Origin: Rhodospirillales bacterium | GTDB taxonomy: Bacteria; Pseudomonadota; Alphaproteobacteria; Rhodospirillales; SHVU01 | Direction of reading: 5' to 3' | Assembly: GCA_009691105.1 (NCBI GenBank) | Contig: SHVU01000006.1 | Location: 1,629 to 65,628 of the forward strand | DNA: 64,000 nt | Shown here: one piece after another, positions 1-64,000 of the stretch | How the letters are laid out: every line of letters begins with the position of its first letter | Numbering within the stretch: the first letter of the stretch is position 1 | Notes under the pieces: model-generated | Told to the model about the DNA's origin: nothing | Database searches by the model: none | Seen by the model: only the letters and a program-made list of their open reading frames with translations | Position numbers and translations under genes: made by a program

Positions 1-911
1 ATAAGTCCAGCGTCGGCAAAGCCCGGCGCGGGCCACGACGCGACGTCGCGCCGATCGACGCGAAGACGATCGAGAAGCTTCGCCATGGCGTGTTGCGGAT
101 GGGTGATGGCTGGACGATCCGGATCTAGGATCGCCTTCCACGTGGCGTCGTCGGCGTCGCGGTCGAGGCCGGGAAGAACCACCGCGCCTTGTGGCAGCCG
201 CGCGACGACGGCGAGAAGGGCGACGGTCGCCGGCATGGTGCCGGTCGAGCCGGCGGCGATCACCGGTGTGGTCGGCGGCGAGTCGAGCCAGAGCTTGGTT
301 TGCGCGTCCAGGGCTTGGTTGCGCCGGTCGGCGGCATCGATCGCGCCTTCGTCGGCGAGAATTTCCGGCCAGCGCTCGGTGATGATCCGCAGGAAATCGA
401 GCGTCGCTTGCCAGTGTTTGGCGTAGTCCTCGGGCACGAGCGTCTTGAGCTTGGCGAACGAGAGCCGCTCGATGGCGACGGCATCGAGCAGCCGGCCGAG
501 CTCGTCGGCGAGCCGGGCGGCCTGGTCGGGCGGAACGTTCCGGCCCTCGAAAGCGCGAACCAGGCGCGTCAGAAGCAGTTTGCGGCGAAGTGGGGTGATG
601 GCCGGCGGCAGATCGAAGGGCGCCGTGGCGCCGTCGCTGCTCGGCTCGGCCAAAATGATTTCGTCTTCGTCGACGTCGCCGATCGGAACGAGGCGCGGCA
701 ACAGCGTCGGCTTACCGCCGGAATGGCGAAGGAACGCTTCGCTCAGACTGCGTGCGGCGCGCCGTGTCGGCAACAGGACTCGGACGTCGGCGAGAGCTTC
801 GCGCCGTCCGCCCAGTCGATCGAGAATTCCGAGAGCCAACGCATCGACGAACGGCAGTCCCGGCGCGATCGTGAAGATCGCAGGACGACGGGACGGCGTT
901 CGTTCGCTCAT
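1..911 (-). CDS. addB: double-strand break repair protein AddB (alphaproteobacterial type), N-terminal part; runs off the left edge
   Basis: Absent from the ORF track because no stop lies in the window. Manual minus-strand translation from ATG 911..909 gives MSERTPSRRPAIFTIAPGLPFVDALALGILDRL...LLPTRRAARSL...VIAAGSTGTMPATVALL, a typical AddB N-terminus. ATGA overlap with the murU-like stop. Conserved tsaE-amgK-murU-addB order. Confidence 0.8.
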   Translation of the reverse strand, partial: MSERTPSRRPAIFTIAPGLPFVDALALGILDRLGGRREALADVRVLLPTRRAARSLSEAFLRHSGGKPTLLPRLVPIGDVDEDEIILAEPSSDGATAPFDLPPAITPLRRKLLLTRLVRAFEGRNVPPDQAARLADELGRLLDAVAIERLSFAKLKTLVPEDYAKHWQATLDFLRIITERWPEILADEGAIDAADRRNQALDAQTKLWLDSPPTTPVIAAGSTGTMPATVALLAVVARLPQGAVVLPGLDRDADDATWKAILDPDRPAITHPQHAMAKLLDRLRVDRRDVASWPAPGFADAGL

Positions 912-1651
912 CGCCGGTTGGGACCTTCGCGCGACGAGGCCAGGCCGCGTTCGGCCTCGGTCAAACCATCCGGCGTTCCGACGTGGAACCACTCGCCATC
1001 GTGGACAAGACCGTAGAGACGGCCGGACTCGATGGCGCGGTCATAGAGGAGGTTGAGCGAGAACACGCCGGCGGGTGCGCCGTCGAACAGCCGCTGGCTC
1101 AAGATCTGCACGCCGGTAAAGACGAAGGGCGAGACCTGCACCTTGGGCCGCCGCCGAAGCCGGCCGAGGCCGTCGGCCAGGAAATCGCCGGGACCGTCGT
1201 AGCCGTGGCTCGTCACCGTTGGAGCGAGGAGAAGCAATCCGTCCATCCCATCGGGATCGAAGCTTCGCGCCAGTCGGTTCAGCGCCGGCTCCGGCCCGTC
1301 CAGCCACACGGAATCGACGTTGGCGACGTAGAAGGGCGCTTTGCCCAGATGCGGCAAGGCTTTGGCGACTCCGCCGCCGGTATCGAGAATCTGCGGTTCC
1401 GGAGAAATCACGATGCTCGGCTTTTGCCGCGTCGTCAGGTGACGCTCGACGAGGCCGGCCAGGTAATGCGTGTTGACGACGGCGGTGTCGACGCCGGCCT
1501 GGTCGAGGCGATCGAGGACGCGGTCGAGCAGCGTCCGTCCCGAGACGAGGACGAGCGGTTTCGGCCGCGACACCGTCAACGGCCTCATGCGAAGTCCGAG
1601 GCCGGCGGCGAGCACCATGGCCCGGGGCGGTGTTGTTCGGGTCTTACTCAT
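908..1651 (-). CDS. murU: nucleotidyltransferase family protein, MurU-like (N-acetylmuramate-1-phosphate uridylyltransferase)
   Basis: 247 aa. N-terminal AMVLAAGLGLRMRPLT sugar-nucleotidyltransferase motif. ATGA-coupled to the upstream kinase gene. Confidence 0.85.
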   Translation of the reverse strand: MSKTRTTPPRAMVLAAGLGLRMRPLTVSRPKPLVLVSGRTLLDRVLDRLDQAGVDTAVVNTHYLAGLVERHLTTRQKPSIVISPEPQILDTGGGVAKALPHLGKAPFYVANVDSVWLDGPEPALNRLARSFDPDGMDGLLLLAPTVTSHGYDGPGDFLADGLGRLRRRPKVQVSPFVFTGVQILSQRLFDGAPAGVFSLNLLYDRAIESGRLYGLVHDGEWFHVGTPDGLTEAERGLASSREGPNRR

Positions 1652-2676
1652 GGGCGGGCCTCAGTGGTCGGAATGCGTCGCGTGTCCGGCGGCAGGTAGC
1701 GATCAAGCCACGCGGCGACGGGGTGGAGAAGAGGATGTCGCACGGCGCGCTCGAGAAGTCGCCAGACGCGCGGGATGTGAACGAGATAGTCGGGCTTGCG
1801 GTCCAGCCGGCACAGCCGCGTGAAGATGCCGATGACTTTGGCGTGGCGTTGGGCGGCCAGGATCGCGTAGCTCGCCTCGAAGCTGTCGCGGTCCGAGGCC
1901 GGCACGGCGGCGCGGTAGCGGGCCCGCATACGCGCGGCGAGATCGGGCGCGATATCGCGGCGTGCATCTTCAAGGAGCGACATGAGATCGTAGGCTCCGG
2001 GTCCAGAGACCGCGTCCTGAAAGTCGAGAAGGCCGACTTTAGCGACGCCGCGCCGTTCCGGAAGCCACATCAGGTTGTCGACGTGGTAGTCGCGAAGAAC
2101 CAGCGTCTTCGGTTCGGCGGCCAGCGCCGCAAAGGCCGGTCGCCAGGCGTTGCGGTAGGCGGCGCGAGCCTCGGCGGTCAGCGGGGTTTCGAGCGCGGCC
2201 GCTCCGTACCATTCGGGCAGGAGGTCGGCTTCGGTGCCGAGCTTTGCGTCGTCGTAAGGCGCGAGCCGGAGCGGCACAGCCCGTTCCGGCGGCAGGCCAT
2301 GGAGCGCCGCGAGGACATCGACGGCGCCGGCATACAACGTCTCTTCGTCCTCGCGCGAAGCCCCGACAAGTTTGCGCGTAAACGTCGCGTCGCCGAGATC
2401 TTCGAGCAGAAGGAATCCTTGCGCGACGTCTTCGGCTTCGATGCGTGGCGCGCTGAAGCCGAGCGCGTCGAGATGGCGAGCGATGGCAGTGAACGGGCGC
2501 ACATCTTCCTTGCCCGGCGGCGCATCCATGAGGACGGCGCGTTTGCCGTTGCGGTCGATGCGGTGATAGCGCCGGAAGGACGCATCGCCGGCCAAGGGCC
2601 GGCGCGTCGCGCCGGTCCATCCGGCGGCGTCCAAGAATGCCGCGATGGCGATGTTGCGGGCGGTCGGTTCAGCCAC
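1648..2676 (-). CDS. amgK: aminoglycoside phosphotransferase-fold kinase, AmgK-like (MurNAc/GlcNAc anomeric kinase)
   Basis: LAGDASFRRYHRI and DYHVDNLMWL kinase motifs. The longest ORF starts at 2730 (62 nt overlap with tsaE). GTG at 2676 gives a short overlap and is preferred; the start is uncertain. Confidence 0.8.
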   Translation of the reverse strand: MAEPTARNIAIAAFLDAAGWTGATRRPLAGDASFRRYHRIDRNGKRAVLMDAPPGKEDVRPFTAIARHLDALGFSAPRIEAEDVAQGFLLLEDLGDATFTRKLVGASREDEETLYAGAVDVLAALHGLPPERAVPLRLAPYDDAKLGTEADLLPEWYGAAALETPLTAEARAAYRNAWRPAFAALAAEPKTLVLRDYHVDNLMWLPERRGVAKVGLLDFQDAVSGPGAYDLMSLLEDARRDIAPDLAARMRARYRAAVPASDRDSFEASYAILAAQRHAKVIGIFTRLCRLDRKPDYLVHIPRVWRLLERAVRHPLLHPVAAWLDRYLPPDTRRIPTTEARP

Positions 2677-3166
2677 GGCGGGCCTCTGCGAAAGCAGTGG
2701 CAAGGCGGTCGCGCCATCGGCCGCGGCCAATCAGGCGAACGCGCCGCGTGTCGGGCTTGGGGCCTTGTGCGATCGTAATTTCCAGGCGATCGGCGGGCCA
2801 GTCGCCGGCCAGCCGTTCCGGCCACTCGATCAGGGAAATTCCTTCGGCGAAGGCGTCCTCCAGCCCGATCTCGCGGGCCGCGTCCGGCCGCTCGATGCGA
2901 AACAGATCGAAATGGTAAATCCGCCCCACGGCAAGATCGTAGGTCTGGATCAAGGTGAACGTCGGGCTCGGCACTTCTTCGTCGGCCGAGCCGCCGGCAC
3001 GGATGAAGGCCCGGGCGAATGCGGTCTTGCCGGCGCCGAGAGCGCCGGAGAGGCCAATGACATCGGGAACCTGAACGAGACCGGCGATCCGTCCCGCCAG
3101 CGTTGCTGTCGCCGCCTCGTTGGCGAGATCGAGCTCGATCACTGTCGTGTTGGGGTTCGCGTCCAT
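2669..3166 (-). CDS. tsaE: tRNA t6A37 threonylcarbamoyl-adenosine biosynthesis protein TsaE
   Basis: 165 aa. P-loop GALGAGKTAFARAF followed by SPTFTLIQ.Y, a typical TsaE/YjeE pattern. Confidence 0.9.
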   Translation of the reverse strand: MDANPNTTVIELDLANEAATATLAGRIAGLVQVPDVIGLSGALGAGKTAFARAFIRAGGSADEEVPSPTFTLIQTYDLAVGRIYHFDLFRIERPDAAREIGLEDAFAEGISLIEWPERLAGDWPADRLEITIAQGPKPDTRRVRLIGRGRWRDRLATAFAEARRG

Positions 3167-3176
3167 CAGCAGTCGC

Positions 3177-5423
3177 CTAGGCTGCCGGCTCGAGGGGAAG
3201 GCGGGCCGTCACCGTCGTGCCTTTAGCGGCCGAAGATGTCACATCGACTTCGCCGCCATGAAGCTCGACGAACCGTTTGACCAGAGCCAGACCAAACGAC
3301 GCCGCCTCGCCGGGGTCGGTGACGCGGCCGGGGACGGCGGGCTGGAACAGCCGTTCGCGCTCGGCCGCCGAAATGGGGCGGCCACCGTCGGTGATCGCGA
3401 AACTGAGATGCGTCGCCTCACGCCGGGCGCCGATCCGGATCGTGCCGCGCGCCGGACTACGGAGGATTGCATTGCCAAGCAGGTTGGACAGAATTTGCCG
3501 AAGCCGCGCCGGATCCGCCGTGATCGGACCGATATCACGCGGGCAATCGAGTTCGATCTTCAGCGTCTTTCCGGCGTCGCGATCGCGAGCCGTTCCCAGG
3601 ATCGCGGCGAGAGTCGCGTGAACGTCGACGGGCGTGGCCTCGATCCCATTCGCGTCTGCCTCGATCAAGGCGAGATCCAGAACGTCTCCGACGACGGTGA
3701 GCAGCGCGCGCGCCGCCGTGAGGATTCCCTCGGCGTAATCTTTCTGGCGCGGATTGAGCGCCCCAAAATGTTCGCCGGAGAGGAACTCCGAAAATCCGAG
3801 GATCGTGGTGATCGGGGTGCGGGCCTGGAACGACAGGTTGGCGATGAACTCGGCGTTCAGGCGATTGGCGGTGGCGAGGGCTTCGGCCCGCTCACGCAGC
3901 GCCGCCTCGATTGTCGCCGGATCGGTGACGTCGAGATAACTGGTCAACATCGCGGAATCGGGAAGGGGAACGTTGGCGTAATCGAGGATGCGGCCGTCGC
4001 CGCGCCGGATGCGTCCCGAGGTCGTGTCGCGACCGAGAAGCTCACCGAGCATTCGTTCGCGCTCGCTGTCCCAATCGGCGACGTCTGTCATGAAGGGCCG
4101 CATCCGCTCGACGACATCGCGGACATGGGGCGCGGCGTGGATTTCATCAGAATGCAACTGCCAGAGCTCGGCGAAGGCCGGATTGCACAGCCGCATCCGT
4201 CCGTCGCTTCCGAAAACGGCGATGGCCTCATACAGATGATCGAGGGTTTCTTTCTGCACGGCGGCGAGAGTCTTGAGCGAGCGTTCGAGGGCGAGGGCTT
4301 GGGTCACATCCTCGTCGCTGGCCAGCGCGCCGCCAGCATGGGGGACGACGACACGGCGCACCGTGGTGCCATCGGGAAGGTGTAGCAGCATCTCGCGCCG
4401 GGCCGGTGGTTGGCGGTATGCGACGATCTCGGCTTCCCGAAACGCCCGGTAGTTGGGTTGCTCGGGGTATCGCCGCTGTGCGCTGAGACGATCGAGGATT
4501 TCGCCGACGTCGGGCCGCGCCATCAGCCAACGCGCATCGAGGCGCCACAAGGTTGCGAAGGCCGGGTTCGCATACACAAGCCGCGCCGCGGCGTCGAAGA
4601 TCGCAATGCCCGTCGTCAGATTGTCGAGGGCTTGATAGGCCGTGGCCGGAGGCGGCGGGGCTCGGTCGTCGGTTCGGCTGGAGGTTTCGACGGCATACCC
4701 GAGGAAGCCGCCGTTTCCCGGAAGCGGCGCTTCGGTGACATCGACGATGCGGCGTCCGCCAGCCGGAAAGGCGAAGCGCTCGCTGGCCGGGCCATTCCGG
4801 ACCGAGGCGCTGGCGGCAAGCGCTTTGACCGCGGTCGATTCGGCGAGACCCTCTGCCGCCGGACTTGCCGCGACAAGTTCGAGATCGGGGCCGCGCAGCC
4901 ACGCCGGAATCGGCATCGTGGCGATCAGGGCTGAAATTGCGTCGTGAGCGATTTGTTCGCTGTTATCCGGTGCGGTGTGGCGGGCCCGCATCCACACAAG
5001 ATCGGCGGCATCGCCACGCCGTCCGTAAGCGTCGATGCGTCGACCCGATCCGGCGAGTTCGAGATCGATCTCGAAGGACTCTCCCTGGCTCCGCAAACGA
5101 TCGACGGCACGGGCGAGGCCGGCTCGCGACGTCTCGGCGAACCGCCCCAACACATCGGCGAATCGGGCTTCGGTGCCGTCGGTGAGACCGAGCAGGACCG
5201 CCAAACGGCGGGAACTGCGCCCGGCATTGGTCCGGCGATCCCACAGGAAGAAACCGTCGGGAGCCGTGGCGAGCGCGTCACCGGCGCGGATTGCTTCAGT
5301 CTGGTGTTCGGCGGCCGCGTCGGTCGCCGCTTTCAGGCGCGTTTCTTGCCGCCGTAGGAGAACGGCCGCGATGGCACCGGCCAAGCCGACGCCGATCAGG
5401 AACGAGACGACGACATCCATCAA
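3177..5423 (-). CDS. membrane-anchored multi-PAS sensor histidine kinase
   Basis: 748 aa. N-terminal TM helix, PAS-like repeats, HisKA-like region (FIANLSFQARTPITTILGFSEFL) and a C-terminal HATPase_c region (GLALVKRFVELHGG). Confidence 0.9.
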   Translation of the reverse strand: MMDVVVSFLIGVGLAGAIAAVLLRRQETRLKAATDAAAEHQTEAIRAGDALATAPDGFFLWDRRTNAGRSSRRLAVLLGLTDGTEARFADVLGRFAETSRAGLARAVDRLRSQGESFEIDLELAGSGRRIDAYGRRGDAADLVWMRARHTAPDNSEQIAHDAISALIATMPIPAWLRGPDLELVAASPAAEGLAESTAVKALAASASVRNGPASERFAFPAGGRRIVDVTEAPLPGNGGFLGYAVETSSRTDDRAPPPPATAYQALDNLTTGIAIFDAAARLVYANPAFATLWRLDARWLMARPDVGEILDRLSAQRRYPEQPNYRAFREAEIVAYRQPPARREMLLHLPDGTTVRRVVVPHAGGALASDEDVTQALALERSLKTLAAVQKETLDHLYEAIAVFGSDGRMRLCNPAFAELWQLHSDEIHAAPHVRDVVERMRPFMTDVADWDSERERMLGELLGRDTTSGRIRRGDGRILDYANVPLPDSAMLTSYLDVTDPATIEAALRERAEALATANRLNAEFIANLSFQARTPITTILGFSEFLSGEHFGALNPRQKDYAEGILTAARALLTVVGDVLDLALIEADANGIEATPVDVHATLAAILGTARDRDAGKTLKIELDCPRDIGPITADPARLRQILSNLLGNAILRSPARGTIRIGARREATHLSFAITDGGRPISAAERERLFQPAVPGRVTDPGEAASFGLALVKRFVELHGGEVDVTSSAAKGTTVTARLPLEPAA

Positions 5424-5536
5424 TTAGAACGGCCCCAGCGCGCGCGGAGCGCCACCGCCGGCCCGCTACGCCCGCGCCTCAGTGTGTTGGCTTTCGCGCC
5501 GAAGCCACGACATCTTGGGGCAAACGGCGGCCTGCC

Positions 5537-6832
5537 TCAATACCTGTAGTAGTCGGGCTTAAAGGGACCGTTGGATGGAACGCCGATGTAATCCGCCTGC
5601 TTGGGGGTCAGCGTGGTCAAATTCACCCCGAGCTTGGCGAGATGCAGACGCGCCACCTTCTCGTCGAGCGCCTTCGGCAGGACGTAGACCTTATTCTCGT
5701 ACTTGCCGTGATTGGCCCAAAGCTCGATCTGCGCCAGCACCTGGTTGGTGAAGGACGCGCTCATGACGAAGCTCGGATGGCCGTTGGCGCAGCCCAAATT
5801 CACAAGGCGGCCTTCGGCGAGCAACAGCAAACGCTTGCCGTCCGGGAACTCGACTTCATCGACCTGCGGCTTCACGTTGTGCCAGCGGAGATTGCGCAGC
5901 GCCGAGACTTCGATCTCGGCGTCGAAGTGGCCGATGTTGCAGACGATGGCCCGATCCTTCATCTGCCGCATGTGATCGAGCGTGATGACGTCGGTGTTGC
6001 CGGTCGCGGTGACGAAGATGTCGCCGGTCTTCGCGGCCTCATCCATAGTGACGACGGCATAGCCTTCCATCGCCGCCTGCAGCGCGCAGATCGGATCGAT
6101 CTCGGTGATGAGAACGCGCGCGCCTTGGCCGCGCAGCGCCTGGGCCGAACCTTTGCCGACTTCGCCGAAGCCGCAGACCACGCCGATCTTGCCGGCCAGC
6201 ATGACGCCGGTGGCCCGCTTGATGCCGTCGACGAGGCTTTCGCGCGCGCCGTACAGATTGTCGAACTTGGACTTCGTGACCGAGTCGTTGACGTTGAAGG
6301 CGGGAACCTTGAGGCGACCTTTCTTCTCCATCTCGTAGAGGCGATGGACGCCAGTCGTCGTTTCTTCCGACAAGCCGCGAACTCCGTCGAGGACCTTGGG
6401 GTGCTTATCGTGAACGAGGACGGTCAGATCCCCGCCGTCATCGAGCAGCATGTTCGGTTGCCAGCCGTTGGGGCCGGTGATGGTCTGTTCGACGCACCAC
6501 CAGTATTCCTCTTCGGTCTCGCCTTTCCAGGCGAAGACCGGAACGCCGGCCTTGGCGATGGCGGCGGCGGCATGATCTTGGGTCGAGAAGATGTTGCACG
6601 AACTCCAGCGAATGTCGGCGCCCAGGGCTTGGAGCGTCTCGATCAAGACCGCCGTCTGAATCGTCATATGCAGGCAGCCGGTGATGCGGGCGCCATTCAG
6701 CGGCTTTTTCTTGCCGAACTCTTCGCGGAGCGACATGAGCCCCGGCATCTCGGTCTCGGCGATGGCAATCTCGCGGCGGCCCCAATCGGCGAGGCTGATG
6801 TCGGCGACTTTGTAATCGTTGGGCGATGCCAT
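5537..6832 (-). CDS. ahcY: adenosylhomocysteinase
   Basis: 431 aa. [17 protein letters not shown] start, NAD-binding [10 protein letters not shown], and the C-terminal PFKPDYYRY signature. Confidence 0.97.
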
Positions 6833-6936
6833 GGCGGGTCCTTTGATGACGGGCTAACGACGGTTGCGGGAGGCCGACCAACGGTCGGTCCTGGGGGTCA
6901 TTAACAGCGGCCTTTCCGGTGGGCAAGGCCCAAGTT

Positions 6937-7236
6937 TTACTGGCGTTCGCCGAATCCGCTGTCGATGAGTTCGCCCAGTGCCGCGAGGGCTGTTTCCGCC
7001 TCCGGCCCGGTTGCTTCGAGCACCAACTTCGAGCCTTGAGAGGCTGCAAGCAGCAGAATATCGGTGACCGAATGGGCGGAGACCGTCTCGCCGTTGAAGG
7101 TCACCGTGACGTCGGCGGCGAACCGGTTTGCGGTCTTGGCGAATTTCGCCGCCGGCCGGGCGTGAAGACCCAGCCGGTTCAGAATTTCGGCCGTCCGCTT
7201 AAGAGGAGCGGGCTTTTTCGGTTTTGGAGGGCTCAT
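6937..7236 (-). CDS. ptsH: HPr-family phosphocarrier protein (Npr-like)
   Basis: 99 aa. Active-site GLHARPA (His15 equivalent) and a Ser in the HSVTDILLL region. Overlaps the EIIA 3' end by 38 nt, so the real start may be a later non-ATG codon. Confidence 0.88.
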   Translation of the reverse strand: MSPPKPKKPAPLKRTAEILNRLGLHARPAAKFAKTANRFAADVTVTFNGETVSAHSVTDILLLAASQGSKLVLEATGPEAETALAALGELIDSGFGERQ

Positions 7237-7642
7237 GAAGGGGCTTGTTCAAGAATTCCGAGGCGACGCGGATTGCCTTGCGTCCGGCATGTTCGGCGCT
7301 GGCCGCGGCGGCGGCCAAAGAATCGGCAGCGTCCATCTCGGTCGCGAGTTTTACGAGCATCGGGAGGTTGACCCCGGCGATGACCTCGACCCGGGCCTCG
7401 CCCATGATCGAGATCGCCAAGTTCGACGGCGTCCCCCCAAAGAGATCGGTCAGGACGAGAACGCCGTAGCCTTGGTCCGCCGATTGGACTCGCGCCACCA
7501 GCTCGCGGCGCTTGGCATCGACATCGTCGTCGGGACTGAAGCACACCGCGCCGATGTTGGGTTGGAAGCCCAAGATCTGCTCGGCGGCGGCGCGAAGCTC
7601 CAAGGCCAGTCGGCCGTGGCTGACGATGACGATTCCGATCAT
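7199..7642 (-). CDS. PTS EIIA component, mannose family (ManX-like regulatory EIIA)
   Basis: Internal ATG 7642 gives MIGIVIVSHGRLALEL (phosphorylatable His). A purine-rich stretch (candidate RBS) lies upstream. The longer ORF from 7774 would overlap rapZ. Confidence 0.88.
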   Translation of the reverse strand: MIGIVIVSHGRLALELRAAAEQILGFQPNIGAVCFSPDDDVDAKRRELVARVQSADQGYGVLVLTDLFGGTPSNLAISIMGEARVEVIAGVNLPMLVKLATEMDAADSLAAAAASAEHAGRKAIRVASEFLNKPLHEPSKTEKARSS

Positions 7643-7656
7643 GCGTTCCTGCCTGC

Positions 7657-8598
7657 CTAGTCTTCGCCGTCGTCCAGATCGCGATGCAGAACCGCGACCT
7701 TCTCGCCCTGCGTCTCGAGCCAGCGCGCCAAGGCCTCGGCGACGAAGACCGAGCGATGGCGACCGCCCGTGCACCCGACGGCGATGGTGAGGTAGCTCTT
7801 GCCCTCGGCAACGTAGCGGGGCAAGAGCGGCTTGAGAAGCCGGGTCACGCTGTCGAAAAACGGCCCATATCCCGGATCCTTGGAAATATGCGCGCCGACC
7901 TGCTCATTGCGGCCGTCCATCGGTCGCAAGGCCGGATCGTAGTGAGGATTGCTGAGAAAGCGGACGTCGAAGACGAGGTCGGCCTCGCGGGGTAGACCGC
8001 GACGATACGCGAACGAGGTCACGACGACCGAGAGGCCCGTCGCCGTCGGTGTCCCGAAATGACCCGACAACAAGCGCTTGAGCTCGCCAGGCCCGAGGCC
8101 GGTGGTGTCGATGGTGACGTCGGCGCGATCTTTGAGCGCGGTCAGGAGGCGCCGTTCATGGGCGATGCCGTCGCGCACCGGACGATCGAGGGCCAACGGA
8201 TGGCGATGCCGGGTCTCGGCATAGCGGCGGGCCAATTCTTCGTCGTCGCAATCGAGGAACAGGATGCGGACCTCGACGTGGCGCGAGCCGGCCAAGCGTT
8301 CCATTTCCGCAAGGACGGGCTGGGCGCCGAAGTCACGGGTGCGGATGTCGATACCGATCGCGAGGGGCCGGGCAAATCCGGCGCCATCGGGACGACGCTC
8401 GCCCGGCGGCACCAAGTTGACCAAGAGCGACAACGGCAAGTTGTCGACGGCTTCGAAGCCGAGGTCCTCGAGGGCTTTCAAGGCCGAGGTCTTGCCGGCG
8501 CCGGACATGCCCGTCACTAAAATGACTCGGGCCTTATCCGTCTCGGCGTCGCGAGCGGAAGCGGTGAAGGTCCGGGAATCGGCTGGGACGCCGGTCAT
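7657..8598 (-). CDS. rapZ: RNase adapter protein RapZ (YhbJ P-loop ATPase)
   Basis: Walker A GMSGAGKTSALKALEDLGF..VDNLP and C-terminal GCTGGRHRSV. Alternative GTG start at 8616 overlaps the chvG stop (GTGA). Confidence 0.9.
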   Translation of the reverse strand: MTGVPADSRTFTASARDAETDKARVILVTGMSGAGKTSALKALEDLGFEAVDNLPLSLLVNLVPPGERRPDGAGFARPLAIGIDIRTRDFGAQPVLAEMERLAGSRHVEVRILFLDCDDEELARRYAETRHRHPLALDRPVRDGIAHERRLLTALKDRADVTIDTTGLGPGELKRLLSGHFGTPTATGLSVVVTSFAYRRGLPREADLVFDVRFLSNPHYDPALRPMDGRNEQVGAHISKDPGYGPFFDSVTRLLKPLLPRYVAEGKSYLTIAVGCTGGRHRSVFVAEALARWLETQGEKVAVLHRDLDDGED

Positions 8599-8612
8599 GG
8601 CGGCGAACGATA

Positions 8613-10259
8613 TCACAGCCGTTCGGCGCGACCAGGGGTACGGGCCGGCAAGCGGACCGTAAAGCGCGCCCCCAGGACCCGTCCGTCCGGCGCGACGCGG
8701 TTTTCGGCGCTGATTGTCCCGCCGTGGGCATCGACGATCTGCTGAGAAATGCTGAGGCCGAGGCCCGAATGCGCCCCGAATTTCTCGCCGGCCGGGCGCT
8801 CCGAATAGAAGCGATCAAAAATAGCGCGCTCCTTCCCGGACGGAATCCCAGGACCTTCGTCCTCGACCGTCACGACGACGGCATCGCGGTCTCGGGCGGC
8901 GCGAAGGGTAATGCTTCCGTCGGGCGGACTGAATGACGCGGCGTTGGCGATCAGGTTGCGAAATACCTGGACGAGCCGGCTCTCGACGCCTTCGACGTCG
9001 AGGCGCAATCCGTTGGCGATGTCGAAGTGCAAGGCTGGGTCGCGACTTTTGCGCGGCGTCTGTTGGACGTCGACGAGGGTGGCGAGAAGCGGACGCAGAT
9101 CGACAGGCTCGGGTCGGGCCCGCGACAATTCAGCATCCAGGCGCGAGGCGTCGGCGATGTCGCTGATCAGGCGATTCAGTCGGTCGACGTCGTCGAGGAT
9201 GATCGCGAACAACCGCTGTTGCTGCTCGGGATCTTTGAGACGAACGACGGTTTCGACGGCGCTTTTCACCGAGGTCAGAGGATTCTTGATCTCGTGGGCG
9301 ACGTCGGCGGCGAAGGCCTCGATGGCGTCGACGCGTTGGGTCAGGGCTTCCGTCATGGCGCGCAGCGATCGCGCCAGTTCGCCGATCTCATCCCGGCGCC
9401 CGGCGAAATCGGGAATGGCCGCTTCACGTCCGCGGCCCAAACGGACCCGTTCCGCGGCGAGCGCCAGACGACGGATCGGCCTGGCAATGGTGCCGGCAAG
9501 ATAGAGCGAGAGAAGAATGGTGACGCCGAGCCCGACCGCGAACACTTGCAGGATCGTGAGGCGGACTCCGGCCATGGCGGCCTCGATGTCGGGAGAGCCT
9601 TTGGTCAGAAGGAGCGCGCCCAAAACCTGCTTGTAGCTTTGGACAGGTTGGCCGACGCCCAAGATGAGCCGGCCGTCACCCACGGATCGGGCTCGGGCGA
9701 CAGGCTCGCCATCGAGGGCCAGCGCAACTTCGTCGTAATCCGAGGCCTGCTGATCGACCTTTTCCTCATAGAGCGGAAATTCTTGATGACCCGGAAGCCA
9801 GTCGAGGACCCGCCCCAGAACGCTAAGCATCCAGGCGCCGACCGGAAGAGATTCGAGCGGTGGTGCAACCGGTTCGATCTGGACCGTGCCGCCTGGCCCG
9901 ATGAGGCGACGGCTATCGACGATCAGAACGCCCTCGGCATTGTAGACGCGGGCCCGTGTTCCGGTTGTCTCGGCGAGGCGACGGACGATGGATCGGGTGC
10001 TGTCCGCATCCAAGGCTTGCTCGATGAGGCCGAGCCCGCCGGCATCCGAATTGACCGCGCCTTCACCCAGGGCCGCGGCGAACATCGCGCCTTGGACGCT
10101 CAGCGCCGCCAGCTCGCCTTCGACCAACCCCCGTCGGTATTCCCCAAGATACAAAAGCCCGGCGATCGGAATGGCCAGCGCAAGGATGTTGACGGCGAGG
10201 ATTCGTCGGGTGAGAGGCGAGCCGAACCGACGGGCCGCGGAACGCACCGGTCCAATCAC
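8613..10259 (-). CDS. chvG: ChvG/ExoS-type sensor histidine kinase
   Basis: 548 aa. Two TM segments flank a periplasmic domain, then HAMP, H-box FAADVAHEIKNPLTS and an ATPase domain. Lies directly downstream of the chvI-like regulator. Confidence 0.88.
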   Translation of the reverse strand: MIGPVRSAARRFGSPLTRRILAVNILALAIPIAGLLYLGEYRRGLVEGELAALSVQGAMFAAALGEGAVNSDAGGLGLIEQALDADSTRSIVRRLAETTGTRARVYNAEGVLIVDSRRLIGPGGTVQIEPVAPPLESLPVGAWMLSVLGRVLDWLPGHQEFPLYEEKVDQQASDYDEVALALDGEPVARARSVGDGRLILGVGQPVQSYKQVLGALLLTKGSPDIEAAMAGVRLTILQVFAVGLGVTILLSLYLAGTIARPIRRLALAAERVRLGRGREAAIPDFAGRRDEIGELARSLRAMTEALTQRVDAIEAFAADVAHEIKNPLTSVKSAVETVVRLKDPEQQQRLFAIILDDVDRLNRLISDIADASRLDAELSRARPEPVDLRPLLATLVDVQQTPRKSRDPALHFDIANGLRLDVEGVESRLVQVFRNLIANAASFSPPDGSITLRAARDRDAVVVTVEDEGPGIPSGKERAIFDRFYSERPAGEKFGAHSGLGLSISQQIVDAHGGTISAENRVAPDGRVLGARFTVRLPARTPGRAERL

Positions 10260-10280
10260 GGGCGGCGCCTCGTTCGACGA

Positions 10281-11009
10281 CTAGGCCTCGCGGTAGCGAT
10301 AACCGATGCCATAGAGAGTCTCGATTTCGCCGAAGTCGGTATCGATGTCCTTGAACTTCTTGCGCAACCGTTTGACGTGGCTGTCGATGGTGCGGTCGTC
10401 GACGTAGATCTGCTCGCCATAAGCCGCATCGATCAACTGGTCGCGATTTTTGACGTGGCCAGGCCGTTGGGCGAGGGCCTGCAGAAGCAGAAACTCGGTG
10501 ACCGTGAGATCGACCTTTTGACCACGCCACGTGCAGAGATACCGCGAAAGATCGAGTATCAGTTCGCCGCGATGGATCGCGTCCTTGGGCTCGACGGCGC
10601 CATCGGTCACCTTGGCCAAGTCGTGGCGGCGGAGGACGGCGCGGACGCGCTCGATGAGCAGGCGCTGGGAGAACGGCTTCCGGATGTAATCGTCGGCGCC
10701 CATGCGGAGGCCCAACATCTCGTCGATCTCGTCGTCCTTGGACGTGAGAAAGATGACCGGCATCTTCGACTTTTGACGGAGCCGGTTCAGAAGCTCCATC
10801 CCGTCTAGGCGCGGCATCTTGATGTCGAGGATGGCCAGGTCGACCGGTTGGCGAGTGAGACCGTCGAGGGCCTCGGCCCCGTCCTTGTAGGTCCGCACTT
10901 TGAAGCCCTCGGCCTCAAGAGCCAGGGACACCGAGGCGAGGATGTTGCGATCGTCATCGACGAGCGCGATGGTGCGGTTCATGAGCAGCGTTTCCGATTC
11001 TGTCGACAT
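10281..11009 (-). CDS. chvI: ChvI-type OmpR-family response regulator
   Basis: [24 protein letters not shown]...[13 protein letters not shown] closely resembles rhizobial ChvI, with a winged-helix C-terminus. Candidate starts at 10982, 11009 and 11057. Confidence 0.9.
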
Positions 11010-11298
11010 GGGTCCCGTCTCGTGGCCGCGATCAGCAGTGCCGGCGTCGGCCGGCACCGCCAGGCGGGCTCGATTGACGTGGTCTTTATGGCCAAATTAT
11101 AGTCGGCTTGAGGCGGTTCGCGAAGACAACCGCGCGCATGGCGCGACGAAAGGCCTCTCCATCATGCCGTTTCGTCTTCTCCGGCGTCACCGACCGTCGC
11201 GTTCGATTTTCCAGCGTTCGCTGGGCGATTCGGGCCGATTCGTAAGGATCCGAGGCGTCGCGTCCCGGATCACCCTTTTTAACTGAGAGACCCGGCCC

Positions 11299-12981
11299 GT
11301 GCCCGAAGTCGACGCCATACACTATTTCCGCGAGATCATCGTCTTCCTTCTCGCCTCCGTGGTCATTGTGCCGGTGTTCCAGCGGCTCAAGATCACCCCG
11401 GTGCTGGGCTATCTCGCGGCCGGGGCGGCGATCGGTCCGCACGGCCTGGGGCTTATGGACGATACCGAAGGCGTGCGAACGCTCGCCGACTTAGTCGTCG
11501 TCTTTTTGTTGTTCACCATCGGCCTCGATCTCACGTTCGAACGCTTGGCCGCGATGCGACGGCTGGTCTTCGGTCTCGGCTTTACCCAAGTCGTCTTCAC
11601 GGGCACCGCCATCGGTCTGATTGCCTGGCTCTGGGGCAACGGGCCGGAGGTGTCGATCGTTCTCGGCGCGTCGCTGGCGCTGTCGTCGACCGCGGTCGTG
11701 CCGATCCTCTTCGTCGTCCATGCCTTTGGGCGGGCCAGTGATGGGATCGAGCTCTCCGATCTCTTTCGCGCCACCGCGATCGCGGTTGTGTCCGTCGGAG
11801 CGATCTTCGTCTTCGGGCGGTTGTTTCTTCGTCCGCTCTTCCGGCTGGTCTCGGAGACGCACAGTCCCGAGCTGTTCACCGCCATGATTTTGCTCGCGGT
11901 TCTTTTGACGGCGAAAGTTACGGACTCGGCGGGGCTGTCGATGGCGCTCGGCGCTTTCATGGCCGGCCTGCTGTTGGCCGAAACCGAATTTCGCCACCAG
12001 GTCGAGTCGGACATTCTGCCGTTCAAAGGCCTGCTGCTCGGTCTCTTCTTTTTGTCCGTGGGCATGGGCATCGACTTCAACCTCGTCATCGGGGACGCGG
12101 CGTGGCTGAGCGTCGCCATCGTCGGCCTCATTCTTCTCAAAGTGGTGATCGCCGGCGGTCTTCTTCTGGCGTTTCATGTTCCCAAAGCCATCGCCGTGGA
12201 ATCGGCGTTGCCGCTCGGCGAAGGCGGAGAGTTCGCCTTCGTCGCGATCGGTGCGGCCATGGCGTTTGGCGTCATGCCAGAAACCGTTGGGCAGTTCATG
12301 TTAGTGGTCGCGGCGTTGTCTCTGGCATTGACGCCGGTGCTCGCGGCCTTGGGCCGGCGTCTGTCCGCTGCTGTCGAAACCAGCGAGGTGGGTCCCTTGT
12401 CGGACACCGGTCCGGTAGAGATCCGCGATCTCGAAAATCACGTCGTAGTTGCCGGCTTTGGTCGCGTCGGACGCCGGGTGGCGCGCATTCTCGACGCGCA
12501 CAAGGGCGCCTACATCTCGATCGATCGTAGCGCCAGCGTCGTCGAGGAATATCGGAAGAGGGGCGTGCCGATCACATTCGGCGATGCAAGCCGCGGAGAA
12601 ATCCTGACGCTTCTCGGCGTCGGCCGGGCCGCCGCGGTGATCGTGACCTTGGACGATCCGGCGGAATCGAGTCGCACCGTCGGGGCCCTCAAGAAAGTGT
12701 GGCCGACGCTGAAGATCTTTGCCCGCGCCAAAGACTCCGTGCATGCCGCGTCCTTGGTTCAAAGCGGCGTCGATGTCGTCGTTCCAGAAGCCATCGAGTC
12801 CAGCCTGCAGTTGGCCCGTCAGGCTCTCCGCGCCTTGGTCGCGCCCGAAGATACGGCGAGCGAACTGGTCAATCGCTATCGCGAGCGGGAATATCGCGAG
12901 TTCCGCTCGCCGGCCGCCGTCGTCGTGGCATCGACTCTGGTTCGGGACGGAAGCGATCCCGGCCGCGAAGTCGGCGGGTAG
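11299..12981 (+). CDS. CPA2 family K+/H+ antiporter, KefB/KefC-like with C-terminal RCK/TrkA-N domain; carries a 30-codon in-frame deletion (see findings)
   Basis: 560 aa. PVLGYLAAGAAIGPHGLG, GLSMALGAFMAGLLLAETEFRH..E.DILPFKGLLLGLFF and Rossmann VVVAGFGRVGRRVA. The segment between SSTA and PILFVV that normally holds the LLFQD motif is missing. Confidence 0.85.
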   Translation: MPEVDAIHYFREIIVFLLASVVIVPVFQRLKITPVLGYLAAGAAIGPHGLGLMDDTEGVRTLADLVVVFLLFTIGLDLTFERLAAMRRLVFGLGFTQVVFTGTAIGLIAWLWGNGPEVSIVLGASLALSSTAVVPILFVVHAFGRASDGIELSDLFRATAIAVVSVGAIFVFGRLFLRPLFRLVSETHSPELFTAMILLAVLLTAKVTDSAGLSMALGAFMAGLLLAETEFRHQVESDILPFKGLLLGLFFLSVGMGIDFNLVIGDAAWLSVAIVGLILLKVVIAGGLLLAFHVPKAIAVESALPLGEGGEFAFVAIGAAMAFGVMPETVGQFMLVVAALSLALTPVLAALGRRLSAAVETSEVGPLSDTGPVEIRDLENHVVVAGFGRVGRRVARILDAHKGAYISIDRSASVVEEYRKRGVPITFGDASRGEILTLLGVGRAAAVIVTLDDPAESSRTVGALKKVWPTLKIFARAKDSVHAASLVQSGVDVVVPEAIESSLQLARQALRALVAPEDTASELVNRYREREYREFRSPAAVVVASTLVRDGSDPGREVGG

Positions 12982-12989
12982 CGGACATC

Positions 12990-13754
12990 GTGTCCCGGCC
13001 GGCGGACGAGGCGGCACGCCAGGCGCGAATATTGATGCGCAGCGCGCGAGCCGTGGTGCTGGCGACGGCGCTTCGCGCCACCCGGGGTGATGCCGGCTTT
13101 CCCTACGCGTCGCTTGTCACCGTGGCCTGGGATGTCGACGGCAGTCCGGTGTTCCTGTTCTCGTCTCTCGCCGATCACACCCGTAACCTTGCCAAGGACT
13201 CGCGGGCCTCGCTGTTGGTTGAGGCGGCGCTGGCGCTGCCTCGCCCGGAGACCGGTCCGCGGATTTCGCTCCTGGGTCGGATTACCCGCAGCGACGATGA
13301 GCGGCACCGCCGACGCTATCTCGCCCGCCATCCTGACGCGGCCGCCTATGCCGGCTTCGGGGATTTTGCGGTCTACCGGATGCAGTTGGAGCGGGCTCGG
13401 TACGTCGGCGGTTTCGCAAGCGCGAAGTGGCTGGACGGTGCCGACCTGCTCGCGCCTAAGGGCGCCGCGGCGGCCATCGCGGCGTGTGAAACGGACGTCA
13501 TTGCCCATATGAACGCCGATCACGGCGAGGCTCTCGATCTTTACGCCAACGTCCTTTTAGGCCGTGGCGGAAAGGGTTGGCGGATGATCGCCCTGGATCC
13601 GGAAGGGTTGGATCTGGCGCGGCGGGGTCGCTGGGCGCGTCTTTCCTTTCCGTCGTCCGTCGCCACCGCCATGGACTGTCGGAATACGCTTATCGCGCTT
13701 GCAAAAAAGGCCCGTGCTGCACCTGCGAAGACTTCGCGGGCCCGGCGCAATTAA
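12990..13754 (+). CDS. HugZ-like / pyridoxamine 5'-phosphate oxidase-fold protein with DUF2470-type C-terminus
   Basis: ARAVVLATA...GFPYASLV...DGSPVFLFSSLADHTRNL and C-terminal IAHMNADHGEALDLYA. GTG 12990 or ATG 13035 start. The upstream part of ORF 12699 overlaps the kefB-like gene. Confidence 0.8.
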   Translation: MSRPADEAARQARILMRSARAVVLATALRATRGDAGFPYASLVTVAWDVDGSPVFLFSSLADHTRNLAKDSRASLLVEAALALPRPETGPRISLLGRITRSDDERHRRRYLARHPDAAAYAGFGDFAVYRMQLERARYVGGFASAKWLDGADLLAPKGAAAAIAACETDVIAHMNADHGEALDLYANVLLGRGGKGWRMIALDPEGLDLARRGRWARLSFPSSVATAMDCRNTLIALAKKARAAPAKTSRARRN

Positions 13755-13844
13755 TTCCTGTTCCCGCCGGCTTCGGGCTGGTATTGAAATCGTTCCACGA
13801 CACCTCTGCCCCGTATTTCGGCGGCCTCGAATCGAGTGAGGATA

Positions 13845-15671
13845 ATGAGCGTTTCCAAGCGGGCGCCCACCGCCAATCGTCCTTTGATTGCCTGGGTCGA
13901 CGAGATCGTCGCGCTGACCACGCCGAAGGCTGTCTATTGGTGCGACGGCTCGGACGCCGAATACGCCCGCATGACCCAAGAGCTCGTGCAGGCCGGAACG
14001 TTCATCCCGCTGAACCCGAAGCTGCGCCCGAATAGCTTCCTGGCGCGCTCGAGCCCCGACGACGTGGCCCGGGTCGAGAACCGGACCTTCATCTGCTCCA
14101 AGAACAAGGACGACGCCGGTCCGACCAACAATTGGGTCGATCCGACCGAGATGCGCGCCACGCTGACCAAGCTTTTCGCCGGGTCGATGCGCGGCCGGAC
14201 GCTCTATGTCGTTCCGTTCAGCATGGGTCCGCTTGGCTCACCGATCGCCAAAATCGGCGTCCAGATCACCGACTCGCTTTATGCCGTCGTCAGCATGCGG
14301 CTGATGACGCGGTCGGGACAAAAGGCCCTCGACGTTCTCGGCGACGGCGATTTCGTGCCATGCCTGCATTCGGTCGGCGCACCCTTGGCCGATGGCCAAG
14401 CTGATGTGCCGTGGCCGAGCAACTCCGAAAAATACATCGTCCATTTCCCCGACGACCGCTCGATCTGGTCCTACGGTTCGGGCTACGGCGGCAACGCGCT
14501 GCTTGGAAAGAAGTGCCTGGCGCTGCGCATCGCCTCGGTCATCGCCCGCGATGAGGGTTGGCTGGCCGAGCACATGCTGATCGTTGGCCTTGAATCGCCG
14601 CAAGGTGAAAAGACCTATGTCGCGGCGGCGTTCCCGTCGGCCTGCGGCAAGACCAATCTAGCGATGGTCATTCCGCCCAAAGGCTTCGATGGCTGGAAAG
14701 CCTGGACCGTCGGCGACGATATCGCCTGGATCAAACCGGGCCCGGACGGACGCCTCTACGCGATCAATCCCGAAGCCGGATATTTCGGCGTTGCGCCGGG
14801 CACGTCGTCGCACTCGAACCCGATGGCGATGCGGACCGTGTCCCACGACACGATTTTCACCAACGTCGCGTTGACCGACGACGGCGATGTCTGGTGGGAA
14901 GGCATGGACGGCCCGACGCCGTCGCACCTGATCGATTGGCAGGGCAAAGATTGGACGCCGGCGGCCGGCAAGCCCGCGGCGCATCCGAATTCGCGGTTCA
15001 CGGTCGCGATCGCGCAATGCCCCAGCGTCGATCCCGCCTGGGAAGATCCCAAGGGCGTGCCGATCTCAGCGTTTATTTTTGGTGGCCGTTTGTCGGGCGC
15101 GTATCCGCTCGTCGCCCAATCGTTCGATTGGGAACATGGCGTGTATCTCGCCGCGACCATGGGTTCAGAAGCCACCGCCGCCGCCGTTGATCAAGCGGCG
15201 ATCCGGCGCGATCCTTTCGCGATGCTGCCGTTCTGCGGCTACAACATGGCCGATTACTGGCGCCACTGGCTCAATATGGGCAAGACGCTTGCGTCGCCGC
15301 CGCCGATCTTCCGGGTCAATTGGTTCCGCAAGGACGCCAACGGCAAGTTCATGTGGCCGGGCTTCGGCGAAAACATGCGGGTCTTGAAGTGGATCGTCGA
15401 TCGGGCGCATCACCGCGCCGGTGCCGTCGAGAGCCCCTTCGGCTTGGTGCCGCGCTATAGCGACTTGCATTGGTCCGGTCTCGATTACCGGTCTGATCGC
15501 TTCCAGGGCCTGATGGGCATCGAGCGCGCCACCTGTCTCGCCGAGGCCGAAGGGCAGAAGGAACTTTTTGCCCGTTTCGGATCGCGGCTTCCGCCCGAGA
15601 TGGAACGGCAACGTCTTCTACTGGCCGAACGCGCCGCGCGCGCGCCCGAGGTCTGGGCGCAAGTCGCCTAA
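13845..15671 (+). CDS. pckG: phosphoenolpyruvate carboxykinase (GTP)
   Basis: 608 aa. [30 protein letters not shown] (kinase-1a) and WVGDDIAW-type motifs. ATG 13845 is preceded by an AGGA RBS. The track ORF begins at GTG 13836. Confidence 0.95.
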
Positions 15672-15722
15672 GATCGCGGACCGGGTCGGGCCGCTCTTCC
15701 ACCGTCAGAAAGGCCGAAGCTC

Positions 15723-16145
15723 ATGAAAGCCAAGATCAAATGGCTCGGGGGCCGGAACTTCGTCGGCGAATCCGGCACGGGTCATGCCGTGGTGATGGGT
15801 TCGACGCCGGTCGCGGGCCAAGTCCAGCTTGGCGCGAGCCCCATGGAACTCGTCTTGCTGGGCATGGGCGGTTGCACCGCCGTCGACGTCGTCTTGATTC
15901 TCGAGAAAGGCCGCGAGGCGATCGAAGATTGCGTCGCCGAGCTAGAGGCAACGCGGGCCGACACCGATCCCAAGGTCTTCACCAAGATCCACGTTCATTT
16001 CGTGGTCAAGGGGCGGAAGCTCAATCGCGACAAGGTCGAGCGTGCGATCCAATTGTCGGCCGACAAATATTGCTCGGCCTCGGCGATGATCGCCAAGACC
16101 GCGACCATCACCCACGATTTCGAAGTCGTCGAAACTGGCGCCTAA
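15723..16145 (+). CDS. OsmC family peroxiredoxin-like protein
   Basis: 140 aa. GASPMELVLLGMGGCTAVDVV and ADKYCSASAM (two conserved Cys). Confidence 0.85.
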   Translation: MKAKIKWLGGRNFVGESGTGHAVVMGSTPVAGQVQLGASPMELVLLGMGGCTAVDVVLILEKGREAIEDCVAELEATRADTDPKVFTKIHVHFVVKGRKLNRDKVERAIQLSADKYCSASAMIAKTATITHDFEVVETGA

Positions 16146-16184
16146 ACGGCGCCGTTATTCGCCGGCAAGCTTCAACGTCGGTGC

Positions 16185-16577
16185 GTTGAGCATCTGACGT
16201 TGTTCGACGCGTTCCTGATCGGCTGTACCAAGGTCATCGCCCTGATACCCGGCACCAGCCGTTCCAGCATCACCATGACGGCGGCGCGGTTCCTCGGCTT
16301 TTAACGCCGGGACGCGGCGCGGCTCTCTCTCTTGCTCTCCATCCCGGCGAGTCTCGGTGCCGGCACGCTCTCGGCCATCGATCTGTATCAGGCCGGGGAT
16401 TCGCTGCTGACGTTCGGAACGTTGGAGGCGGTCGGGCTCGCTTTCATCGCCGCGTTGCTGTCGATCCACGCTCTTCTCGCCTGGCTTGATCGCCAGACGT
16501 TCACGCCCTTCGTGATTTATCGCGTGATCTTAGGCGTGGCGTTGATCGCCATGGCCGCCGGCGATTTCTGGACCTAG
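16185..16577 (+). pseudogene. uppP: undecaprenyl-diphosphate phosphatase (UppP/BacA) remnant: 5'-truncated, with in-frame TAA at 16302..16304
   Basis: The frame of ORF 16332..16577 extended upstream reads [56 protein letters not shown]... The PGTSRSG-type motif and C-terminal half are present. The N-terminal ~140 codons are absent, because the osmC stop is only 40 nt upstream. Confidence 0.85.
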
Positions 16578-17506
16578 TAGCCAGCCGCCCGGTCGACGAC
16601 AGGATGGGGCCGCTCGCTGGCCTGGATGCGCCGAACGTTGACGGCGACGTGTTCGGCCGCCGAGCCGACATTGTTCCAGCTCGCGATATGCGGCGTCACC
16701 ACGACCTTGGGATGGCGCCAATAGGGATGATCGGCGGGCAAGGGCTCGGTCACGAAGACATCGAGCATGGCGCCAGCGATGTGGCCGGAATCGAGAGCGG
16801 CGATCAGGTCGGTGTCGACGATCTGCGGACCGCGACCGGCATTGATGACGAAGGCCCCGCGGCGAAGCTTCGCCAAAGCCCGGGCGTTGATCAGCCCGGT
16901 CGTCTCCGGCGTCAATGGCAGCAGGCCGACGAGGATATCGGTCTCGGCCAGCATGGCGTCGAGACTTTCCGGACCGGCGAAGGTCCGCACCCCGGGAATC
17001 GTCCGGGGCCGACGGCTCCAGCCGAGCGTCTTGAACCCTTGGTCGGCCAGGGCCCGAACCGCGTCGCCGCCCAGCTCGCCGAGGCCGAGGACTCCGACGG
17101 CCCGCGCCGCGGGAGTCGATTCGCGCAGGTCGCTCCATTTGGCTTGGCGTTGAGCCGCCTGAAAGACATGGAAATTCCGATGAAAGTGCAGAACGCCATA
17201 GAGGACGTAATGGGTCATGTTCCGGACCATGCCCTCGGCCGGCATCCGGACGATGGGGACATGCTTGGGAAGGGCCGGATTTTTCAGGACGTGATCGACA
17301 CCGGCCCCGAAGGTGAAAATCGCCTTCAAATTCGGGCAGGCCGCGTAGTCGAACTTGATCGAATTCTGGAGCAGCAGGTATTCGATGTCCTCCTGGCGAC
17401 CGATTCGGTCCGGCCAAACGCGGAACTCCATGCCGGGAAGGGCGAGCTTCAGCGCGTCGAGCCACTCGACCGGATTGAAGAGGGTCGTACCGAACAGGAA
17501 AGCCAT
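16574..17506 (-). CDS. D-isomer-specific 2-hydroxyacid dehydrogenase (glyoxylate/hydroxypyruvate reductase A-like)
   Basis: 310 aa. NAD-binding VGVLGLGELGGDAV, and catalytic RG..VD....H region (INAGRGPQIVD...TPHIAS). Confidence 0.85.
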   Translation of the reverse strand: MAFLFGTTLFNPVEWLDALKLALPGMEFRVWPDRIGRQEDIEYLLLQNSIKFDYAACPNLKAIFTFGAGVDHVLKNPALPKHVPIVRMPAEGMVRNMTHYVLYGVLHFHRNFHVFQAAQRQAKWSDLRESTPAARAVGVLGLGELGGDAVRALADQGFKTLGWSRRPRTIPGVRTFAGPESLDAMLAETDILVGLLPLTPETTGLINARALAKLRRGAFVINAGRGPQIVDTDLIAALDSGHIAGAMLDVFVTEPLPADHPYWRHPKVVVTPHIASWNNVGSAAEHVAVNVRRIQASERPHPVVDRAAGY

Positions 17507-17575
17507 GGGCGAGATCCTATGTCGGAGAAAACAGGAGTGTTAAAGTCTACCGAGTCGAGGACATAACGAAGGCCC

Positions 17576-18571
17576 ATGAACGACGTGAGCAAGAAAGCCG
17601 AGCCGGGGCGCCGTCGCGACTCCATCGCAGAAGAAGCCGCGGAAATCAAGGCAATGCGGGCCGAGACCCAGCCGACACGGCGGGCGACGGTGCCGGCCCT
17701 CGAGGCCGTTCTCTACGAGCCGATTCCGGTGCTCGACAGCGGCTTCGTCCGCGTCGTCGATTACCTCGGCGACGATACCGCCATCGTCCAGGCGGCCCGC
17801 GTTTCCTACGGCCGGGGCACGAAGAAGGTCAGCGACGACCGGGGCTTGATCCGCTACCTGATGCGGCATCGCCATACGACGCCATTCGAGATGTGCGAGC
17901 TCAAGCTGCACGTCAAATTGCCGATCTTCGTGGCGCGCCAGTGGATTCGCCATCGCACCGCCAACGTCAACGAATACTCGGCCCGCTATTCAGTGTTGGA
18001 TCGCGAGTTCTACGTTCCCGAACGGATGGCTGCGCAGTCCGAGACCAATCGCCAAGGCCGCGCCGGAGAACTCGATCCCACCGAAAGCGATGCGGCGCGG
18101 GCGCTCATCCAAGGCGACGGCGATCGGGCGTATGGAACGTATCTCGATCTCTTGAACGAAACCGAAGGCGGCGAGGTTCGCGATCCGAGCCGCAAAGGTG
18201 TGGCGCGCGAACTGGCCCGCATGGTTCTGCCGGCGAACGTCTATACGCAGTGGTATTGGAAGGTCGATCTTCACAACCTTCTGCATTTCCTAAGCCTGCG
18301 GGCCGATCCACACGCCCAGTATGAAATCCGCGTCTATGCCGAAGCGATCGGCGCGGTCGTCCAGAAGTGGGTGCCGATCACTTGGGAAGCCTTCGAGGAT
18401 TATTGGACGAAGGGGGCGCGGCTTTCGGCCCAAGCGCTGCGCTTGTTGAAGACCATGCTGGCGCCGGGCGTTCTCGCCGACGAGGCGAAGCTCGAAGCCT
18501 TGCGTAAAGAATCCGGGCTGAGCCAGCGCGAGTTCCTGGAATTTCTCGACACCCTGAAGCGGGGCGAATAG
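17576..18571 (+). CDS. thyX: FAD-dependent thymidylate synthase ThyX
   Basis: 331 aa. RHRHTTPFEM and the ThyX signature RHRTANVNEYSARY. Confidence 0.93.
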   Translation: MNDVSKKAEPGRRRDSIAEEAAEIKAMRAETQPTRRATVPALEAVLYEPIPVLDSGFVRVVDYLGDDTAIVQAARVSYGRGTKKVSDDRGLIRYLMRHRHTTPFEMCELKLHVKLPIFVARQWIRHRTANVNEYSARYSVLDREFYVPERMAAQSETNRQGRAGELDPTESDAARALIQGDGDRAYGTYLDLLNETEGGEVRDPSRKGVARELARMVLPANVYTQWYWKVDLHNLLHFLSLRADPHAQYEIRVYAEAIGAVVQKWVPITWEAFEDYWTKGARLSAQALRLLKTMLAPGVLADEAKLEALRKESGLSQREFLEFLDTLKRGE

Positions 18572-18576
18572 AGCGC

Positions 18577-20202
18577 CTACGTTCGAACAGCGCCGGTTTC
18601 GTCGGCCCGCATATCGAAGGCCGCCTCCATCAAGGCCCGCGTGTAGTCGGTCTTGGGTTTCGTAAAGAGTTCGTCCGCCGATCCGAACTCGACGATCTTG
18701 CCGTCGCGCATGACGATGACGTCGTGGGCCAAGGCCCGCACCACTTTCAAATCGTGGCTGATGAAGAGATAGGCGAGGTTGTGGCGGCGTTGCAGGTCGC
18801 GCAACAGATCAACGATCTGGGCTTGCACCGTCATGTCGAGAGCGCTGGTCGGCTCGTCCAGGACCATGAACTTCGGTTTCAAGATCAAGGCTCGAGCAAT
18901 GGCAATGCGCTGACGTTGACCGCCGGAGAATTCGTGGGGATAGCGATCTTGAGTCGCCGGATCGATCCCGACCTCGGCTAGCGTCTGGCCGATCAAGGCG
19001 CGGCGCTCGTCGGCGTTGCCGCCGATGTCATGGACGCGCAGACCTTCCTCGACGATGCGGCCCACCGACAGGCGCGGCGATAGACTGCCGATCGGATCTT
19101 GGAAGACGATCTGCATTTCGCGCCGCAACGGCCGGACCGCGCTGGCCGGTAAATCTTGAATGTTGCGACCGGCGAAGCGGATCGGGCCTTCGGACTTTTC
19201 GAGGCGCAGAAGACCGCGCCCGAGCGTGCTTTTGCCCGAGCCCGATTCACCGACCACACCGAGGGTTTGGCCTTCGCGCACAGCCAATGTGACGCCGTCG
19301 ACGGCTTTGACGTAGCCGACCGTGCGTTTGATGACGCCGCGACGGATCGGAAACCAGACTTTTAGATCGTCGGCCGCCATGATTTCGGCGGCGCTGGCGT
19401 TGCGCGCCTCGGGCCGGCCCTTGGGCTCGGAGGCCAGAAGCTTTTGCGTATAAGGATCGCGCGGCTTGGCGAAGATCTCGGCGGTCGCGCCCTGCTCGAC
19501 GATCCGTCCCTGGTACATGACGCAGGTCCGTTTCGACATGTGGCGGACGATGCCGAGATCGTGGGTGATGAGCAGCAGCGCCATGCCAAAGCGTTCTTGC
19601 AGCTCGCGCAGCAGCTTCAGGATTTGCGCCTGGATTGTGACGTCGAGCGCCGTCGTCGGTTCGTCGGCGATCAGAAGGTCTGGCTCGTTGGCGAGCGCCA
19701 TGGCGATCATGATGCGCTGCTGCTGGCCGCCCGAAAATTCGTGAGGGAACGCGTCCAGCCGCTCCACGGCCTGGGGCAACCCGACGAGATGCAAAAGCTC
19801 GATGACCCTAGCCCGGGCTTGGGTCGCATCCATGTGCTTGTGGACAAACAGGACCTCGGCGATCTGGCGGCCGATGGTGTGGAGCGGATTGAGGGAGGTC
19901 AGCGCCTCCTGAAAAATCATCGCGATACGATTGCCGCGCAGGGCCCGCATTCGATCCTCGGGCGCCGCCATCAGCTCTTCGCCTTGGAACCGGATCGATC
20001 CCGACGGATGCCAAGCGAGCGGATAGGGCAGGAGCTTCAGAACCGACAGCGCGCTGACCGATTTGCCCGAGCCCGATTCGCCGACCAGGCCGACGGTTTC
20101 GCCGCTATCGACGGTGAACGACACACCGCGCACGGCTTTGACCTCGTTCGGGCCGCGGCCGAACGACACCGCTAAATCTTTGATTTCGAGAAGGGGCGGC
20201 AT
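18577..20202 (-). CDS. yejF: peptide ABC transporter, fused double ATP-binding protein YejF
   Basis: Two Walker A sites (GESGSGKS twice), two LSGGQ signatures ([16 protein letters not shown]). ATG 20202 avoids overlap with yejE; the longest ORF starts at 20241. Confidence 0.9.
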
Positions 20203-20206
20203 CGGT

Positions 20207-21262
20207 CTACTTGAATGCTTTCCGCGGATCGAACGCGTCACGCACCGCTTCGCCCACGAAGACCAGAAGGCTCAACATGACCGCGAGGATCAGGAACGCG
20301 GTGATCCCGAGCCACGGCGCATGGAGGTTGGCCTTGCCTTGGTTGAGAAGCTCGCCGAGGGACGGCGAACCGGGCGGCAGGCCAAAGCCCAGGAAATCAA
20401 GCGCCGTCAGCGTTGTGATGGAACCGTTCAGGATAAAGGGCAGGAACGTCAGGGTCGCGACCATGGCGTTGGGCAGGACATGGCGGACCATGATGACGAT
20501 ATCGCTCACGCCCATGGCCTTCGCGGCGCGCACGTAATCGAAATTGCGGACCCGCAGAAACTCGGCGCGGACGACGCCGACCAGGGACATCCAACTGAAC
20601 AACAGCATCAGCCCGAGCAGCCACCAGAAGTTCGGCTCGACGATGGCGGCCAGGATGATGAGCAGATAGAGCGTCGGCATGCCCGACCAGATCTCCATGA
20701 AGCGCTGGAACAGAAGGTCCGTCAGGCCGCCGAAATAGCCCTGCACGGCGCCGGCCAGAACGCCGACGACCGAACTTACGATCGTCAGCGTCAGTCCGAA
20801 CAGCACCGAGATGCGGAAACCGTAGATCAGCCGCGCGACGACGTCGCGGCCCTGATCGTCGGTGCCGAGCCAATTGTCGGAGGACGGTGGCGCCGGAGCC
20901 GGGCTCGTCAGGTGATAGTTGATGGTCCCGTAGGAAAACCGGATCGGCGGCCACAGGATCCAGCCTTTGGCATCGATCAACTCGGCGACGGCCGGGTCGC
21001 GGTAGTAGGCTTCGGTCGGGAAGATGCCCCCGAACGTCGTTTCTGGATACTCGACGACGACAGGAACATAGAAATCTCCGTCGTAACGAACCAGCAGCGG
21101 TCGATCGTTGGCGATCAGCTCGGCGAAGAGCGACAGCACGAACAGCACGGAGAAAATCCACAGCGACCAGAAGCCGCGACGGTTGGCGCGAAAGCTGTCG
21201 AGCCGCCGTTGGGTGAGCGGCGAGATCGGGATGCCGAGGAAACGGGGTTGGGCGGCCGCCAT
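20207..21262 (-). CDS. yejE: peptide ABC transporter permease YejE
   Basis: 351 aa, multi-TM, DppC/OppC-like. Position within the yejABEF operon. Confidence 0.88.
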   Translation of the reverse strand: MAAAQPRFLGIPISPLTQRRLDSFRANRRGFWSLWIFSVLFVLSLFAELIANDRPLLVRYDGDFYVPVVVEYPETTFGGIFPTEAYYRDPAVAELIDAKGWILWPPIRFSYGTINYHLTSPAPAPPSSDNWLGTDDQGRDVVARLIYGFRISVLFGLTLTIVSSVVGVLAGAVQGYFGGLTDLLFQRFMEIWSGMPTLYLLIILAAIVEPNFWWLLGLMLLFSWMSLVGVVRAEFLRVRNFDYVRAAKAMGVSDIVIMVRHVLPNAMVATLTFLPFILNGSITTLTALDFLGFGLPPGSPSLGELLNQGKANLHAPWLGITAFLILAVMLSLLVFVGEAVRDAFDPRKAFK

Positions 21263-22377
21263 TAATTTCGCGCCTCGAAATCGATGCGCGGATCGATGAC
21301 GTGATACATGAGGTCGCCGACGAGATTCATCAGCAGGCCGAGCAGCGTGAAGAAATAGAGCGTCCCGAACATCACCGGGTAATCGCGGTTGATCGCCGAC
21401 TCGAAGCCCAGTAAGCCGAGCCCGTCGAGGGAGAAGATCACCTCGACCAAGAGAGCCCCGGTGAACAGGATGCCGATGAAGGCGCTCGGGAAACCCGCCA
21501 CGGGAATCAGCATGGCGTTTCGGAAGATGTGGCTATAGAGGATGCGCTGCTCGGCCAACCCCTTGGCCCGCGCCGTGACGACGTATTGTTTGCCGATCTC
21601 TTCGAGGAACGAATTCTTGGTCAGCATGGTCAGGCCGGCGAAGCCGCCGATCACCATGGCCAGGACCGGCAAGGTGATGTGCCATAGGTAGTCGACGATT
21701 CGCTCCTGCCACGACATCTCGGGCCAGTTCGCCGAGGTCAGGCCGCGCAACGGGAACCAGTCGAAGACGCTTCCGCCGGCAAACAACACGACCAGCAAGA
21801 TCGCGAACAGGAAGCCAGGAATCGAATAGCCGACGATGATGGCGGCCGAGCTCGCGACGTCGAAGCGGCTGCCGTGCCGTACCGCCTTGGCGATGCCGAG
21901 CGGGATCGAAATCGCGTAGATGATGAGCGCGGTCCATAGACCCAACGAGATCGAGACCGGCATCTTGTCGAGAACGAGGTCGATGACGCTGCGATCGCGG
22001 AAAAAGCTCTGGCCGAAGTCGAAGACCAGATAGCTCCGCATCATCTGGATGAACCGCTCGTGGGCGGGCTTGTCGAAGCCGAACTGGCGCTCGATTTCCT
22101 TGATGAGACTGGGGTCTAGACCGCGTGCCCCGCGATACGTGCTGGACGAGGAATCCGAAGATCGGCTGCCTTGGGTTTGCTGCCCGCTGCTTTGGGTTTC
22201 GCCGCGGGCGCCACCGGAAAACCGCGCCGTTGCGTCGACGGCGGTGCCGCGGATCTCCGCAATCATCCGTTCCACCGGACCGCCAGGCGCGGCCTGCACG
22301 ACTACGAAATTGATGACCATGATCCCGAACAAGGTCGGGATGATGAACAGCAAGCGGCGGACGATATAAGCCAACAT
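21262..22377 (-). CDS. yejB: peptide ABC transporter permease YejB
   Basis: 371 aa. [19 protein letters not shown] start typical of the DppB/OppB family, with the YejB-type Ser/Gln-rich insert. 1-nt TAATG overlap with yejE. Confidence 0.88.
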
Positions 22378-22440
22378 GAGCGGTCTAGCGTCCTCGTCCG
22401 ATGACGTCGTCCGTCCGTCGATGCGACTCGGTCACGAAAT

Positions 22441-24282
22441 CTAGCGCTTCGCCTTCTTCGCTTCTAGTTCGGCGTTCTTGGCGGGATCGACCCACCAACA
22501 CTGCAGGCAGAAGCCATATTTGGGGGTGGTCGACGGCTTTCCGAGCTTGTCCCAGTAGGCGACCCGGAAACTGCGGCTGTGCCAGTTTGGAATCACGTAG
22601 TGCCCCCACAACAGGACGCGGTCCAGGGCGCGGGTCCGGGCAATGAGATCGTCCCGGTCGGTGGCCGCGATCACGAGATCGACCAGAGCATCGACGACCG
22701 GATCGGCGATGCCGATGGTATTGCGGCTGCCTTTGGTCTGAGCGGCCGCTGAGCCACAGAAATCGCGCTGCTCGTTTCCCGGCGACAACGACTGGCCGAA
22801 CACCTCGACCGTCATGTCGAAGTCGAAGTCGTCGACCCGGGCCTGGTACTGCGCGGCGTCGACGGTGCGGACGCGGGCCTTGATGCCGAGGCGTTCGAGG
22901 TTCGCGACGAAGGGCAGGGCGATCCGTTCGAAGGCTGGCGAGTTCAGAAGGATTTCGAACTCGAAGGGCTGGCCGGATTTGTCGTTGATGAGTTGGCCGC
23001 CTTTGACTGCCCATCCCGCCTGGCGCAGAAGCTCGAAAGCTTGGCGAAGCTCGTCGCGGATGTTGCCTTCGGCATCGCCTTTGGGCGGCAGATATTCCTT
23101 CGTGAAGACTTCGTCGGGAATCTTGCCGCGGAAAGGTTCCAGGATTTTGAGCTCAGCCGGGCTCGGCAGGCCCCGCGACGCAAGCTCGGAGTTCGAGAAG
23201 TAGCTCCGCGTCTGCGTGTACTGGCCGTAGAACAGATTCTTGTTCGACCATTCGAAGTTGAAGGCAAACGCCAGGGCGGCGCGGACCCGGCGGTCGGTGA
23301 ACAGCGGCCGGCGGATGTTGTAGGCGAAGCCCTGCAAGCCGGTTGGGATCTCGTGCCGGATCTCCTCCATCTTGTAGAGACCATGGCGCAATGCCGGACT
23401 GTCGTAGCCGGTGGCCCAATCCTTGGCGGCATTTTCGGCACGGAAGTCGTATTCGCCGGACTTGAAGGCTTCCAGCGCCACGGTGCCATCGCGGTAGTAG
23501 TCGTAGCGCATGAGATCGAAGTTATCGGATCCGACATTCACCGGCAGCTTCGCGCCCCAATAGTCTTTGACCCGTTCGAAGGTGATGGTGCGGCCGGCTT
23601 CGAACGATTTCACCCGATAGGGGCCGCTGCCGATGGGTGGATCGAGGGTAGCGCGCTCGAAGTCGCGGCCCTCCCAGTAATGCTTGGGCAGGATCGGCAG
23701 CTCGCCGATGATCAACGGCAGCTCGCGGTTCTCGCCGCCGGAGAAGTGGAACTTCACACCGCGCTCGCCAACCTTTTCGGCGCGATCGACGTTGGCGTAA
23801 TAACCGCGATAGAGCGGCCGACCTTTGGTTTTGAGGATCTCGAGGGAGAAGATCACGTCTTCCGGCGTCACCGGTTTGACGTCGTGCCAGCGCGCCTCGC
23901 GCCGCAGCGTGAAGGTGATCCATGAGCGGTCGTCCGGCCATTCCATCGACTCGGCCAGGAGCCCGTACCGTGAGAAGGCTTCGTCTTGCGAGCCCGTGGT
24001 CAGGGTTTCGAACAGGCCGCTGATGCCGGCGGCGGCAACGCCGCGGAGGACGAAAGGATTGAAGGTGTCGAAGGTGCCGATAGCGTTCAGGCGAATTTCG
24101 CCGCCGCGCGGGGCCTTGGGGTCGGCGTAGTCGAAATGCGTAAAGCCGGGGCCGTACTTTGGCTCGCCGTGCATGGCGATGGCGTGGCTGACGTGAGTTT
24201 TCGGTTCTGCCGCCGCGGCCAATCCCGACGCAATCGTTGCGCCCAAGACCAGACCGAGGAGCCGTCGGGTCATGCCGGTCAT
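22441..24282 (-). CDS. yejA: extracellular solute-binding protein YejA (family 5 peptide SBP)
   Basis: 613 aa. Signal peptide MTRRLLGLVLGATIASGLAAAA, with size and sequence typical of YejA. Confidence 0.88.
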   Translation of the reverse strand: MTGMTRRLLGLVLGATIASGLAAAAEPKTHVSHAIAMHGEPKYGPGFTHFDYADPKAPRGGEIRLNAIGTFDTFNPFVLRGVAAAGISGLFETLTTGSQDEAFSRYGLLAESMEWPDDRSWITFTLRREARWHDVKPVTPEDVIFSLEILKTKGRPLYRGYYANVDRAEKVGERGVKFHFSGGENRELPLIIGELPILPKHYWEGRDFERATLDPPIGSGPYRVKSFEAGRTITFERVKDYWGAKLPVNVGSDNFDLMRYDYYRDGTVALEAFKSGEYDFRAENAAKDWATGYDSPALRHGLYKMEEIRHEIPTGLQGFAYNIRRPLFTDRRVRAALAFAFNFEWSNKNLFYGQYTQTRSYFSNSELASRGLPSPAELKILEPFRGKIPDEVFTKEYLPPKGDAEGNIRDELRQAFELLRQAGWAVKGGQLINDKSGQPFEFEILLNSPAFERIALPFVANLERLGIKARVRTVDAAQYQARVDDFDFDMTVEVFGQSLSPGNEQRDFCGSAAAQTKGSRNTIGIADPVVDALVDLVIAATDRDDLIARTRALDRVLLWGHYVIPNWHSRSFRVAYWDKLGKPSTTPKYGFCLQCWWVDPAKNAELEAKKAKR

Positions 24283-24371
24283 CTCATTCGTCTCCCTGCG
24301 ACCGCCGTCGTGGGGTCATTCTTAGCGGAAATCCGACCCAAAGTCGCGGCCCGGTCATGTCGCGACCGAGG

Positions 24372-25058
24372 CTAGAACCACATCTCCATGCGAAGGCCGC
24401 GGGAATCGACTTCTTCGGCCGAGGCCAGCTTTCGCCCGGTCGCGGTCAACGCATCAAGCGCGGCAATGGCACAGGCGCAGGCATCGAGAAGATCGTCGGC
24501 CTTGGCGCCGGTGCCGGACAGTTGTCCCAACCAGTGGTCGATGTCGTCGAAGCCTTGGCTCGCGACGAGGTTTCGCCGTTGTGTCCGTTCGTCGGCAGTC
24601 TTTTTGTTGGGGAGAAAGTGGCCGCCGTTCAAGCGCTGAAAGATCAGCTCGGGGTGGCTCTCGCGAAAGACATCCTGTCTGACCGCCGCCGATAACAGCA
24701 ACGCGTCGACCTCGGCGATCTTGGGCAGAATGAAAAAGAGCTGTTGCGAGATGCCCTTGCCATCGGTCTTGGCCCAGGCGTTGGCGCGATCGTAGTCATC
24801 TCGCAAGTCCAAGAGCGGACGGCGCGCCCCCAGAAAGACGCGGGACCGAGCCCGGCCCAAAACCTCTCGCGCGGCGCGCTCGCAGGCGCGATAGCCCGTG
24901 TCGGGAAGCCCGATCGGAATGTCGATCATGGTCATGTCGGCCGCGAGCGGCGCGACGTCTACGATATGGCGGAGAATGTGGAAGTGGCGGCGGCCCGTGG
25001 CGGCGATCCGCGCCGCGACCCAGCCGCTTTTGCACCCGTCGCGGCCGAGCGCTGTCAT
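24372..25058 (-). CDS. DUF429 domain-containing protein (predicted RNase H-like fold)
   Basis: MTALGRDGCKSGWV...IDIPIGLP pattern typical of DUF429. ATG 25058 is chosen because the longer ORF (25190) runs into the upstream IMPase gene. Confidence 0.7.
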   Translation of the reverse strand: MTALGRDGCKSGWVAARIAATGRRHFHILRHIVDVAPLAADMTMIDIPIGLPDTGYRACERAAREVLGRARSRVFLGARRPLLDLRDDYDRANAWAKTDGKGISQQLFFILPKIAEVDALLLSAAVRQDVFRESHPELIFQRLNGGHFLPNKKTADERTQRRNLVASQGFDDIDHWLGQLSGTGAKADDLLDACACAIAALDALTATGRKLASAEEVDSRGLRMEMWF

Positions 25059-25087
25059 GGGTGGGCGCGGGCCGCTAGGCGATCCTA

Positions 25088-25873
25088 TCACGAGCCGGCG
25101 AGCAGCCGGAGCGCTTCGCGGTGTAGGGCGCCGTCGGCGGCGGCGAGAATTCGCCCGTCCGTCGCCAAAGTCACCGCCTTTCCTTGCCAATCGCTGATGG
25201 TGCCGCCGGCCCCTTCGATCACCGGCACGACGGCGGTGTAGTCGTAGGGCTTGAGATCAGCCTCGCAGACGATGTCGACGTAGCCCGACGACAACATGCC
25301 GTAGGCGTAGCACTCCGCGCCCCAGACGGCGCGGCGGACTCCTTGGCGCAGGCGCTCGAAGGCCGGACTATTTGCGCCCTCGAACATCTGAGGGGTCGTC
25401 GCATAGAGGAAGGCCGAACCGATGTCCTTGGCGGCGCGCGTTTTGACGGGCTTTCCGTTGCAGAGCGTTTCGCGGCCGGCGACGCCGATCCAACGTTCCT
25501 TCAAGATCGGCTGATCGATGATGCCGAGGACGGGCGTGCCGTTGCGGGCTAGCCCGATCAGCGTTCCGAACAGCGGCTTGCCGGTAATGAACGAGGCCGT
25601 GCCGTCGAGCGGATCGAGAACCCACTGCCACTCGGCGTCGGACCGAACTCGTCCCATCTCTTCGCCGTAGATGCCGTGCTGCGGGGCTTCGCGCTCGAGG
25701 ATGGCGCGCATCGCCCCCTCCGCCTCGCGGTCGGCGGCCGAGACCGGGCTGCGGTCGCTCTTGAACTCGATCGGATTGGGCTGGCGGAAATAGCCGGCGA
25801 GAATCGGTCCCGCCGCGTCCGCGAGCTTATGGGCGAGGACCGTGAACGCCTCAGCGCCGGAGGCTTCGGTCAT
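25088..25873 (-). CDS. inositol monophosphatase family protein (possible histidinol-phosphatase HisN)
   Basis: 261 aa from ATG 25873. Motifs GEE, WVLDPLDGT and ECYAYGMLSSGYVD. ATGA overlap with the cytochrome c gene stop. Confidence 0.85.
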   Translation of the reverse strand: MTEASGAEAFTVLAHKLADAAGPILAGYFRQPNPIEFKSDRSPVSAADREAEGAMRAILEREAPQHGIYGEEMGRVRSDAEWQWVLDPLDGTASFITGKPLFGTLIGLARNGTPVLGIIDQPILKERWIGVAGRETLCNGKPVKTRAAKDIGSAFLYATTPQMFEGANSPAFERLRQGVRRAVWGAECYAYGMLSSGYVDIVCEADLKPYDYTAVVPVIEGAGGTISDWQGKAVTLATDGRILAAADGALHREALRLLAGS

Positions 25874-26409
25874 GGAATCGGTTTCGGTGCCGGGCTCAGA
25901 GTCCGAAGATAGGCGATGACGGCCGCCCGTTCGTCCGCTTTGCGGAGGCCGACGAAGGTCATCTTGTTGCCTTTGACGAAATCCTTGGGGCTGGCGAGGA
26001 ACTTGTCGAGATCCTCTAAGGTCCAATTGCCTTCGGCGCCGGTCATGGCCGAGGAATACGAGAAGCCCGGCGCGGCACCCTTATCGCGTCCGACGATGTC
26101 CCACAGGTTGGGGCCGACCTTATTGGGGCCGCCTTGGACACCCGTATGGCAGGTCTCGCATTTCTTGAAGGACTTATGACCAGCCTCGACGTCCGCCTTG
26201 GCAAGAAGGGGAAGAGCGTTGCCAAAATCGACCGGGCCCTTCGCGGCGGCGGTCGGCGCGGCGTCGGCTTCTTCGGCCAAGCGCAGGGAGGCATGGATGG
26301 ATTTTTCGTCGACATGGACCAGGACGTTGCCGGACATGATCGCGCCCCAGAACACCCAGGCGCTGACCAAAAGCCCGCCACCCAGCAATTCCCAGTTCGA
26401 AAACTTCAT
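25870..26409 (-). CDS. membrane-anchored c-type cytochrome (CycM-like)
   Basis: N-terminal TM helix ([19 protein letters not shown]), haem site CETCH, and the distal Met region KMTFVGL. Confidence 0.88.
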
Positions 26410-26547
26410 CGCATCGTCCCCTTGGCCGCGTTTGGCCCGGCGCACTTTAGCCGCAAGGCGGCGGGCCGTTCAATCCACAAATCCCGGGCTTTCGGTGGCT
26501 GCCGCGACGGATTATGGTCCGCCGGGAACCATCCTATTGTGTCCGCC

Positions 26548-27291
26548 ATGAACCACCCGGCCAATCCTATCGTCATTGTCCCGGCCCGCATGGGCTCGAC
26601 GCGGCTTCCGGGAAAGCCCCTCGCACCCATCGGCCGGGACGCGATGATCGTTCATGTCTGGCGCCGCGCCGTCGAGGCGAAGATCGGCCCCGTCGTCGTC
26701 GCCTGCGCCGAACCAGAGATCGCCGAGGCGATTCGCCGAGCCGGCGGCACGGCGGTCTTGACCCGCGCCGAGCATCCTTCGGGCTCGGATCGGATTTTCG
26801 AGGCCCTGAACGCGATCGATCCGGCCGGCCATCATGACGTCGTCGTGAATCTTCAAGGCGACATTCCGACGATCGATCCGGCGGTGGTCGCCGCTGTGCT
26901 CGCGCCCTTCAATGAACCAACGGTCGATATCACGACGTTGGCCGCGCCCATTCGCGATGAAACCGAACGAACCAATCCCAATGTCGTCAAAGCGGTGATC
27001 GCGCTGGCGCCAAATGCGACCTCCGGCCGGGCGCTCTACTTCAGTCGCGCCACGGTGCCGACGGGGGATGGGCCGCTCTATCACCACATCGGCATCTATG
27101 GATTTCGCCGCGCCGCGCTGATGCGGTTCGTCGGATTGCCGCCGGGAGTCCTCGAGCAGCGCGAGCGGCTCGAACAGCTTCGCGCTCTCGAAGCCGGGAT
27201 GCGCATCGACGTCCAGCTCGTTGACACCGTTCCGCTCGGTGTCGATACTCCGGCCGATCTTGAGCGCGCCCGGAGGATTCTCGCGCCCTAA
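26548..27291 (+). CDS. kdsB: 3-deoxy-manno-octulosonate cytidylyltransferase
   Basis: 247 aa from ATG 26548. [30 protein letters not shown] and HIGIYGFR. Confidence 0.93.
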
Positions 27292-27337
27292 GCCGCTCCT
27301 CATAACCCGCTGATCAAGCGACACGAGCCCGCGACCC

Positions 27338-28195
27338 ATGTCCAAGGCTGACGAGACCATCGCCTTTCAAGGCCTGCACGGCGCCTATTCCGATTTGGCG
27401 TGCCGGCAGGTCTTCCCGAACATGACGACGTTGCCCTGCCGGGCCTTCGACGACGCCTTCGCCGCCGTGCGCGACGGTCGAGCGCGCCTCGCGATGATTC
27501 CGATCGACAATTCGGTCGCCGGCCGCGTCGCCGACATTCATCATCTGTTGCCGGACTCGCGACTGCACATCATTGGCGAGCACTTCTTGCGGGTCGATCA
27601 CCATTTGCTGGGCGTCAAAGGCGCGGTGCTGGCCGACGTCCGTCGCGTCCACAGTCACATCCACGCCCTCGGGCAGTGCCGGCGCATGATCCGCGAGACC
27701 GGCATCGAGCCGGTTGTGCACGTCGACACCGCCGGCGCCGCGAAAGACATCGCCGAGCGTGGCGACAAGAGCCAGGCCGCGATCGCCTCCGAACTCGCCG
27801 GCCACCTTTACGGCCTCGTCTCGCTCAAGGCGAATATCGAGGACGCCGAGCACAACACGACGCGCTTTCTGATTATGGCGCGCGAGGCGAAAGTGCCCGC
27901 CGTCGGACCCGACCTGATCGTCACCAGTTTTGTCTTCCGGGTTCGCAACGTCCCGGCGGCGCTCTTCAAGGCCCTCGGTGGATTTGCGACCAACGGCGTC
28001 AACATGACCAAGCTCGAAAGCTATTTGGTCGACGGCTGGTTCCAGGCGGCGCAGTTCTACGCCGAAGTCGACGGCCATCCCGAAGCGGCGCACGTCAAGC
28101 TGGCCTTCGAGGAACTCGCGTTCTTCACGCGCGAAGTAAAAGTTCTGGGCGTCTACCAGGCGCACCCGTTCCGCAAGGCCGAAGCCAGTCGCTAG
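27338..28195 (+). CDS. pheA: prephenate dehydratase
   Basis: 285 aa. IAFQGLHGAYS, IENSVAG-type PIDNSVAGRV, TRF, and a C-terminal ACT region. Confidence 0.92.
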   Translation: MSKADETIAFQGLHGAYSDLACRQVFPNMTTLPCRAFDDAFAAVRDGRARLAMIPIDNSVAGRVADIHHLLPDSRLHIIGEHFLRVDHHLLGVKGAVLADVRRVHSHIHALGQCRRMIRETGIEPVVHVDTAGAAKDIAERGDKSQAAIASELAGHLYGLVSLKANIEDAEHNTTRFLIMAREAKVPAVGPDLIVTSFVFRVRNVPAALFKALGGFATNGVNMTKLESYLVDGWFQAAQFYAEVDGHPEAAHVKLAFEELAFFTREVKVLGVYQAHPFRKAEASR

Positions 28196-29106
28196 GCGGT
28201 GTCGGCCAACCAGCCGGCGATCAACCATCGCGAGATCGATCCGAAGCGCGGCAGCTGAAAGTCGCGCGTCTCGAAATTCGCGACGTCGTCGCGGCTGAAC
28301 CAGCGCGCGTCCTCGAGTTCGGAATCGTTCAACGTGATCTCGCGGCTTTCGGCGTGGGCCCGGAAGCCGAGCATGAGCGACGTCGGGAAGGGCCACGGCT
28401 GCGACGCCTGATAGAGGGCGTCGCTGATCCGCACGCCGGTTTCCTCATGGACCTCGCGGGCGACGGCGGCCTCGAGCGTTTCGCCCGGCTCGACGAATCC
28501 CGCCAACGTTGAATAGCGCTGCCCCGGCCACACGGCCTGACGGCCTAGCAGGCAGTAATTGTCGTCGCGCGTGACCAGCACGATGATCGCCGGATCGGTG
28601 CGCGGGTAATGCTCGCGACCGCAAGCCTCGTTGGTGCATTTGCGGACGAAGCCGGCGCTGCGGCTGGCCGTGGGATTCCCGCAGACCCCGCAAAACCGGT
28701 GATTGCGGTGCCAGTACATCAGGCCACGGGCCAGCGCCAACATCGCGCCTTCCCTGGCCTCAACCAAGGGGCCGATCTCGCGAAGGTCCATGAACTGAGC
28801 GCCGCCGTTCAGGAAGCCGGCGCTGGGCGTCTCATGATGCGACAGATCGGCCGCGAAATAAGCGATGTCGCCGTCGACGCCGAGCAGCACCACCTCGGAG
28901 GCCAATTCGATCGCCCCCGGTACGTCCGCTCCGGTCACCATCACGGCGCTCGCCGCGTCGCCATGCAGCACGAGGCTGCGATCGCGCCAGACGGGCAGGA
29001 TTCGGCTTCGCGGGTCCCCAAGCTTTGCGGCGATCCAGGCCTCGTCGCGACGAAATTCGGCGCCGCGGTGAAGCCCCTCGCCGATAAACAGCATCGATGT
29101 CTTCAT
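28192..29106 (-). CDS. nudC: NAD(+) diphosphatase NudC (Nudix with zinc ribbon)
   Basis: Zinc ribbon CGVCGNPT...CTNEACGREHYPRTDP followed by the Nudix box GFVEPGETLEAAVAREVHEETG. ATG 29106 preferred; ORF maximum is 29142. Confidence 0.9.
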   Translation of the reverse strand: MKTSMLFIGEGLHRGAEFRRDEAWIAAKLGDPRSRILPVWRDRSLVLHGDAASAVMVTGADVPGAIELASEVVLLGVDGDIAYFAADLSHHETPSAGFLNGGAQFMDLREIGPLVEAREGAMLALARGLMYWHRNHRFCGVCGNPTASRSAGFVRKCTNEACGREHYPRTDPAIIVLVTRDDNYCLLGRQAVWPGQRYSTLAGFVEPGETLEAAVAREVHEETGVRISDALYQASQPWPFPTSLMLGFRAHAESREITLNDSELEDARWFSRDDVANFETRDFQLPRFGSISRWLIAGWLADTA

Positions 29107-29265
29107 GGAGAAAACCCTGACACAGCGCGAAACCCGAGGCAACGCCGGGCTCGCCGCGACTATCGGTCAAGTTTCCGCTTGGGTCGGATTCCGGCGCTTG
29201 CTAACGTTCCGGCACCGATTCGCAGTGCGATCACGGGCCCGGGCAAGGGCCCACCGGAGCTGACC

Positions 29266-29811
29266 ATGGGATCATTGCGGCGCGCTGCTGGCATTCTTGG
29301 GCTCTGCCTGGCCACGGCGTCGTGCACGTCCGGGACCTGTTCGATGACCTGGTTGCAGGAATGCGTCGACGATCCCGGCAGGCGCCTGCGGGGCATTAAT
29401 TGGCTGGAAGCGGAGAAGATCGACATCCGCATCCGTGACGGCGAACTGCAGCCGATGACCGTGCGACTAAGCCAAGGCAAGCCCTACGTCTTCCGCGTGC
29501 AGAATCGTGACGACTGGTCGCAGCGCTTTCAGAGCGCCGACTTCTTCAGCGCCATCGTCGTCGGCAAGTCTTCGGTCGATGGCGCCGAAAGCAAGGAGCC
29601 GTGCATTTCGTCGGTCATGGTCGAGCCCGAGAAAACCGTCGAGATCGAATTCGTCGCGGTCCGCGACGGGCGCTATCCGGTCGAGGTGCGGTCGATCCTG
29701 AAACCGCCGATGATGCCAGGCGTCGGCCACGGCGTGGTCGGCATCCGCCAGCCCTTTAGCCCTTTCGCGCTTTCTCTTCCGACTCCCGACTCGCGCCGGC
29801 TTCGGCTATAG
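29266..29811 (+). CDS. hypothetical lipoprotein, possibly cupredoxin-like fold
   Basis: 181 aa from ATG 29266. Signal/lipobox-like GILGLCLATASC. The beta-rich body weakly resembles EfeO-type cupredoxin domains. Function unknown. Confidence 0.55.
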   Translation: MGSLRRAAGILGLCLATASCTSGTCSMTWLQECVDDPGRRLRGINWLEAEKIDIRIRDGELQPMTVRLSQGKPYVFRVQNRDDWSQRFQSADFFSAIVVGKSSVDGAESKEPCISSVMVEPEKTVEIEFVAVRDGRYPVEVRSILKPPMMPGVGHGVVGIRQPFSPFALSLPTPDSRRLRL

Positions 29812-29817
29812 TCCGGG

Positions 29818-29918
29818 CGGGAGACTGGCGATGGACGGACCACTCGCCAACCCGGTCAGGTCCGGAAGGAAGCAGCCGTAACGAGTTTCGGTCCGGGTCG
29901 TCGACTAGTCTCCCACCG
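29818..29918 (+). ncRNA. ffs: signal recognition particle RNA (small bacterial 4.5S type)
   Basis: Contains the invariant domain IV core GGUCAGGUCCGGAAGGAAGCAGCC. The terminal helix is formed by GGGAGACU (29819..29826) and AGUCUCCC (29907..29914). Canonical position immediately upstream of dnaX. Ends are approximate. Confidence 0.9.
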
Positions 29919-29959
29919 TTTCCTCGGGCGGCACTGCCGCCTCACCCGGCGAGAGTCCG

Positions 29960-31714
29960 ATGGCCGATCGTGACACGCCTGGAACGACCCAGGCTCCAAG
30001 CCCCTACCGTGTCCTCGCCCGCAAGTACCGTCCGGCTCGATTTTCCGAGCTGATCGGTCAAGAGGCGATGGTCCGGACGCTGACCAATGCGTTCGCGTCG
30101 GGCCGTCTCGCCCATGCCTTTCTGATGACCGGCGTGCGCGGGGTCGGCAAGACCACGACGGCGCGCATTCTCGCCAAGGCCCTGAACTGCGTCGGACCAG
30201 ACGGCACAGGCGGACCCACCGTCGAACCCTGCGGCGTCTGCGAACCCTGTCGGGCCATTGCCGAAGACCGGCACATGGACGTTCTCGAGATGGACGCCGC
30301 GAGCCGGACCAAGGTCGAGGAAATGCGCGAGCTGCTCGACGGCGTGCGCTATCGTCCGACGTCGGCGCGCTACAAGGTCTACATCGTCGACGAAGTGCAC
30401 ATGTTGTCGCGTCACGCTTTCAACGCGCTTCTCAAAACGCTGGAAGAGCCGCCCGAGCACGTGAAGTTCGTCTTCGCGACGACCGAAGTCCGTAAAATTC
30501 CGGTGACGGTGCTATCGCGCTGCCAACGCTTCGACTTGCGCCGCGTCGATCAGGAAACGCTCGCCCGTCATTTCGCGGGGATTGCCGAGCGCGAAGGGGC
30601 GAAGCTCGCGCCAACGGCGCTGGCCCTCATCGCGCGAGCCTCCGACGGGTCGGTGCGCGATGGCTTGTCGCTCTTGGATCAGGCGATCGCCCATGGATCT
30701 GATCCCGGCGAGATCGGCGAGGACGACGTTCGCCGCATGCTGGGTCTGGCCGACCGGACCCGAGCCTTCGATTTGTTCGAATACGTGATGGGCGGCGATA
30801 TCAAGGCCGGGCTTGCCGTTCTCGACACAGAATACGTTGCCGGCGCCGATCCGGCGCTTCTCATCGAGGATCTGCTCGAACTCGCCCATTGGTTGACCCG
30901 GGTCAAGATCGCGCCCGAGGCTGCCGATGCACCGCATTTGCCGGAGGCCGAGCGGGTGCGCGGTCGGGCTCTCGCCGAGCGCCTGACCATGGCGACGCTG
31001 GCGCGGGCTTGGCAGATGTTGCTCAAGGGCTTGAATGAGATTCACGGCGCGCCGTCGCCATTGCAGTCGGCGGCCATGGTTCTGGTTCGCCTGGCCTATG
31101 CGGCCGAGCTTCCGACGCCGGCCGAGATGGCGCGGGCCGTCGATACGGGATCGGCGCAACCGACACTGGCGGCTCCGAGCCGTGCCGCACCTCCGCCGCC
31201 CAGCCCCCCGGCGAGCCGGGCACCGCGCCGTGGCGGTCCAGGCGCTGAAGCCCACGCCATTCAACCGGCGCCCGAACCGCCTCCGCCGACCACCGGACCG
31301 GAAATGGCGGCGGTTCCCGATCCGACGAGTTTCTCCGATGTTGTCGCGCTCGCCGACGAGCGGCGCGAAGGACTGCTGCACGCCAGCTTGATGAATCATT
31401 TTCATCTGGTCCGCTTCGAGCCCGGCCGGATCGAGTTCCGGCCCACCGACCGCGCTCCGACCGATCTTGCCAACCGCCTGAGCCGTTTTCTGAACGAGCA
31501 GACGGGCCGGCGGTGGGTCGTGATGGTGTCGCAGGATGCCGGCGCCACGACGCTGGCCGACGTCGAAGCCGAGCAGCGCGCACTTGACCAAGCCGATGCG
31601 GCGCGCCATCCCTTGGTGCAAGCCATCCTCGGCGTTTTTCCCGGGGCTCGCGTCGAACGCGTCAACAAGATCGCACCGGTCGAAGCTCCGCTCGACGAAC
31701 CCCGGGACGAGTGA
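29960..31714 (+). CDS. dnaX: DNA polymerase III subunit gamma/tau
   Basis: 584 aa. YRVLARKYRP, Walker A GVRGVGKTTTARILAK, Zn module CGVCEPC, and SRCQRFDL. Confidence 0.95.
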   Translation: MADRDTPGTTQAPSPYRVLARKYRPARFSELIGQEAMVRTLTNAFASGRLAHAFLMTGVRGVGKTTTARILAKALNCVGPDGTGGPTVEPCGVCEPCRAIAEDRHMDVLEMDAASRTKVEEMRELLDGVRYRPTSARYKVYIVDEVHMLSRHAFNALLKTLEEPPEHVKFVFATTEVRKIPVTVLSRCQRFDLRRVDQETLARHFAGIAEREGAKLAPTALALIARASDGSVRDGLSLLDQAIAHGSDPGEIGEDDVRRMLGLADRTRAFDLFEYVMGGDIKAGLAVLDTEYVAGADPALLIEDLLELAHWLTRVKIAPEAADAPHLPEAERVRGRALAERLTMATLARAWQMLLKGLNEIHGAPSPLQSAAMVLVRLAYAAELPTPAEMARAVDTGSAQPTLAAPSRAAPPPPSPPASRAPRRGGPGAEAHAIQPAPEPPPPTTGPEMAAVPDPTSFSDVVALADERREGLLHASLMNHFHLVRFEPGRIEFRPTDRAPTDLANRLSRFLNEQTGRRWVVMVSQDAGATTLADVEAEQRALDQADAARHPLVQAILGVFPGARVERVNKIAPVEAPLDEPRDE

Positions 31715-31771
31715 CGCTCGTTCATTCGATCGACGACGGATGGCGACAAGCAAAATACGAAAGCACGCAGA

Positions 31772-32671
31772 ATGACAAAGCCGGACCAACTTCCCGAGGA
31801 CGAAGCGCCGCGAATCAAACCGAAGGACCTGCTGCGCATCGCCGGCTTTCCAGCGGTGAAAGCGCTGTTTGAAACGATGCCGCAGCGCGTCGAGCGTCTG
31901 TTCTTCGATCAACGGATGACGACGCGGATCGGTGCGTTCTGTGCGCAATTGGCCCGCGCCCGCAAACCCTATCGCCGCGTGAAACCCGACGAGCTCGAGA
32001 AGATCTCCGGCAGTGTCATGCACGGCGGCGTGGTCGCCTTGGCGCGGCCTCGGCCCGTGCCGGTGCTGGACCCGACCGAGATCGCAAACTGGGCGCTCGA
32101 CGGCCAGCCTTTGCTGTTGCTGGACGGGATCGGCAATCCGCACAACCTCGGCGGCATCGCACGGACCGCGGCGTTCTTCGGACTTCCCCGGATGGTGCTG
32201 TCCGATCACCCGGCCCAGGCCGGTCCGTCGGACGCGAGCTACCGCATTGCCGAGGGCGGACTGGAGTATCTCGATCTTTATCGCGGCGCGCCGTTCGTGC
32301 CGACGCTGCAGCAGCTCCGTCAAAGCTACCGTGTCATCGGTTCTGCCACCGAAGGCGGCCGTCCGCTCCGCGAGGTGCGGTCCGGCGACCGACCGATCGC
32401 CTTGGTGCTCGGCAACGAAGAGCGCGGCTTGTCACGCGAGACACTCGACGCCTGCGAGGACATCGTGACCATTTCCGGTGCCGGGCACGTCCAATCGTTG
32501 AACGTCGCCGCCACCGCGGCGATCTTTCTCCAGGCGCTGGCCAAGCCGAAGGCGGAGAGGTTCGCGAAACGGCACCGCCCGAATCCCGTTCCACCGCGCG
32601 AACCACCGAAACCGGAAGCGCCGCGGCCCCGGCTCGGCTTGCGCGGACGCGTCGACGCGCCGACCCGCTGA
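31772..32671 (+). CDS. TrmH/SpoU family RNA 2'-O-methyltransferase
   Basis: 299 aa. SpoU motifs LLLDGIGNPHNLGGIARTA, LVLGNEERGLS and IPM-type ISGAGHVQSLNVAATAAI. Basic Pro-rich C-terminal tail. Confidence 0.85.
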   Translation: MTKPDQLPEDEAPRIKPKDLLRIAGFPAVKALFETMPQRVERLFFDQRMTTRIGAFCAQLARARKPYRRVKPDELEKISGSVMHGGVVALARPRPVPVLDPTEIANWALDGQPLLLLDGIGNPHNLGGIARTAAFFGLPRMVLSDHPAQAGPSDASYRIAEGGLEYLDLYRGAPFVPTLQQLRQSYRVIGSATEGGRPLREVRSGDRPIALVLGNEERGLSRETLDACEDIVTISGAGHVQSLNVAATAAIFLQALAKPKAERFAKRHRPNPVPPREPPKPEAPRPRLGLRGRVDAPTR

Positions 32672-32721
32672 GCGTGCTATAAAAATCGCAGCGCCGCACT
32701 TACGCGGCCCGAGGACAGGTC

Positions 32722-33042
32722 ATGGTCAACTTTAGCCAGATGATGAAGCAGGCCCAGGAGCTTCAGGCCAAGATGGCGGCCGTCCAAGAAAAGCTCGGCC
32801 AGATCGAAGTCACCGGCAGTTCGGGCGGCGGGATGGTCAAAGTCACGCTGTCGGGCAAAGCCGAAGCCCGTAAGGTCAAGATCGATCCATCGCTGATGAA
32901 CGGCGCCGAGATCGAGGTGCTGGAAGATCTTCTGGTCGCCGCCGTCAACGACGCCAAGTCCAAGGTCGAGGCCGAAGTGGCGAAGGAAATGTCCGACGTC
33001 ACCGGCGGTCTCAAGCTGCCGCCCGGTTTCCTGCCGGGCTAG
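32722..33042 (+). CDS. ybaB: nucleoid-associated protein YbaB/EbfC
   Basis: 106 aa. MMKQAQELQAKM...GGGMVKVTLSGK...D.EVLEDLLVAAVNDA. Confidence 0.93.
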   Translation: MVNFSQMMKQAQELQAKMAAVQEKLGQIEVTGSSGGGMVKVTLSGKAEARKVKIDPSLMNGAEIEVLEDLLVAAVNDAKSKVEAEVAKEMSDVTGGLKLPPGFLPG

Positions 33043-33091
33043 CTGACGGTTGCTTTTGCGACGGTTCATCACCGCGGCCTGATGCGACGCC

Positions 33092-33679
33092 ATGTCCCCG
33101 CTCGAACAGCTCATTCAACTTCTCGCCAAGCTCCCAGGCCTTGGGCCGCGCTCGGCGCGCCGTGCCGCGCTGCATTTGATCAAGCGGCGGGAAGCCCTGC
33201 TTCTGCCGTTGATTGACGCGGCGGCCGAAGCGGCGCGCGCCGTCAAAGCCTGTGCGACCTGCGGCAATCTGGATTCGCAAGATCCCTGCGCCATCTGCGC
33301 CGATCCCCGGCGTGATCCCACGGCGCTCTGCGTGGTTGAGGATGTTGCCGATCTCTGGGCGCTGGAACGGACCGGATCGTTCCGCGGCCGCTATCACGTT
33401 CTGGGCGGAACGCTCTCGGCCCTCGATGGAGTCGGTCCCGACGAATTGCGGATTCCGGCGCTCGTGACCCGGGCCCGTCCGCCGGAGATCACCGAAGTCA
33501 TTCTCGCGACCGGAGCGACGGTCGATGGCCAGACGACGGCGCACTACATCGCCGAGCGTCTCGCCGCATCTGGCATCGCCGTGACGCGGATCGCTCACGG
33601 CGTGCCCTTGGGTGGTGAACTCGACTATCTCGATGACGGAACGCTGATCGCCGCTCTCAAAGCACGCCGGCCGCTCTAG
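33092..33679 (+). CDS. recR: recombination protein RecR
   Basis: 195 aa. [11 protein letters not shown] helix-hairpin-helix, zinc finger C.TCGN....PC.IC, and a Toprim region. Confidence 0.95.
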
Positions 33680-34335
33680 GCGAACAACACGAGATCGATT
33701 GCGTAGTGGGCGCCGATCGCGGGCAGCAGCGAGCGGGTTCGCCGCACCACGATCATCAGAAGAAGTCCCGCGATGAAGGCATCGGCGATGCTGGCGACGC
33801 CGTGCGACCAGTGAATGAGCCCGAACGCGAAAGAGCTTGCGATCAGTATCAGTCCCGGCCGCCACCCCAGCGCCAGGAGAAGGCAGGGGAGCAGAGCGCG
33901 ATAGAGAATTTCTTAGGTAAACGCCGTGAGGCCGAGGCCGAAGCTGAGATCGACGGCGCGGAGCCAGCCCGATTCGATGACCGGATAGAAGAACATTTCG
34001 GTTCGCGGAAAGGCATACGCGATCCATGGCTTCAGCAGCGTGGTGGACGCGAGCGCCAGCAGGACGACGCCAACCATCCACGCTGTAGCTTTCCACCAGG
34101 ATATAGGTGGTTTCATCGCCTGTGAAACCGCGTCGCGTAAGTCGGGATGCCAGAGAACAATAGCGAGCGGCAGGATCTTGCTCGCGTAATCGACTGTCAG
34201 CCATTCGGCGACCGTGTCGACCCGCATGAAAGCGAGGTCGTTCAGAAATCCCGGAGCCAGCGCCAGCAGCAGAAAGCCAGTCGCCGATCGCGACCATTGA
34301 AAGTGTGAGTCCGGTGTCGACGGGGTCAGGTTCAT
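33676..34335 (-). pseudogene. CPBP family intramembrane glutamic endopeptidase (CAAX protease-like) with in-frame TAA at 33913..33915
   Basis: ORF 33913..34335 ends ...GLGLTAFT*. The same frame continues EILYRALLP...FAFGLIHWSHG...[13 protein letters not shown] to 33676. The stop replaces the first Glu of the catalytic EExxxR motif. The FxxxH and HxxxD motifs are intact downstream. Confidence 0.85.
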
Positions 34336-34366
34336 GACGTCTCCCGCGATGGTCGACGGCGCTTCT

Positions 34367-35395
34367 TTAGGACCCTGTCTTCAGTTGCGGCGCCGGGGTC
34401 GGTTCTTCGACGGCCGGATTGTCGAGTTCGACCTCGCCGATCTTCGCGGCGCGCTTTTCGACCTTGTCTGTCGAAATCTGCAACTCGTGGACGTCTTTGA
34501 CCGCCATCGAGAAATGCTTTTCCAGATTGTCGGCGCGCTCGGCGACGCGGCGGACGTCGACGAGAAGGATCTCGACCTCTTTCTGGATGAGGCCGGCTTG
34601 CTCGCGCATCTTGGCGTCCTTGAGCAGCGAGCGAATGGTGAAGAGCACGGCCCAAAGCGTTGTTGGCGAGACGATGGCGACGCGGCGCCGGTGCGACTCG
34701 TCGATGACGGCGCGGAAGTTGGTGTGAAGTTCGGCGTAGATCGCCTCGGATGGCAGAAACATCACGGCCCATTCGGCGGTCTCGCCGGCGACGATGTAAC
34801 GCTCAGAAATGTCCTTCAGATGTTTCACTAGATCGGCGGCGAACGCGCGCGCCGCTACTGTCGTTTCGGCGTCGGACTTGGCGGCACGCAGCGCGGCATA
34901 GCCTTCCAGCGGAAACTTGGCGTCGACCGCGATCAGGCCAGGGGGACCGGCGAGTTTCAGGACGCAATCGGCGCGTTTGCCGTTGCCGAGGGTTGCTTGG
35001 AACTCATAGGCCGACGGCGGCAACGCCTTCTCGACCAAGTCCTTGAGCTGGATTTCGCCGAACGCGCCGCGGGCCTGCTTGTTGGACAGGATGTCCTGCA
35101 GCCCGACGACCTGGGTCGAGAGCTCGGTGATGTTCTTCTGAGCCGCGTCGATGACGGCGAGCCGCTCCTGGAGGGCAGTGAGGTGCGTCGTCGTCGTCCG
35201 GGATTGTTCGGTAAGGCCGTCGTTCAAGCGCCGGGACACGGCGTCGAGGCGGTCTTCGAGGGTTTTGGTGAGTTGGCCTTGGGCCGCGGCGTGGCCGAGC
35301 CCGAGCTGGCTCAGCCGCCCAAGAAGCAGGGCGAGCACGACCAAAACGGCGACCAAGAGGACGACAATGGCAACCGAAACGACGCCGACATCCAT
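34367..35395 (-). CDS. rmuC: DNA recombination protein RmuC
   Basis: 342 aa. N-terminal TM helix, coiled-coil region, and the conserved core RADCVLKL...AVDAKFPLE...VMFLPSEA. Confidence 0.9.
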   Translation of the reverse strand: MDVGVVSVAIVVLLVAVLVVLALLLGRLSQLGLGHAAAQGQLTKTLEDRLDAVSRRLNDGLTEQSRTTTTHLTALQERLAVIDAAQKNITELSTQVVGLQDILSNKQARGAFGEIQLKDLVEKALPPSAYEFQATLGNGKRADCVLKLAGPPGLIAVDAKFPLEGYAALRAAKSDAETTVAARAFAADLVKHLKDISERYIVAGETAEWAVMFLPSEAIYAELHTNFRAVIDESHRRRVAIVSPTTLWAVLFTIRSLLKDAKMREQAGLIQKEVEILLVDVRRVAERADNLEKHFSMAVKDVHELQISTDKVEKRAAKIGEVELDNPAVEEPTPAPQLKTGS

Positions 35396-35498
35396 GACCG
35401 GACCTTAGTCCAGCCCCCGGCCCTTGGCCATCCTTGACGCCAGCCGGGCGAGGACTTATCTCGTTTCCAGAATGTCAAAAGGCTCGAGGCCTAAGCCC

Positions 35499-36023
35499 AT
35501 GGCGGTTCGTCCGATTCTGATCGCTCCCGATCCCCGGCTCAAGGTGGTGTGCACCCCTGTCGAGCGGGTGGATGGCGACGTCCGCCGCTTGGCAGACGAC
35601 ATGCTGGAGACGATGTATGCGTCCGAGGGCATCGGGTTGGCGGCGCCGCAGATCGGCGTATCGCGGCGCGTTATCGTGGCCGACTGTGCGCGGACCGGTG
35701 AAAAGCCCGCCCCCATGGTTTTGATCAATCCGACGATCACGTGGGAATCCGAGGACGAAGTCTCGGCGTCAGAAGGTTGCCTGTCGTTTCCGGAATATTT
35801 CGGCGATGTGGCCCGTCCGGCGTCGGTCAAGGTTCGCTATCTCGACCGCGACGGCCGCAGCCAGGAGATCGAGGCCAAGAATTTGCTCGCCGTCTGCATT
35901 CAGCACGAGATGGACCATCTCGACGGCGTGCTGTTAGTCGATCATCTGTCGGCGTTGAAGCGCCGGATCATTCTGCGCAAGCTGACGAAGATGAAGCGCG
36001 CTCAAGAGCCGGTCGCCGTCTGA
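35499..36023 (+). CDS. def: peptide deformylase
   Basis: 174 aa from ATG 35499 ([15 protein letters not shown]). Motifs [17 protein letters not shown] and QHEMDHL. The track ORF starts earlier, at 35424. Confidence 0.93.
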
Positions 36024-36069
36024 TCGACCCTCCGGTGGGTCTTCGCCCTCTGACCGTTACGGCCCCGCC

Positions 36070-36996
36070 ATGACGCTTCGCCTCATTTACATGGGAAGCC
36101 CGACGTTCGCGGTCGGCATTCTCGACTCGCTGCTAGCGGCGGGGCACGAGGTTGTCGCTGTCTACGCTCAGCCGCCGCGTCCCGCGGGCCGCGGCTTGGC
36201 TGAGCGAAAATGTCCGGTGCATGTCTTCGCCGAAAGCCGGGGTCTTACGGTCCGGACGCCACGACATCTGCGCGAGCCCGCTGAGCAGTCGGCCTTCGCG
36301 TCGCTTGGCGCCGATCTCGCCATCGTCGCGGCCTGCGGTCTGATCTTGCCGAAGCCGGTGCTGGAGGCGCCGCGTCTCGGCTGCATCAATGTCCATGCGT
36401 CGCTGTTGCCGCGGTGGCGCGGTGCGGCGCCGATCCAGCACGCGATCCTCGCTGGCGATGCGACGACCGGGGTCACCATCATGCAGATGGACCCGGGCCT
36501 CGACACCGGACCGATGCTGCTCACCGAAACCGTGCCGATTGCCAGCGACACGACGGCCGCCGCTCTTGAGGAGACTTTGGCTCAGGTCGGGGCCAGGCTT
36601 GTCGTTCGCGCCATCGACGAACTTGCCGCCGGCCACCTCACCGCGACGCCGCAGCCGGCCACGGGCGCGACCTATGCGAGCAAGCTCACCTCGGAGATCG
36701 GTCGGCTGGACTGGACGCAACCGGCGGTGGATCTTGCGCGCCGCATTCGAGCCCTGAACCCGGCGCCCGGCACCTGGTTCGAACATCAGAAGCAGCGGAT
36801 CAAGGTTCTCGCCGCCGAGGTTGAGCCCGGCCGGACCGCCTCTCCGCCCGGCACCTATCTTGGCGATGGGTTCGTCATTGCCTGCGGCGATGGGGCTCTA
36901 CGCCTCACGCTCGTGCAGCGCGCCGGCCGTGCTGCGATCGCCGCCGAGGAATTCCTGCGCGGCTTTCGCGTCGCGCCGGGGATGCATCTCGGCTAA
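36070..36996 (+). CDS. fmt: methionyl-tRNA formyltransferase
   Basis: 308 aa. [32 protein letters not shown] and [14 protein letters not shown]. Confidence 0.95.
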
Positions 36997-37072
36997 AGAG
37001 AGGTATCCGACCCGAGCCTCAGTGTCGCCCGCGATTTTCGTCTAGAAAGCGGGCATCGACCGGAGGGCGCGC

Positions 37073-38365
37073 ATGGATCTCTACGAGCTGATGTCTCGTT
37101 TTGGCGCGGCTCTCGGCGTCGGGCTGGTGTTCGGTCTCGAACGCAGCTGGCAAAACCGCGACGCCGGCCCCGGCACGCGCACCGCCGGTATCCGCACGTT
37201 CACGATCTCGGGCTTGCTGGGCGGCGTTGTCGGCGCCTTGGCCATGGTCAGTGGCGGCCCGATGACTCTCGGTGGCGGACTGATCGTTGGTTTAGGGTTC
37301 GCCGCTTTTGTCGGCACCATGGCTCTCTTTTTCCAGGAGGAGAACCGCGCCGACGAAACGTACTCGGCGACGTCGTTCGTCACCGCGATGCTGACCTTCG
37401 CGCTCGGCGCGTACGCACTGATCGGCGATATCCGAGTCGCGGGGGCGGTCGCGGTTGTCAGCGCCGGCCTTCTCGCGGCCCGGGAAAATCTTCACAGCTG
37501 GATCAAACACCTGACGTGGCCGAAGCTGCGCTCGGCCTTGGTTCTCTTGGCGATGAGCGTTGTCGTCTTGCCGCTTGTCCCAAACGAGGACATCGGACCG
37601 TTCGGCGGGGTCAATCCACGCGAGATCTGGATCATCGCTATCGTCCTCGCCGCCATTTAGTTCTTCGGCTACATCGCGGCGAAATTCTTCGGCGACCGAT
37701 GGGGTCTTCTGGTGGCCGGCGCGGCCGGGGGGCTCGCCTCGTCGACGGCGGTGACTATCGCCAATGCCCGCCAAGCCGTTACGCAAAAGGGTCCGACCTA
37801 TCTTCTGTCGGCCGGGGTAGCTCTGGCGACAGAGGTCAAGTTTCTGCGGATCGGTGGCATCGTTGTTGTCATTAAGCCTGAGCTTCTCATCTTGGTGGCG
37901 GCGGCATTGTTAGCGGCGACCCTGGCTGCGGTTGGTTACGACCTCGTCGCCGCTTTTTGGCTCGGCGCGGGAAGTCGTGCGTCGCAACGGATCAAATTCC
38001 GCAATCCGTTCGATCTTCCGGCGGTCCTCGGCTTTGCCGTGTTGCTCGCCGTCGTCATCGTGATCGGCCGAGTCGTGGGCGAGAGCTTCGGCGGAACAAC
38101 CGCCATTCTCGGCGCTGCGGTCATGGGGGTTGTCGACATCGACGCGACAACCATCGCGACGGCGCGATTGGTGCCGAAGCCGCTGGATGCCTTGACGGCA
38201 AGCTTCGCGATTCTGCTAGCGGTCACGACCGACACGGTGACTAAGATCGCGATCGGTGCGGTTCTCGGTCATGGGCGTTTCGCCGCTGAGATTTAGCTGA
38301 TGGCGCTCGGCTGTTTCATTGCCGGCGGCGCCGCGCTCTGGGCCACCGTGCTCGTGGCGGCTTAG
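37073..38365 (+). pseudogene. MgtC/SapB-family plus DUF4010 membrane protein, interrupted by in-frame TAG at 37658..37660 and probably a second TAG at 38294..38296
   Basis: ORFs 37073..37660 and 37712..38296 share a frame. Reading across gives ...IAIVLAAI*FFGYIAAKFFGDRWGLLVAGAAGGLASSTAVT..., continuous with the DUF4010 consensus (GGLvSSTAvT). After the second TAG the frame continues with a TM-like [22 protein letters not shown]. Total is about 430 codons, the usual family length as I recall it. Confidence 0.8.
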
Positions 38366-40470
38366 CCTTTGGGTCGTCCGGTCATTTGCAGGACGAAGGC
38401 GTAGACCAACGCGACTTCTTCCAGGCGATCGAAGCGCCCCGAGGCGCCGCCATGCCCGGCGTCGAGATTGATCTTGAGGAGCGCCGGGTTTTCGCTCGTG
38501 GTCGCATCGCGAAGCGCCACCACCCATTTCGCCGGCTCCCAATACGTCACGCGCGGATCGGTCAGCCCGGCCGTGGCCAGGATCGCCGGATAGGCTTGGG
38601 GCCGGATGTTGTCGTAAGGCGAATAGGCCAGCATGTAGCGATAGGCCGCCGCGTCGGTGATCGGGTTGCCCCATTCGGTCCATTCCGGCGGAGTCAGCGG
38701 CAAGGTCGCGTCGGCCATGGTGGTGAGCACGTCAACGAACGGAACTTCGCCGACGATGGCCCGGAATAAGTCGGGCCGTTCGTTCACCGATCCGCCGACG
38801 ACGATGCCGCCGGCGCTGGCGCCGTGCGCCGAGATGGATCCGGCTCGCGTGTAGCCGGCCGCGATCAACCCCTCGGCGGCAGCGATGAAGTCGCGGATGG
38901 TGTTGCGCTTCGCCATCAGTTTGCCGTCGCGGTACCAGCGATAGCCGCGATCCATGCCGCCGCGCACATGGGCGATGGCATAGACGAAGCCGCGATCGAT
39001 CAGCGAGAAGCGGTTGGCGGAGAACGACGCGGGCATGGCGTAGCCGTACGCGCCGTAGCCATACAGTAGCAGGGGTGCCGCGCCGTCGAGCTTTAGGCCG
39101 CGGCGGTGGACCAGTGAGATCGGAACCTGTTCGCCGTCGTGGCTTGGCACCAGAATCCGGCGGGTGACATAGGCGGCAGGGTCGTGGCCGCTCGGGATCT
39201 CCTGCTCCTTGCGAAGAACCCGCGTTCTTGTCGCCAGGTCGTAATCGAAGGTGCGCGGCGGCGTCGCCAGCGAGCTGTAGGTGAAGCGTAGCGTATCGGT
39301 CGCGAACTCATAGCCGCTGAGAAGGCCAAGCTCATAAGCCGCTTCATCAAATGTGATGGCGTGCTCGGCGCCGTCGCTTAAGCGGCGGACGACGATGCGC
39401 GGCAACCCGTCCTCGCGTTCCAGCCGCACCAGCCAATCGTGGAACAAAAGGATTGAGCGAATGAGCCGGCCCGGGCGATGCGCCACCACGTCTCGCCAAT
39501 TCTCGCGGCCGGGTCGGGCGATGGGCGTTTCGACGATCTTGAAGTCTTCGGCGTCGCCGACGTTGGTCCGGATCACGAACCTCTCGCCAATGTGGCTGAC
39601 TTCGTAGTCGACGTCGGCCTGGCGGGCCTGGATCAGACGCGGCGCTTGGTCGGGAACGTCGGCGTCGATGACATGGATCTCGGCCGTTGCGTGGTCGTGG
39701 GTGGCGATGACGACGAAGCCGCGACTTTCCGTCTTGTCGACGCTGACGTAGAAACCCGGATCGCGCTCGGCGTAGACCAAGGCGTCCTCGCGGCGGTCGG
39801 TGCCGAGGCGGTGGCGGAAGACCCGGTTTGGCCGATGGTGTTCGTCGACGACCGTATAGAAAACTGTTTGGCCGTCGTTCGCCCAGACGACATCGCCGCG
39901 GGCCTCGACAAGTTCGTCGGGAAGTTTGGCGCCGGTCGCGACATCGCGAAACCGGATCGTGAAAAGCTCGGCGCCGGACCGATCGGCAGCATAGGCAAGC
40001 AAGCGATGGTCGGGACTATGGTCGGCCCCGGCAATGCGAAAGAATTTCGTACCCTGAGCTTCCTTGTCGCCGTCGAGCAGAACTTCTTCGGGAGCGCCGC
40101 TGTCGAGCCGGCGCCGGCAGAAGATCGGATGCTGCCCGCCGGTCACATAGCGTTGGTAGTACGCGAAGGCTCCATCGATTGCCGGCACGGTGGAATCGTC
40201 TTCTTTGATGCGGGCCTTGAGCTCGGCCAGCAGCGTGCGGCGCAGGTCCGCCGAGGGCGCCAGAACCGCTTCGGCATAGGTGTTTTCGGCTTCCAGATGG
40301 GCCTGAATATCCGGCGTCAGCGGCTTGGTGCCGCGCAGGACCTTGTCCCAATCGTCGTCGCGCAGCCAGGCGTAGGGGTCCTCGCGGACGTGATCGTGGG
40401 CGCTCAGGCGGGACGGGCGATGGGGCGGGCGGGGCGGGTTCATGACCGGCATCATAGCGCTGCGCGGCAC
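38362..40470 (-). CDS. ptrB: S9 family serine peptidase, oligopeptidase B-like
   Basis: 702 aa. N-terminal beta-propeller region (DPYAWLRDD) and a C-terminal catalytic domain with the GASAGG nucleophile elbow ([10 protein letters not shown]). Confidence 0.88.
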
Positions 40471-40505
40471 AATATGAGATACAGGACCGAGGCGCGCACC
40501 CCTCG

Positions 40506-41267
40506 ATGCCCCGCTATAAACTCACCATCGAATACGACGGCTCACCCTTCGTCGGCTGGCAACGCCAGGACAACGGGTTGTCCATCCAGGCCGTCATCGA
40601 AGACGCCGTCCAACGCCTGAGCGGCGCGGCGGCGACGGTCTTTGGGGCGGGGCGCACCGATGCCGGCGTCCATGCCCTCGGCCAAGTCGCCCACGTCGAT
40701 ATCGAGCGAGCCTTTCCCGCTGACACCGTCCGCGATGCGCTGAATTTCCACATGAAGCCGCATCCGGTGTCGATCCTCACCGTCGTCGAGGTCGGTCCCG
40801 ATTTTCACGCCAGGTTTTCGGCGCGTGAGCGGCGCTATCGCTATCGCATTCTGAATCGTCGCGCCCCGTCGGTCCTGCTGCGCGGTCGGGTCTGGTCGGT
40901 GACGGGTCCGCTCGATGTCGCGGCGATGGCCCAGGCGGCGGCGATACTGGTGGGCCACCACGACTTCACGACCTTCCGCTCGTCGGTGTGCCAAGCGGCG
41001 TCACCAATCAAGACGCTGGATGCACTGGATGTGCGTCGCGACGGCGAGGAGATCGTGATCGAGGCTCGGGCCCGATCGTTCCTCCACCATCAGATCCGCA
41101 ACTTCGCTGGGACTTTGAAGCTGGTCGGCGAGGGGAAATGGACCCCAGCCGATGTCGAGACGGCGCTGCAGGCCCGCGATCGGGCGCGTGGTGGGCCGAC
41201 CGCGCCGGCGGACGGGCTCTACTTTGTCGAGGTGGTCTATCCGGACGCGGCGACGCCGCCCGCGTAG
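40506..41267 (+). CDS. truA: tRNA pseudouridine(38-40) synthase TruA
   Basis: 253 aa. [19 protein letters not shown], catalytic [11 protein letters not shown], and RSFLHHQIR. Confidence 0.95.
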
Positions 41268-41275
41268 CGCTGGTC

Positions 41276-41848
41276 TTAGGCGTGAAGCCGGGCGATGACG
41301 CTCAGCTTGATCATCATCCCGACCAGGAAATCGACGCTGACGATTCCCGCCGCGACGACGCCGCTGATATCGAGGGCGCCGCGGACGACGAACCATGTGT
41401 AGGCAAGCACGTAGAGAAACGTGACGACGCCGAAGAAAGCCGCCGCCTCTTCGCCCATCATTCCGGCTACGAAGGCCAGGGCCACGCCGAGGTACAACGC
41501 ATACTGCGGAACCTGGCACCAGTTGTAGGCGCTGACGAACAGCAGGTAGCGGCGCTCGCGATCGATGATGCGCACGAGCCACGCCATCACCAGCGGAAAA
41601 GCCACCCAGGCGATGACATAGGCGATGCCTTCGATGATGGCGGCGCGCCATGGATCGACGGCCATGTCGCCCTCGGCGCGACGTGAGGCGACGAACAGCA
41701 CGTAGAACGGCGCGACCAGAGCCGCCGCGTAAAAGGACCGCATGGCGCCCTGCGAGGTATTCTCGAAGTGCGCGAGCCCGCCCTTGTCGAACCGCGCCAG
41801 CCGATAGGCGCCTTGGAGCGCTTTGGTTGCCTCGGGCATCGTCAGCAT
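41276..41848 (-). CDS. hypothetical integral membrane protein
   Basis: 190 aa with about 5 predicted TM helices. Start overlaps the dapE stop (7 nt overlap). No recognisable catalytic motif. Confidence 0.6.
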
Positions 41849-43002
41849 GGCGTTGCCGCGAAATAGCGATCGAGAACGGCTTCATAGATTCTGGCCAGAG
41901 CCTCGACGTCGGCGACGGCGACGTTCTCATTCGTCTGGTGCATGGTTTGCCCAACCATGCCGAAATCAAGGACCGGGCAGACATCTTTGATGAAGCGCGA
42001 GTCCGAGGTTCCGCCGGTGGTGCTGAGCTCGGGCGTTTTCCCGGTGACCTGTTGAATGGCCCCGGCGACGACCTCGCTCAAGCGGCCCGGTGGGGTCAGG
42101 AACGACTCGCCCGAGACCGCGATGTCGAGTTCGTAGCGACCGCCGACTGCGTCCAAGCGCTGACGAATCCATTTCGTCAGACTCGCCCCGCTGTGCATGT
42201 CGTTGAAGCGGATATTGAAGCCGGCGCGCGCCTTGGCCGGAATGACGTTGGTCGTAGCGTTGCCGACGTCGACCGTCGTGACGACAAGTGTCGAGGCTTG
42301 AAAATGCGCGTTGCCGCGATCCAACGGCTCGGCGCTGAGCGCCGTCAGCATGGCGAGAAGGCGCGGGATCGGATTGTCGGCGCGGTCCGGATAGGCGGCG
42401 TGACCTTGCGTGCCGATGACGGTGAGCTTGGCGTTCAAGCTGCCGCGGCGGCCGATCTTAATCATTTCGCCGAGTGTCGTCGGATTGGTCGGCTCGCCGG
42501 TGAGACAGGCATCGATGGTCTCGCCCTGGCGGCGCATCCATTCGAGAACCTTGGCGGTGCCGTTGATGCCCTGGCCTTCTTCATCGCCGGTAATCAAAAG
42601 GGTGATCGAGCCCGGGAAGTCGCGGCCGCGTTTCGCCGTGAAGCGTTCGGCGGCGACCGCAAAGCACGCCACGGCGGCTTTCATGTCCGAGGCACCGCGG
42701 CCATACAGTCGGCCGCCGTCGATGCGGGCCTCGAAGGGCGGGATCTTCCACCCGGCCGCATCGCCAACTGGAACGACGTCGGTATGTCCGGCAAAACAAA
42801 AATTGGGCGAAGCGGTGCCGAGGCGCGCGTAGAGATTATCGACCCGCGCCGCGCCTTCGCCGAACGGCACGCGATGACAGGAGAAGCCGAGACTCGTCAG
42901 CGTGGTCTGCAGAACGTCGAGGGCGCCGTCGTCGGTCGGCGTGACGCTTTGGCAGCGGATCAGCCGTCGGGCCAGTTCGACGGGGTCGATCGGCGCGGTC
43001 AA
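41842..43002 (-). CDS. dapE: succinyl-diaminopimelate desuccinylase
   Basis: 386 aa if started at TTG 43002 (TTGA overlap with the dapD stop). [21 protein letters not shown] and LITGDEEG motifs. The upstream part of ORF 41842..43668 overlaps dapD and is not coding. Confidence 0.9.
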
Positions 43003-43841
43003 TCGCGGAGCAACTCGTTGATCGAGGTTCGGGCCCGTGTCTTCTCGTCGACCTGCTTGACGATGACGGCGCAGTAGAGGCCGGGGCCAGGTCGGCCGTC
43101 GGGCAGTGCCGCGCCGGGCAGTGTTCCCGGAACGACGACGGAATAGGCCGGCACGCGGCCCTGGTGAATTTTGCCGGTGGCGCGGTCGATGATTTTGGTC
43201 GAGGCCCCGATGTAGACGCCCATGGCGAGGACAGCGCCGGTCTCGACGATCACCCCCTCGGCGACCTCGGAGCGGGCGCCAACGAAGCAATTGTCTTCGA
43301 TGACGACCGGATTGGCTTGCAAGGGTTCGAGCACGCCGCCGATGCCGGCGCCGCCCGAGATATGGCAGTTCTTTCCGATCTGGGCGCAGCTTCCGACCGT
43401 CGCCCAAGTGTCGATCATCGTGCCTTGATCGACATAGGCGCCGACGTTGACGAAGCTCGGCATCAGGACGACGCCTGGTGCGATGAACGCGGAGCGCCGC
43501 ACGATACAATTCGGAACGGCGCGAAACCCGGCGCTGCGGAATTGGGCTTCGTTCCATCCGTCGAACTTCGACGCGACTTTGTCGAACCAGGCGCTCTTTC
43601 CGGGCCCGCCGGGAATTGGCGCCATGTCGTAGAGGCGGAACGACAGCAGCACGGCTTTCTTCAGCCACTGATTGACCTGCCAGGTGCCGCCGATTTTTTC
43701 GGCGACCCGGGCTTGGCCCGAATCGAGGCGGGTCAGAACGGTTTCGATCGCAGCCCGAACCGGGCCTTGGGTCGTGGGGCCGACATTATTGCGGTCGTCC
43801 CACGCGGCTTCGATCGTGTCGGGAAGCGCGGCGTCATTCAT
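42999..43841 (-). CDS. dapD: 2,3,4,5-tetrahydropyridine-2,6-dicarboxylate N-succinyltransferase
   Basis: 280 aa, with hexapeptide-repeat left-handed beta-helix sequence and a typical DapD N-terminus. Confidence 0.93.
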
Positions 43842-43952
43842 GGGGATATCGTCCGAAAAAGGGCGGGATGGGGCGCGCCTCGGACAATGGTGGAGCCCCC
43901 GAAACCTGTCAACGGCGGGCCGCTCCGGCCGGTTTTGGAGCCCGCGTCGTCC

Positions 43953-44648
43953 CTAGTCGGGCTTGGTTACGGTCTCAAGCCAGACCGGCAGGTCGTCGAC
44001 GACATGATGGACGTGGGCGTCGCTCGCGCCCTCGTTACCCCAGTGTTCCGGGGCGCGGACCCAGACGGTCGCCATGCCCAGCGCCGCCGCCGGAGCCAGA
44101 TTGACAGCGATATCCTCGACCATCACGGCCTCGGCGGGCCGCACGTTAAAACGCTCAATAAGTTGATCGTAAACGGCCGGCTCGGGCTTCGGCCGATAGT
44201 TGGCGTCGGCGATATCGAAAACCGCCTCAAAATGATGGGCGACATCGAGTTTGGCGAGGACCCGGCGGGCATGGCCGAGATCGGCGTTGGTGAAGATGAT
44301 TTTCCGTCCCGACAGCCGGCTCAGCGCCTGGTCGAGTTGCTTGGCGGCTTGAAGACGGCTCAGGTCGATGTCGTGGACATAGTCGAGGAATGGGCCTGGC
44401 TCCATCTTGTGCTTGTCCATCAGGCCGCGCATCGACGTTCCGTACTCGCGAAAATACCGTTTCTGAAGGTCCCGCGCTTCGGTGGGTTCGATGGACAGGA
44501 ACCGGGCGATGTATTCGGTGATCCGCCGGTCGACCTCGGAGAACAGCTTGGTCGAGGCTGAATACAGGGTGTTGTCGAGATCGAAAATCCAGCATTCGCG
44601 CTGACACAGCGCGGCGCATTCGGAGCGGGACGGCGGGATACGAACCAT
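43953..44648 (-). CDS. pyrimidine 5'-nucleotidase (HAD superfamily)
   Basis: 231 aa. HAD motif I WIFDLDNTLY, then YFREYGTSMRGL and FTNAD... Confidence 0.88.
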   Translation of the reverse strand: MVRIPPSRSECAALCQRECWIFDLDNTLYSASTKLFSEVDRRITEYIARFLSIEPTEARDLQKRYFREYGTSMRGLMDKHKMEPGPFLDYVHDIDLSRLQAAKQLDQALSRLSGRKIIFTNADLGHARRVLAKLDVAHHFEAVFDIADANYRPKPEPAVYDQLIERFNVRPAEAVMVEDIAVNLAPAAALGMATVWVRAPEHWGNEGASDAHVHHVVDDLPVWLETVTKPD

Positions 44649-44821
44649 GGCGGTTGGTTAGGGCCTTCCGGCCCGCGATGCAAGCCCGAGATGGCGGGAA
44701 TCCGGGCTCAGCAATGCGTTTGCGGGACCTCTCCAATGTCACAAACAGACATAAAACGGTCGATCTCGATATTGTATGATCGGGTGGCGGGCGTAATAAT
44801 GACTGAAATCCTAGGAACGCT

Positions 44822-45391
44822 ATGAGCACTCCGCCGACAGCGGAGCCTGCCGCCACGCCACAACTGACTAAGATGCGACCCGAGCGTGATCGGTTCGTGG
44901 CTTTGGCGTTTTGCTGGGACGACGTCCTGATCGAACTCGATGCCGACGAGAACATTGTTTTCGCGGCGGGGCCGACCGTGCCCCTGGTCGATCGTCAGCC
45001 CAATCAGCTGATCGGCGCCAAGTTCAGCGAGATCGTCGCGGCCGCCGATAGAGCCTTGGCCGGAGAGCTTCTCGGCATCGCCCGCCGGCGCGGCCGGATC
45101 GAGAACGTGTCGGTGCGGTTCAAAGGCAAGAGCGGCACGACCGTGCCGCTCGGCTTCTCGGGCTACCGTCTGGACGACCTGAACCACCACTATTTCATGG
45201 CCATGCGGCTCGCCTCGGTGCGTGCCGCCGACGGCCAAGCCAATTTGAAGCGCGACGGCGAAAGCGGCCTGTACGACTCCGGGGCCTTCGCCAAGCTGGT
45301 CGAGCAGCGCGCCAAATCGGCCGGCGTCGTCGCCCGTTTTCGCCCCGCACTCGACGCGCGCTTGGCAGCGCCTCCGACCCCAGGCCGATGA
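44822..45391 (+). CDS. PAS-like domain protein ending at the very start of a GGDEF-like domain (probably 3'-truncated)
   Basis: 189 aa. ERDRFVALAFCWDDVLIELDADENIVFAAG is a PAS-like N-domain. RDGESGLYDSGAFAKLVEQ resembles the first helix of a (degenerate) GGDEF domain, but the rest is missing. ATGA overlap with the next gene. Confidence 0.6.
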   Translation: MSTPPTAEPAATPQLTKMRPERDRFVALAFCWDDVLIELDADENIVFAAGPTVPLVDRQPNQLIGAKFSEIVAAADRALAGELLGIARRRGRIENVSVRFKGKSGTTVPLGFSGYRLDDLNHHYFMAMRLASVRAADGQANLKRDGESGLYDSGAFAKLVEQRAKSAGVVARFRPALDARLAAPPTPGR

Positions 45392-46191
45392 TCCTGGACA
45401 CCCTCCGCCGGCAAGGTCGTTGCCCACGCCTCGTATGGATCTTCGGCGTGATGGTTGTCGTGGCGCTCGGCGTCGGACTTCTGCCGAAGATCCCGCAAGA
45501 TTCGGCCTATCACGCCTTTGCCGACACCAGTGTCTGGCAAGGCATCCCGCGAGCCGGCGATGTCGTGTCGAGTCTGGCGTTCGTGATGGTTGGGCTTCTA
45601 GGTATTCGCTTTGTCGCTAGCCTTCCGCCGATCAAGCCCGAAGAGGGATTGGCCTTTGCCATCGCAACGTTCACCTTTTTCTTCGGTCTCGCTCTGGTCG
45701 GGATCGCGTCGGCCTACTATCACCAAAACCCGTCGACCGAGCGCCTGTTCTGGGATCGCGCCGCGATGGGTATTCCGACTATGGCGTTGGTGTCGATCAT
45801 CATGATTGAACGGGTCGGTCGGCGTGCCGGAATCGTGATTCTTCCCGTGTTGCTTGCGCTGTCGGTGGCCGGCGCGTTGCATTGGGAATTCAGTGAGGCA
45901 GCGGAAGCGAGCGATCTACGTGTCTACGCGTTCACGCAGGGCGCGCCGGTGTTGGCGGCGCTCTTGATCGTGATGCTCTTTCCCGGACGCCATCGCGACA
46001 CGAATTTTTTCGCGATAACGATCGGATGTTACGGGGCGAGCCGCTTGTTCGAGATTTTCGACCACGAGGTCTTCGCGGCTCTTAGCCAAACGATCAGCGG
46101 TCATAGCCTAAAACACCTGACATTGGCGGTGGCCGCCTATACGGTGCTCCGCATGCTGCGCGAGCACCGCGCCCAGGAAGAGGCGCGATGA
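45388..46191 (+). CDS. ceramidase-like (alkaline ceramidase/PF05875-like) integral membrane protein
   Basis: 267 aa, 7 TM. AYHAFAD, ASAYYH, FWDR and a C-terminal GHSLKHL His motif, as in the bacterial ceramidase-domain family. Assigned from memory of the family pattern. Confidence 0.65.
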   Translation: MILDTLRRQGRCPRLVWIFGVMVVVALGVGLLPKIPQDSAYHAFADTSVWQGIPRAGDVVSSLAFVMVGLLGIRFVASLPPIKPEEGLAFAIATFTFFFGLALVGIASAYYHQNPSTERLFWDRAAMGIPTMALVSIIMIERVGRRAGIVILPVLLALSVAGALHWEFSEAAEASDLRVYAFTQGAPVLAALLIVMLFPGRHRDTNFFAITIGCYGASRLFEIFDHEVFAALSQTISGHSLKHLTLAVAAYTVLRMLREHRAQEEAR

Positions 46192-47486
46192 TTCAACCGG
46201 CAGCCCCCCGTCCCAATCAGTTTGCGTTGCTGGCGTCGCGACGGTTCCTACCGTTGTTCGTGACGCAGTTCTTCGGCGCCTTCAACGACAATGTCCTCAA
46301 GAACGCCTTGGTCGTTCTCGTGACGTATCGGTTGGCCGATGCCGCCGGAATTGACGCCGCGATGCTCGTCAATCTGGCGGGCGGCATTTTCATTCTGCCG
46401 TTCTTCTTGTTTTCGGCGACCGCGGGGCAGCTAGCCGACCGTCTCGAAAAATCCATTCTCATCCGTATCGTCAAGATTTCGGAGATCGGCATTGTCGCCG
46501 TTGCCGTTGCCGGTTTCGTCTCCGAGAGCCTGCCGCTGTTGCTCGTCGCGCTCTTTCTCATGGGAACGCATTCGACGTTCTTCGGCCCGTTGAAGTACGC
46601 GATCCTCCCGGATCATCTGGATCGCTCTGCGCTCATCGGAGCCACGGCTTTGATCGATGCCGGAACCTTCCTGGCGATTCTGTTCGGAACGATCTTGGGC
46701 GGCGTGTTGATTTTGGCTCAGGGCGGCGTCGCCTTGACGTCGACCGCGATGCTCGTCGTTGCCGGTCTTGGTCTTGCGACGTGTCTGTTCATTCCCAAAG
46801 CCGGACCAGCGGCACCAGACTTGCAGATCTCTCGGAACTTCGTTGCCGAGACGGGTCGGCTGGTGCGGTCGATGGCGATCAATCTCGGGGTCCGGCGAGC
46901 CATCTGGGGGATTTCGTGGTTTTGGACGGTCGGCGCGGTGTTGCTCGCTCAATTTACGCCGCTAGCCAAAAGCGTCCTCGGCGCCGACGAAACCGTGGTG
47001 GCGTTGTTTCTGACGACGTTCTCGATCGGAATCGGCGCCGGCTCGCTCACCGTCAATCGCCTGCTCAAGGGCGAGATCACGGATCGCTATGGGCCGATCG
47101 CCGCTGTGGGGATGGCGATTTTTGCGTTCGATCTGTATTTCGCGAGCAGCGCCGCGGCCCGTCCAGCGGGTGCCGCCTTCATCGGCTATGAAGCCTTCCT
47201 GGCTCAGCCGATGGGCTGGCGCATCGTGATCGACATGCTCGGAATTTCGACGGCTGGCGGGTTCTTCGCCGTGCCGCTCTACACCGTCCTCCAGACCGCC
47301 GCTGCGAAAGGGTTTCGCGCCCGGGCCGTCGCCGTCAACAATATCGTGAACGCGATGGCCATGGTGGTGTCGGCCCTGGCTTTGGCGGCGGCCTTTGGCC
47401 TCGGATGGATCGGCATCGTCGACGTCTTTCTTCTCGTCGCGCTGGGCAACATTGCGGTGGCGCTCTTTCTATATTGGCGGCGGTGA
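46188..47486 (+). CDS. MFS transporter, LplT (lysophospholipid transporter)-like
   Basis: 432 aa, 12 TM. N-terminal FLPLFVTQFFGAFNDNVLKNAL resembles the LplT/Aas-associated MFS signature. ATGA overlap upstream and TGATG overlap downstream. Confidence 0.75.
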   Translation: MIQPAAPRPNQFALLASRRFLPLFVTQFFGAFNDNVLKNALVVLVTYRLADAAGIDAAMLVNLAGGIFILPFFLFSATAGQLADRLEKSILIRIVKISEIGIVAVAVAGFVSESLPLLLVALFLMGTHSTFFGPLKYAILPDHLDRSALIGATALIDAGTFLAILFGTILGGVLILAQGGVALTSTAMLVVAGLGLATCLFIPKAGPAAPDLQISRNFVAETGRLVRSMAINLGVRRAIWGISWFWTVGAVLLAQFTPLAKSVLGADETVVALFLTTFSIGIGAGSLTVNRLLKGEITDRYGPIAAVGMAIFAFDLYFASSAAARPAGAAFIGYEAFLAQPMGWRIVIDMLGISTAGGFFAVPLYTVLQTAAAKGFRARAVAVNNIVNAMAMVVSALALAAAFGLGWIGIVDVFLLVALGNIAVALFLYWRR

Positions 47487-48474
47487 TGCCGGGCGGACGG
47501 CGCGCCGCTCTCGTCGCCGTTCTCTGTGTCATCGGTCTTGTCGTGTGCGCCGCGCCGGTGCGGTACGTCGCCTCGCCGAGCTTTGCGCCCGACGGTTCTG
47601 GGCTTGCCCTCAATCTTTGCGACAGCGACTAGGGATGCAAGATCGCGACCTTCGATCTGGCGTCGGCGCGGCTTCGCGAGTTCAAGCCGCCGTCGCGTAC
47701 CAGCTGGTTCGCGCCGGTCTATTCATCGGACGGAGCGCGACTTGCGTTTTCTGTCGCCACTGAAAATCGACCCTACGCCCAGCTCGCGATCATGAACGTC
47801 GATGGCAGCGGCTATCGCGTTCTGACCGAAGGCAATATCTGGCGCGGCTGGCCGTCGTTCTCGCCCGACGGTCGACGCCTAATCTATGCGCGTTCGACCA
47901 GTTTCTCGCGCCAGCGGCCGTATGGTCCTATCAACAGCCGTATTTATGAGATCGACATCGCCACGGGCGTCGAACGGCCGCTGACTCGTCCCGCCTTTTC
48001 CCGTCCGTCGCGTCCGTTCTATCTGCCGGACGGTCGACGTTTCATCTTCTCGTCGCCGCCGGCGTTCGATGCCACCGGCGACAACCGCCAGTTCAAGCAG
48101 CTCTACGGCGACAACACGATCTTCGTGATGGACGAAGCGAATAACCGCTTGGTGCCGGCCTTCACGCAAGGATCAGAATCGGCACGGCCGGCGATCTCGC
48201 GAGACGGTGCGCGGATTGTTTTCTTGGCCCCGACCAACGCCATCGACGGCGTCCACGGCTTCCTCAACTTCGATGTGTTCGTGCGCGAAGCCGACGCCAA
48301 CCGCCACATCACGCGGCTCAGCACGTTCATTTCGTATGTGGCGATGGCCCCCGACGGGACGCAGATCGTGATCATCGACGACAGGAAGCGGAACGGCGTC
48401 GACGTCTCTGGGTGATGAAGATCGACGGCTCGGATCTTCGCGAAATACGAATCCCCGACTGGACCCAGCCCTAG
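47486..48474 (+). pseudogene. periplasmic PD40/TolB-like beta-propeller repeat protein with in-frame TAG (47630..47632) and a 3' frameshift near 48400
   Basis: Signal-anchor MPGGRRAALVAVLCVIGLV...SPSFAPDGSGLALNLCDSD*GCKIATFDL...YSSDGARLAFS...MNVDGSGYRVLTEG... is all one frame across the TAG. ORF 47792..48415 ends in ...RNGVDVSG*, but a different frame (offset by two bases) reads LWVMKIDGSDLREIRIPDWTQP*, a canonical PD40 repeat. Confidence 0.8.
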
Positions 48475-48490
48475 GCGGGCGGGCCGTCGG

Positions 48491-50821
48491 CTAACGCGAG
48501 ACGGTCGGGGGCGGAACGAAGGACCCGACCGACGGCAGTGGTCCGCGAAACGGTTCGACTTGAACTAGCGTCGTCAGGGCGATGGGCCCTTGCCCGACTT
48601 TTGACGTGCCCTTGTCGGGCGTCAGAACGTTGGCGTTGCCGTGTTTGTCGAGCGTTCCCGGCTTGCCGCCTTCGGCCGGGTCGTACCAGGCCCCGGTCGC
48701 AAGCTGCACGACGCCGGAATCGACGCGGTCCGTCACGACGGCACCGGCAAGGCAAGCGCCGCGATCGTTGAAGACGCGGACGACCGAACCATCGGCGATG
48801 CCGCGGCTGGCGGCGTCGGCAGGATTCATCAGGATCGGTTCGCGGTCCTGCACTTTCGAGGCGCGGCTGACGCGGGCTTGATCCAACTGCGAATGCAAAC
48901 GGCCCGAGGGCTGGCTCGAAATCATGTGCAGCGGAAAACGCTTGGCCTGGGCCGAGCCGAGTCGTTCGCAGGGCTCAAGCCAGGCCGGGTGACCGAGGCA
49001 ATCGTCGTAGCCGAAGCTGGCAAGGCGTTCCGAGAAGATCTCGATCTTGCCCGACGGTGTCGTCAGGGCATGCGCCTCGGGATCGCGGCGGAAATCGGAA
49101 TAGATGACGACGTCGTCCTTGGGCGCCGGAAACTCGACATGCCCCTTGGCCCAGAATTCGTCGAAGGTCGGCATGACGAAGCCGGCCGCTTCGAGTTCCG
49201 GGAACTGAACGTTGGCGCGGCACCCTTCATAGATGTGCCGGATCCAGCCCATCTCGTCGCGGTCTTCGGTGAAGGCGCTGCGGAAGCCGAGGCGAGCGGC
49301 GAGATCGGCGAAGATATCGAAATCGTTACGAGCCTTGCCGACCGGATCGATGACTTTGTGCATCGCCGTGATGAAGCGATCCCGCGACGACGCGCCCAAG
49401 TCGTTGCGTTCTAGCGTCGTCGTCGACGGCAGGACGATGTCAGCGTGACGCGCCGTCGCCGTCCACCATGGCTCGTGCACGATGACGGTGTCGGGGCGCT
49501 GCCAAGCGCGCACCAACCGATTCAAATCCTGATGGTGGTGGAACGGATTGCCGCCCGCCCAGTAGACGAGCTTGATGTCGGGATAGGTGAGCTTGCTGCC
49601 GTTGAACTCGAGCGTCTCGCCGGGATGCAGCATCATATCGGAGATGCGGGCGACCGGAATCGCCAAGCCGACCGGATTGCGACCCTGCGGCATGTCGGGA
49701 ACGCGGACCGGAAGTCGGGCGTTGCCGATGCCGTGGATCGAACCGTAGCCGAACCCGAAGCCGCCGCCGGGCAAGCCGATCTGGCCCAACATCGCGGCCA
49801 GCGCGATGACGGCCCAATAAACCTGTTCGCCGTGATCGCCACGTTGCAGCGACCAGGTTGCGGTCACCATCGTCCGTTGGCCGGCCATGCGTCGGGCGAG
49901 GCCGACGATGGTCGCGGCCGGAACCGCGGTGATCTCTTCGGCCCAGGCGGCATCCTTGGGCGTGCCGTCGGTTTCGCCGCGGACGTAGCCGAGGAATTGA
50001 TCGAAGCCGGTGCAGTAGCGTTCCATGAAGCCGCGATCGGCCAAGCCCTCGCTGTCGAGGGTGTGGCACAGCGCCAGCAATAAGGCGGTGTCGGTGCTCG
50101 GGCGGATCGAGATGCGCTCGGCCTTGAGGACGGCCGGCGCGTCATCGGAGACCGGGCTGACGACGACGAATTTGACTCCGGCGTCGGCGGCGTGGCCGAG
50201 CCAGTACTGATAATTGTTGATCGCGAAACCGCCGGAGGATACCTGGCCGTTCTTCAGCGCGGCGCCGCCGAACATCACCATCAGCTTGGTGGCTTTCGCG
50301 ATGGACCGCCAATCGGTGACGCGGCCGTTGGTCGCATCAAAACTGCCGAGGATATGCGGCAAAAAGACCATCGCCGCACCCCAGCTGTAATTCGTCGTCT
50401 GGTCGGTGCAGCCGCCGTAACCGAACAGGAAGCGCCGCACGAGAGAGCGGGCATGATGGAAGCGTCCGGCGCTGGCCCATCCATAAGACCCGCCGAAAAT
50501 GGACGCATTGCCGTGCTTCGTCTTGACGCGTTTGAGTTCGGTCGCCACCAGATCGAGCGCTTCGTCCCACGACACCGGAACAAACGCTTCGCCACCGCGA
50601 CCTTCGCGGTTGGCGCCAGGACCTTTGCGCAGATAGCTCTGCCGAACCATCGGCTGATCGATGCGGCTCGGCGCGTAGGCGATGTCTTGCGTCGCCTCGA
50701 CCATCGGCAGAAGCCGCGTTTCGCGTTCGAATGGCTGGACGCCGACGAACCGCCCATCCTTCACTTCGGCGCGGAAGGCGCCCCAATGACTGGCGTGGCG
50801 GACGATCGTCGGGTTGGCCAT
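48491..50821 (-). CDS. molybdopterin guanine dinucleotide oxidoreductase, biotin/methionine sulfoxide reductase (BisC/TorZ-like), cytoplasmic
   Basis: 776 aa. SHWGAF...V.DGR..GV.PF start typical of BisC. No Tat signal. DMSO-reductase family length and motifs. Confidence 0.88.
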   Translation of the reverse strand: MANPTIVRHASHWGAFRAEVKDGRFVGVQPFERETRLLPMVEATQDIAYAPSRIDQPMVRQSYLRKGPGANREGRGGEAFVPVSWDEALDLVATELKRVKTKHGNASIFGGSYGWASAGRFHHARSLVRRFLFGYGGCTDQTTNYSWGAAMVFLPHILGSFDATNGRVTDWRSIAKATKLMVMFGGAALKNGQVSSGGFAINNYQYWLGHAADAGVKFVVVSPVSDDAPAVLKAERISIRPSTDTALLLALCHTLDSEGLADRGFMERYCTGFDQFLGYVRGETDGTPKDAAWAEEITAVPAATIVGLARRMAGQRTMVTATWSLQRGDHGEQVYWAVIALAAMLGQIGLPGGGFGFGYGSIHGIGNARLPVRVPDMPQGRNPVGLAIPVARISDMMLHPGETLEFNGSKLTYPDIKLVYWAGGNPFHHHQDLNRLVRAWQRPDTVIVHEPWWTATARHADIVLPSTTTLERNDLGASSRDRFITAMHKVIDPVGKARNDFDIFADLAARLGFRSAFTEDRDEMGWIRHIYEGCRANVQFPELEAAGFVMPTFDEFWAKGHVEFPAPKDDVVIYSDFRRDPEAHALTTPSGKIEIFSERLASFGYDDCLGHPAWLEPCERLGSAQAKRFPLHMISSQPSGRLHSQLDQARVSRASKVQDREPILMNPADAASRGIADGSVVRVFNDRGACLAGAVVTDRVDSGVVQLATGAWYDPAEGGKPGTLDKHGNANVLTPDKGTSKVGQGPIALTTLVQVEPFRGPLPSVGSFVPPPTVSR

Positions 50822-50824
50822 GGT

Positions 50825-51556
50825 TTAAAACCGATATCCGTAGCGGCCGCCGAAGGTTTCGAGGCCTTCATTCTTATCACAAAGCTTGCCGTTCGAGATG
50901 TGATCGAAGTGGAAACTGACGGCATGCTGACCGCCGAACCGGTATCCGAGCTCGATCCCTTCGCGGAACAGGACGCTGCAGCCCAATTGCTTGGCGTCGA
51001 GGCGCTCCTCGGTGGGTTCACTGTCGTGGACGGCGCTGCCGAACGAGAACTCGGCGAAGAAGTTTCCTAGGAATTCATAACCCCAGGTCAGGCCGAAGTA
51101 GCCCTGGCTGGTGTTGCCGTCGGAGTTGATCGTGCCGCCGAGATGCGGGCGGGGCGACCAGATGACGTCGAGGAAAGACGGCGAGGCGAACAGGACCTCG
51201 AAATTGGTGTCGAAGCCGCTTTCCTTGTTGCGGCTGAACGGGCCTTCGTCGTGGACGAGAAGGCCAGAGCGCAACTCGGAGAGAACGCCATACAACGGCT
51301 GCGGCTGGAACTCGGGCTGCACCGGAGCCGGGGCACGCTGGGCGACAACCATCGGTTGCGCGGCCGGGGCACGGGGTGACGGAGCCGGAGCCGCGGCCGG
51401 CGGCTGGGGCTGGGCTTGCGCTTTGGTAAACGGATGCGGCTGACGCGCGAACTGGCGCATGTCGTAGGTACTGCCGGCGGCGTGGCCGGCCACTGACCAG
51501 ATGCTGCCGACGATCGCCACCGTTGCGGCAATCGCGATACCGAATTTGCTAGCCAT
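50825..51556 (-). CDS. acyloxyacyl hydrolase / lipid A 3-O-deacylase (PagL-like) outer-membrane protein with Pro/Ala/Gln-rich linker
   Basis: 243 aa. Signal peptide, a low-complexity PA-rich stretch of about 55 aa, then a beta-barrel with the HISNG catalytic motif and a terminal aromatic YGYRF. Confidence 0.75.
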   Translation of the reverse strand: MASKFGIAIAATVAIVGSIWSVAGHAAGSTYDMRQFARQPHPFTKAQAQPQPPAAAPAPSPRAPAAQPMVVAQRAPAPVQPEFQPQPLYGVLSELRSGLLVHDEGPFSRNKESGFDTNFEVLFASPSFLDVIWSPRPHLGGTINSDGNTSQGYFGLTWGYEFLGNFFAEFSFGSAVHDSEPTEERLDAKQLGCSVLFREGIELGYRFGGQHAVSFHFDHISNGKLCDKNEGLETFGGRYGYRF

Positions 51557-51663
51557 GATCCACTCGTAACCGCGCTCAAATCCCCCACGGTGCGCTATTT
51601 ACTTCCGCCCGGCGGCCGTTGTCCAGGTATGCTGGAGCCCTCTTTTAATGACTGGAACGCGGC

Positions 51664-52380
51664 GTGAAGGAAGTCGAACGCGCATTTGCCGACGGCGAGA
51701 TCATCTTTCGCGAGGGCGAGCCGAGCCGGGCTGCCTATCTCCTGTCGCGAGGCCGGGTCGAACTCGTCAAGCTGGCCGAAAAGACAGCGACCAGGATATC
51801 GCTCCTCCGGCCCGGCGACATGTTCGGCGAGCTTGGCCTTCTTGACGAAAGCCCGCGTGCCGCGACCGCCCGGGCGGTCGGACCAGTTCTCGTCAAAGAA
51901 ATCCCACGCCAGGAGTTACTCCAGTCCTCGGTCGCCGATACGCCGCAGCCGTCGATCACCCTGCCGTCGCTCGGCGGGTTGATGGACCGGTTGCGCGGCG
52001 CCGTTATGCCGGCCGATGAAACGCCGGCTTCGTCAGCCCCGCCGGAACCAAAACGGACGCCGCTCAGCATCATCGATCGACTTCTCGGCGCCGGATTCAC
52101 GTCACGCTCGAAGCCGACGCTCGTCATGATCGCGCCCCTGGCCGACGACGCGGGTGGTATCGCGACGCGGGCGCTGGCCAGCATCCTCAACCGTCGCCAT
52201 GGGCTGCGCCGGCATGGCGCGGTTCCGCGACCGTTTGGAAGACGCGATCGGCGTTCCGGTCGTCGAGCCGACGTTGGCGGCGACGACCATGGCGCTGGGT
52301 GCCGTCCGCCTCGGCTGGTAATCGCTGTCAATCTCCAGTCGGCGGTATGCCGACATGTTTTTGTCTTGAAACCCCGATGA
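51664..52380 (+). pseudogene. cyclic nucleotide-binding domain protein fragment; the 3' part is not credible coding sequence and overlaps a racemase gene remnant
   Basis: Residues 1-110 form a clean cNMP-binding domain (GEIIFREGEP...FGELGLLDESPRAATARA). Homology-like sequence continues to ...LVMIAPLADDAGGIATRALASILN (about 52190). After that the translation becomes Arg/Gly-rich nonsense. Confidence 0.65.
52199..52321 (+). pseudogene. C-terminal remnant of an Asp/Glu/hydantoin racemase family gene
   Basis: An alternative frame reads MGCAGMARFRDRLEDAIGVPVVEPTLAATTMALGAVRLGW*, matching the conserved C-terminus (LGCAGM....gvPViD....A...a..L) of this family. No upstream body is present. Confidence 0.6.
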
Positions 52381-52472
52381 CGCCCGTGTGAACTGCGTGA
52401 GCTCGCGTGTCTTGGCGTGAGGCTAAAATTTTCGCGAATCCCATTCCGGACTCTCTGTTTAAGGGGGAAACA

Positions 52473-53021
52473 ATGAACCGCATCGCTCATCATTGCCGTC
52501 GCCTTTTGGTCGCTGCCGCCATCGCCATGATGCCGATGGTCGGCAACGCGGCCGACGATTTGCTGTCCGAAGTCAAAGCCTGCGGCACGATCCGCGTCGC
52601 GCTGCAAGCCAAGTTCGAGCCCGCCATGTTCCGCGACTCGACCGGCAAGATCGTCGGCTTCAATCCCGACGTCGCCGAGTAAATCGCCCGTCGTCTTGGA
52701 GTGAAGGTCGAATACGTCGCGCCGGATTTCGCGGTCGTGGTCGCCGGTCACTGGCAAGGGCGTTGGGACATGAACGTCCAGACGCTCACGGTGACGCAAC
52801 AGCGCGCCGAGGTCCTGATCTTCACCGATCCCTACACCAAGTCGCCGACGGTCGCCGCGGTCCACCAAGCCAACACGTCGGTCAAAGACGTGAAGAAGGA
52901 TTTGGACGGCAAGAAGATCGGCGTCTGCGGCGGCTGTTCGCAGAGCAAACGAATGACGTCCTGGGGCGCGGCGTTGCCGGTGCCACCCGCCACCAGCCAG
53001 TCGCTGACGGTTCGGATTTGA
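52473..53021 (+). pseudogene. family 3 (amino-acid) ABC substrate-binding protein with in-frame TAA (52680..52682) and loss of the 3' third
   Basis: GGGGA-type RBS, signal peptide MNRIAHHCRRLLVAAAIAMMPMVGNA. GTIRVAL...DSTGKIVGFNPDVAE*IARRLGVKVEYVAPDF...WDMNVQTLTVTQQRAEVLIFTDPY is continuous across the stop. Homology fades after GKKIGV (about 52930). Confidence 0.8.
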
Positions 53022-53124
53022 TCGGGGGAGGGGCCGCCGGTCGTCACGGGATTGTCACTCCGTCGCTCGCGCGACGCATCTTACCATTCGCACCGTTCAT
53101 GCTAGTCTCTGCCGGCGGGGAGCA

Positions 53125-53949
53125 ATGATTTACGTAGACGCCAAAGGCGTGCGGATACCGGCGATCGGCCTCGGAACATGGCCGTTGCGGGGCGAGGAGT
53201 GCGAGCGGTCGGTTCGCGCTGGCCTCGAGATCGGCTACCGCCATATCGATACCGCCGCGAAATACGACAATGAACCCGAGGTGGGCCGCGGCATCGCTGC
53301 GTCCGGGGTCGCCCGCAAGGATATCTTCCTGGTCACGAAGGTCTGGAACGACGCCTTGCGCGACGGCGATCTGCAGCGCTCGGCCGAGCGGAGCCTGAAG
53401 GCTCTCCGGCAAGATTACGTCGATCTTCTGTTGATCCATTGGCCGAACGCCGCGATACCGCTTCGCGAATCGCTGAAGGCGCTCGCCTCGGTCAAAGCCA
53501 AGGGGCGGGCCAGTCACGTCGGGGTCAGCAATTTTCCAGTGGCACTGCTGAAGGAAGCGGTCGAGGTCTGCGGCGCAGATCTTCTCTGCAACCAAGTCGA
53601 GTATCACGTCGGGCTCTCGCAGCGCCCGGTGCTATCGTACATCAGGCCGCGCGGCATGATGCTGACCGCCTACAGCCCGACCGCCAAGGGCGGCGTCGGA
53701 TCGGACGCGCTGTTGAAGCGGATCGGGGCTCATCATGGCAAAACTCCGGTCCAGATCGCGCTCCGCTGGCTCGTACAGCAGGACGGGGTCGCGGCGATCC
53801 CCAAAGCCTCTAACCAGGATCACGCCCGCGAGAATTTCTCCATTTTCGATTTCGAGTTGACGCCTGCCGAGATGGCCGAGATCAGCGCCATTGGCGGCGA
53901 TGACCGCCTGATCGATCCGACTCACGGCCCAACATGGGATCCCGCATGA
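53125..53949 (+). CDS. aldo/keto reductase (2,5-diketo-D-gluconate reductase-like)
   Basis: 274 aa. GLGTW, GYRHIDTAAKY.NE, LLIHWP and IPKAS...R..EN motifs. Confidence 0.9.
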   Translation: MIYVDAKGVRIPAIGLGTWPLRGEECERSVRAGLEIGYRHIDTAAKYDNEPEVGRGIAASGVARKDIFLVTKVWNDALRDGDLQRSAERSLKALRQDYVDLLLIHWPNAAIPLRESLKALASVKAKGRASHVGVSNFPVALLKEAVEVCGADLLCNQVEYHVGLSQRPVLSYIRPRGMMLTAYSPTAKGGVGSDALLKRIGAHHGKTPVQIALRWLVQQDGVAAIPKASNQDHARENFSIFDFELTPAEMAEISAIGGDDRLIDPTHGPTWDPA

Positions 53950-54368
53950 CCGCTGCCGCCGACGACACCGAGTTGCGCGACCGCTTGGCGATCGACGATC
54001 TCTACACGCAATATGCTTTCGCTCTCGACGAAGTGAATCTGGAGATGCTGGCCGCGTGTTTCGCGCCCGAGGTCGAGTTCGTCCCGGGTGCGCCAGGCGT
54101 CCCGCCGCGCACCGGCATCAAGGCCAACCAGGATCGCCTCGTCGAACGTCACCGCGAAAAAGCTTTCCGCGAACGCCATATGACCAATCCGCCCTTGATC
54201 CGGACGCTTTCGGGCGACCGTGCCGAGGCGGTCTGCGAATACGTGATTTTCCAAGTCGACTCCGGAGCGCCGCCGCGGCTCGTCTCCATGGGTCGCTATG
54301 AAGACTCTCTCGAAAAGCGGAACGGGCGCTGGGTTTTCGCCCGGCGTCGTTCCTTTCGCGACCAGTAA
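53946..54368 (+). CDS. SnoaL-like / NTF2-fold protein
   Basis: 140 aa from ATG 53946 (ATGA overlap with the AKR stop). IDDLYTQYAFALDE...GRYEDSLEKRNGRWVFARR pattern of the nuclear transport factor 2 family. Confidence 0.75.
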   Translation: MTAAADDTELRDRLAIDDLYTQYAFALDEVNLEMLAACFAPEVEFVPGAPGVPPRTGIKANQDRLVERHREKAFRERHMTNPPLIRTLSGDRAEAVCEYVIFQVDSGAPPRLVSMGRYEDSLEKRNGRWVFARRRSFRDQ

Positions 54369-54382
54369 ACCGGAGAACGGCG

Positions 54383-55150
54383 ATGGCGAAGGCGAAACGC
54401 AGCAGCGCGCGGGCCGGTCGGCCCGTGGTCTTGGTCACCGGCGCCGGGTCGGGCATCGGCCGTGCCACCTCGATGCGGCTCGCCAATGATGGATTTAGCG
54501 TCGCCTGCGCCGACGTCGACGCGGCGGGCGCCAAGCGCACCGCGGAGAAACTGCCGGCCAGTCTTGCGCTCGCCATCGATGTGCGCGAGCCAGAGTCCTG
54601 CGAGTCCGTCGTCGCGCAAATCTACAAGCACTACGGTCGCCTCGACGCCGTCGTCGCAGCGGCCGGCGTCAACGCCATAATCAAAACCCGTGGCGACCTT
54701 ATGGAAATCGCCGAATTCCGTCGCATCATCGACATCAATCTGACCGGCGTCTATTTGACGGCGCGCGCCGCGGCCCGCGCCATGATCAAGGCGAAGCAGC
54801 CAGGCCGCATGGTCTTTCTCGGCTCGATCGCGTCCAAGGTCTCGACGCCTGGGAGCGCGGTGTATTCTGCGTCGAAAGCTGGCGTCCTGAACCTCGGCCG
54901 GACTCTGGCCGTCGAATGGGCGCCCTTCAAAATCGCCGTGAACATCGTCGGACCAGGCGTGATCGAAACGCCGATGACGGCGGCGAGCCGCGCCAACCCG
55001 GCGAAGGCTGCCGAATTCATCTCGCGCATCCCACTCGGGCGCTATGGCCAGCCCGAGGAAATCGCGTCGGTTATTTCGTTCCTGCTGTCGGCCGACTCGG
55101 CCTACATGACCGGGTCTTACGTCACGATCGACGGCGGTTGGCTCGCCTAA
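54383..55150 (+). CDS. SDR family oxidoreductase (FabG-like)
   Basis: 255 aa. TGAGSGIGRA cofactor motif, NAAG-type AAAGV, catalytic YSASKAG, and PGVIETPM. Confidence 0.9.
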   Translation: MAKAKRSSARAGRPVVLVTGAGSGIGRATSMRLANDGFSVACADVDAAGAKRTAEKLPASLALAIDVREPESCESVVAQIYKHYGRLDAVVAAAGVNAIIKTRGDLMEIAEFRRIIDINLTGVYLTARAAARAMIKAKQPGRMVFLGSIASKVSTPGSAVYSASKAGVLNLGRTLAVEWAPFKIAVNIVGPGVIETPMTAASRANPAKAAEFISRIPLGRYGQPEEIASVISFLLSADSAYMTGSYVTIDGGWLA

Positions 55151-55173
55151 GCTTGAATCGAGGGGATCGCATC

Positions 55174-55581
55174 ATGGCCGCAAAACGTAAAAAGACACTC
55201 ACGCATCACAATCCGCGCGCCGTGGCGCCGCCGACGGTGGTCTACAGCCTAGGCGTCGAGGTTCCGGCGGGGGCGCGCTTGCTCGTCACGTCCGGACAGA
55301 TCGGCTGTCGCAAAGATGGGACGATTCCCAAAGACATGGCATCGCAAGTCGAATGCGCGCTGAAGAACATTCTGGCGCTTGTCAAGGCGGCGAAGATGAA
55401 GCCGAAGAACCTCGTCAAAGTGACGGTGTTCCTCCGCCATATCGAAGACGCCAAGACATTCCGGCGCGTCCGCGACCGCATTCTCGGCACGCATGCGCCG
55501 GCCGAGACCATGATCGCGGTCGCCGGGCTTGGCATTCCCGGCATGCTCGTCGAGATCGAGGCGATCGCCGCCGCGGTCTAG
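55174..55581 (+). CDS. RidA/YjgF family protein
   Basis: 135 aa from ATG 55174. LVTSGQIG, VKVTVFL and MLVEIEAIA pattern. Confidence 0.8.
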   Translation: MAAKRKKTLTHHNPRAVAPPTVVYSLGVEVPAGARLLVTSGQIGCRKDGTIPKDMASQVECALKNILALVKAAKMKPKNLVKVTVFLRHIEDAKTFRRVRDRILGTHAPAETMIAVAGLGIPGMLVEIEAIAAAV

Positions 55582-55594
55582 CGGCGAAAATCGC

Positions 55595-56122
55595 CTAACG
55601 CGCCGCCGCGATCTTTTCGCGGGCTAGCGGCGAACGGACTTCGGTTCCAGAAAACAGCAACGTCAGCACAAGCTCGACCGAATTGTTGGCGGCGAGGCCG
55701 TGACAACCGATCGCGGCGCGGGTCGGCATGCCGGCCTCCCCATACAACTCGACCAGAAGATCGGTAGCGCCGTTGATGACGCGGGGCTGCTCCGAAAATC
55801 CGTCCGCGGAATTGACGTAGCCGATCAGCTGCAGCGCCTGGGTGACGCGGTCGAGATCGCCGAGCGCGAACTTGGCGATGCCGAGGCAATGCAACGCCGC
55901 GTAGCGCGCCGCCTCGTAACCATGCTCGATCGAGAGATCCTTGCCGAGGACGCCGGTCATATAGCGCGTCCCGTCCTTCATCGCGATGCTGCCGGAGATA
56001 TAAAGCGCGTTGCCGTGGGCGAGATGGGACCGGAATCGCGCCCCGGTCGGATTGGTGCGGTATTGCTTTTCGATGTCGGGCATGACGAGCCCGAGAGACT
56101 CAAGCTTGCGTTCGACGCTCAT
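55595..56122 (-). CDS. RidA/YjgF family protein (longer subfamily)
   Basis: 175 aa. LYISGSIA...G.VGKD, LIGYVNS and SVELVLTL pattern. Confidence 0.78.
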   Translation of the reverse strand: MSVERKLESLGLVMPDIEKQYRTNPTGARFRSHLAHGNALYISGSIAMKDGTRYMTGVLGKDLSIEHGYEAARYAALHCLGIAKFALGDLDRVTQALQLIGYVNSADGFSEQPRVINGATDLLVELYGEAGMPTRAAIGCHGLAANNSVELVLTLLFSGTEVRSPLAREKIAAAR

Positions 56123-56251
56123 GACATTTCCTCCCCGCTCCGCGGCTGTGGAATACCTGCTCCGCGTTTACATTCCGATAGTGCAATGCTACCGTTTTAG
56201 GTGACAGGACGAAAACGTCCGCAACGAAACAAGAGTGTTGGGAGGATCTAG

Positions 56252-57790
56252 ATGATGCGCGCACGCCATCTGCTGGCGGCGGCCCTCGCCGCCTTCCTTG
56301 CCACCTTCACCCTCGCGCCGGACTCGGCCCAAGCCCAGAAAAGCGCTGATACGCTGAGGGTTGGGTTCTCGTTCCCCTTCGATACGATCGACGCCTATTA
56401 CACCGGTCTTCGAGAGGTCAAACTCGTGATCGGCGAGATGGCCTTCGATACCCTCGTCGGCCGCGATCCCAAGACCTTCAAGGATGTTCCGCTCCTTGCC
56501 ACCTCGTGGCGGTGGATCGACGACCTGACGCTGGAGATGGACCTGCGCCAAGGCGTCAAATGGCACGACGGCGTGGAGTTCACCGGCGCCGACGTCGCCT
56601 ACACCTTCGCGTACCTCAATGACCCCCAGAACAAGCTGCCGAACCGCGAATGGTTCGACTGGGTCAAGGACGTCGAGCAGATTAATCCGCACAAGATCCG
56701 GTTGAAGCTCTCGCGACCGGCCGGCGCGGCGCTGGCGTTCCTCTCGCAGGTCACGCCCATTCTTCCCAAGGACTTCTACGGCCCCGGCGGATCGGTCAAA
56801 CGGTTGGTCGGAACGGGCCCGTATCGCATCACGAGCTTCGAGCCCCAGAAGCAGGCGATCCTCGAGCGTAACCCCAACTATTTCAAGGACGGCATCAAGG
56901 GCACCCCGGCGATCAACAAGGTCATCATCCGTAATTTGCCAGACGAGGCGACGGTGATGGCCGAATTCCTGTCCGGCGGCATCGACTGGATGTGGCGACT
57001 GCCGCCCGAACAGGCCGATCGCTTCAAGGCTCTGCCCGGAAAGACCGTTGCATCGGGCGGTACCATGCGCGTCTTCTGGCTTGGCTTCGACGTCATGGGC
57101 CGCGATCCGAACACGCCGTACAAGGACGTTCGCGTGCGGCGCGCCATCGCCCATGCCATCGATCGTTCAAAGATGGCCAAGGAGCTGGTCGGGCCCGGCG
57201 CCGACGTCGTCCATGTGCTGTGCTATCCGCTCCAGACCGGATGCCCCGATCAGTCGACCGTGACTCACTACGACTACAGCCCAGCCAAGGCCAAGGCACT
57301 ACTCGCTGAAGCCGGCTTTCCGAACGGTTTCTCGTCCTCGGTCTGGACCTATGCCCAAGGCCTCAACCGTGTCTTCCTCGAGTCGATTCAAGGGTATTTG
57401 AACGCCGTCGGAATCAAGCTCAGCGTCGAGATCACGCCGTCGTTCACGGCCTTCGCCGACCTCGTCGCCCAAGGCAAGACGCCGATGGTCATGGAGTCCC
57501 ACGGCCAGTACAACATCAACGACGTCGAAATCGTTATGCCCTTCGCGTTCTACGGCGGCAGCCGCGACAACGTGAAGGACCCGCAGGTCATCGATTGGAT
57601 CAAGCAGGCTTTGGCGACCAGTTTGCCGAAGCGGGTCGATCTCTATCACAACGCCGCGAAGCGGATTTCGAACGAGGTGTTGTACCTGCCGCTGTTCACG
57701 ACGTCGATCATGTATGCGCACACGTCGGACCTCGACTTCACCCCCTGGAACGACGAGGACCCGCGCTTCTTCATGTCGAAGTGGAAGTAG
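56252..57790 (+). CDS. ABC transporter substrate-binding protein, family 5 (peptide/nickel/glutathione type)
   Basis: 512 aa. Signal peptide ending APDSAQA, and LATSW......L...LR.GVKWHDG typical of DppA/GsiB-like SBPs. Confidence 0.88.
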   Translation: MMRARHLLAAALAAFLATFTLAPDSAQAQKSADTLRVGFSFPFDTIDAYYTGLREVKLVIGEMAFDTLVGRDPKTFKDVPLLATSWRWIDDLTLEMDLRQGVKWHDGVEFTGADVAYTFAYLNDPQNKLPNREWFDWVKDVEQINPHKIRLKLSRPAGAALAFLSQVTPILPKDFYGPGGSVKRLVGTGPYRITSFEPQKQAILERNPNYFKDGIKGTPAINKVIIRNLPDEATVMAEFLSGGIDWMWRLPPEQADRFKALPGKTVASGGTMRVFWLGFDVMGRDPNTPYKDVRVRRAIAHAIDRSKMAKELVGPGADVVHVLCYPLQTGCPDQSTVTHYDYSPAKAKALLAEAGFPNGFSSSVWTYAQGLNRVFLESIQGYLNAVGIKLSVEITPSFTAFADLVAQGKTPMVMESHGQYNINDVEIVMPFAFYGGSRDNVKDPQVIDWIKQALATSLPKRVDLYHNAAKRISNEVLYLPLFTTSIMYAHTSDLDFTPWNDEDPRFFMSKWK

Positions 57791-57903
57791 GCGGTCCGCC
57801 GATGCGATCGCACAGCACCCGCGCCGTGGACCGGCGCGGGTGCGGCCGCGTTCGATCTCCCGCGTCACGTCGTACCCGTCGCATCGCGTAGGGGCCGGCT
57901 CCA

Positions 57904-58821
57904 GTGCCTGCCTATGCCGCCAAACGATTTGCCGTCGCTCTTCTCGTTCTCTTCGTCGTGTCCGTCCTCACCTTCACGTTTACCAATGTCGCGGTCGATC
58001 CGGCGATCGCCATCGCCGGCGAAGGCGCGACCGACGCCCAGATCGAACGCCTTCGCCGCGAGTACGGCTTTGACCGGCCGCTCTATGTCCAATATGGCGA
58101 GTGGCTGAGCGGAACGTTGGCCGGGGACTTCGGCACGTCGATCCGACAGCGCCGGCCGGTGCTCACCATGCTGGCCGAGAAATTTCCGGTCACCGCGACC
58201 GTCGGGGGCCTAGCCCTGATTCTGGCGTTCGTCGTCGCCGTGCCGCTGGGCATGGTCGCGGCGCTGCGCCCGAATTCATGGATCGACCGGTTTGCGCTCG
58301 GCTTCGCCGTCGTCGGCATGGCCATGCCGACCTTTTGGTTCGGCTTGGTCCTGATCATCGTCTTCGGCGTAACGCTGCATTGGCTGCCGGTCTCAGGCAC
58401 GGGAACGGCGGCACATTTCGTCATGCCGTCGATCGCGCTCTCGTATTATTCGATTCCCATCATCATGCGCCTGACCCGGGCCGGCATGATCGACGTGATG
58501 GCCTCCGATTATATCCGAACGGCGCGGGCCAAGGGTCTGTTGCCGCGAACCGTCCTCTTCAAACACGCGCTGCGCAACGCGGTGATTCCGGTGGTCGCCG
58601 TCGCCGCCGTCCAGTTCGGACATCTGTTGGCCGGATCGGTCGTCGTCGAATCTGTCTTCGCGCTTCATGGCATTGGGTACATGGCCTGGGAGGCGCTCCA
58701 TGCCGCCGATCTTCCGGTGATCCAGGCCGTCGTCGTCGTCCTGGCCGGGTTCTACATCCTGCTCGTCTTCCTGTCCGATCTTCTCAATGCCTTCCTCGAC
58801 CCCCGGATTCGAATCGCCTAG
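57904..58821 (+). CDS. ABC transporter permease (DppB/GsiC-like)
   Basis: 305 aa, GTG start, 6 TM. Contains the EAA-loop region YIRTARAKGL. Confidence 0.88.
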   Translation: MPAYAAKRFAVALLVLFVVSVLTFTFTNVAVDPAIAIAGEGATDAQIERLRREYGFDRPLYVQYGEWLSGTLAGDFGTSIRQRRPVLTMLAEKFPVTATVGGLALILAFVVAVPLGMVAALRPNSWIDRFALGFAVVGMAMPTFWFGLVLIIVFGVTLHWLPVSGTGTAAHFVMPSIALSYYSIPIIMRLTRAGMIDVMASDYIRTARAKGLLPRTVLFKHALRNAVIPVVAVAAVQFGHLLAGSVVVESVFALHGIGYMAWEALHAADLPVIQAVVVVLAGFYILLVFLSDLLNAFLDPRIRIA

Positions 58822-58832
58822 AGCGGATCGTC

Positions 58833-59756
58833 ATGGCGGATCCCGGCTTTCCTCCTGACACTTTAGGCCTCGTTCCGATGCCGTCGCGCCGAGCCGTGCT
58901 CAGCCGCCGGGTCTTCAGCCATGTCGGGCTTCTGATCGGCGCAGGATTGATCGCCGTCATTGTCATCATGGCGATCTTCGCTCCGGTCCTCGCGCCCTAC
59001 GACCCCTATGCCCAGGACCTCAGCAACCGGCGCATTCCGCCGGTTTGGCACGCCTGGATCAATGACCACCACAAAGCGAGTTGGGCCCATCCGTTCGGCA
59101 CCGATCGTATCGGCCGCGATTACCTGAGCCGCATCATCTACGGCGCTCGGATCTCGCTGCTCATCGGGACGTTGGCGATGTTGATTTCTGGGACCCTGGG
59201 GACGGCTCTTGGCGTGGCCGCCGGCTACTTCGGCGGCCGGATCGACATGTTCGTCAACTTTTTGGTCACGACGCGTCTCAGCCTGCCGCTGATCCTGGTC
59301 TGCCTCGTCATCGTGACGCTGTTCGGCGGATCGATCACGACCATCATCTTGGCGCTCGGTTTCCTGATCTGGGACCGTTTCGCGATCGTCATGCGCAGCG
59401 TCACGCTGCAGATCCGGAACCTCGACTACGTGACGGTGGCGCGAGCCAATGGCTGCTCATCGGCCTACATCATCTTTCGCGAGATCCTGCCCAACGTCGC
59501 CAACGCCCTGATTGTCGTCGCCACCATCGAGATGGCGGTCGCCATCCTTCTCGAGGCGGTGCTGTCGTTCCTCGGCCTTGGCGTGAAGCCGCCGCTGCCG
59601 TCGTGGGGCCTGATGATCGCCGAAGCCAAGACCGACATGTTCTTCGATGCGTGGTTGATCGGTATCCCCGGTATCGCGTTGTTCGTGCTGATCCTTGCCA
59701 TCAACCTGGTCGGCGACGGACTTCGCGACGTCACCGCGCCGGAGCGCCGGGCGTGA
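58833..59756 (+). CDS. ABC transporter permease (DppC/GsiD-like)
   Basis: 307 aa from ATG 58833. PFGTDRIGRDYLSRIIYGARISL is typical of OppC-type permeases. The upstream part of ORF 58101 overlaps the previous gene. Confidence 0.88.
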   Translation: MADPGFPPDTLGLVPMPSRRAVLSRRVFSHVGLLIGAGLIAVIVIMAIFAPVLAPYDPYAQDLSNRRIPPVWHAWINDHHKASWAHPFGTDRIGRDYLSRIIYGARISLLIGTLAMLISGTLGTALGVAAGYFGGRIDMFVNFLVTTRLSLPLILVCLVIVTLFGGSITTIILALGFLIWDRFAIVMRSVTLQIRNLDYVTVARANGCSSAYIIFREILPNVANALIVVATIEMAVAILLEAVLSFLGLGVKPPLPSWGLMIAEAKTDMFFDAWLIGIPGIALFVLILAINLVGDGLRDVTAPERRA

Positions 59757-60757
59757 CGGCGCTTCTCGAGGTCGACGGCCTCTCGGTCACATTTCCGGCG
59801 ACGGCTGGCGACTTTCGACCCGTCCGCGACGTCAGCTTCTCGGTCGATCGCGGCGAGACGCTCTGCATCGTCGGCGAGTCGGGCTGCGGCAAATCCCTGA
59901 CGGCGCTCGCTCTCATGGGACTTTTGCCCAAATGGGCGCGGCGCGACGCCCGGCGTCTCGAGCTTCAAGGCCGCGACCTCGTCGGCTTGACCGAGCGCCA
60001 GCTGGCCGACATCCGTGGCCGACGCATGTCGATGGTCTTCCAAGAGCCGATGACGTCGCTGAATCCGGCCTACACCGTGGGCGAGCAGCTATCGGAAACC
60101 TACCGCCGCCACTATTTATCGCGGCGCGGCGTCGCCCGCGATCGCGCCATCTATCTTCTAGAGACTGTCGGCATTACCGCCGCGGCAAGCCGCCTCCGCC
60201 AGTATCCGCACCAGCTTTCAGGCGGACTTCGCCAGCGCGTCATGATCGCCATGGCCCTGATCTGCGAACCAAACCTCATCATCGCCGACGAACCGACGAC
60301 GGCGCTGGACGTGACGATCCAGGCCCAGATTCTTCATCTCCTGTCGGCGCTTCAGAAGCGCTTCGGGATGGGCATGGTTTTGATCACCCATGATCTCGGA
60401 ATCGTCGCCCGGGTCGCGACCCGCGTCGCCGTGATGTATGCGGGTCAGATCGTCGAGACCGGGACCGTCGACGAAGTCTTCGCCAATCCGCTTCATCCCT
60501 ATACCCAGGCCCTGCTGCGCTGCATTCCGGTGCCGGGCCGCGTCAAGCGCGGCGAGCATTTGGGGTCGATCCCGGGCGCCGTCCCGACATTGATGGGCGA
60601 TCTCGGCGGCTGCCATTTCCGTAACCGCTGCGCCTATGCCCATGCCGCCTGCGCGCCCGATCCCATCTTGATGAACGAGGTGACGCCTGGCCGCGGCTAT
60701 CGGTGCGTGGTCCCGGCGGCGATTTGCGCGGCCCGGGGCCACGGGGCCGCGGCATGA
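59753..60757 (+). CDS. ABC transporter ATP-binding protein (DppD-like)
   Basis: 334 aa from GTG 59753 (GTGA overlap). Walker A GESGCGKS, signature LSGGLRQR, Walker B IIADEPT, and an oligopeptide C-terminal domain (HPYT..LL). Confidence 0.9.
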
Positions 60758-61734
60758 CCGACGTCGTCCTCGAAGCCCGCGACGTCCACTGCTCGTTTAA
60801 GGTCAGCACGGGATTCATGCGGCCGAAGCGCCTGTTGCGGGCCGTCAATGGCGTCAGCCTCAATCTTCGCGCTGGCGAATCCGTCGGCCTGGTGGGCGAG
60901 TCGGGCTGCGGCAAGACGACCGTCGCGATGATGCTGTTGGGCTTGATCCGGCCGGCCCGGGGCGAGGTCCGACTCGACGGCCTCCCGATGCACGAGCTCG
61001 ATCAGCGCGACATCGCCCGTCGCGTCCAGCCGATCTTCCAGGATCCGTACTCGTCGCTCAATCCGCGAAAGCGGATTGCCGACATCATCGCCTTGCCGCT
61101 TCGCGTCCATCGCATGGGCAGCACCGACGACCGGCGGAAGAAGGTCGTCGAGATGATGGACATGGTCGGTCTCTCGCCCCGTTATGCCGACAGCTATCCC
61201 GACCAATTGTCGGGCGGCCAGCGCCAGCGAGTCGCCATCGCTCGCGCCTTGATCATGCGCCCGCGGATCGTCATCTGCGACGAACCGACGTCGTCCCTCG
61301 ACGTCTCGATGCAGTCGCAGATCCTGAACCTGCTTCTCGATCTGCAACGTGAGCTCGGGCTCGCGTATCTCCTGATCAGTCACAACCTCGCGGTCGTCGA
61401 GCACATGGCGGTGCGGGCCTATGTCATGTATCTCGGCCGCGTCGTCGAGGAGACGGACAGCGAACAGCTGTTCCGCGCTCCGGCTCATCCCTATACCCGG
61501 GCCTTGCTGGCGTCGGTGCTCACGCCAGAACCCGGCCGCGGCGTTCCCGATACGCACCTCGGTGTCGCCTACGCCAATTCCATCGATCCGCCGAGCGGCT
61601 GCACGTTCCATCCGCGCTGCACCAAAGCGATGGCGGTGTGCAGCACGATCGTGCCGCATCCGGTCACGCACGGCGCGACGCGCCACGTCGAATGTCATTT
61701 ATACTCGGAGGCGCCGAACCCGGCGCCGGTTTGA
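60754..61734 (+). CDS. ABC transporter ATP-binding protein (DppF-like)
   Basis: 326 aa from ATG 60754 (ATGA overlap). GESGCGKTT, LSGGQRQR, VICDEPTS and HPYTRALL. Confidence 0.9.
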   Translation: MTDVVLEARDVHCSFKVSTGFMRPKRLLRAVNGVSLNLRAGESVGLVGESGCGKTTVAMMLLGLIRPARGEVRLDGLPMHELDQRDIARRVQPIFQDPYSSLNPRKRIADIIALPLRVHRMGSTDDRRKKVVEMMDMVGLSPRYADSYPDQLSGGQRQRVAIARALIMRPRIVICDEPTSSLDVSMQSQILNLLLDLQRELGLAYLLISHNLAVVEHMAVRAYVMYLGRVVEETDSEQLFRAPAHPYTRALLASVLTPEPGRGVPDTHLGVAYANSIDPPSGCTFHPRCTKAMAVCSTIVPHPVTHGATRHVECHLYSEAPNPAPV

Positions 61735-61756
61735 AACCTTCCCAGGGAGGACGACC

Positions 61757-63538
61757 ATGGCCGCCATGACAAAGGACCAGCAACCGTATCGCGTCCGCTA
61801 TTGGGGCGTTCGTCACGCCGCCTCGGCGGGACATTACCTGGCGGCTCAGGCCGCGTTCCAAGTGCTTGAGAGTGGCGGCAACGCCATCGACGCCGGCGTG
61901 GCGGGCGGCATCGCCCTTGGCGTCGTCGAAAGCCTGATGGTCGGCTTCGCCGGCGTCGCCCCGATTCTCATCTATCTCGCCGACAAGAATGAGGTCGTCT
62001 CGGTGAGCGGCGTCGGACCTCATCCGCGCCTCGCCACCTGCGACTATTTTCACAAGCACCACAACGGTCTCATGGATGGCATCATGCAGACCGTCGTCCC
62101 GGGCGCGCCGGACGCCTGGTTCACCTGTCTGGAGCGTTTCGGGACGATGTCCTTCGCCGAAGTGGCCGCGGCGTCGATCCGTTATGCCCGGGACGGCTTC
62201 GTCATGTATCCGCTGATGGCCGAGAACATCCAAAATCGCGTCGCGCTATTCAGCCAGGATGCGCCGACGGCCGCCATTTATCTGCCGGGCGGCCGGCCAC
62301 CCGCGGTCGGCGAGATCTTCTATCAAAAAGACCTCGCCAAAACGCTCCAGTTCCTGGCCGACGAGGAAACCGCCGGCGCGAAGAAAGGCGGCCGGGCCGC
62401 CGGCCTCGCCGCGGCGCGGCGCGCCTTCTATCAGGGCGATATCGCCACCGCCATCGAACGCCATCAAAAGGAAAAAGGCGGCCTTCTCCGGGTCGAGGAC
62501 ATGGCCGGGTTCCGGGCCGAGGTCGAGCCGCCGTGCCACGTCCGTTTCGGCGCGACCGATGTCTATAGCGTCGGGCCCTGGGGCCAGGGGCCGGGAATGC
62601 TCGAGGCCCTGAATATACTCTCGGGCTTCGATCTCAAGGCGCTGGGCCACAACTCGGTTCCCTACATCCACGCCGTGATCGAGGCGATCAAGCTCGCCAT
62701 GGCCGACCGCGAGGTCTATTTCGGCGATCCCAAATTCGTCGACGTTCCCATCGACGCGCTGCTGTCGGCGGCCCACGCCGATGCCCGCCGGAAAATGATT
62801 CGCCCCGATCAGGCGTGGCCGGAAATGCCCCCGGCCGGCAAAGTGCCGGGCGGCAAGTGGCCGTCGCCGACGAGCGCCAAGGCTGGATCGGTAATGCCAG
62901 CCCCCGCCGGCAGCGTCGACGTCTTCGCCAACGACACGTCTTACGTCTGTGTCATCGACCGCCACGGCAATACCTTCTCGGGAACGCCGAGCGACGGTAA
63001 CGGCGGCGCGCCGATCGTTCCGGGGACCGGGATGTCGCCGTCGACACGCGGCAAAGGCAGCCGCACCGATCCGAAGCACACGGCCCATGTCGCGCCGGGA
63101 CGACGGCCGCGCATGACCAACGGTCCGGTGCTGGCGTTGGGCGGCAAGCGCTGGATCTTGCCGCTCGGCACGCCTGGCTCCGACAACCAATTGCAGGCGA
63201 ACCTTCAGGTGCTCCTCAACGTCTTCGTGTTCGGCATGGACCCGCAGGATGCCGTCGAAGCGCCACGCTTCAACACCCACAGCTTCCCTCAGACCCTGAT
63301 CGCCAATCCGCCGCACGACTATCAGCCGGGAAGCCTGTGGCTCGAATCCCGCATCGCCCGTGAATCCGGCGACGCGTTGGCGCGCATGGGCCACAAAGTC
63401 GGTTGGTGGCCGGCCTGGGGACCCGACGCCGGACATATGGACGTCGCGACGGTCTGTACGATCCTGGCCGACCGCGAAAAGGGAGTCCTCAAGGCGGCGC
63501 ACGATCCGCGCCGCGTCTCCGGCGCCGTCGCCGTCTGA
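61757..63538 (+). CDS. gamma-glutamyltransferase family protein (Ntn hydrolase), no signal peptide
   Basis: 593 aa from ATG 61757 (GGGAGG RBS). GGNAIDAGVA, the predicted autoprocessing nucleophile in NDTSYVCVIDRHGN, and GTPGSD. Confidence 0.88.
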   Translation: MAAMTKDQQPYRVRYWGVRHAASAGHYLAAQAAFQVLESGGNAIDAGVAGGIALGVVESLMVGFAGVAPILIYLADKNEVVSVSGVGPHPRLATCDYFHKHHNGLMDGIMQTVVPGAPDAWFTCLERFGTMSFAEVAAASIRYARDGFVMYPLMAENIQNRVALFSQDAPTAAIYLPGGRPPAVGEIFYQKDLAKTLQFLADEETAGAKKGGRAAGLAAARRAFYQGDIATAIERHQKEKGGLLRVEDMAGFRAEVEPPCHVRFGATDVYSVGPWGQGPGMLEALNILSGFDLKALGHNSVPYIHAVIEAIKLAMADREVYFGDPKFVDVPIDALLSAAHADARRKMIRPDQAWPEMPPAGKVPGGKWPSPTSAKAGSVMPAPAGSVDVFANDTSYVCVIDRHGNTFSGTPSDGNGGAPIVPGTGMSPSTRGKGSRTDPKHTAHVAPGRRPRMTNGPVLALGGKRWILPLGTPGSDNQLQANLQVLLNVFVFGMDPQDAVEAPRFNTHSFPQTLIANPPHDYQPGSLWLESRIARESGDALARMGHKVGWWPAWGPDAGHMDVATVCTILADREKGVLKAAHDPRRVSGAVAV

Positions 63539-63564
63539 GCCGGGACCAGACCGTCAAGACGCCC

Positions 63565-64000
63565 GTGGCCTCGCAACCCGATCCGAAACGGCCCTATCGC
63601 CCGAACCTCATGGCCCGCCACCATCTGGTGGTGTCGGGCCATTACTGGGCGTCGCTGGCCGGCCACGAAATTCTTGAGGCCGGCGGCAATGCCATCGACG
63701 CTGGTGTCGCCACCGGTATCGCCATCAATGTCCTGCAAAGCGAGTTCACGGGGTTTGGCGGCGTCGCGCCGGCGATGATTTATCTTGCCGATCAGAAACG
63801 AGTCGCCTCGACCACCGGCGTCGGCACCTGGCCGACGGCGCTGAGCTGCGCCTATTTCCACGAGCGGTTCGGCGGGCGTGTTCCTGACGGAATCCTGAAC
63901 ACGGTCGTGCCATCGGCGCCTGATATCTGGATCACGGCGCTGGAGGAGTTCGGAACGATCTCGTTCGGCGAGGCGGCGCGGGCCGCAATCCGGTTCGCCC
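63565..64000 (+). CDS. second gamma-glutamyltransferase family paralogue, N-terminal part; runs off the right edge
   Basis: The frame from GTG 63565 reads VASQPDPKRPYRPNLMARHHLVVSGHYWASLAGHEILEAGGNAIDAGVATGIAINV..., parallel to the N-terminus of the preceding gene. Confidence 0.8.
   Translation, partial: MASQPDPKRPYRPNLMARHHLVVSGHYWASLAGHEILEAGGNAIDAGVATGIAINVLQSEFTGFGGVAPAMIYLADQKRVASTTGVGTWPTALSCAYFHERFGGRVPDGILNTVVPSAPDIWITALEEFGTISFGEAARAAIRFA

Follow-up and report, generated by a model that had tools for sequence, protein, structure and literature searches.

The gene at 11299-12981 on the forward strand of the window (the whole stretch of 64,000 nucleotides that was analysed) is very probably an ordinary KefC/KefB-type K+/H+ exchanger gene that has recently lost its function in a decaying genome. 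It has undergone a 90-nt in-frame deletion that takes with it the invariant Gln-Asp pair of the K+-binding site. Automated pipelines will annotate the product as an intact CPA2 antiporter because the frame is open, both Pfam domains are present and the AlphaFold model is confident; yet the ion-binding site is gone, and we regard the gene as a cryptic pseudogene.

Extent of the deletion and the lost ion-binding site

The open reading frame begins with GTG and encodes 560 amino acids. Its product matches the Na_H_Exchanger profile (PF00999, 4e-43), scoring 148 bits against a cut-off of 26.2 bits, as expected of a CPA2 family member, and aligns with E. coli KefC (8bxg/9emb) at E=1e-78. A second match, to TrkA_N (PF02254, 2.5e-24; 86 bits, residues 382-495, profile positions 1-114 of 116), reveals the fused RCK domain that characterizes KefB and KefC. 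The fold matches of this domain in the PDB are the CTDs of KefC and of Shewanella Kef, and YbaL, and its AF2 model has a Rossmann-like alternation of strands and helices with pLDDT above 90. The features considered below are as follows.

10281-11009, minus strand: divergent ChvI-like response regulator, 94% identical in amino acid sequence to its counterpart at the locus of the closest intact orthologue (L021), dN/dS 0.062
11074-11103, plus strand: promoter-like TTGACG-18-TATAGT upstream of kef, a consensus match only (10 of 12 positions; 1 found versus 0.3 expected)
11299-12981, plus strand: gene for a KefC/KefB-like CPA2 K+/H+ exchanger with C-terminal RCK (KTN) domain, from the ORF call, Pfam and the KefC match
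11644-11691, plus strand: TM5a half-helix and S-S-T break of the first crossover, residues 116-131 (AF2: helix 116-127, break 128-129)
11692-11700, plus strand: deletion junction GCG GTC GTG (A132-V133-V134), the single surviving repeat copy GCGGTCGTG, defined by comparison with the intact orthologue at L021 and identical in a second short allele (L022)
11701-11733, plus strand: C-terminal half of TM6 (PILFVVHAFGR), now joined directly to the TM5a break, from alignment with the intact orthologue and KefC and from AF2
12205-12252, plus strand: second crossover region TM12a-b (ALPLGEGGEFAFVAIG), including E311 (KefC E337); G310, E311 and F312 are invariant
12442-12783, plus strand: RCK/KTN (TrkA_N) nucleotide-binding regulatory domain, residues 382-495, intact (PF02254)
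13035-13754, plus strand: PNPOx_N/DUF2470 gene, the downstream neighbour, also present at L021, at L022 and on the ERZ1305449 contig; dN/dS 0.172 versus L021

No stop codon flags the lesion in kef, because the deletion is in frame. An RBS-like signal is also present at the gene, and it is possible that a stable protein is expressed from the short allele, because the 560-codon frame is open and is accompanied by promoter-like and RBS-like signals. This is the sole PF00999 gene found in the genome, which is 85% complete and in which no second Kef or CPA gene was found. Elsewhere in the same window, verified in-frame stops occur in a CPBP/Rce1-like gene and in an MgtC-DUF4010 gene.

The PF00999 match is split into profile positions 3-121 and 150-373, with positions 122-149 absent. 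Residues 8-134 of the window protein align with KefC residues 4-130 and the alignment resumes at P135, the equivalent of KefC P161; exactly 30 KefC residues (about 131-160) have no counterpart. When 120 homologues were aligned with MAFFT, the window protein showed a gap of 30 consecutive columns, all of them filled in more than 90% of the sequences, and no other aligned homologue has a gap at these columns (0 of 119 show the junction). The first-pass annotation had proposed a precise in-frame deletion of 30 codons with gap-free flanks, and both points are confirmed by the alignments with KefC and with the homologues (117-119 of them for the flanks). Its residue counts are also correct: 79 residues lie between A132 and G212 in the window, versus 109 between A132 and G242 in the intact orthologue. 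The A-V-V junction that it placed at 11692-11700 is exact to the codon, with GCG at 11692-94 (A132), GTC at 11695-97 (V133), GTG at 11698-700 (V134) and CCG at 11701-03 (P135). Pfam and AF2 agree with it, moreover, that the rest of the protein, including the RCK domain, is preserved. Its identification of the lost segment as TM5 needs revision. The Gln-Asp segment is indeed gone, but in the 13-TM numbering of KefC the deletion runs from TM5b through the loop into TM6, of which the N-terminal half is lost, and does not correspond to one whole helix; the label 'TM5' comes from the 12-TM numbering of NhaA-type exchangers.

In KefC, the K+ ligands are Q155, D156, T127 and the carbonyls of S125 and L152, and each of the substitutions D156N, Q155D and T127V abolishes K+ binding (PMC11150392). 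The corresponding Gln-Asp pair (Q159 and D160 in the intact numbering) is invariant in 117 intact homologues and lies inside the deleted 30 residues, so that a conserved pair has been lost, as had been claimed, and both of its members are K+ ligands in KefC. The window protein thus has no acidic ion-binding residue ('QD' or 'DD') after the first crossover, the position of KefC D156 and NapA D157 in CPA2 exchangers, and there is no Gln-Asp or D-D motif elsewhere in its 560-residue translation. The findings that the first-pass annotation had named as refuting its claim were thus not made: the closest orthologue is of full length, there is no short subfamily among the homologues and species genomes examined, and the motif is not present elsewhere in the protein.

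Other parts of the transport core remain. Residues 116-131 retain the equivalents of KefC S125 and T127, and the four residues L128, S129, S130 and T131 do not vary among 118 sequences. K281 and E311 occupy invariant columns and are present; their KefC equivalents, K307 in TM11 and E337 in TM12, neutralize the half-helix dipoles (PMC11150392). The TM12 region also carries L305P, a change confined to the window lineage at a position where Leu is 86% conserved. Of the two discontinuous crossover helices that a CPA2 exchanger has in its 6-TM core, TM12a-b is present, whereas the first is reduced to TM5a and the break, TM5b having been deleted. The predicted product keeps everything from TM1 to TM5a and resumes halfway through TM6, with TM7-TM13 and the RCK domain following. 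Missing are TM5b, the cytoplasmic loop between TM5 and TM6, and the first half of TM6; this segment carries the K+-binding (and H+-binding) groups, namely the invariant Gln-Asp pair and a Leu carbonyl. From the missing K+ ligands in the predicted protein, we infer that it would have no capacity for K+/H+ antiport, and its folding and membrane insertion are probably unlike those of its parent.

The AF2 model of the short protein has pLDDT 88 and a fold that matches KefC and NapA, with a pTM of 0.73 versus 0.84 for the intact orthologue. Helices 116-127 and 130-145 of this model take the place of helices 116-126, 131-140 and 147-175 in the orthologue. AF2 is insensitive to lesions of this kind, and we do not take the confident model as evidence that the short protein actually folds. 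By hydropathy, a single 27-residue hydrophobic stretch stands where the orthologue has two. It is possible that the C-terminal half of the protein is flipped in the membrane, but this is not required; in KefC, each of the two pieces that are now fused, TM5a and the latter half of TM6, has an end at the periplasmic face, so that insertion as a re-entrant hairpin, with the topology downstream unchanged, is equally conceivable.

Direct repeats at the deletion end points

The closest intact orthologue (P0002, locus L021; ENA ERZ27280224 contig k141_1590978) is 593 amino acids long and 78% identical. The gene order at L021 is that of the window (response regulator, kef, PNPOx/DUF2470, PEPCK), and the two kef genes can be considered orthologous because the neighbouring ChvI-like response regulator is conserved. 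The peptide of the orthologue reads SST-AVV, followed by 27 residues ending in LLSQDL, then AVV-PILF, and is encoded by ACG GCG GTC GTC ATG at the first boundary and, after 90 nt, TTG GCG GTC GTT CCG at the second. A 9-nt repeat, GGCGGTCGT, therefore occurs twice in L021, exactly 90 nt apart and at the deletion boundaries, and the window retains one copy. An origin of the deletion in a direct repeat had been suggested from the junction itself, and comparison with the DNA of this closest relative bears the suggestion out, since the repeat flanks the missing 90 nt.

Slipped mispairing is marked by a perfect short repeat at both end points, of which a single copy remains, and by a deletion as long as the repeat spacing, all of which are seen here; the undeleted form in this comparison is a 78%-identical orthologue and not the direct ancestor. 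On this basis the 90 nt appear to have been lost by slipped mispairing between short direct repeats. In such an event, two GGCGGTCGT-like copies, encoding the A-V-V of '...SSTAVVMQ...' and the A-V-V of '...QDLAVVPIL...', would mispair during replication, which would remove one repeat copy together with the intervening 81 nt, for a total of 90 nt or 30 codons, in frame.

Exact repeats of at least 8 nt at a spacing of 90 nt are found in approximately 9 of the 120 intact-form genes listed. In GC-rich Kef genes, the conserved peptide repeat A-[VI]-V ... A-V-V often gives rise to nucleotide repeats of 8-10 nt exactly 90 nt apart, and these constitute a built-in deletion substrate whose product has evidently been purged elsewhere among the genomes sampled. 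The substrate is therefore common and yet the product is seen nowhere else, as would be expected if the short product were normally selected against.

Distribution, age and alternative readings

The identical junction is present in three assemblies, namely the NCBI MAG, Logan SRR8561390 (L022) and ENA ERZ1305449 (P0122), whose consensus sequences differ at other sites. We scanned 185,579 species genomes for the junction pattern A-L-S-S-T-A-[VI]-V-P-x-L and obtained 0 matches, whereas an equally specific control pattern for the intact form gave at least 120 matches in the same scan. The genome is the sole representative of its family and genus in GTDB, and the best GTDB relatives are 45% identical and all possess the segment. 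Among about 15 billion proteins there is no intact protein above 78% identity, and a scan of JGI metagenomes for closer relatives gave only matches of 36% identity or less.

In relative-rate tests with 10 outgroups the lineage did not evolve faster (in one of them, 29 versus 33 unique changes, p=0.7), from which we infer that the deletion is recent and occurred late on its branch. The overall dN/dS between the window gene and L021 is 0.139 at dS 0.95, and the three short alleles are no more than 0.3% apart. There are weak hints of relaxed constraint after the deletion. The window gene differs from L022 by three nonsynonymous and no synonymous changes, a ratio that is not distinguishable from the 3:2 of a neighbouring gene and to which assembly noise may contribute. 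The P0122 allele carries G212W at an invariant Gly, L022 carries S501P, and the window protein has H8 where Pro is conserved. The window lineage has only four substitutions at columns that are at least 95% conserved, which ranks it 17th of 120 and does not make it an outlier.

Because three assemblies share the deletion and the genome scan was negative, neither an artefact nor a natural short subfamily explains the short gene. A CPA2 subfamily that lacks the segment and binds its ion by a different arrangement would account for the open frame and nothing more; this explanation is effectively refuted, and was rejected, given that the closest orthologue, in the same neighbourhood, is of full length, that the junction is absent from all 119 homologues and from all 185,579 species genomes, and that the protein contains no alternative Q-D or D-D motif. 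We consider it very unlikely that most of the population has an intact 590-residue gene, the short form being either a collapsed assembly or a rare variant that chanced to be assembled. The sequences all come from metagenome assemblies, and the three may not be independent samples. Nevertheless, three pipelines gave an identical junction while differing at other sites, and the intact protein that this explanation calls for is missing at more than 78% identity from the proteins searched. A repeat of 9 nt, moreover, is far below assembler k-mer sizes and is too short to collapse any de Bruijn graph built with k of at least 21, and assembly collapse was rejected on the strength of the concordant assemblies and the shortness of the repeat. 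The short allele is the only form seen in the lineage; an intact allele could coexist with it in the population.

It is also very unlikely that the short protein is kept for some use, whether as a membrane-anchored RCK sensor of nucleotide or glutathione, as a scaffold or dominant-negative partner, or as a leak or channel-like pathway through the half-lost core bundle. The open frame with its intact RCK domain, the promoter-like and RBS-like signals, the confident AF2 model and the presence of the deletion in each of the three genomes sampled from the lineage would suit such a role. The open frame is uninformative, however, because the deletion is too young, as judged from alleles that differ by so little. 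In addition, the genome offers no second Kef or CPA protein to partner or regulate, the form is absent from other lineages among the species genomes scanned despite the common repeat substrate, and invariant residues have changed since the deletion (G212W, S501P). One specific version, to which we give little credence, is that the core-deleted protein is maintained as an RCK sensor or as an uncoupled cation leak through a re-entrant hairpin of TM5a and the outer half of TM6, and was favoured by selection in a deep lake of low ionic strength, where K+ efflux triggered by electrophiles would be costly. A recent loss-of-function allele remains the preferred explanation; it fits ongoing decay of accessory genes in a small genome, of which the short kef would be one further recent case. 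Reconstructions of metabolism or ion homeostasis in this uncultured lineage should not count Kef-type K+ efflux among its capacities. The finding is one of ordinary biology with a caveat for annotation, and it opens no new biological question.

Comparison with known systems

Systems of the KefB/KefC type are characterized by gating through glutathione and its adducts and by a KefF or KefG ancillary subunit. E. coli KefC, a K+/H+ exchanger gated by glutathione (PDB 8BXG, 8BY2 and 9EMB; PMC11150392), has the same domain order, CPA2 followed by RCK/KTN, and the same AF2 fold. Common to both proteins are the S-S-T break of TM5a, the TM11 Lys and the G-x-G-x-E-F crossover of TM12. The window protein differs in that about residues 131-160, including L152, Q155 and D156, are gone, and in having Gly at the position of KefC S336, as is the case throughout the alphaproteobacterial subfamily. 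P0002 resembles the window gene in its 78% identity and in its neighbours (ChvI-like response regulator, PNPOx/DUF2470 and GTP-PEPCK), and differs from it in the 30 extra residues (AVVMQLLIERGEVASRLGRVTFAVLLSQDL) and in having the 9-nt repeat twice. In place of LLFQD, the consensus of the family, P0002 has LLSQD.

A lesion of the same type is found in P0005, a Kef homologue on a Tara Oceans scaffold (L152) that has a 63-nt, 21-codon in-frame deletion and whose near-identical intact relative (P0004, L153) carries a 9-nt repeat, CGGCGCCGC, at the deletion boundaries. This is an independent event in another lineage (58% identity to the window protein), in which the TM12 LLGQAGEF crossover is lost rather than TM5b and TM6. 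If the window protein were a maintained one, this independent loss in a marine homologue would point to a recurrent route to a similar product. The classic case of spontaneous, RecA-independent deletion between short direct repeats by slipped mispairing is that of E. coli lacI. The end points within a perfect 9-nt repeat, the retention of one copy and the loss equal to the 90-nt spacing are the same here, and there is no mechanistic difference; the window event happens to be in frame and excises the ion-binding core of a transporter.

The kef gene and its missing segment

11299-12981, plus strand: kef open reading frame of 560 codons with a GTG start, enclosing the finding
11692-11700, plus strand: deletion junction, reading GCGGTCGTG

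The kef product matches the Pfam profiles Na_H_Exchanger (PF00999, 148 bits) and TrkA_N (PF02254, 86 bits), and its gene is the only Kef-like or PF00999 gene found in the 85%-complete metagenome-assembled genome (MAG). Among solved structures, the best match is E. coli KefC (8bxg/9emb; E=1e-78). HMMER broke this alignment in two: window residues 8-134 align with KefC 4-130, and past the junction window P135 pairs with KefC P161, leaving thirty KefC residues (approximately 131-160) unmatched. In a Pfam search of the whole genome, the window protein covered PF00999 positions 3-121 and 150-373, with 122-149 absent. The junction codons, CTG TCG TCG ACC GCG GTC GTG CCG, encode L128 S129 S130 T131 A132 V133 V134 P135, and the first-pass annotation had given them, including GCGGTCGTG, exactly.

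Searched against 5.8 billion protein clusters, the window protein had 7999 matches, all of them CPA2 proteins with an RCK domain. In alignments of 14 and of 120 sequences, the window protein has one run of 30 consecutive gapped columns, which are occupied in >90% of sequences and gapped in the window protein alone. The KefC alignment, the Pfam profile gap and the homologue alignments thus confirm the proposed 30-codon loss exactly. No intact protein in the cluster collection exceeds 78% identity to the window protein. The nearest full-length relative, P0002 (593 aa, 78% identity; locus L021), lies on a contig whose gene order matches that of the window (ChvI-like response regulator, kef, PNPOx/DUF2470, GTP-PEPCK), and this common neighbourhood marks it as the true orthologue. 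P0002 reads LALSST-AVV-MQLLIERGEVASRLGRVTFAVLLSQDL-AVV-PILFVVHAFG where the window protein reads LALSST-AVV-PILFVVHAFG. Inside the deleted block, A132, G149, L157, Q159 and D160 (P0002 numbering) are invariant in 117 intact homologues.

P0002 itself (L021 1433-3214) carries LLSQD instead of LLFQD, with Ser for the aromatic residue preceding the ion-binding pair. LLFED replaces the otherwise invariant LLFQD in the Kef orthologues at L032, L033, L036, L037, L042, L071, L077, L096, L104, L147 and L149; the carriers with a name are Brevundimonas, none being given for L147 and L149. Glu-Asp in place of Gln-Asp might confer different ion coupling on these proteins. In the species genome represented by L134, the Kef frame turns Arg/Pro-rich straight after ALSSTAIVMQL, which suggests a frameshift within or close to the same TM5b segment.

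Origin and distribution of the short form

Slipped-strand mispairing between short direct repeats leaves one copy and deletes the spacing. The L021 DNA reads ACG GCG GTC GTC ATG ... TTG GCG GTC GTT CCG; the nonamer GGCGGTCGT occurs twice, once at each edge of the missing segment and with a spacing of exactly 90 nt, while window kef retains a single copy of this type of repeat. A repeat at both boundaries with one copy kept is the signature of slipped-strand mispairing, and the same arrangement bears out the earlier guess that GCGGTCGTG is a surviving direct-repeat copy. The undeleted form compared here comes from an orthologue at 78% identity rather than from the direct ancestor, whose repeat may have been 8-11 nt long. 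The nucleotide repeat exists because the peptide repeat A-[VI]-V ... A-V-V is conserved in GC-rich genomes; among 120 intact genes listed as a control, about 9 have an exact 8-10-nt repeat at the same site with its copies 90 nt apart. Slippage between the repeat copies probably deleted 90 nt and so inactivated an accessory transporter.

The short form might alternatively be an assembly artefact or represent a natural subfamily. Three proteins, each from a different source (the NCBI MAG that holds the window, Logan SRR8561390 [L022] and ENA ERZ1305449 [P0122]), make up the exact-sequence cluster to which the window protein belongs; all are of 560 aa with an identical junction, and they differ elsewhere: L022 from the window at H8P, A404T and S501P, and P0122 at G212W. 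To our knowledge, an assembler cannot collapse a 9-nt repeat. Given this and the agreement of three sources, we judge an artefact very unlikely. A naturally short group of orthologues, a possibility the first-pass annotation had raised, is effectively refuted by the 119 aligned homologues, none of which shares the gap. All 35 of the matching GTDB relatives align as two pieces flanking the gap, and hence contain the segment. Scanned with Ser coded as TCN and Leu as CTN, a choice that lets genes using AGY or TTR escape, 185,579 species (one genome each, the window's own perhaps outside the set) gave no match to the junction pattern A-L-S-S-T-A-[VI]-V-P-x-L and at least 120 matches to an intact-form pattern of equal specificity, A-L-S-S-T-A-[VI]-V-x-Q-L.

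Predicted structural consequences

The 13 TMs of KefC run from an outside N-terminus to an inside C-terminus and include a six-TM core in which two helices, TM5a-b and TM12a-b, are broken (PMC11150392). In KefC D156N, K+ density was absent and the signal was not above that of empty liposomes; Q155D abolished K+ binding, and binding to T127V was not clear (PMC11150392). AlphaFold2 models built from 117-118-sequence alignments place helices of the intact orthologue at 116-126 (TM5a), 131-140 (TM5b) and 147-175 (TM6) (pTM 0.84), whereas the window protein has a helix at 116-127, a two-residue break and a helix at 130-145 (pTM 0.73, pLDDT 88). Comparison of these helices indicates that TM5b, the cytoplasmic loop and approximately the first half of TM6 were removed. 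The earlier description of a lost ion-binding TM5 holds for the Q159/D160 block and needs refining in its helix numbering. Three K+ ligands fall within the deleted segment; S129 and T131 (KefC S125 and T127), K281 (K307) and E311 (E337) are kept.

By Kyte-Doolittle analysis, two hydrophobic stretches of the orthologue (117-139 and 150-174) correspond to a single one of 27 residues (118-144) in the window protein. If 118-144 inserted as a single span, the RCK domain and all other downstream parts would be inverted, which is the flip of the C-terminal half that the first-pass annotation considered. Such a flip is not required, however, since an out-mid-out hairpin, the native direction of both kept halves, would retain the topology and leave a core without its cytoplasmic half. 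Judging from the KefC mutational data, K+/H+ antiport should be lost in either topology.

A further lineage-specific change, L305P at codon 305 (12211-12213), is common to the window protein and P0001. It lies four residues ahead of G309-G310 in the TM12 crossover motif, in a column that is 86% Leu among homologues.

Constraint, gene decay and a second Kef deletion

Nei-Gojobori estimates for window genes versus L021
Gene; dN/dS; dS
kef; 0.139; 0.95
Response regulator; 0.062; 0.73
PNPOx/DUF2470; 0.172; 0.78
PEPCK; 0.081; 0.45

In relative-rate comparisons with ten outgroups, the window branch was not accelerated: it has 23-30 unique changes against 22-33 (p >=0.67 in each comparison). At columns >=95% conserved, the window protein has four substitutions (G66V, L221M, A407S and G514V; rank 17 of 120) and P0002 has one. 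Sequence comparisons indicate that constraint on kef was normal during almost all of the time that it has evolved separately, and that the deletion is young relative to the split from L021. The three short alleles differ by <=0.3%, and their common ancestor sets the minimum age of the deletion. Each of the three kef differences that separate the window from L022 changes an amino acid, and G212W and S501P strike invariant or near-invariant residues; the neighbouring PNPOx/DUF2470 gene has three nonsynonymous to two synonymous differences from L022 over 510 nt. There is a hint here of relaxed constraint in the short alleles, statistically inseparable from background or assembly noise. Over window positions 10561-13545, there are nine differences from L022 in 2985 nt, and six of the eight coding ones are nonsynonymous. 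This replacement-rich pattern, unusual for strains 0.3% apart, could reflect weak purifying selection in the lineage or assembly noise.

The MAG (1.88 Mb, 54 contigs) alone represents its family and genus. Two other genes in the window are interrupted by nonsense codons.

33676-34335, minus strand: CPBP/Rce1-like protease gene, with TAA at the first Glu of EExxxR
37073-38365, plus strand: MgtC + DUF4010 gene (PF02308 and PF13194), split by an in-frame TAG between the domains

The part of the protease gene beyond the TAA covers PF02517 positions 20-93 of 93. The downstream part of the MgtC-DUF4010 gene covers PF13194 positions 8-210 of 210, and a second TAG close to its end is followed by 22 more hydrophobic codons. 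A kef gene silenced by in-frame deletion fits with these interrupted genes. The genome is shedding accessory genes and the probable inactivation of kef is ordinary biology; the value of the deletion lies in the caveat it offers for annotation and in its being a very clean natural example.

Another Kef protein, P0005 from a Tara Oceans scaffold (L152 390-2072), lacks 21 codons (63 nt) relative to P0004 (L153 501-2246). Its missing segment, bracketed in PR[GAAVEAGLLLGQAGEFAFVVV]GAAVAVG, takes with it the TM12 crossover G-x-G-x-E-F motif, and the intact P0004 gene carries CGGCGCCGC at both boundaries. Like the window deletion, this is a slippage-class in-frame lesion in a related Kef gene, but it is an independent event and strikes the other half of the ion site.

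Follow-up and report, generated by a model that had tools for sequence, protein, structure and literature searches.

Loss of genes through nonsense mutation is well described in bacterial lineages that have shifted niche or are prone to drift: stops appear at codons that orthologues read as sense, homology continues downstream, individual genes take several hits together with deletions, and losses fall in accessory genes only and recur in related lineages. Deficiency of the GO system (MutM/MutY), or oxidative mutagenesis, leaves a branch-specific excess of G:C→T:A changes and stop-codon pseudogenes with no rise of the MutT type, and the in-host evolution of Bordetella hinzii combines a G:C→T:A excess with stop-codon pseudogenes (PMC8302680). 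In-frame TAG and TAA codons with a consistent residue per codon also mark systems in which stops are reassigned or suppressed, as in amber-to-Gln phages or with supD-type tRNA-Ser(CUA). The 64-kb stretch of Rhodospirillales DNA that we analyse here (the window) shares these features, yet departs from each precedent. Unlike in described nonsense decay, the organism is free-living plankton and not host-restricted, IS elements play no role in the window, nonsense mutations outnumber small frameshifts 6:1, and the branch shows no general acceleration once C>A is set aside. Unlike in GO-system deficiency, G:C→T:A changes make up about 15% of the spectrum and are not its dominant class, and in contrast to the B. 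hinzii case the changes accrued in a natural, free-living population on a far longer time scale. Stop reassignment differs in that here TAG and TAA are normal terminators, most affected genes carry other lesions, and relatives hold sense codons. We consider it likely that the window contains genuine, recent pseudogenes of a free-living deep-Baikal Rhodospirillales, accompanied by a moderate, branch-specific excess of G:C→T:A changes.

Six in-frame stops, all TAA or TAG, are spread over five accessory genes of the window, exactly where a first-pass annotation had placed them, and family-typical sequence continues in the same frame downstream of each. The Pfam families BacA/UppP, Rce1-like CPBP, MgtC+DUF4010, PD40 and SBP_bac_3 span the stops, and intact relatives (P0009, P0021 and P0023 by tblastn, and homologues of the solute-binding protein, SBP) align across every stop in one frame, running through the points at which the window's reading frames end. 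Relatives hold a sense codon at five of the six sites, the PD40 site being ambiguous: TCG (Ser) became TAG twice in the MgtC/DUF4010 gene, GAA (Glu) became TAA in uppP, and a Glu codon became TAA in both the CPBP and the SBP gene. All five of these changes are G:C→T:A, as the annotation had guessed for GAA to TAA in an EE motif and for TCG to TAG. Its statement that housekeeping genes are untouched also holds, in that these genes give full-length Pfam matches and a systematic scan of the window finds no additional interrupted gene. The scan finds no in-frame TGA either; neither this absence nor the TAA:TAG ratio is significant. A gap upstream of dnaX, considered as a gene remnant, proved to be the SRP RNA gene. 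A scan of genome contigs with Fmt yields only relatives of at most 64% identity, in which the accessory genes lack synteny and which give no help with ancestral codons.

The MgtC+DUF4010 membrane protein gene (37073..38365, forward strand) is interrupted by TAG at 37658-37660 and again at 38294-38296, and has no other lesion. Its sister protein P0009 is intact (438 aa, 93.6% identity over 437 aa), and DNA alignment to L081 gives ATT TCG to ATT TAG at both sites. The CPBP (Rce1-like) intramembrane protease gene (33676..34335, reverse strand) is full length apart from TAA at 33913-33915, which takes the place of the first Glu in the EExxxR motif; it is the one gene of the five that has no further lesion. 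The relative P0021/L085 has GAG at this site (79% identity over 217 aa for P0021); L091, considered as a closer ancestor, belongs to the distant lineage and ends short of it. uppP (BacA) survives only as a C-terminal half (16183..16577, forward strand) that matches the BacA profile at positions 137-256 of 257. Where this remnant has TAA (16302-16304), the sister L082 reads GAA, and homology to L082 breaks off at 16183; the N-terminal half of the sister gene has no tblastn match anywhere in the window. Deletion of the 5' half is thus a second lesion besides the stop.

The PD40 gene (TolB-like beta-propeller; 47486..48474, forward strand) combines TAG at 47630-47632 with a 1-bp deletion near 48403, the single 3' frameshift that the annotation had reported, and its ancestral stop lies at 48472-48474. 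Alignment with an intact 329-aa orthologue (P0023/L086; 70% identity over 306 aa for P0023) makes the deletion visible: the C-terminus is conserved in the old frame, and the tblastn match changes frame at 48403/48406. L090, considered as a closer ancestor for the TAG, stops 36 nt before the site. The family-3 SBP remnant (52473..53021, forward strand) has TAA at 52680-52682, in a column that is Glu in seven of nine homologues, and lacks about 110-130 C-terminal residues; homologues of 294-314 aa align no further than about 52985, so that the 3' third of the gene is gone. The same split recurs in an ENA strain variant (P0015/P0012). Next to it, a cNMP-binding gene (51664..52380, forward strand) is homologous only in the first ~180 of ~575 residues, its 3' two-thirds having been lost at a deletion breakpoint near 52205-52209; orthologues are intact in L086 (577 aa) and in the sister L089 (575 aa). 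With uppP and the SBP, this accounts for the truncated remnants, of which at least three had been proposed. The in-frame deletion that the annotation had put at 30 codons in a kefB-like gene is also borne out: we see it as an in-frame gap of about 25 residues in a KefC-like gene.

G-to-T change is the classic oxidative library artefact, and the stops might be products of such damage in a low-coverage consensus, or of assembly or binning. The metagenome-assembled genome (MAG) at NCBI does differ from the Logan contigs at four positions, all transversions and three of them G:C→T:A. Every allele at these four sites is nevertheless present in at least two assemblies, so we regard them as real polymorphisms, and eight of the ten C>A differences from the sister that have Logan coverage are confirmed. 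The truncated products are found again in ENA ERZ1305449, some of them in strain variants that have diverged slightly, and in the Logan assemblies of SRR8561390 and SRR8561391, which are separate libraries of samples from two depths. The MgtC/DUF4010 fragments are present in both resources, and the CPBP TAA recurs in two ENA contigs as well as in L083/L084, which come from two Logan runs. Identity between the Logan contigs and the window is 99.9%, with this TAA included. Because independent assemblies share the truncated products, the stops are not assembly errors, and we judge an artefactual origin extremely unlikely. A functional reading, in which suppressor tRNAs or programmed read-through insert Ser at TAG and Glu at TAA, has some points in its favour: the residue mapping is consistent (TAG with Ser twice, TAA with Glu three times), dN/dS 3' of the stops does not rise above that of intact genes, and the MgtC and CPBP genes carry stops as their sole lesions. 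The mapping, however, follows from single G:C→T:A steps, and other lesions disable three of the five in any case (uppP without its 5' half, PD40 with its frameshift, the SBP without its 3' third). TAG and TAA end 43 of 66 gene calls, with full-length Pfam matches reaching those ends, and TAG, the commonest stop in the clade, makes up 49% of long-ORF stops; both codons end most genes in relatives too. Since these codons terminate about two-thirds of the window's genes at family-typical C-termini, efficient suppression would be very costly. The stops share no 3' context, the 64-kb window has no tRNA gene, and in sister lineages the codon is a sense codon or the gene has been deleted. We therefore think read-through, which the annotation had left as an alternative, very unlikely, and the interrupted proteins are, judging from their sequences, probably non-functional.

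The spectrum of substitutions supports a mutational component to this decay. In a three-taxon polarisation over 3.6 kb, with stop sites left out and outgroup synonymous sites nearly saturated, C>A accounts for 20 of 130 changes on the window branch and 2 of 104 on the sister branches (Fisher p=0.0004). With the C>A class removed, the branches carry 110 and 102 changes, which gives no general acceleration, and A:T→C:G changes (the MutT type) are not raised on the window branch. A polarity-free comparison agrees: C>A exceeds T>G by 79:36 (p=7.5e-5), and each of the six alignments leans this way. The ratio is 50:24 for intact genes and 47:18 for third codon positions; transitions, by contrast, are symmetric (250:235). 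From these sequence comparisons, the window lineage appears to have gained G:C→T:A changes several-fold faster than its sisters since the split. The excess may stem from the handling of 8-oxoG, as the annotation had speculated. The branch-specific excess thus bears out one part of its mutator signature; the dominance expected of a standing mutY/mutM-null does not appear, as C>T, with 69 of 130 changes, leads the window-branch spectrum and G:C→T:A stays at about 15%.

Other mutational descriptions were tried. Class-independent AT drift alone, suggested by a pooled spectrum dominated by a 78%-identical relative, was revised once closer sisters and the three-taxon polarisation were considered. 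The GC content of the window is 1-4 points lower than in every relative, and when the window is compared with more distant relatives, transitions and C>A lean towards AT to the same degree. Both MgtC stops fall on the only two ATT-TCG pairs, and this, with an asymmetry of 17:2, suggested a C>A process specific to TpC or TCG context. Such a process was rejected, because polarised C>A events on the window branch lack TpC enrichment and stop-codon structure itself forces the context at nonsense sites. The CpG context of the G-to-T events is indistinguishable from a background already rich in CpG. Protein variants between strains point mainly to transitions.

These data bear on whether any special regime is needed. 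Were the genes ordinary pseudogenes, with the G:C→T:A pattern owed to chance and intrinsic nonsense-proneness, C>A should still supply 24-41% of nonsense mutations. With the codon usage seen here, C>A is one of the two classes most prone to yield stops: it does so in 5.2% of hits, close to the 5.6% of the far less frequent T>A, whereas C>T does so in 3.0%. The sample is limited (five sites; 20 versus 2 changes over 3.6 kb) and in part post hoc, and the AT-ward drift against distant relatives is not class-specific. Set against this is the agreement of three independent data sets, namely the five stops out of five, the 20 versus 2 polarised changes, and the 79:36 asymmetry with symmetric transitions, and we find a reading without a special regime improbable. 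The chance that all five stops arose as C>A is 0.001-0.01; under the spectrum of the window branch itself, which gives an expected C>A share of only about 31-40%, it is about 0.003-0.01, so that the branch excess does not fully explain the stops. A recent, time-limited G:C→T:A mutator episode, through loss or impairment of MutY/MutM or through intense oxidative stress in the cold, oxygen-rich bathypelagic water, after which Glu- and Ser-to-stop pseudogenes became fixed, is a tentative possibility that we would not favour at present. If true, it would explain why the stops belong to one class although the long-term branch spectrum predicts mainly C>T nonsense, and it would be a natural case of mutator-driven genome streamlining caught in progress.

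The disrupted genes, about 6-7 of ~62 in the window, give several signs of decay that is recent and still under way, as the annotation had proposed. More than one lesion is present in four of the five genes (the 5' deletion in uppP, the second TAG in the MgtC gene, the 1-bp deletion in PD40 and the 3' truncation in the SBP), and across the five genes the six nonsense point mutations outnumber small frameshifts 6:1. The interrupted genes have dN/dS values of 0.07-0.18 and their intact neighbours values of 0.02-0.25, with no positive sign of relaxed constraint in a test that has little power at these divergences; the similarity, within that low power, suggests recent lesions. Two of the same genes were lost by other routes in a sister lineage, with CPBP cleanly deleted (L088) and uppP frameshifted, and we take this as parallel loss. 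The reads come from water-column metagenomes of Lake Baikal, sampled at 1250 m and 1350 m. As a free-living member of the bathypelagic plankton, the organism is unlikely to have undergone the host restriction that the annotation had offered as a cause.

That the loss of envelope and transport genes was selected in the deep-lake niche is compatible with our preferred reading and would account for the independent loss of CPBP and uppP, through other mechanisms, in the sister lineage. It would also fit the fixation of the stops in samples of two depths, and the number of nonsense hits exceeds what the average branch rate predicts for genes constrained until recently. Relaxed selection, however, predicts parallel loss equally well, the affected genes have no functional link to one another, and the data do not separate selection from drift; we regard adaptive inactivation as quite improbable. 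Under the reading that we prefer, recent pseudogenes with a moderate branch-specific excess, five dispensable envelope, transport and accessory genes would have been inactivated by point mutations of Glu (GAR) or Ser (TCG) codons to TAA or TAG, with small and large deletions eroding the same genes and one neighbour. A G-to-T-prone regime, in which oxidised guanine is poorly repaired or overproduced, may have acted on these weakly selected genes; such a regime would yield TAA and TAG only, from Glu and Ser codons, while purifying selection would spare essential genes.

The locus is a case of ordinary gene decay, of a kind already known, with a modestly interesting mutational fingerprint. The split ORFs, which NCBI annotates as separate hypothetical proteins (EXQ90_*), are best understood as fresh pseudogenes and not as errors or recoding. 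They make a small, internally consistent case in which a G:C→T:A bias can be linked to the way in which a free-living bacterium of fresh water loses genes. Should the bias prove genome-wide, this lineage and its sisters, in which the same genes were lost in other ways, would form a useful natural system, and may help to tell gene loss driven by mutation from that driven by selection in organisms other than symbionts and pathogens.

Five accessory genes in the window are interrupted by six in-frame TAA or TAG codons: uppP (BacA/UppP; TAA 16302), a CPBP (Rce1-like) protease gene on the minus strand (TAA 33913-33915), an MgtC+DUF4010 gene (TAG 37658 and TAG 38294), a PD40 propeller gene (TAG 47630) and a gene for a family-3 solute-binding protein, SBP (SBP_bac_3; TAA 52680). 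As the first-pass annotation had proposed, translation across each site gives family-typical sequence both upstream and downstream, and Pfam matches run through every stop. Its picture of intact housekeeping genes also held, with full-length domain matches for pckA, osmC, thyX, an Opp-type transporter, kdsB, pheA, nudC, dnaX, ybaB, recR, rmuC, def, fmt, truA, dapE and dapD, among others. Scanning the whole window for stops flanked by same-frame coding signal revealed no in-frame TGA and no interrupted genes beyond this set; extra matches were rejected as natural gene junctions. Elsewhere, the 776-aa protein encoded at 48491-50821 (minus strand) carries molybdopterin oxidoreductase domains, and its NCBI name (MSO53964.1, 'Asp-tRNA(Asn)/Glu-tRNA(Gln) amidotransferase GatCAB subunit C') is likely a misannotation. 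Most of what looks like a non-coding stretch at 29.1-30.0 kb is accounted for by a bacterial small SRP RNA gene (29819-29917, plus strand, upstream of dnaX), and the opposite-strand ORF called there in an ENA contig is probably spurious.

The stops are real alleles of a free-living population. The window's genes (locus tags EXQ90_02165 onward, proteins MSO53929.1 etc.) belong to an NCBI metagenome-assembled genome (MAG), "Rhodospirillales bacterium", whose Fmt is only ~62-64% identical to that of the nearest species-representative genomes. Assembly error is excluded as the source of the stops, since the same truncated products recur in this MAG, in ENA assembly ERZ1305449, and in Logan assemblies of two libraries, SRR8561390 and SRR8561391, metagenomes sampled in the Lake Baikal water column at 1250 m and 1350 m. 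Identity between the Logan contigs and the window is 99.9%, and the CPBP TAA is present in them; proteins on the ERZ1305449 contigs lie single residues away from the window's and thus represent co-occurring strains. The MAG and the Logan assemblies of both runs differ at four polymorphic sites (33571, 33648, 34195 and 34940), which are real because each allele occurs in at least two assemblies; the derived alleles (G>T, A>T, G>T and C>A) are all transversions. The six single-residue strain variants mostly imply transitions.

Relatives obtained from 90% clusters and homologue searches point to the ancestral codons. Sister lineage D (ENA ERZ27265269, 90-94% nucleotide identity to the window) encodes an intact 438-aa MgtC/DUF4010 protein, reading TCG (Ser) where the window has its two TAGs, and its codon at the uppP stop is GAA (Glu). 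Lineage E (GCA_021733385.1, 80%) encodes an intact 217-aa CPBP protein, in which GAG for the first Glu of the EExxxR motif occupies the stop position, and the SBP stop column holds Glu in seven of nine homologues. In lineage F (ERZ27280310, 78%) the PD40 protein is intact at 329 aa, and the residue matching the window's stop is an Ala within a variable loop, leaving that ancestral codon ambiguous. Judged from these alignments, all five inferable stop events are G:C→T:A transversions, among them the two for which the first-pass annotation had ventured an ancestral codon. Of the 11 TCG codons in lineage D's MgtC gene, only two follow ATT, and both of these ATT-TCG pairs are ATT-TAG in the window (37655-37660 and 38291-38296), a striking coincidence left unexplained by the polarised spectrum.

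Further lesions accompany the stops, in line with earlier claims of truncated remnants, a 3' frameshift and a kefB-like in-frame deletion of 30 codons. The entire 5' half of uppP is missing: homology to lineage D ends at 16183, and the N-terminal half of the sister gene has no match anywhere in the window. PD40 has lost 1 bp near 48403, past which the old frame still encodes the conserved C-terminus to a TAG at 48472-48474. SBP homology ends near 52985, with ~110-130 residues missing, and the adjacent cNMP-binding gene, intact in lineages D and F, keeps only ~180 of 575 residues. The junction of these two remnants lies at 52205-52473; an EamA gene follows the cNMP-binding gene in relatives, so a deletion or rearrangement has joined two unrelated remnants. 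A KefC/KefB-like K+ efflux gene (11305-12981, plus strand) matches E. coli KefC over residues 4-130 and again from ~152-160 onward, with ~25 membrane-domain residues absent in frame.

Two of the interrupted genes, CPBP and probably uppP, have been lost in lineage D too. There, rmuC directly adjoins recR (locus L088, 2129-2131, versus window 33685-34365), indicating clean deletion of the whole CPBP gene, which the more distant lineage E keeps intact. Lineage D's uppP (locus L082, ~250-1070) retains both halves with a frame switch near '...TLVFGIL|YIADKRG...', which marks either a second pseudogene, created there by a frameshift, or a mistake in a contig of low coverage. CPBP deletion together with a uppP frameshift would mean independent losses by different mechanisms. 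Real stops, added lesions and parallel loss thus support the proposal of ongoing decay in accessory genes.

The lesions had been described as recent, or the stops as read through. Recency is supported: dN/dS is 0.07-0.18 in the interrupted genes, and 0.073 in the MgtC segment bounded by its two stops, values that cannot be told apart from the 0.02-0.25 of intact neighbours, which points to inactivation within only a short, late stretch of the branch. Recoding or suppression of TAG and TAA is unlikely. The mapping of TAG to Ser and TAA to Glu arises because single G:C→T:A steps produce it, and three of the five interrupted genes are dead whether or not their stops are read through. TAG and TAA end about two-thirds of genes, at family-typical ends (TAG/TGA/TAA 25/23/18 over all window gene calls, in a genome of 64% GC), and the clade's most frequent stop is TAG, which here closes 25 of 51 long coding ORFs (49%). 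High TAG use extends to the relatives' loci (L081 and L082 of lineage D, L085 of E and L086 of F, with TAG ending six of nine genes in L086); high-GC alphaproteobacterial loci, taken together, use TGA at 57%, TAG at 28% and TAA at 15%. The stops have no 3' context in common, and the window contains no tRNA gene.

Under this genome's codon usage, G:C→T:A changes should supply 24-41% of new nonsense mutations, so five of five has p ~0.001-0.01; the absence of TGA and the TAA:TAG ratio among the stops are not significant. An initial pooled analysis, in which the 78% relative carried most weight, gave only a class-independent AT-ward asymmetry. Three-taxon polarisation with closer sisters over 3.6 kb including no stop site, a comparison of the kind that the first-pass annotation had called for, revealed a G:C→T:A excess: the window branch has 130 changes (C>A 20, C>G 20, C>T 69, T>A 1, T>C 18, T>G 2) against 104 on sister branches (C>A 2, C>G 27, C>T 60, T>C 13, T>G 2; Fisher p = 0.0004 for C>A). 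A polarity-free test on 9.5 kb of close-sister alignments, stop sites excluded, gave C>A:T>G of 79:36 (p=7.5e-5; same direction in 6/6 alignments; 50:24 in intact genes, 47:18 at third codon positions) and transitions of 250:235. Branches are of equal length outside the C>A class, and there is therefore no general acceleration.

This excess is moderate, at ~15% of window-branch changes, and the branch spectrum is not that of a standing mutY/mutM null. C>A events create stops 5.2% of the time and C>T events 3.0%; at average branch rates C>T nonsense events are still expected at ~2x the number of C>A ones, so the spectrum accounts for the all-C>A stop pattern only in part. A brief burst rich in C>A changes, or selection favouring loss, would be a better fit. 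A TpC-context-specific C>A process was tested and dropped. Window GC is 1.6-4 points below that of the more distant relatives (L085/L086 alignments, 33.5-34.8 kb and 44.2-52.2 kb), and TCG-context sites in these unpolarised comparisons lean especially strongly towards AT (C>T 52:17, C>A 10:0), a tendency that the polarised subset did not show.

G:C→T:A-enriched spectra are linked to oxidised guanine and to the MutM/MutY system, and a repair defect, as speculated in the first-pass annotation, would be a candidate cause of the excess. A precedent on record is in-host evolution of Bordetella hinzii, which shares with the window a G:C→T:A excess together with stop-codon pseudogenes (PMC8302680). 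Unlike in classic reductive evolution, the window's organism is free-living, with no IS involvement within the window and no general rate acceleration on its branch; its home in the Lake Baikal water column gives no indication of the host restriction suggested earlier. The phenomenon itself is already known, namely the turning of weakly selected genes into pseudogenes through nonsense mutations and deletions, and here it is coupled to a G:C→T:A-enriched spectrum.
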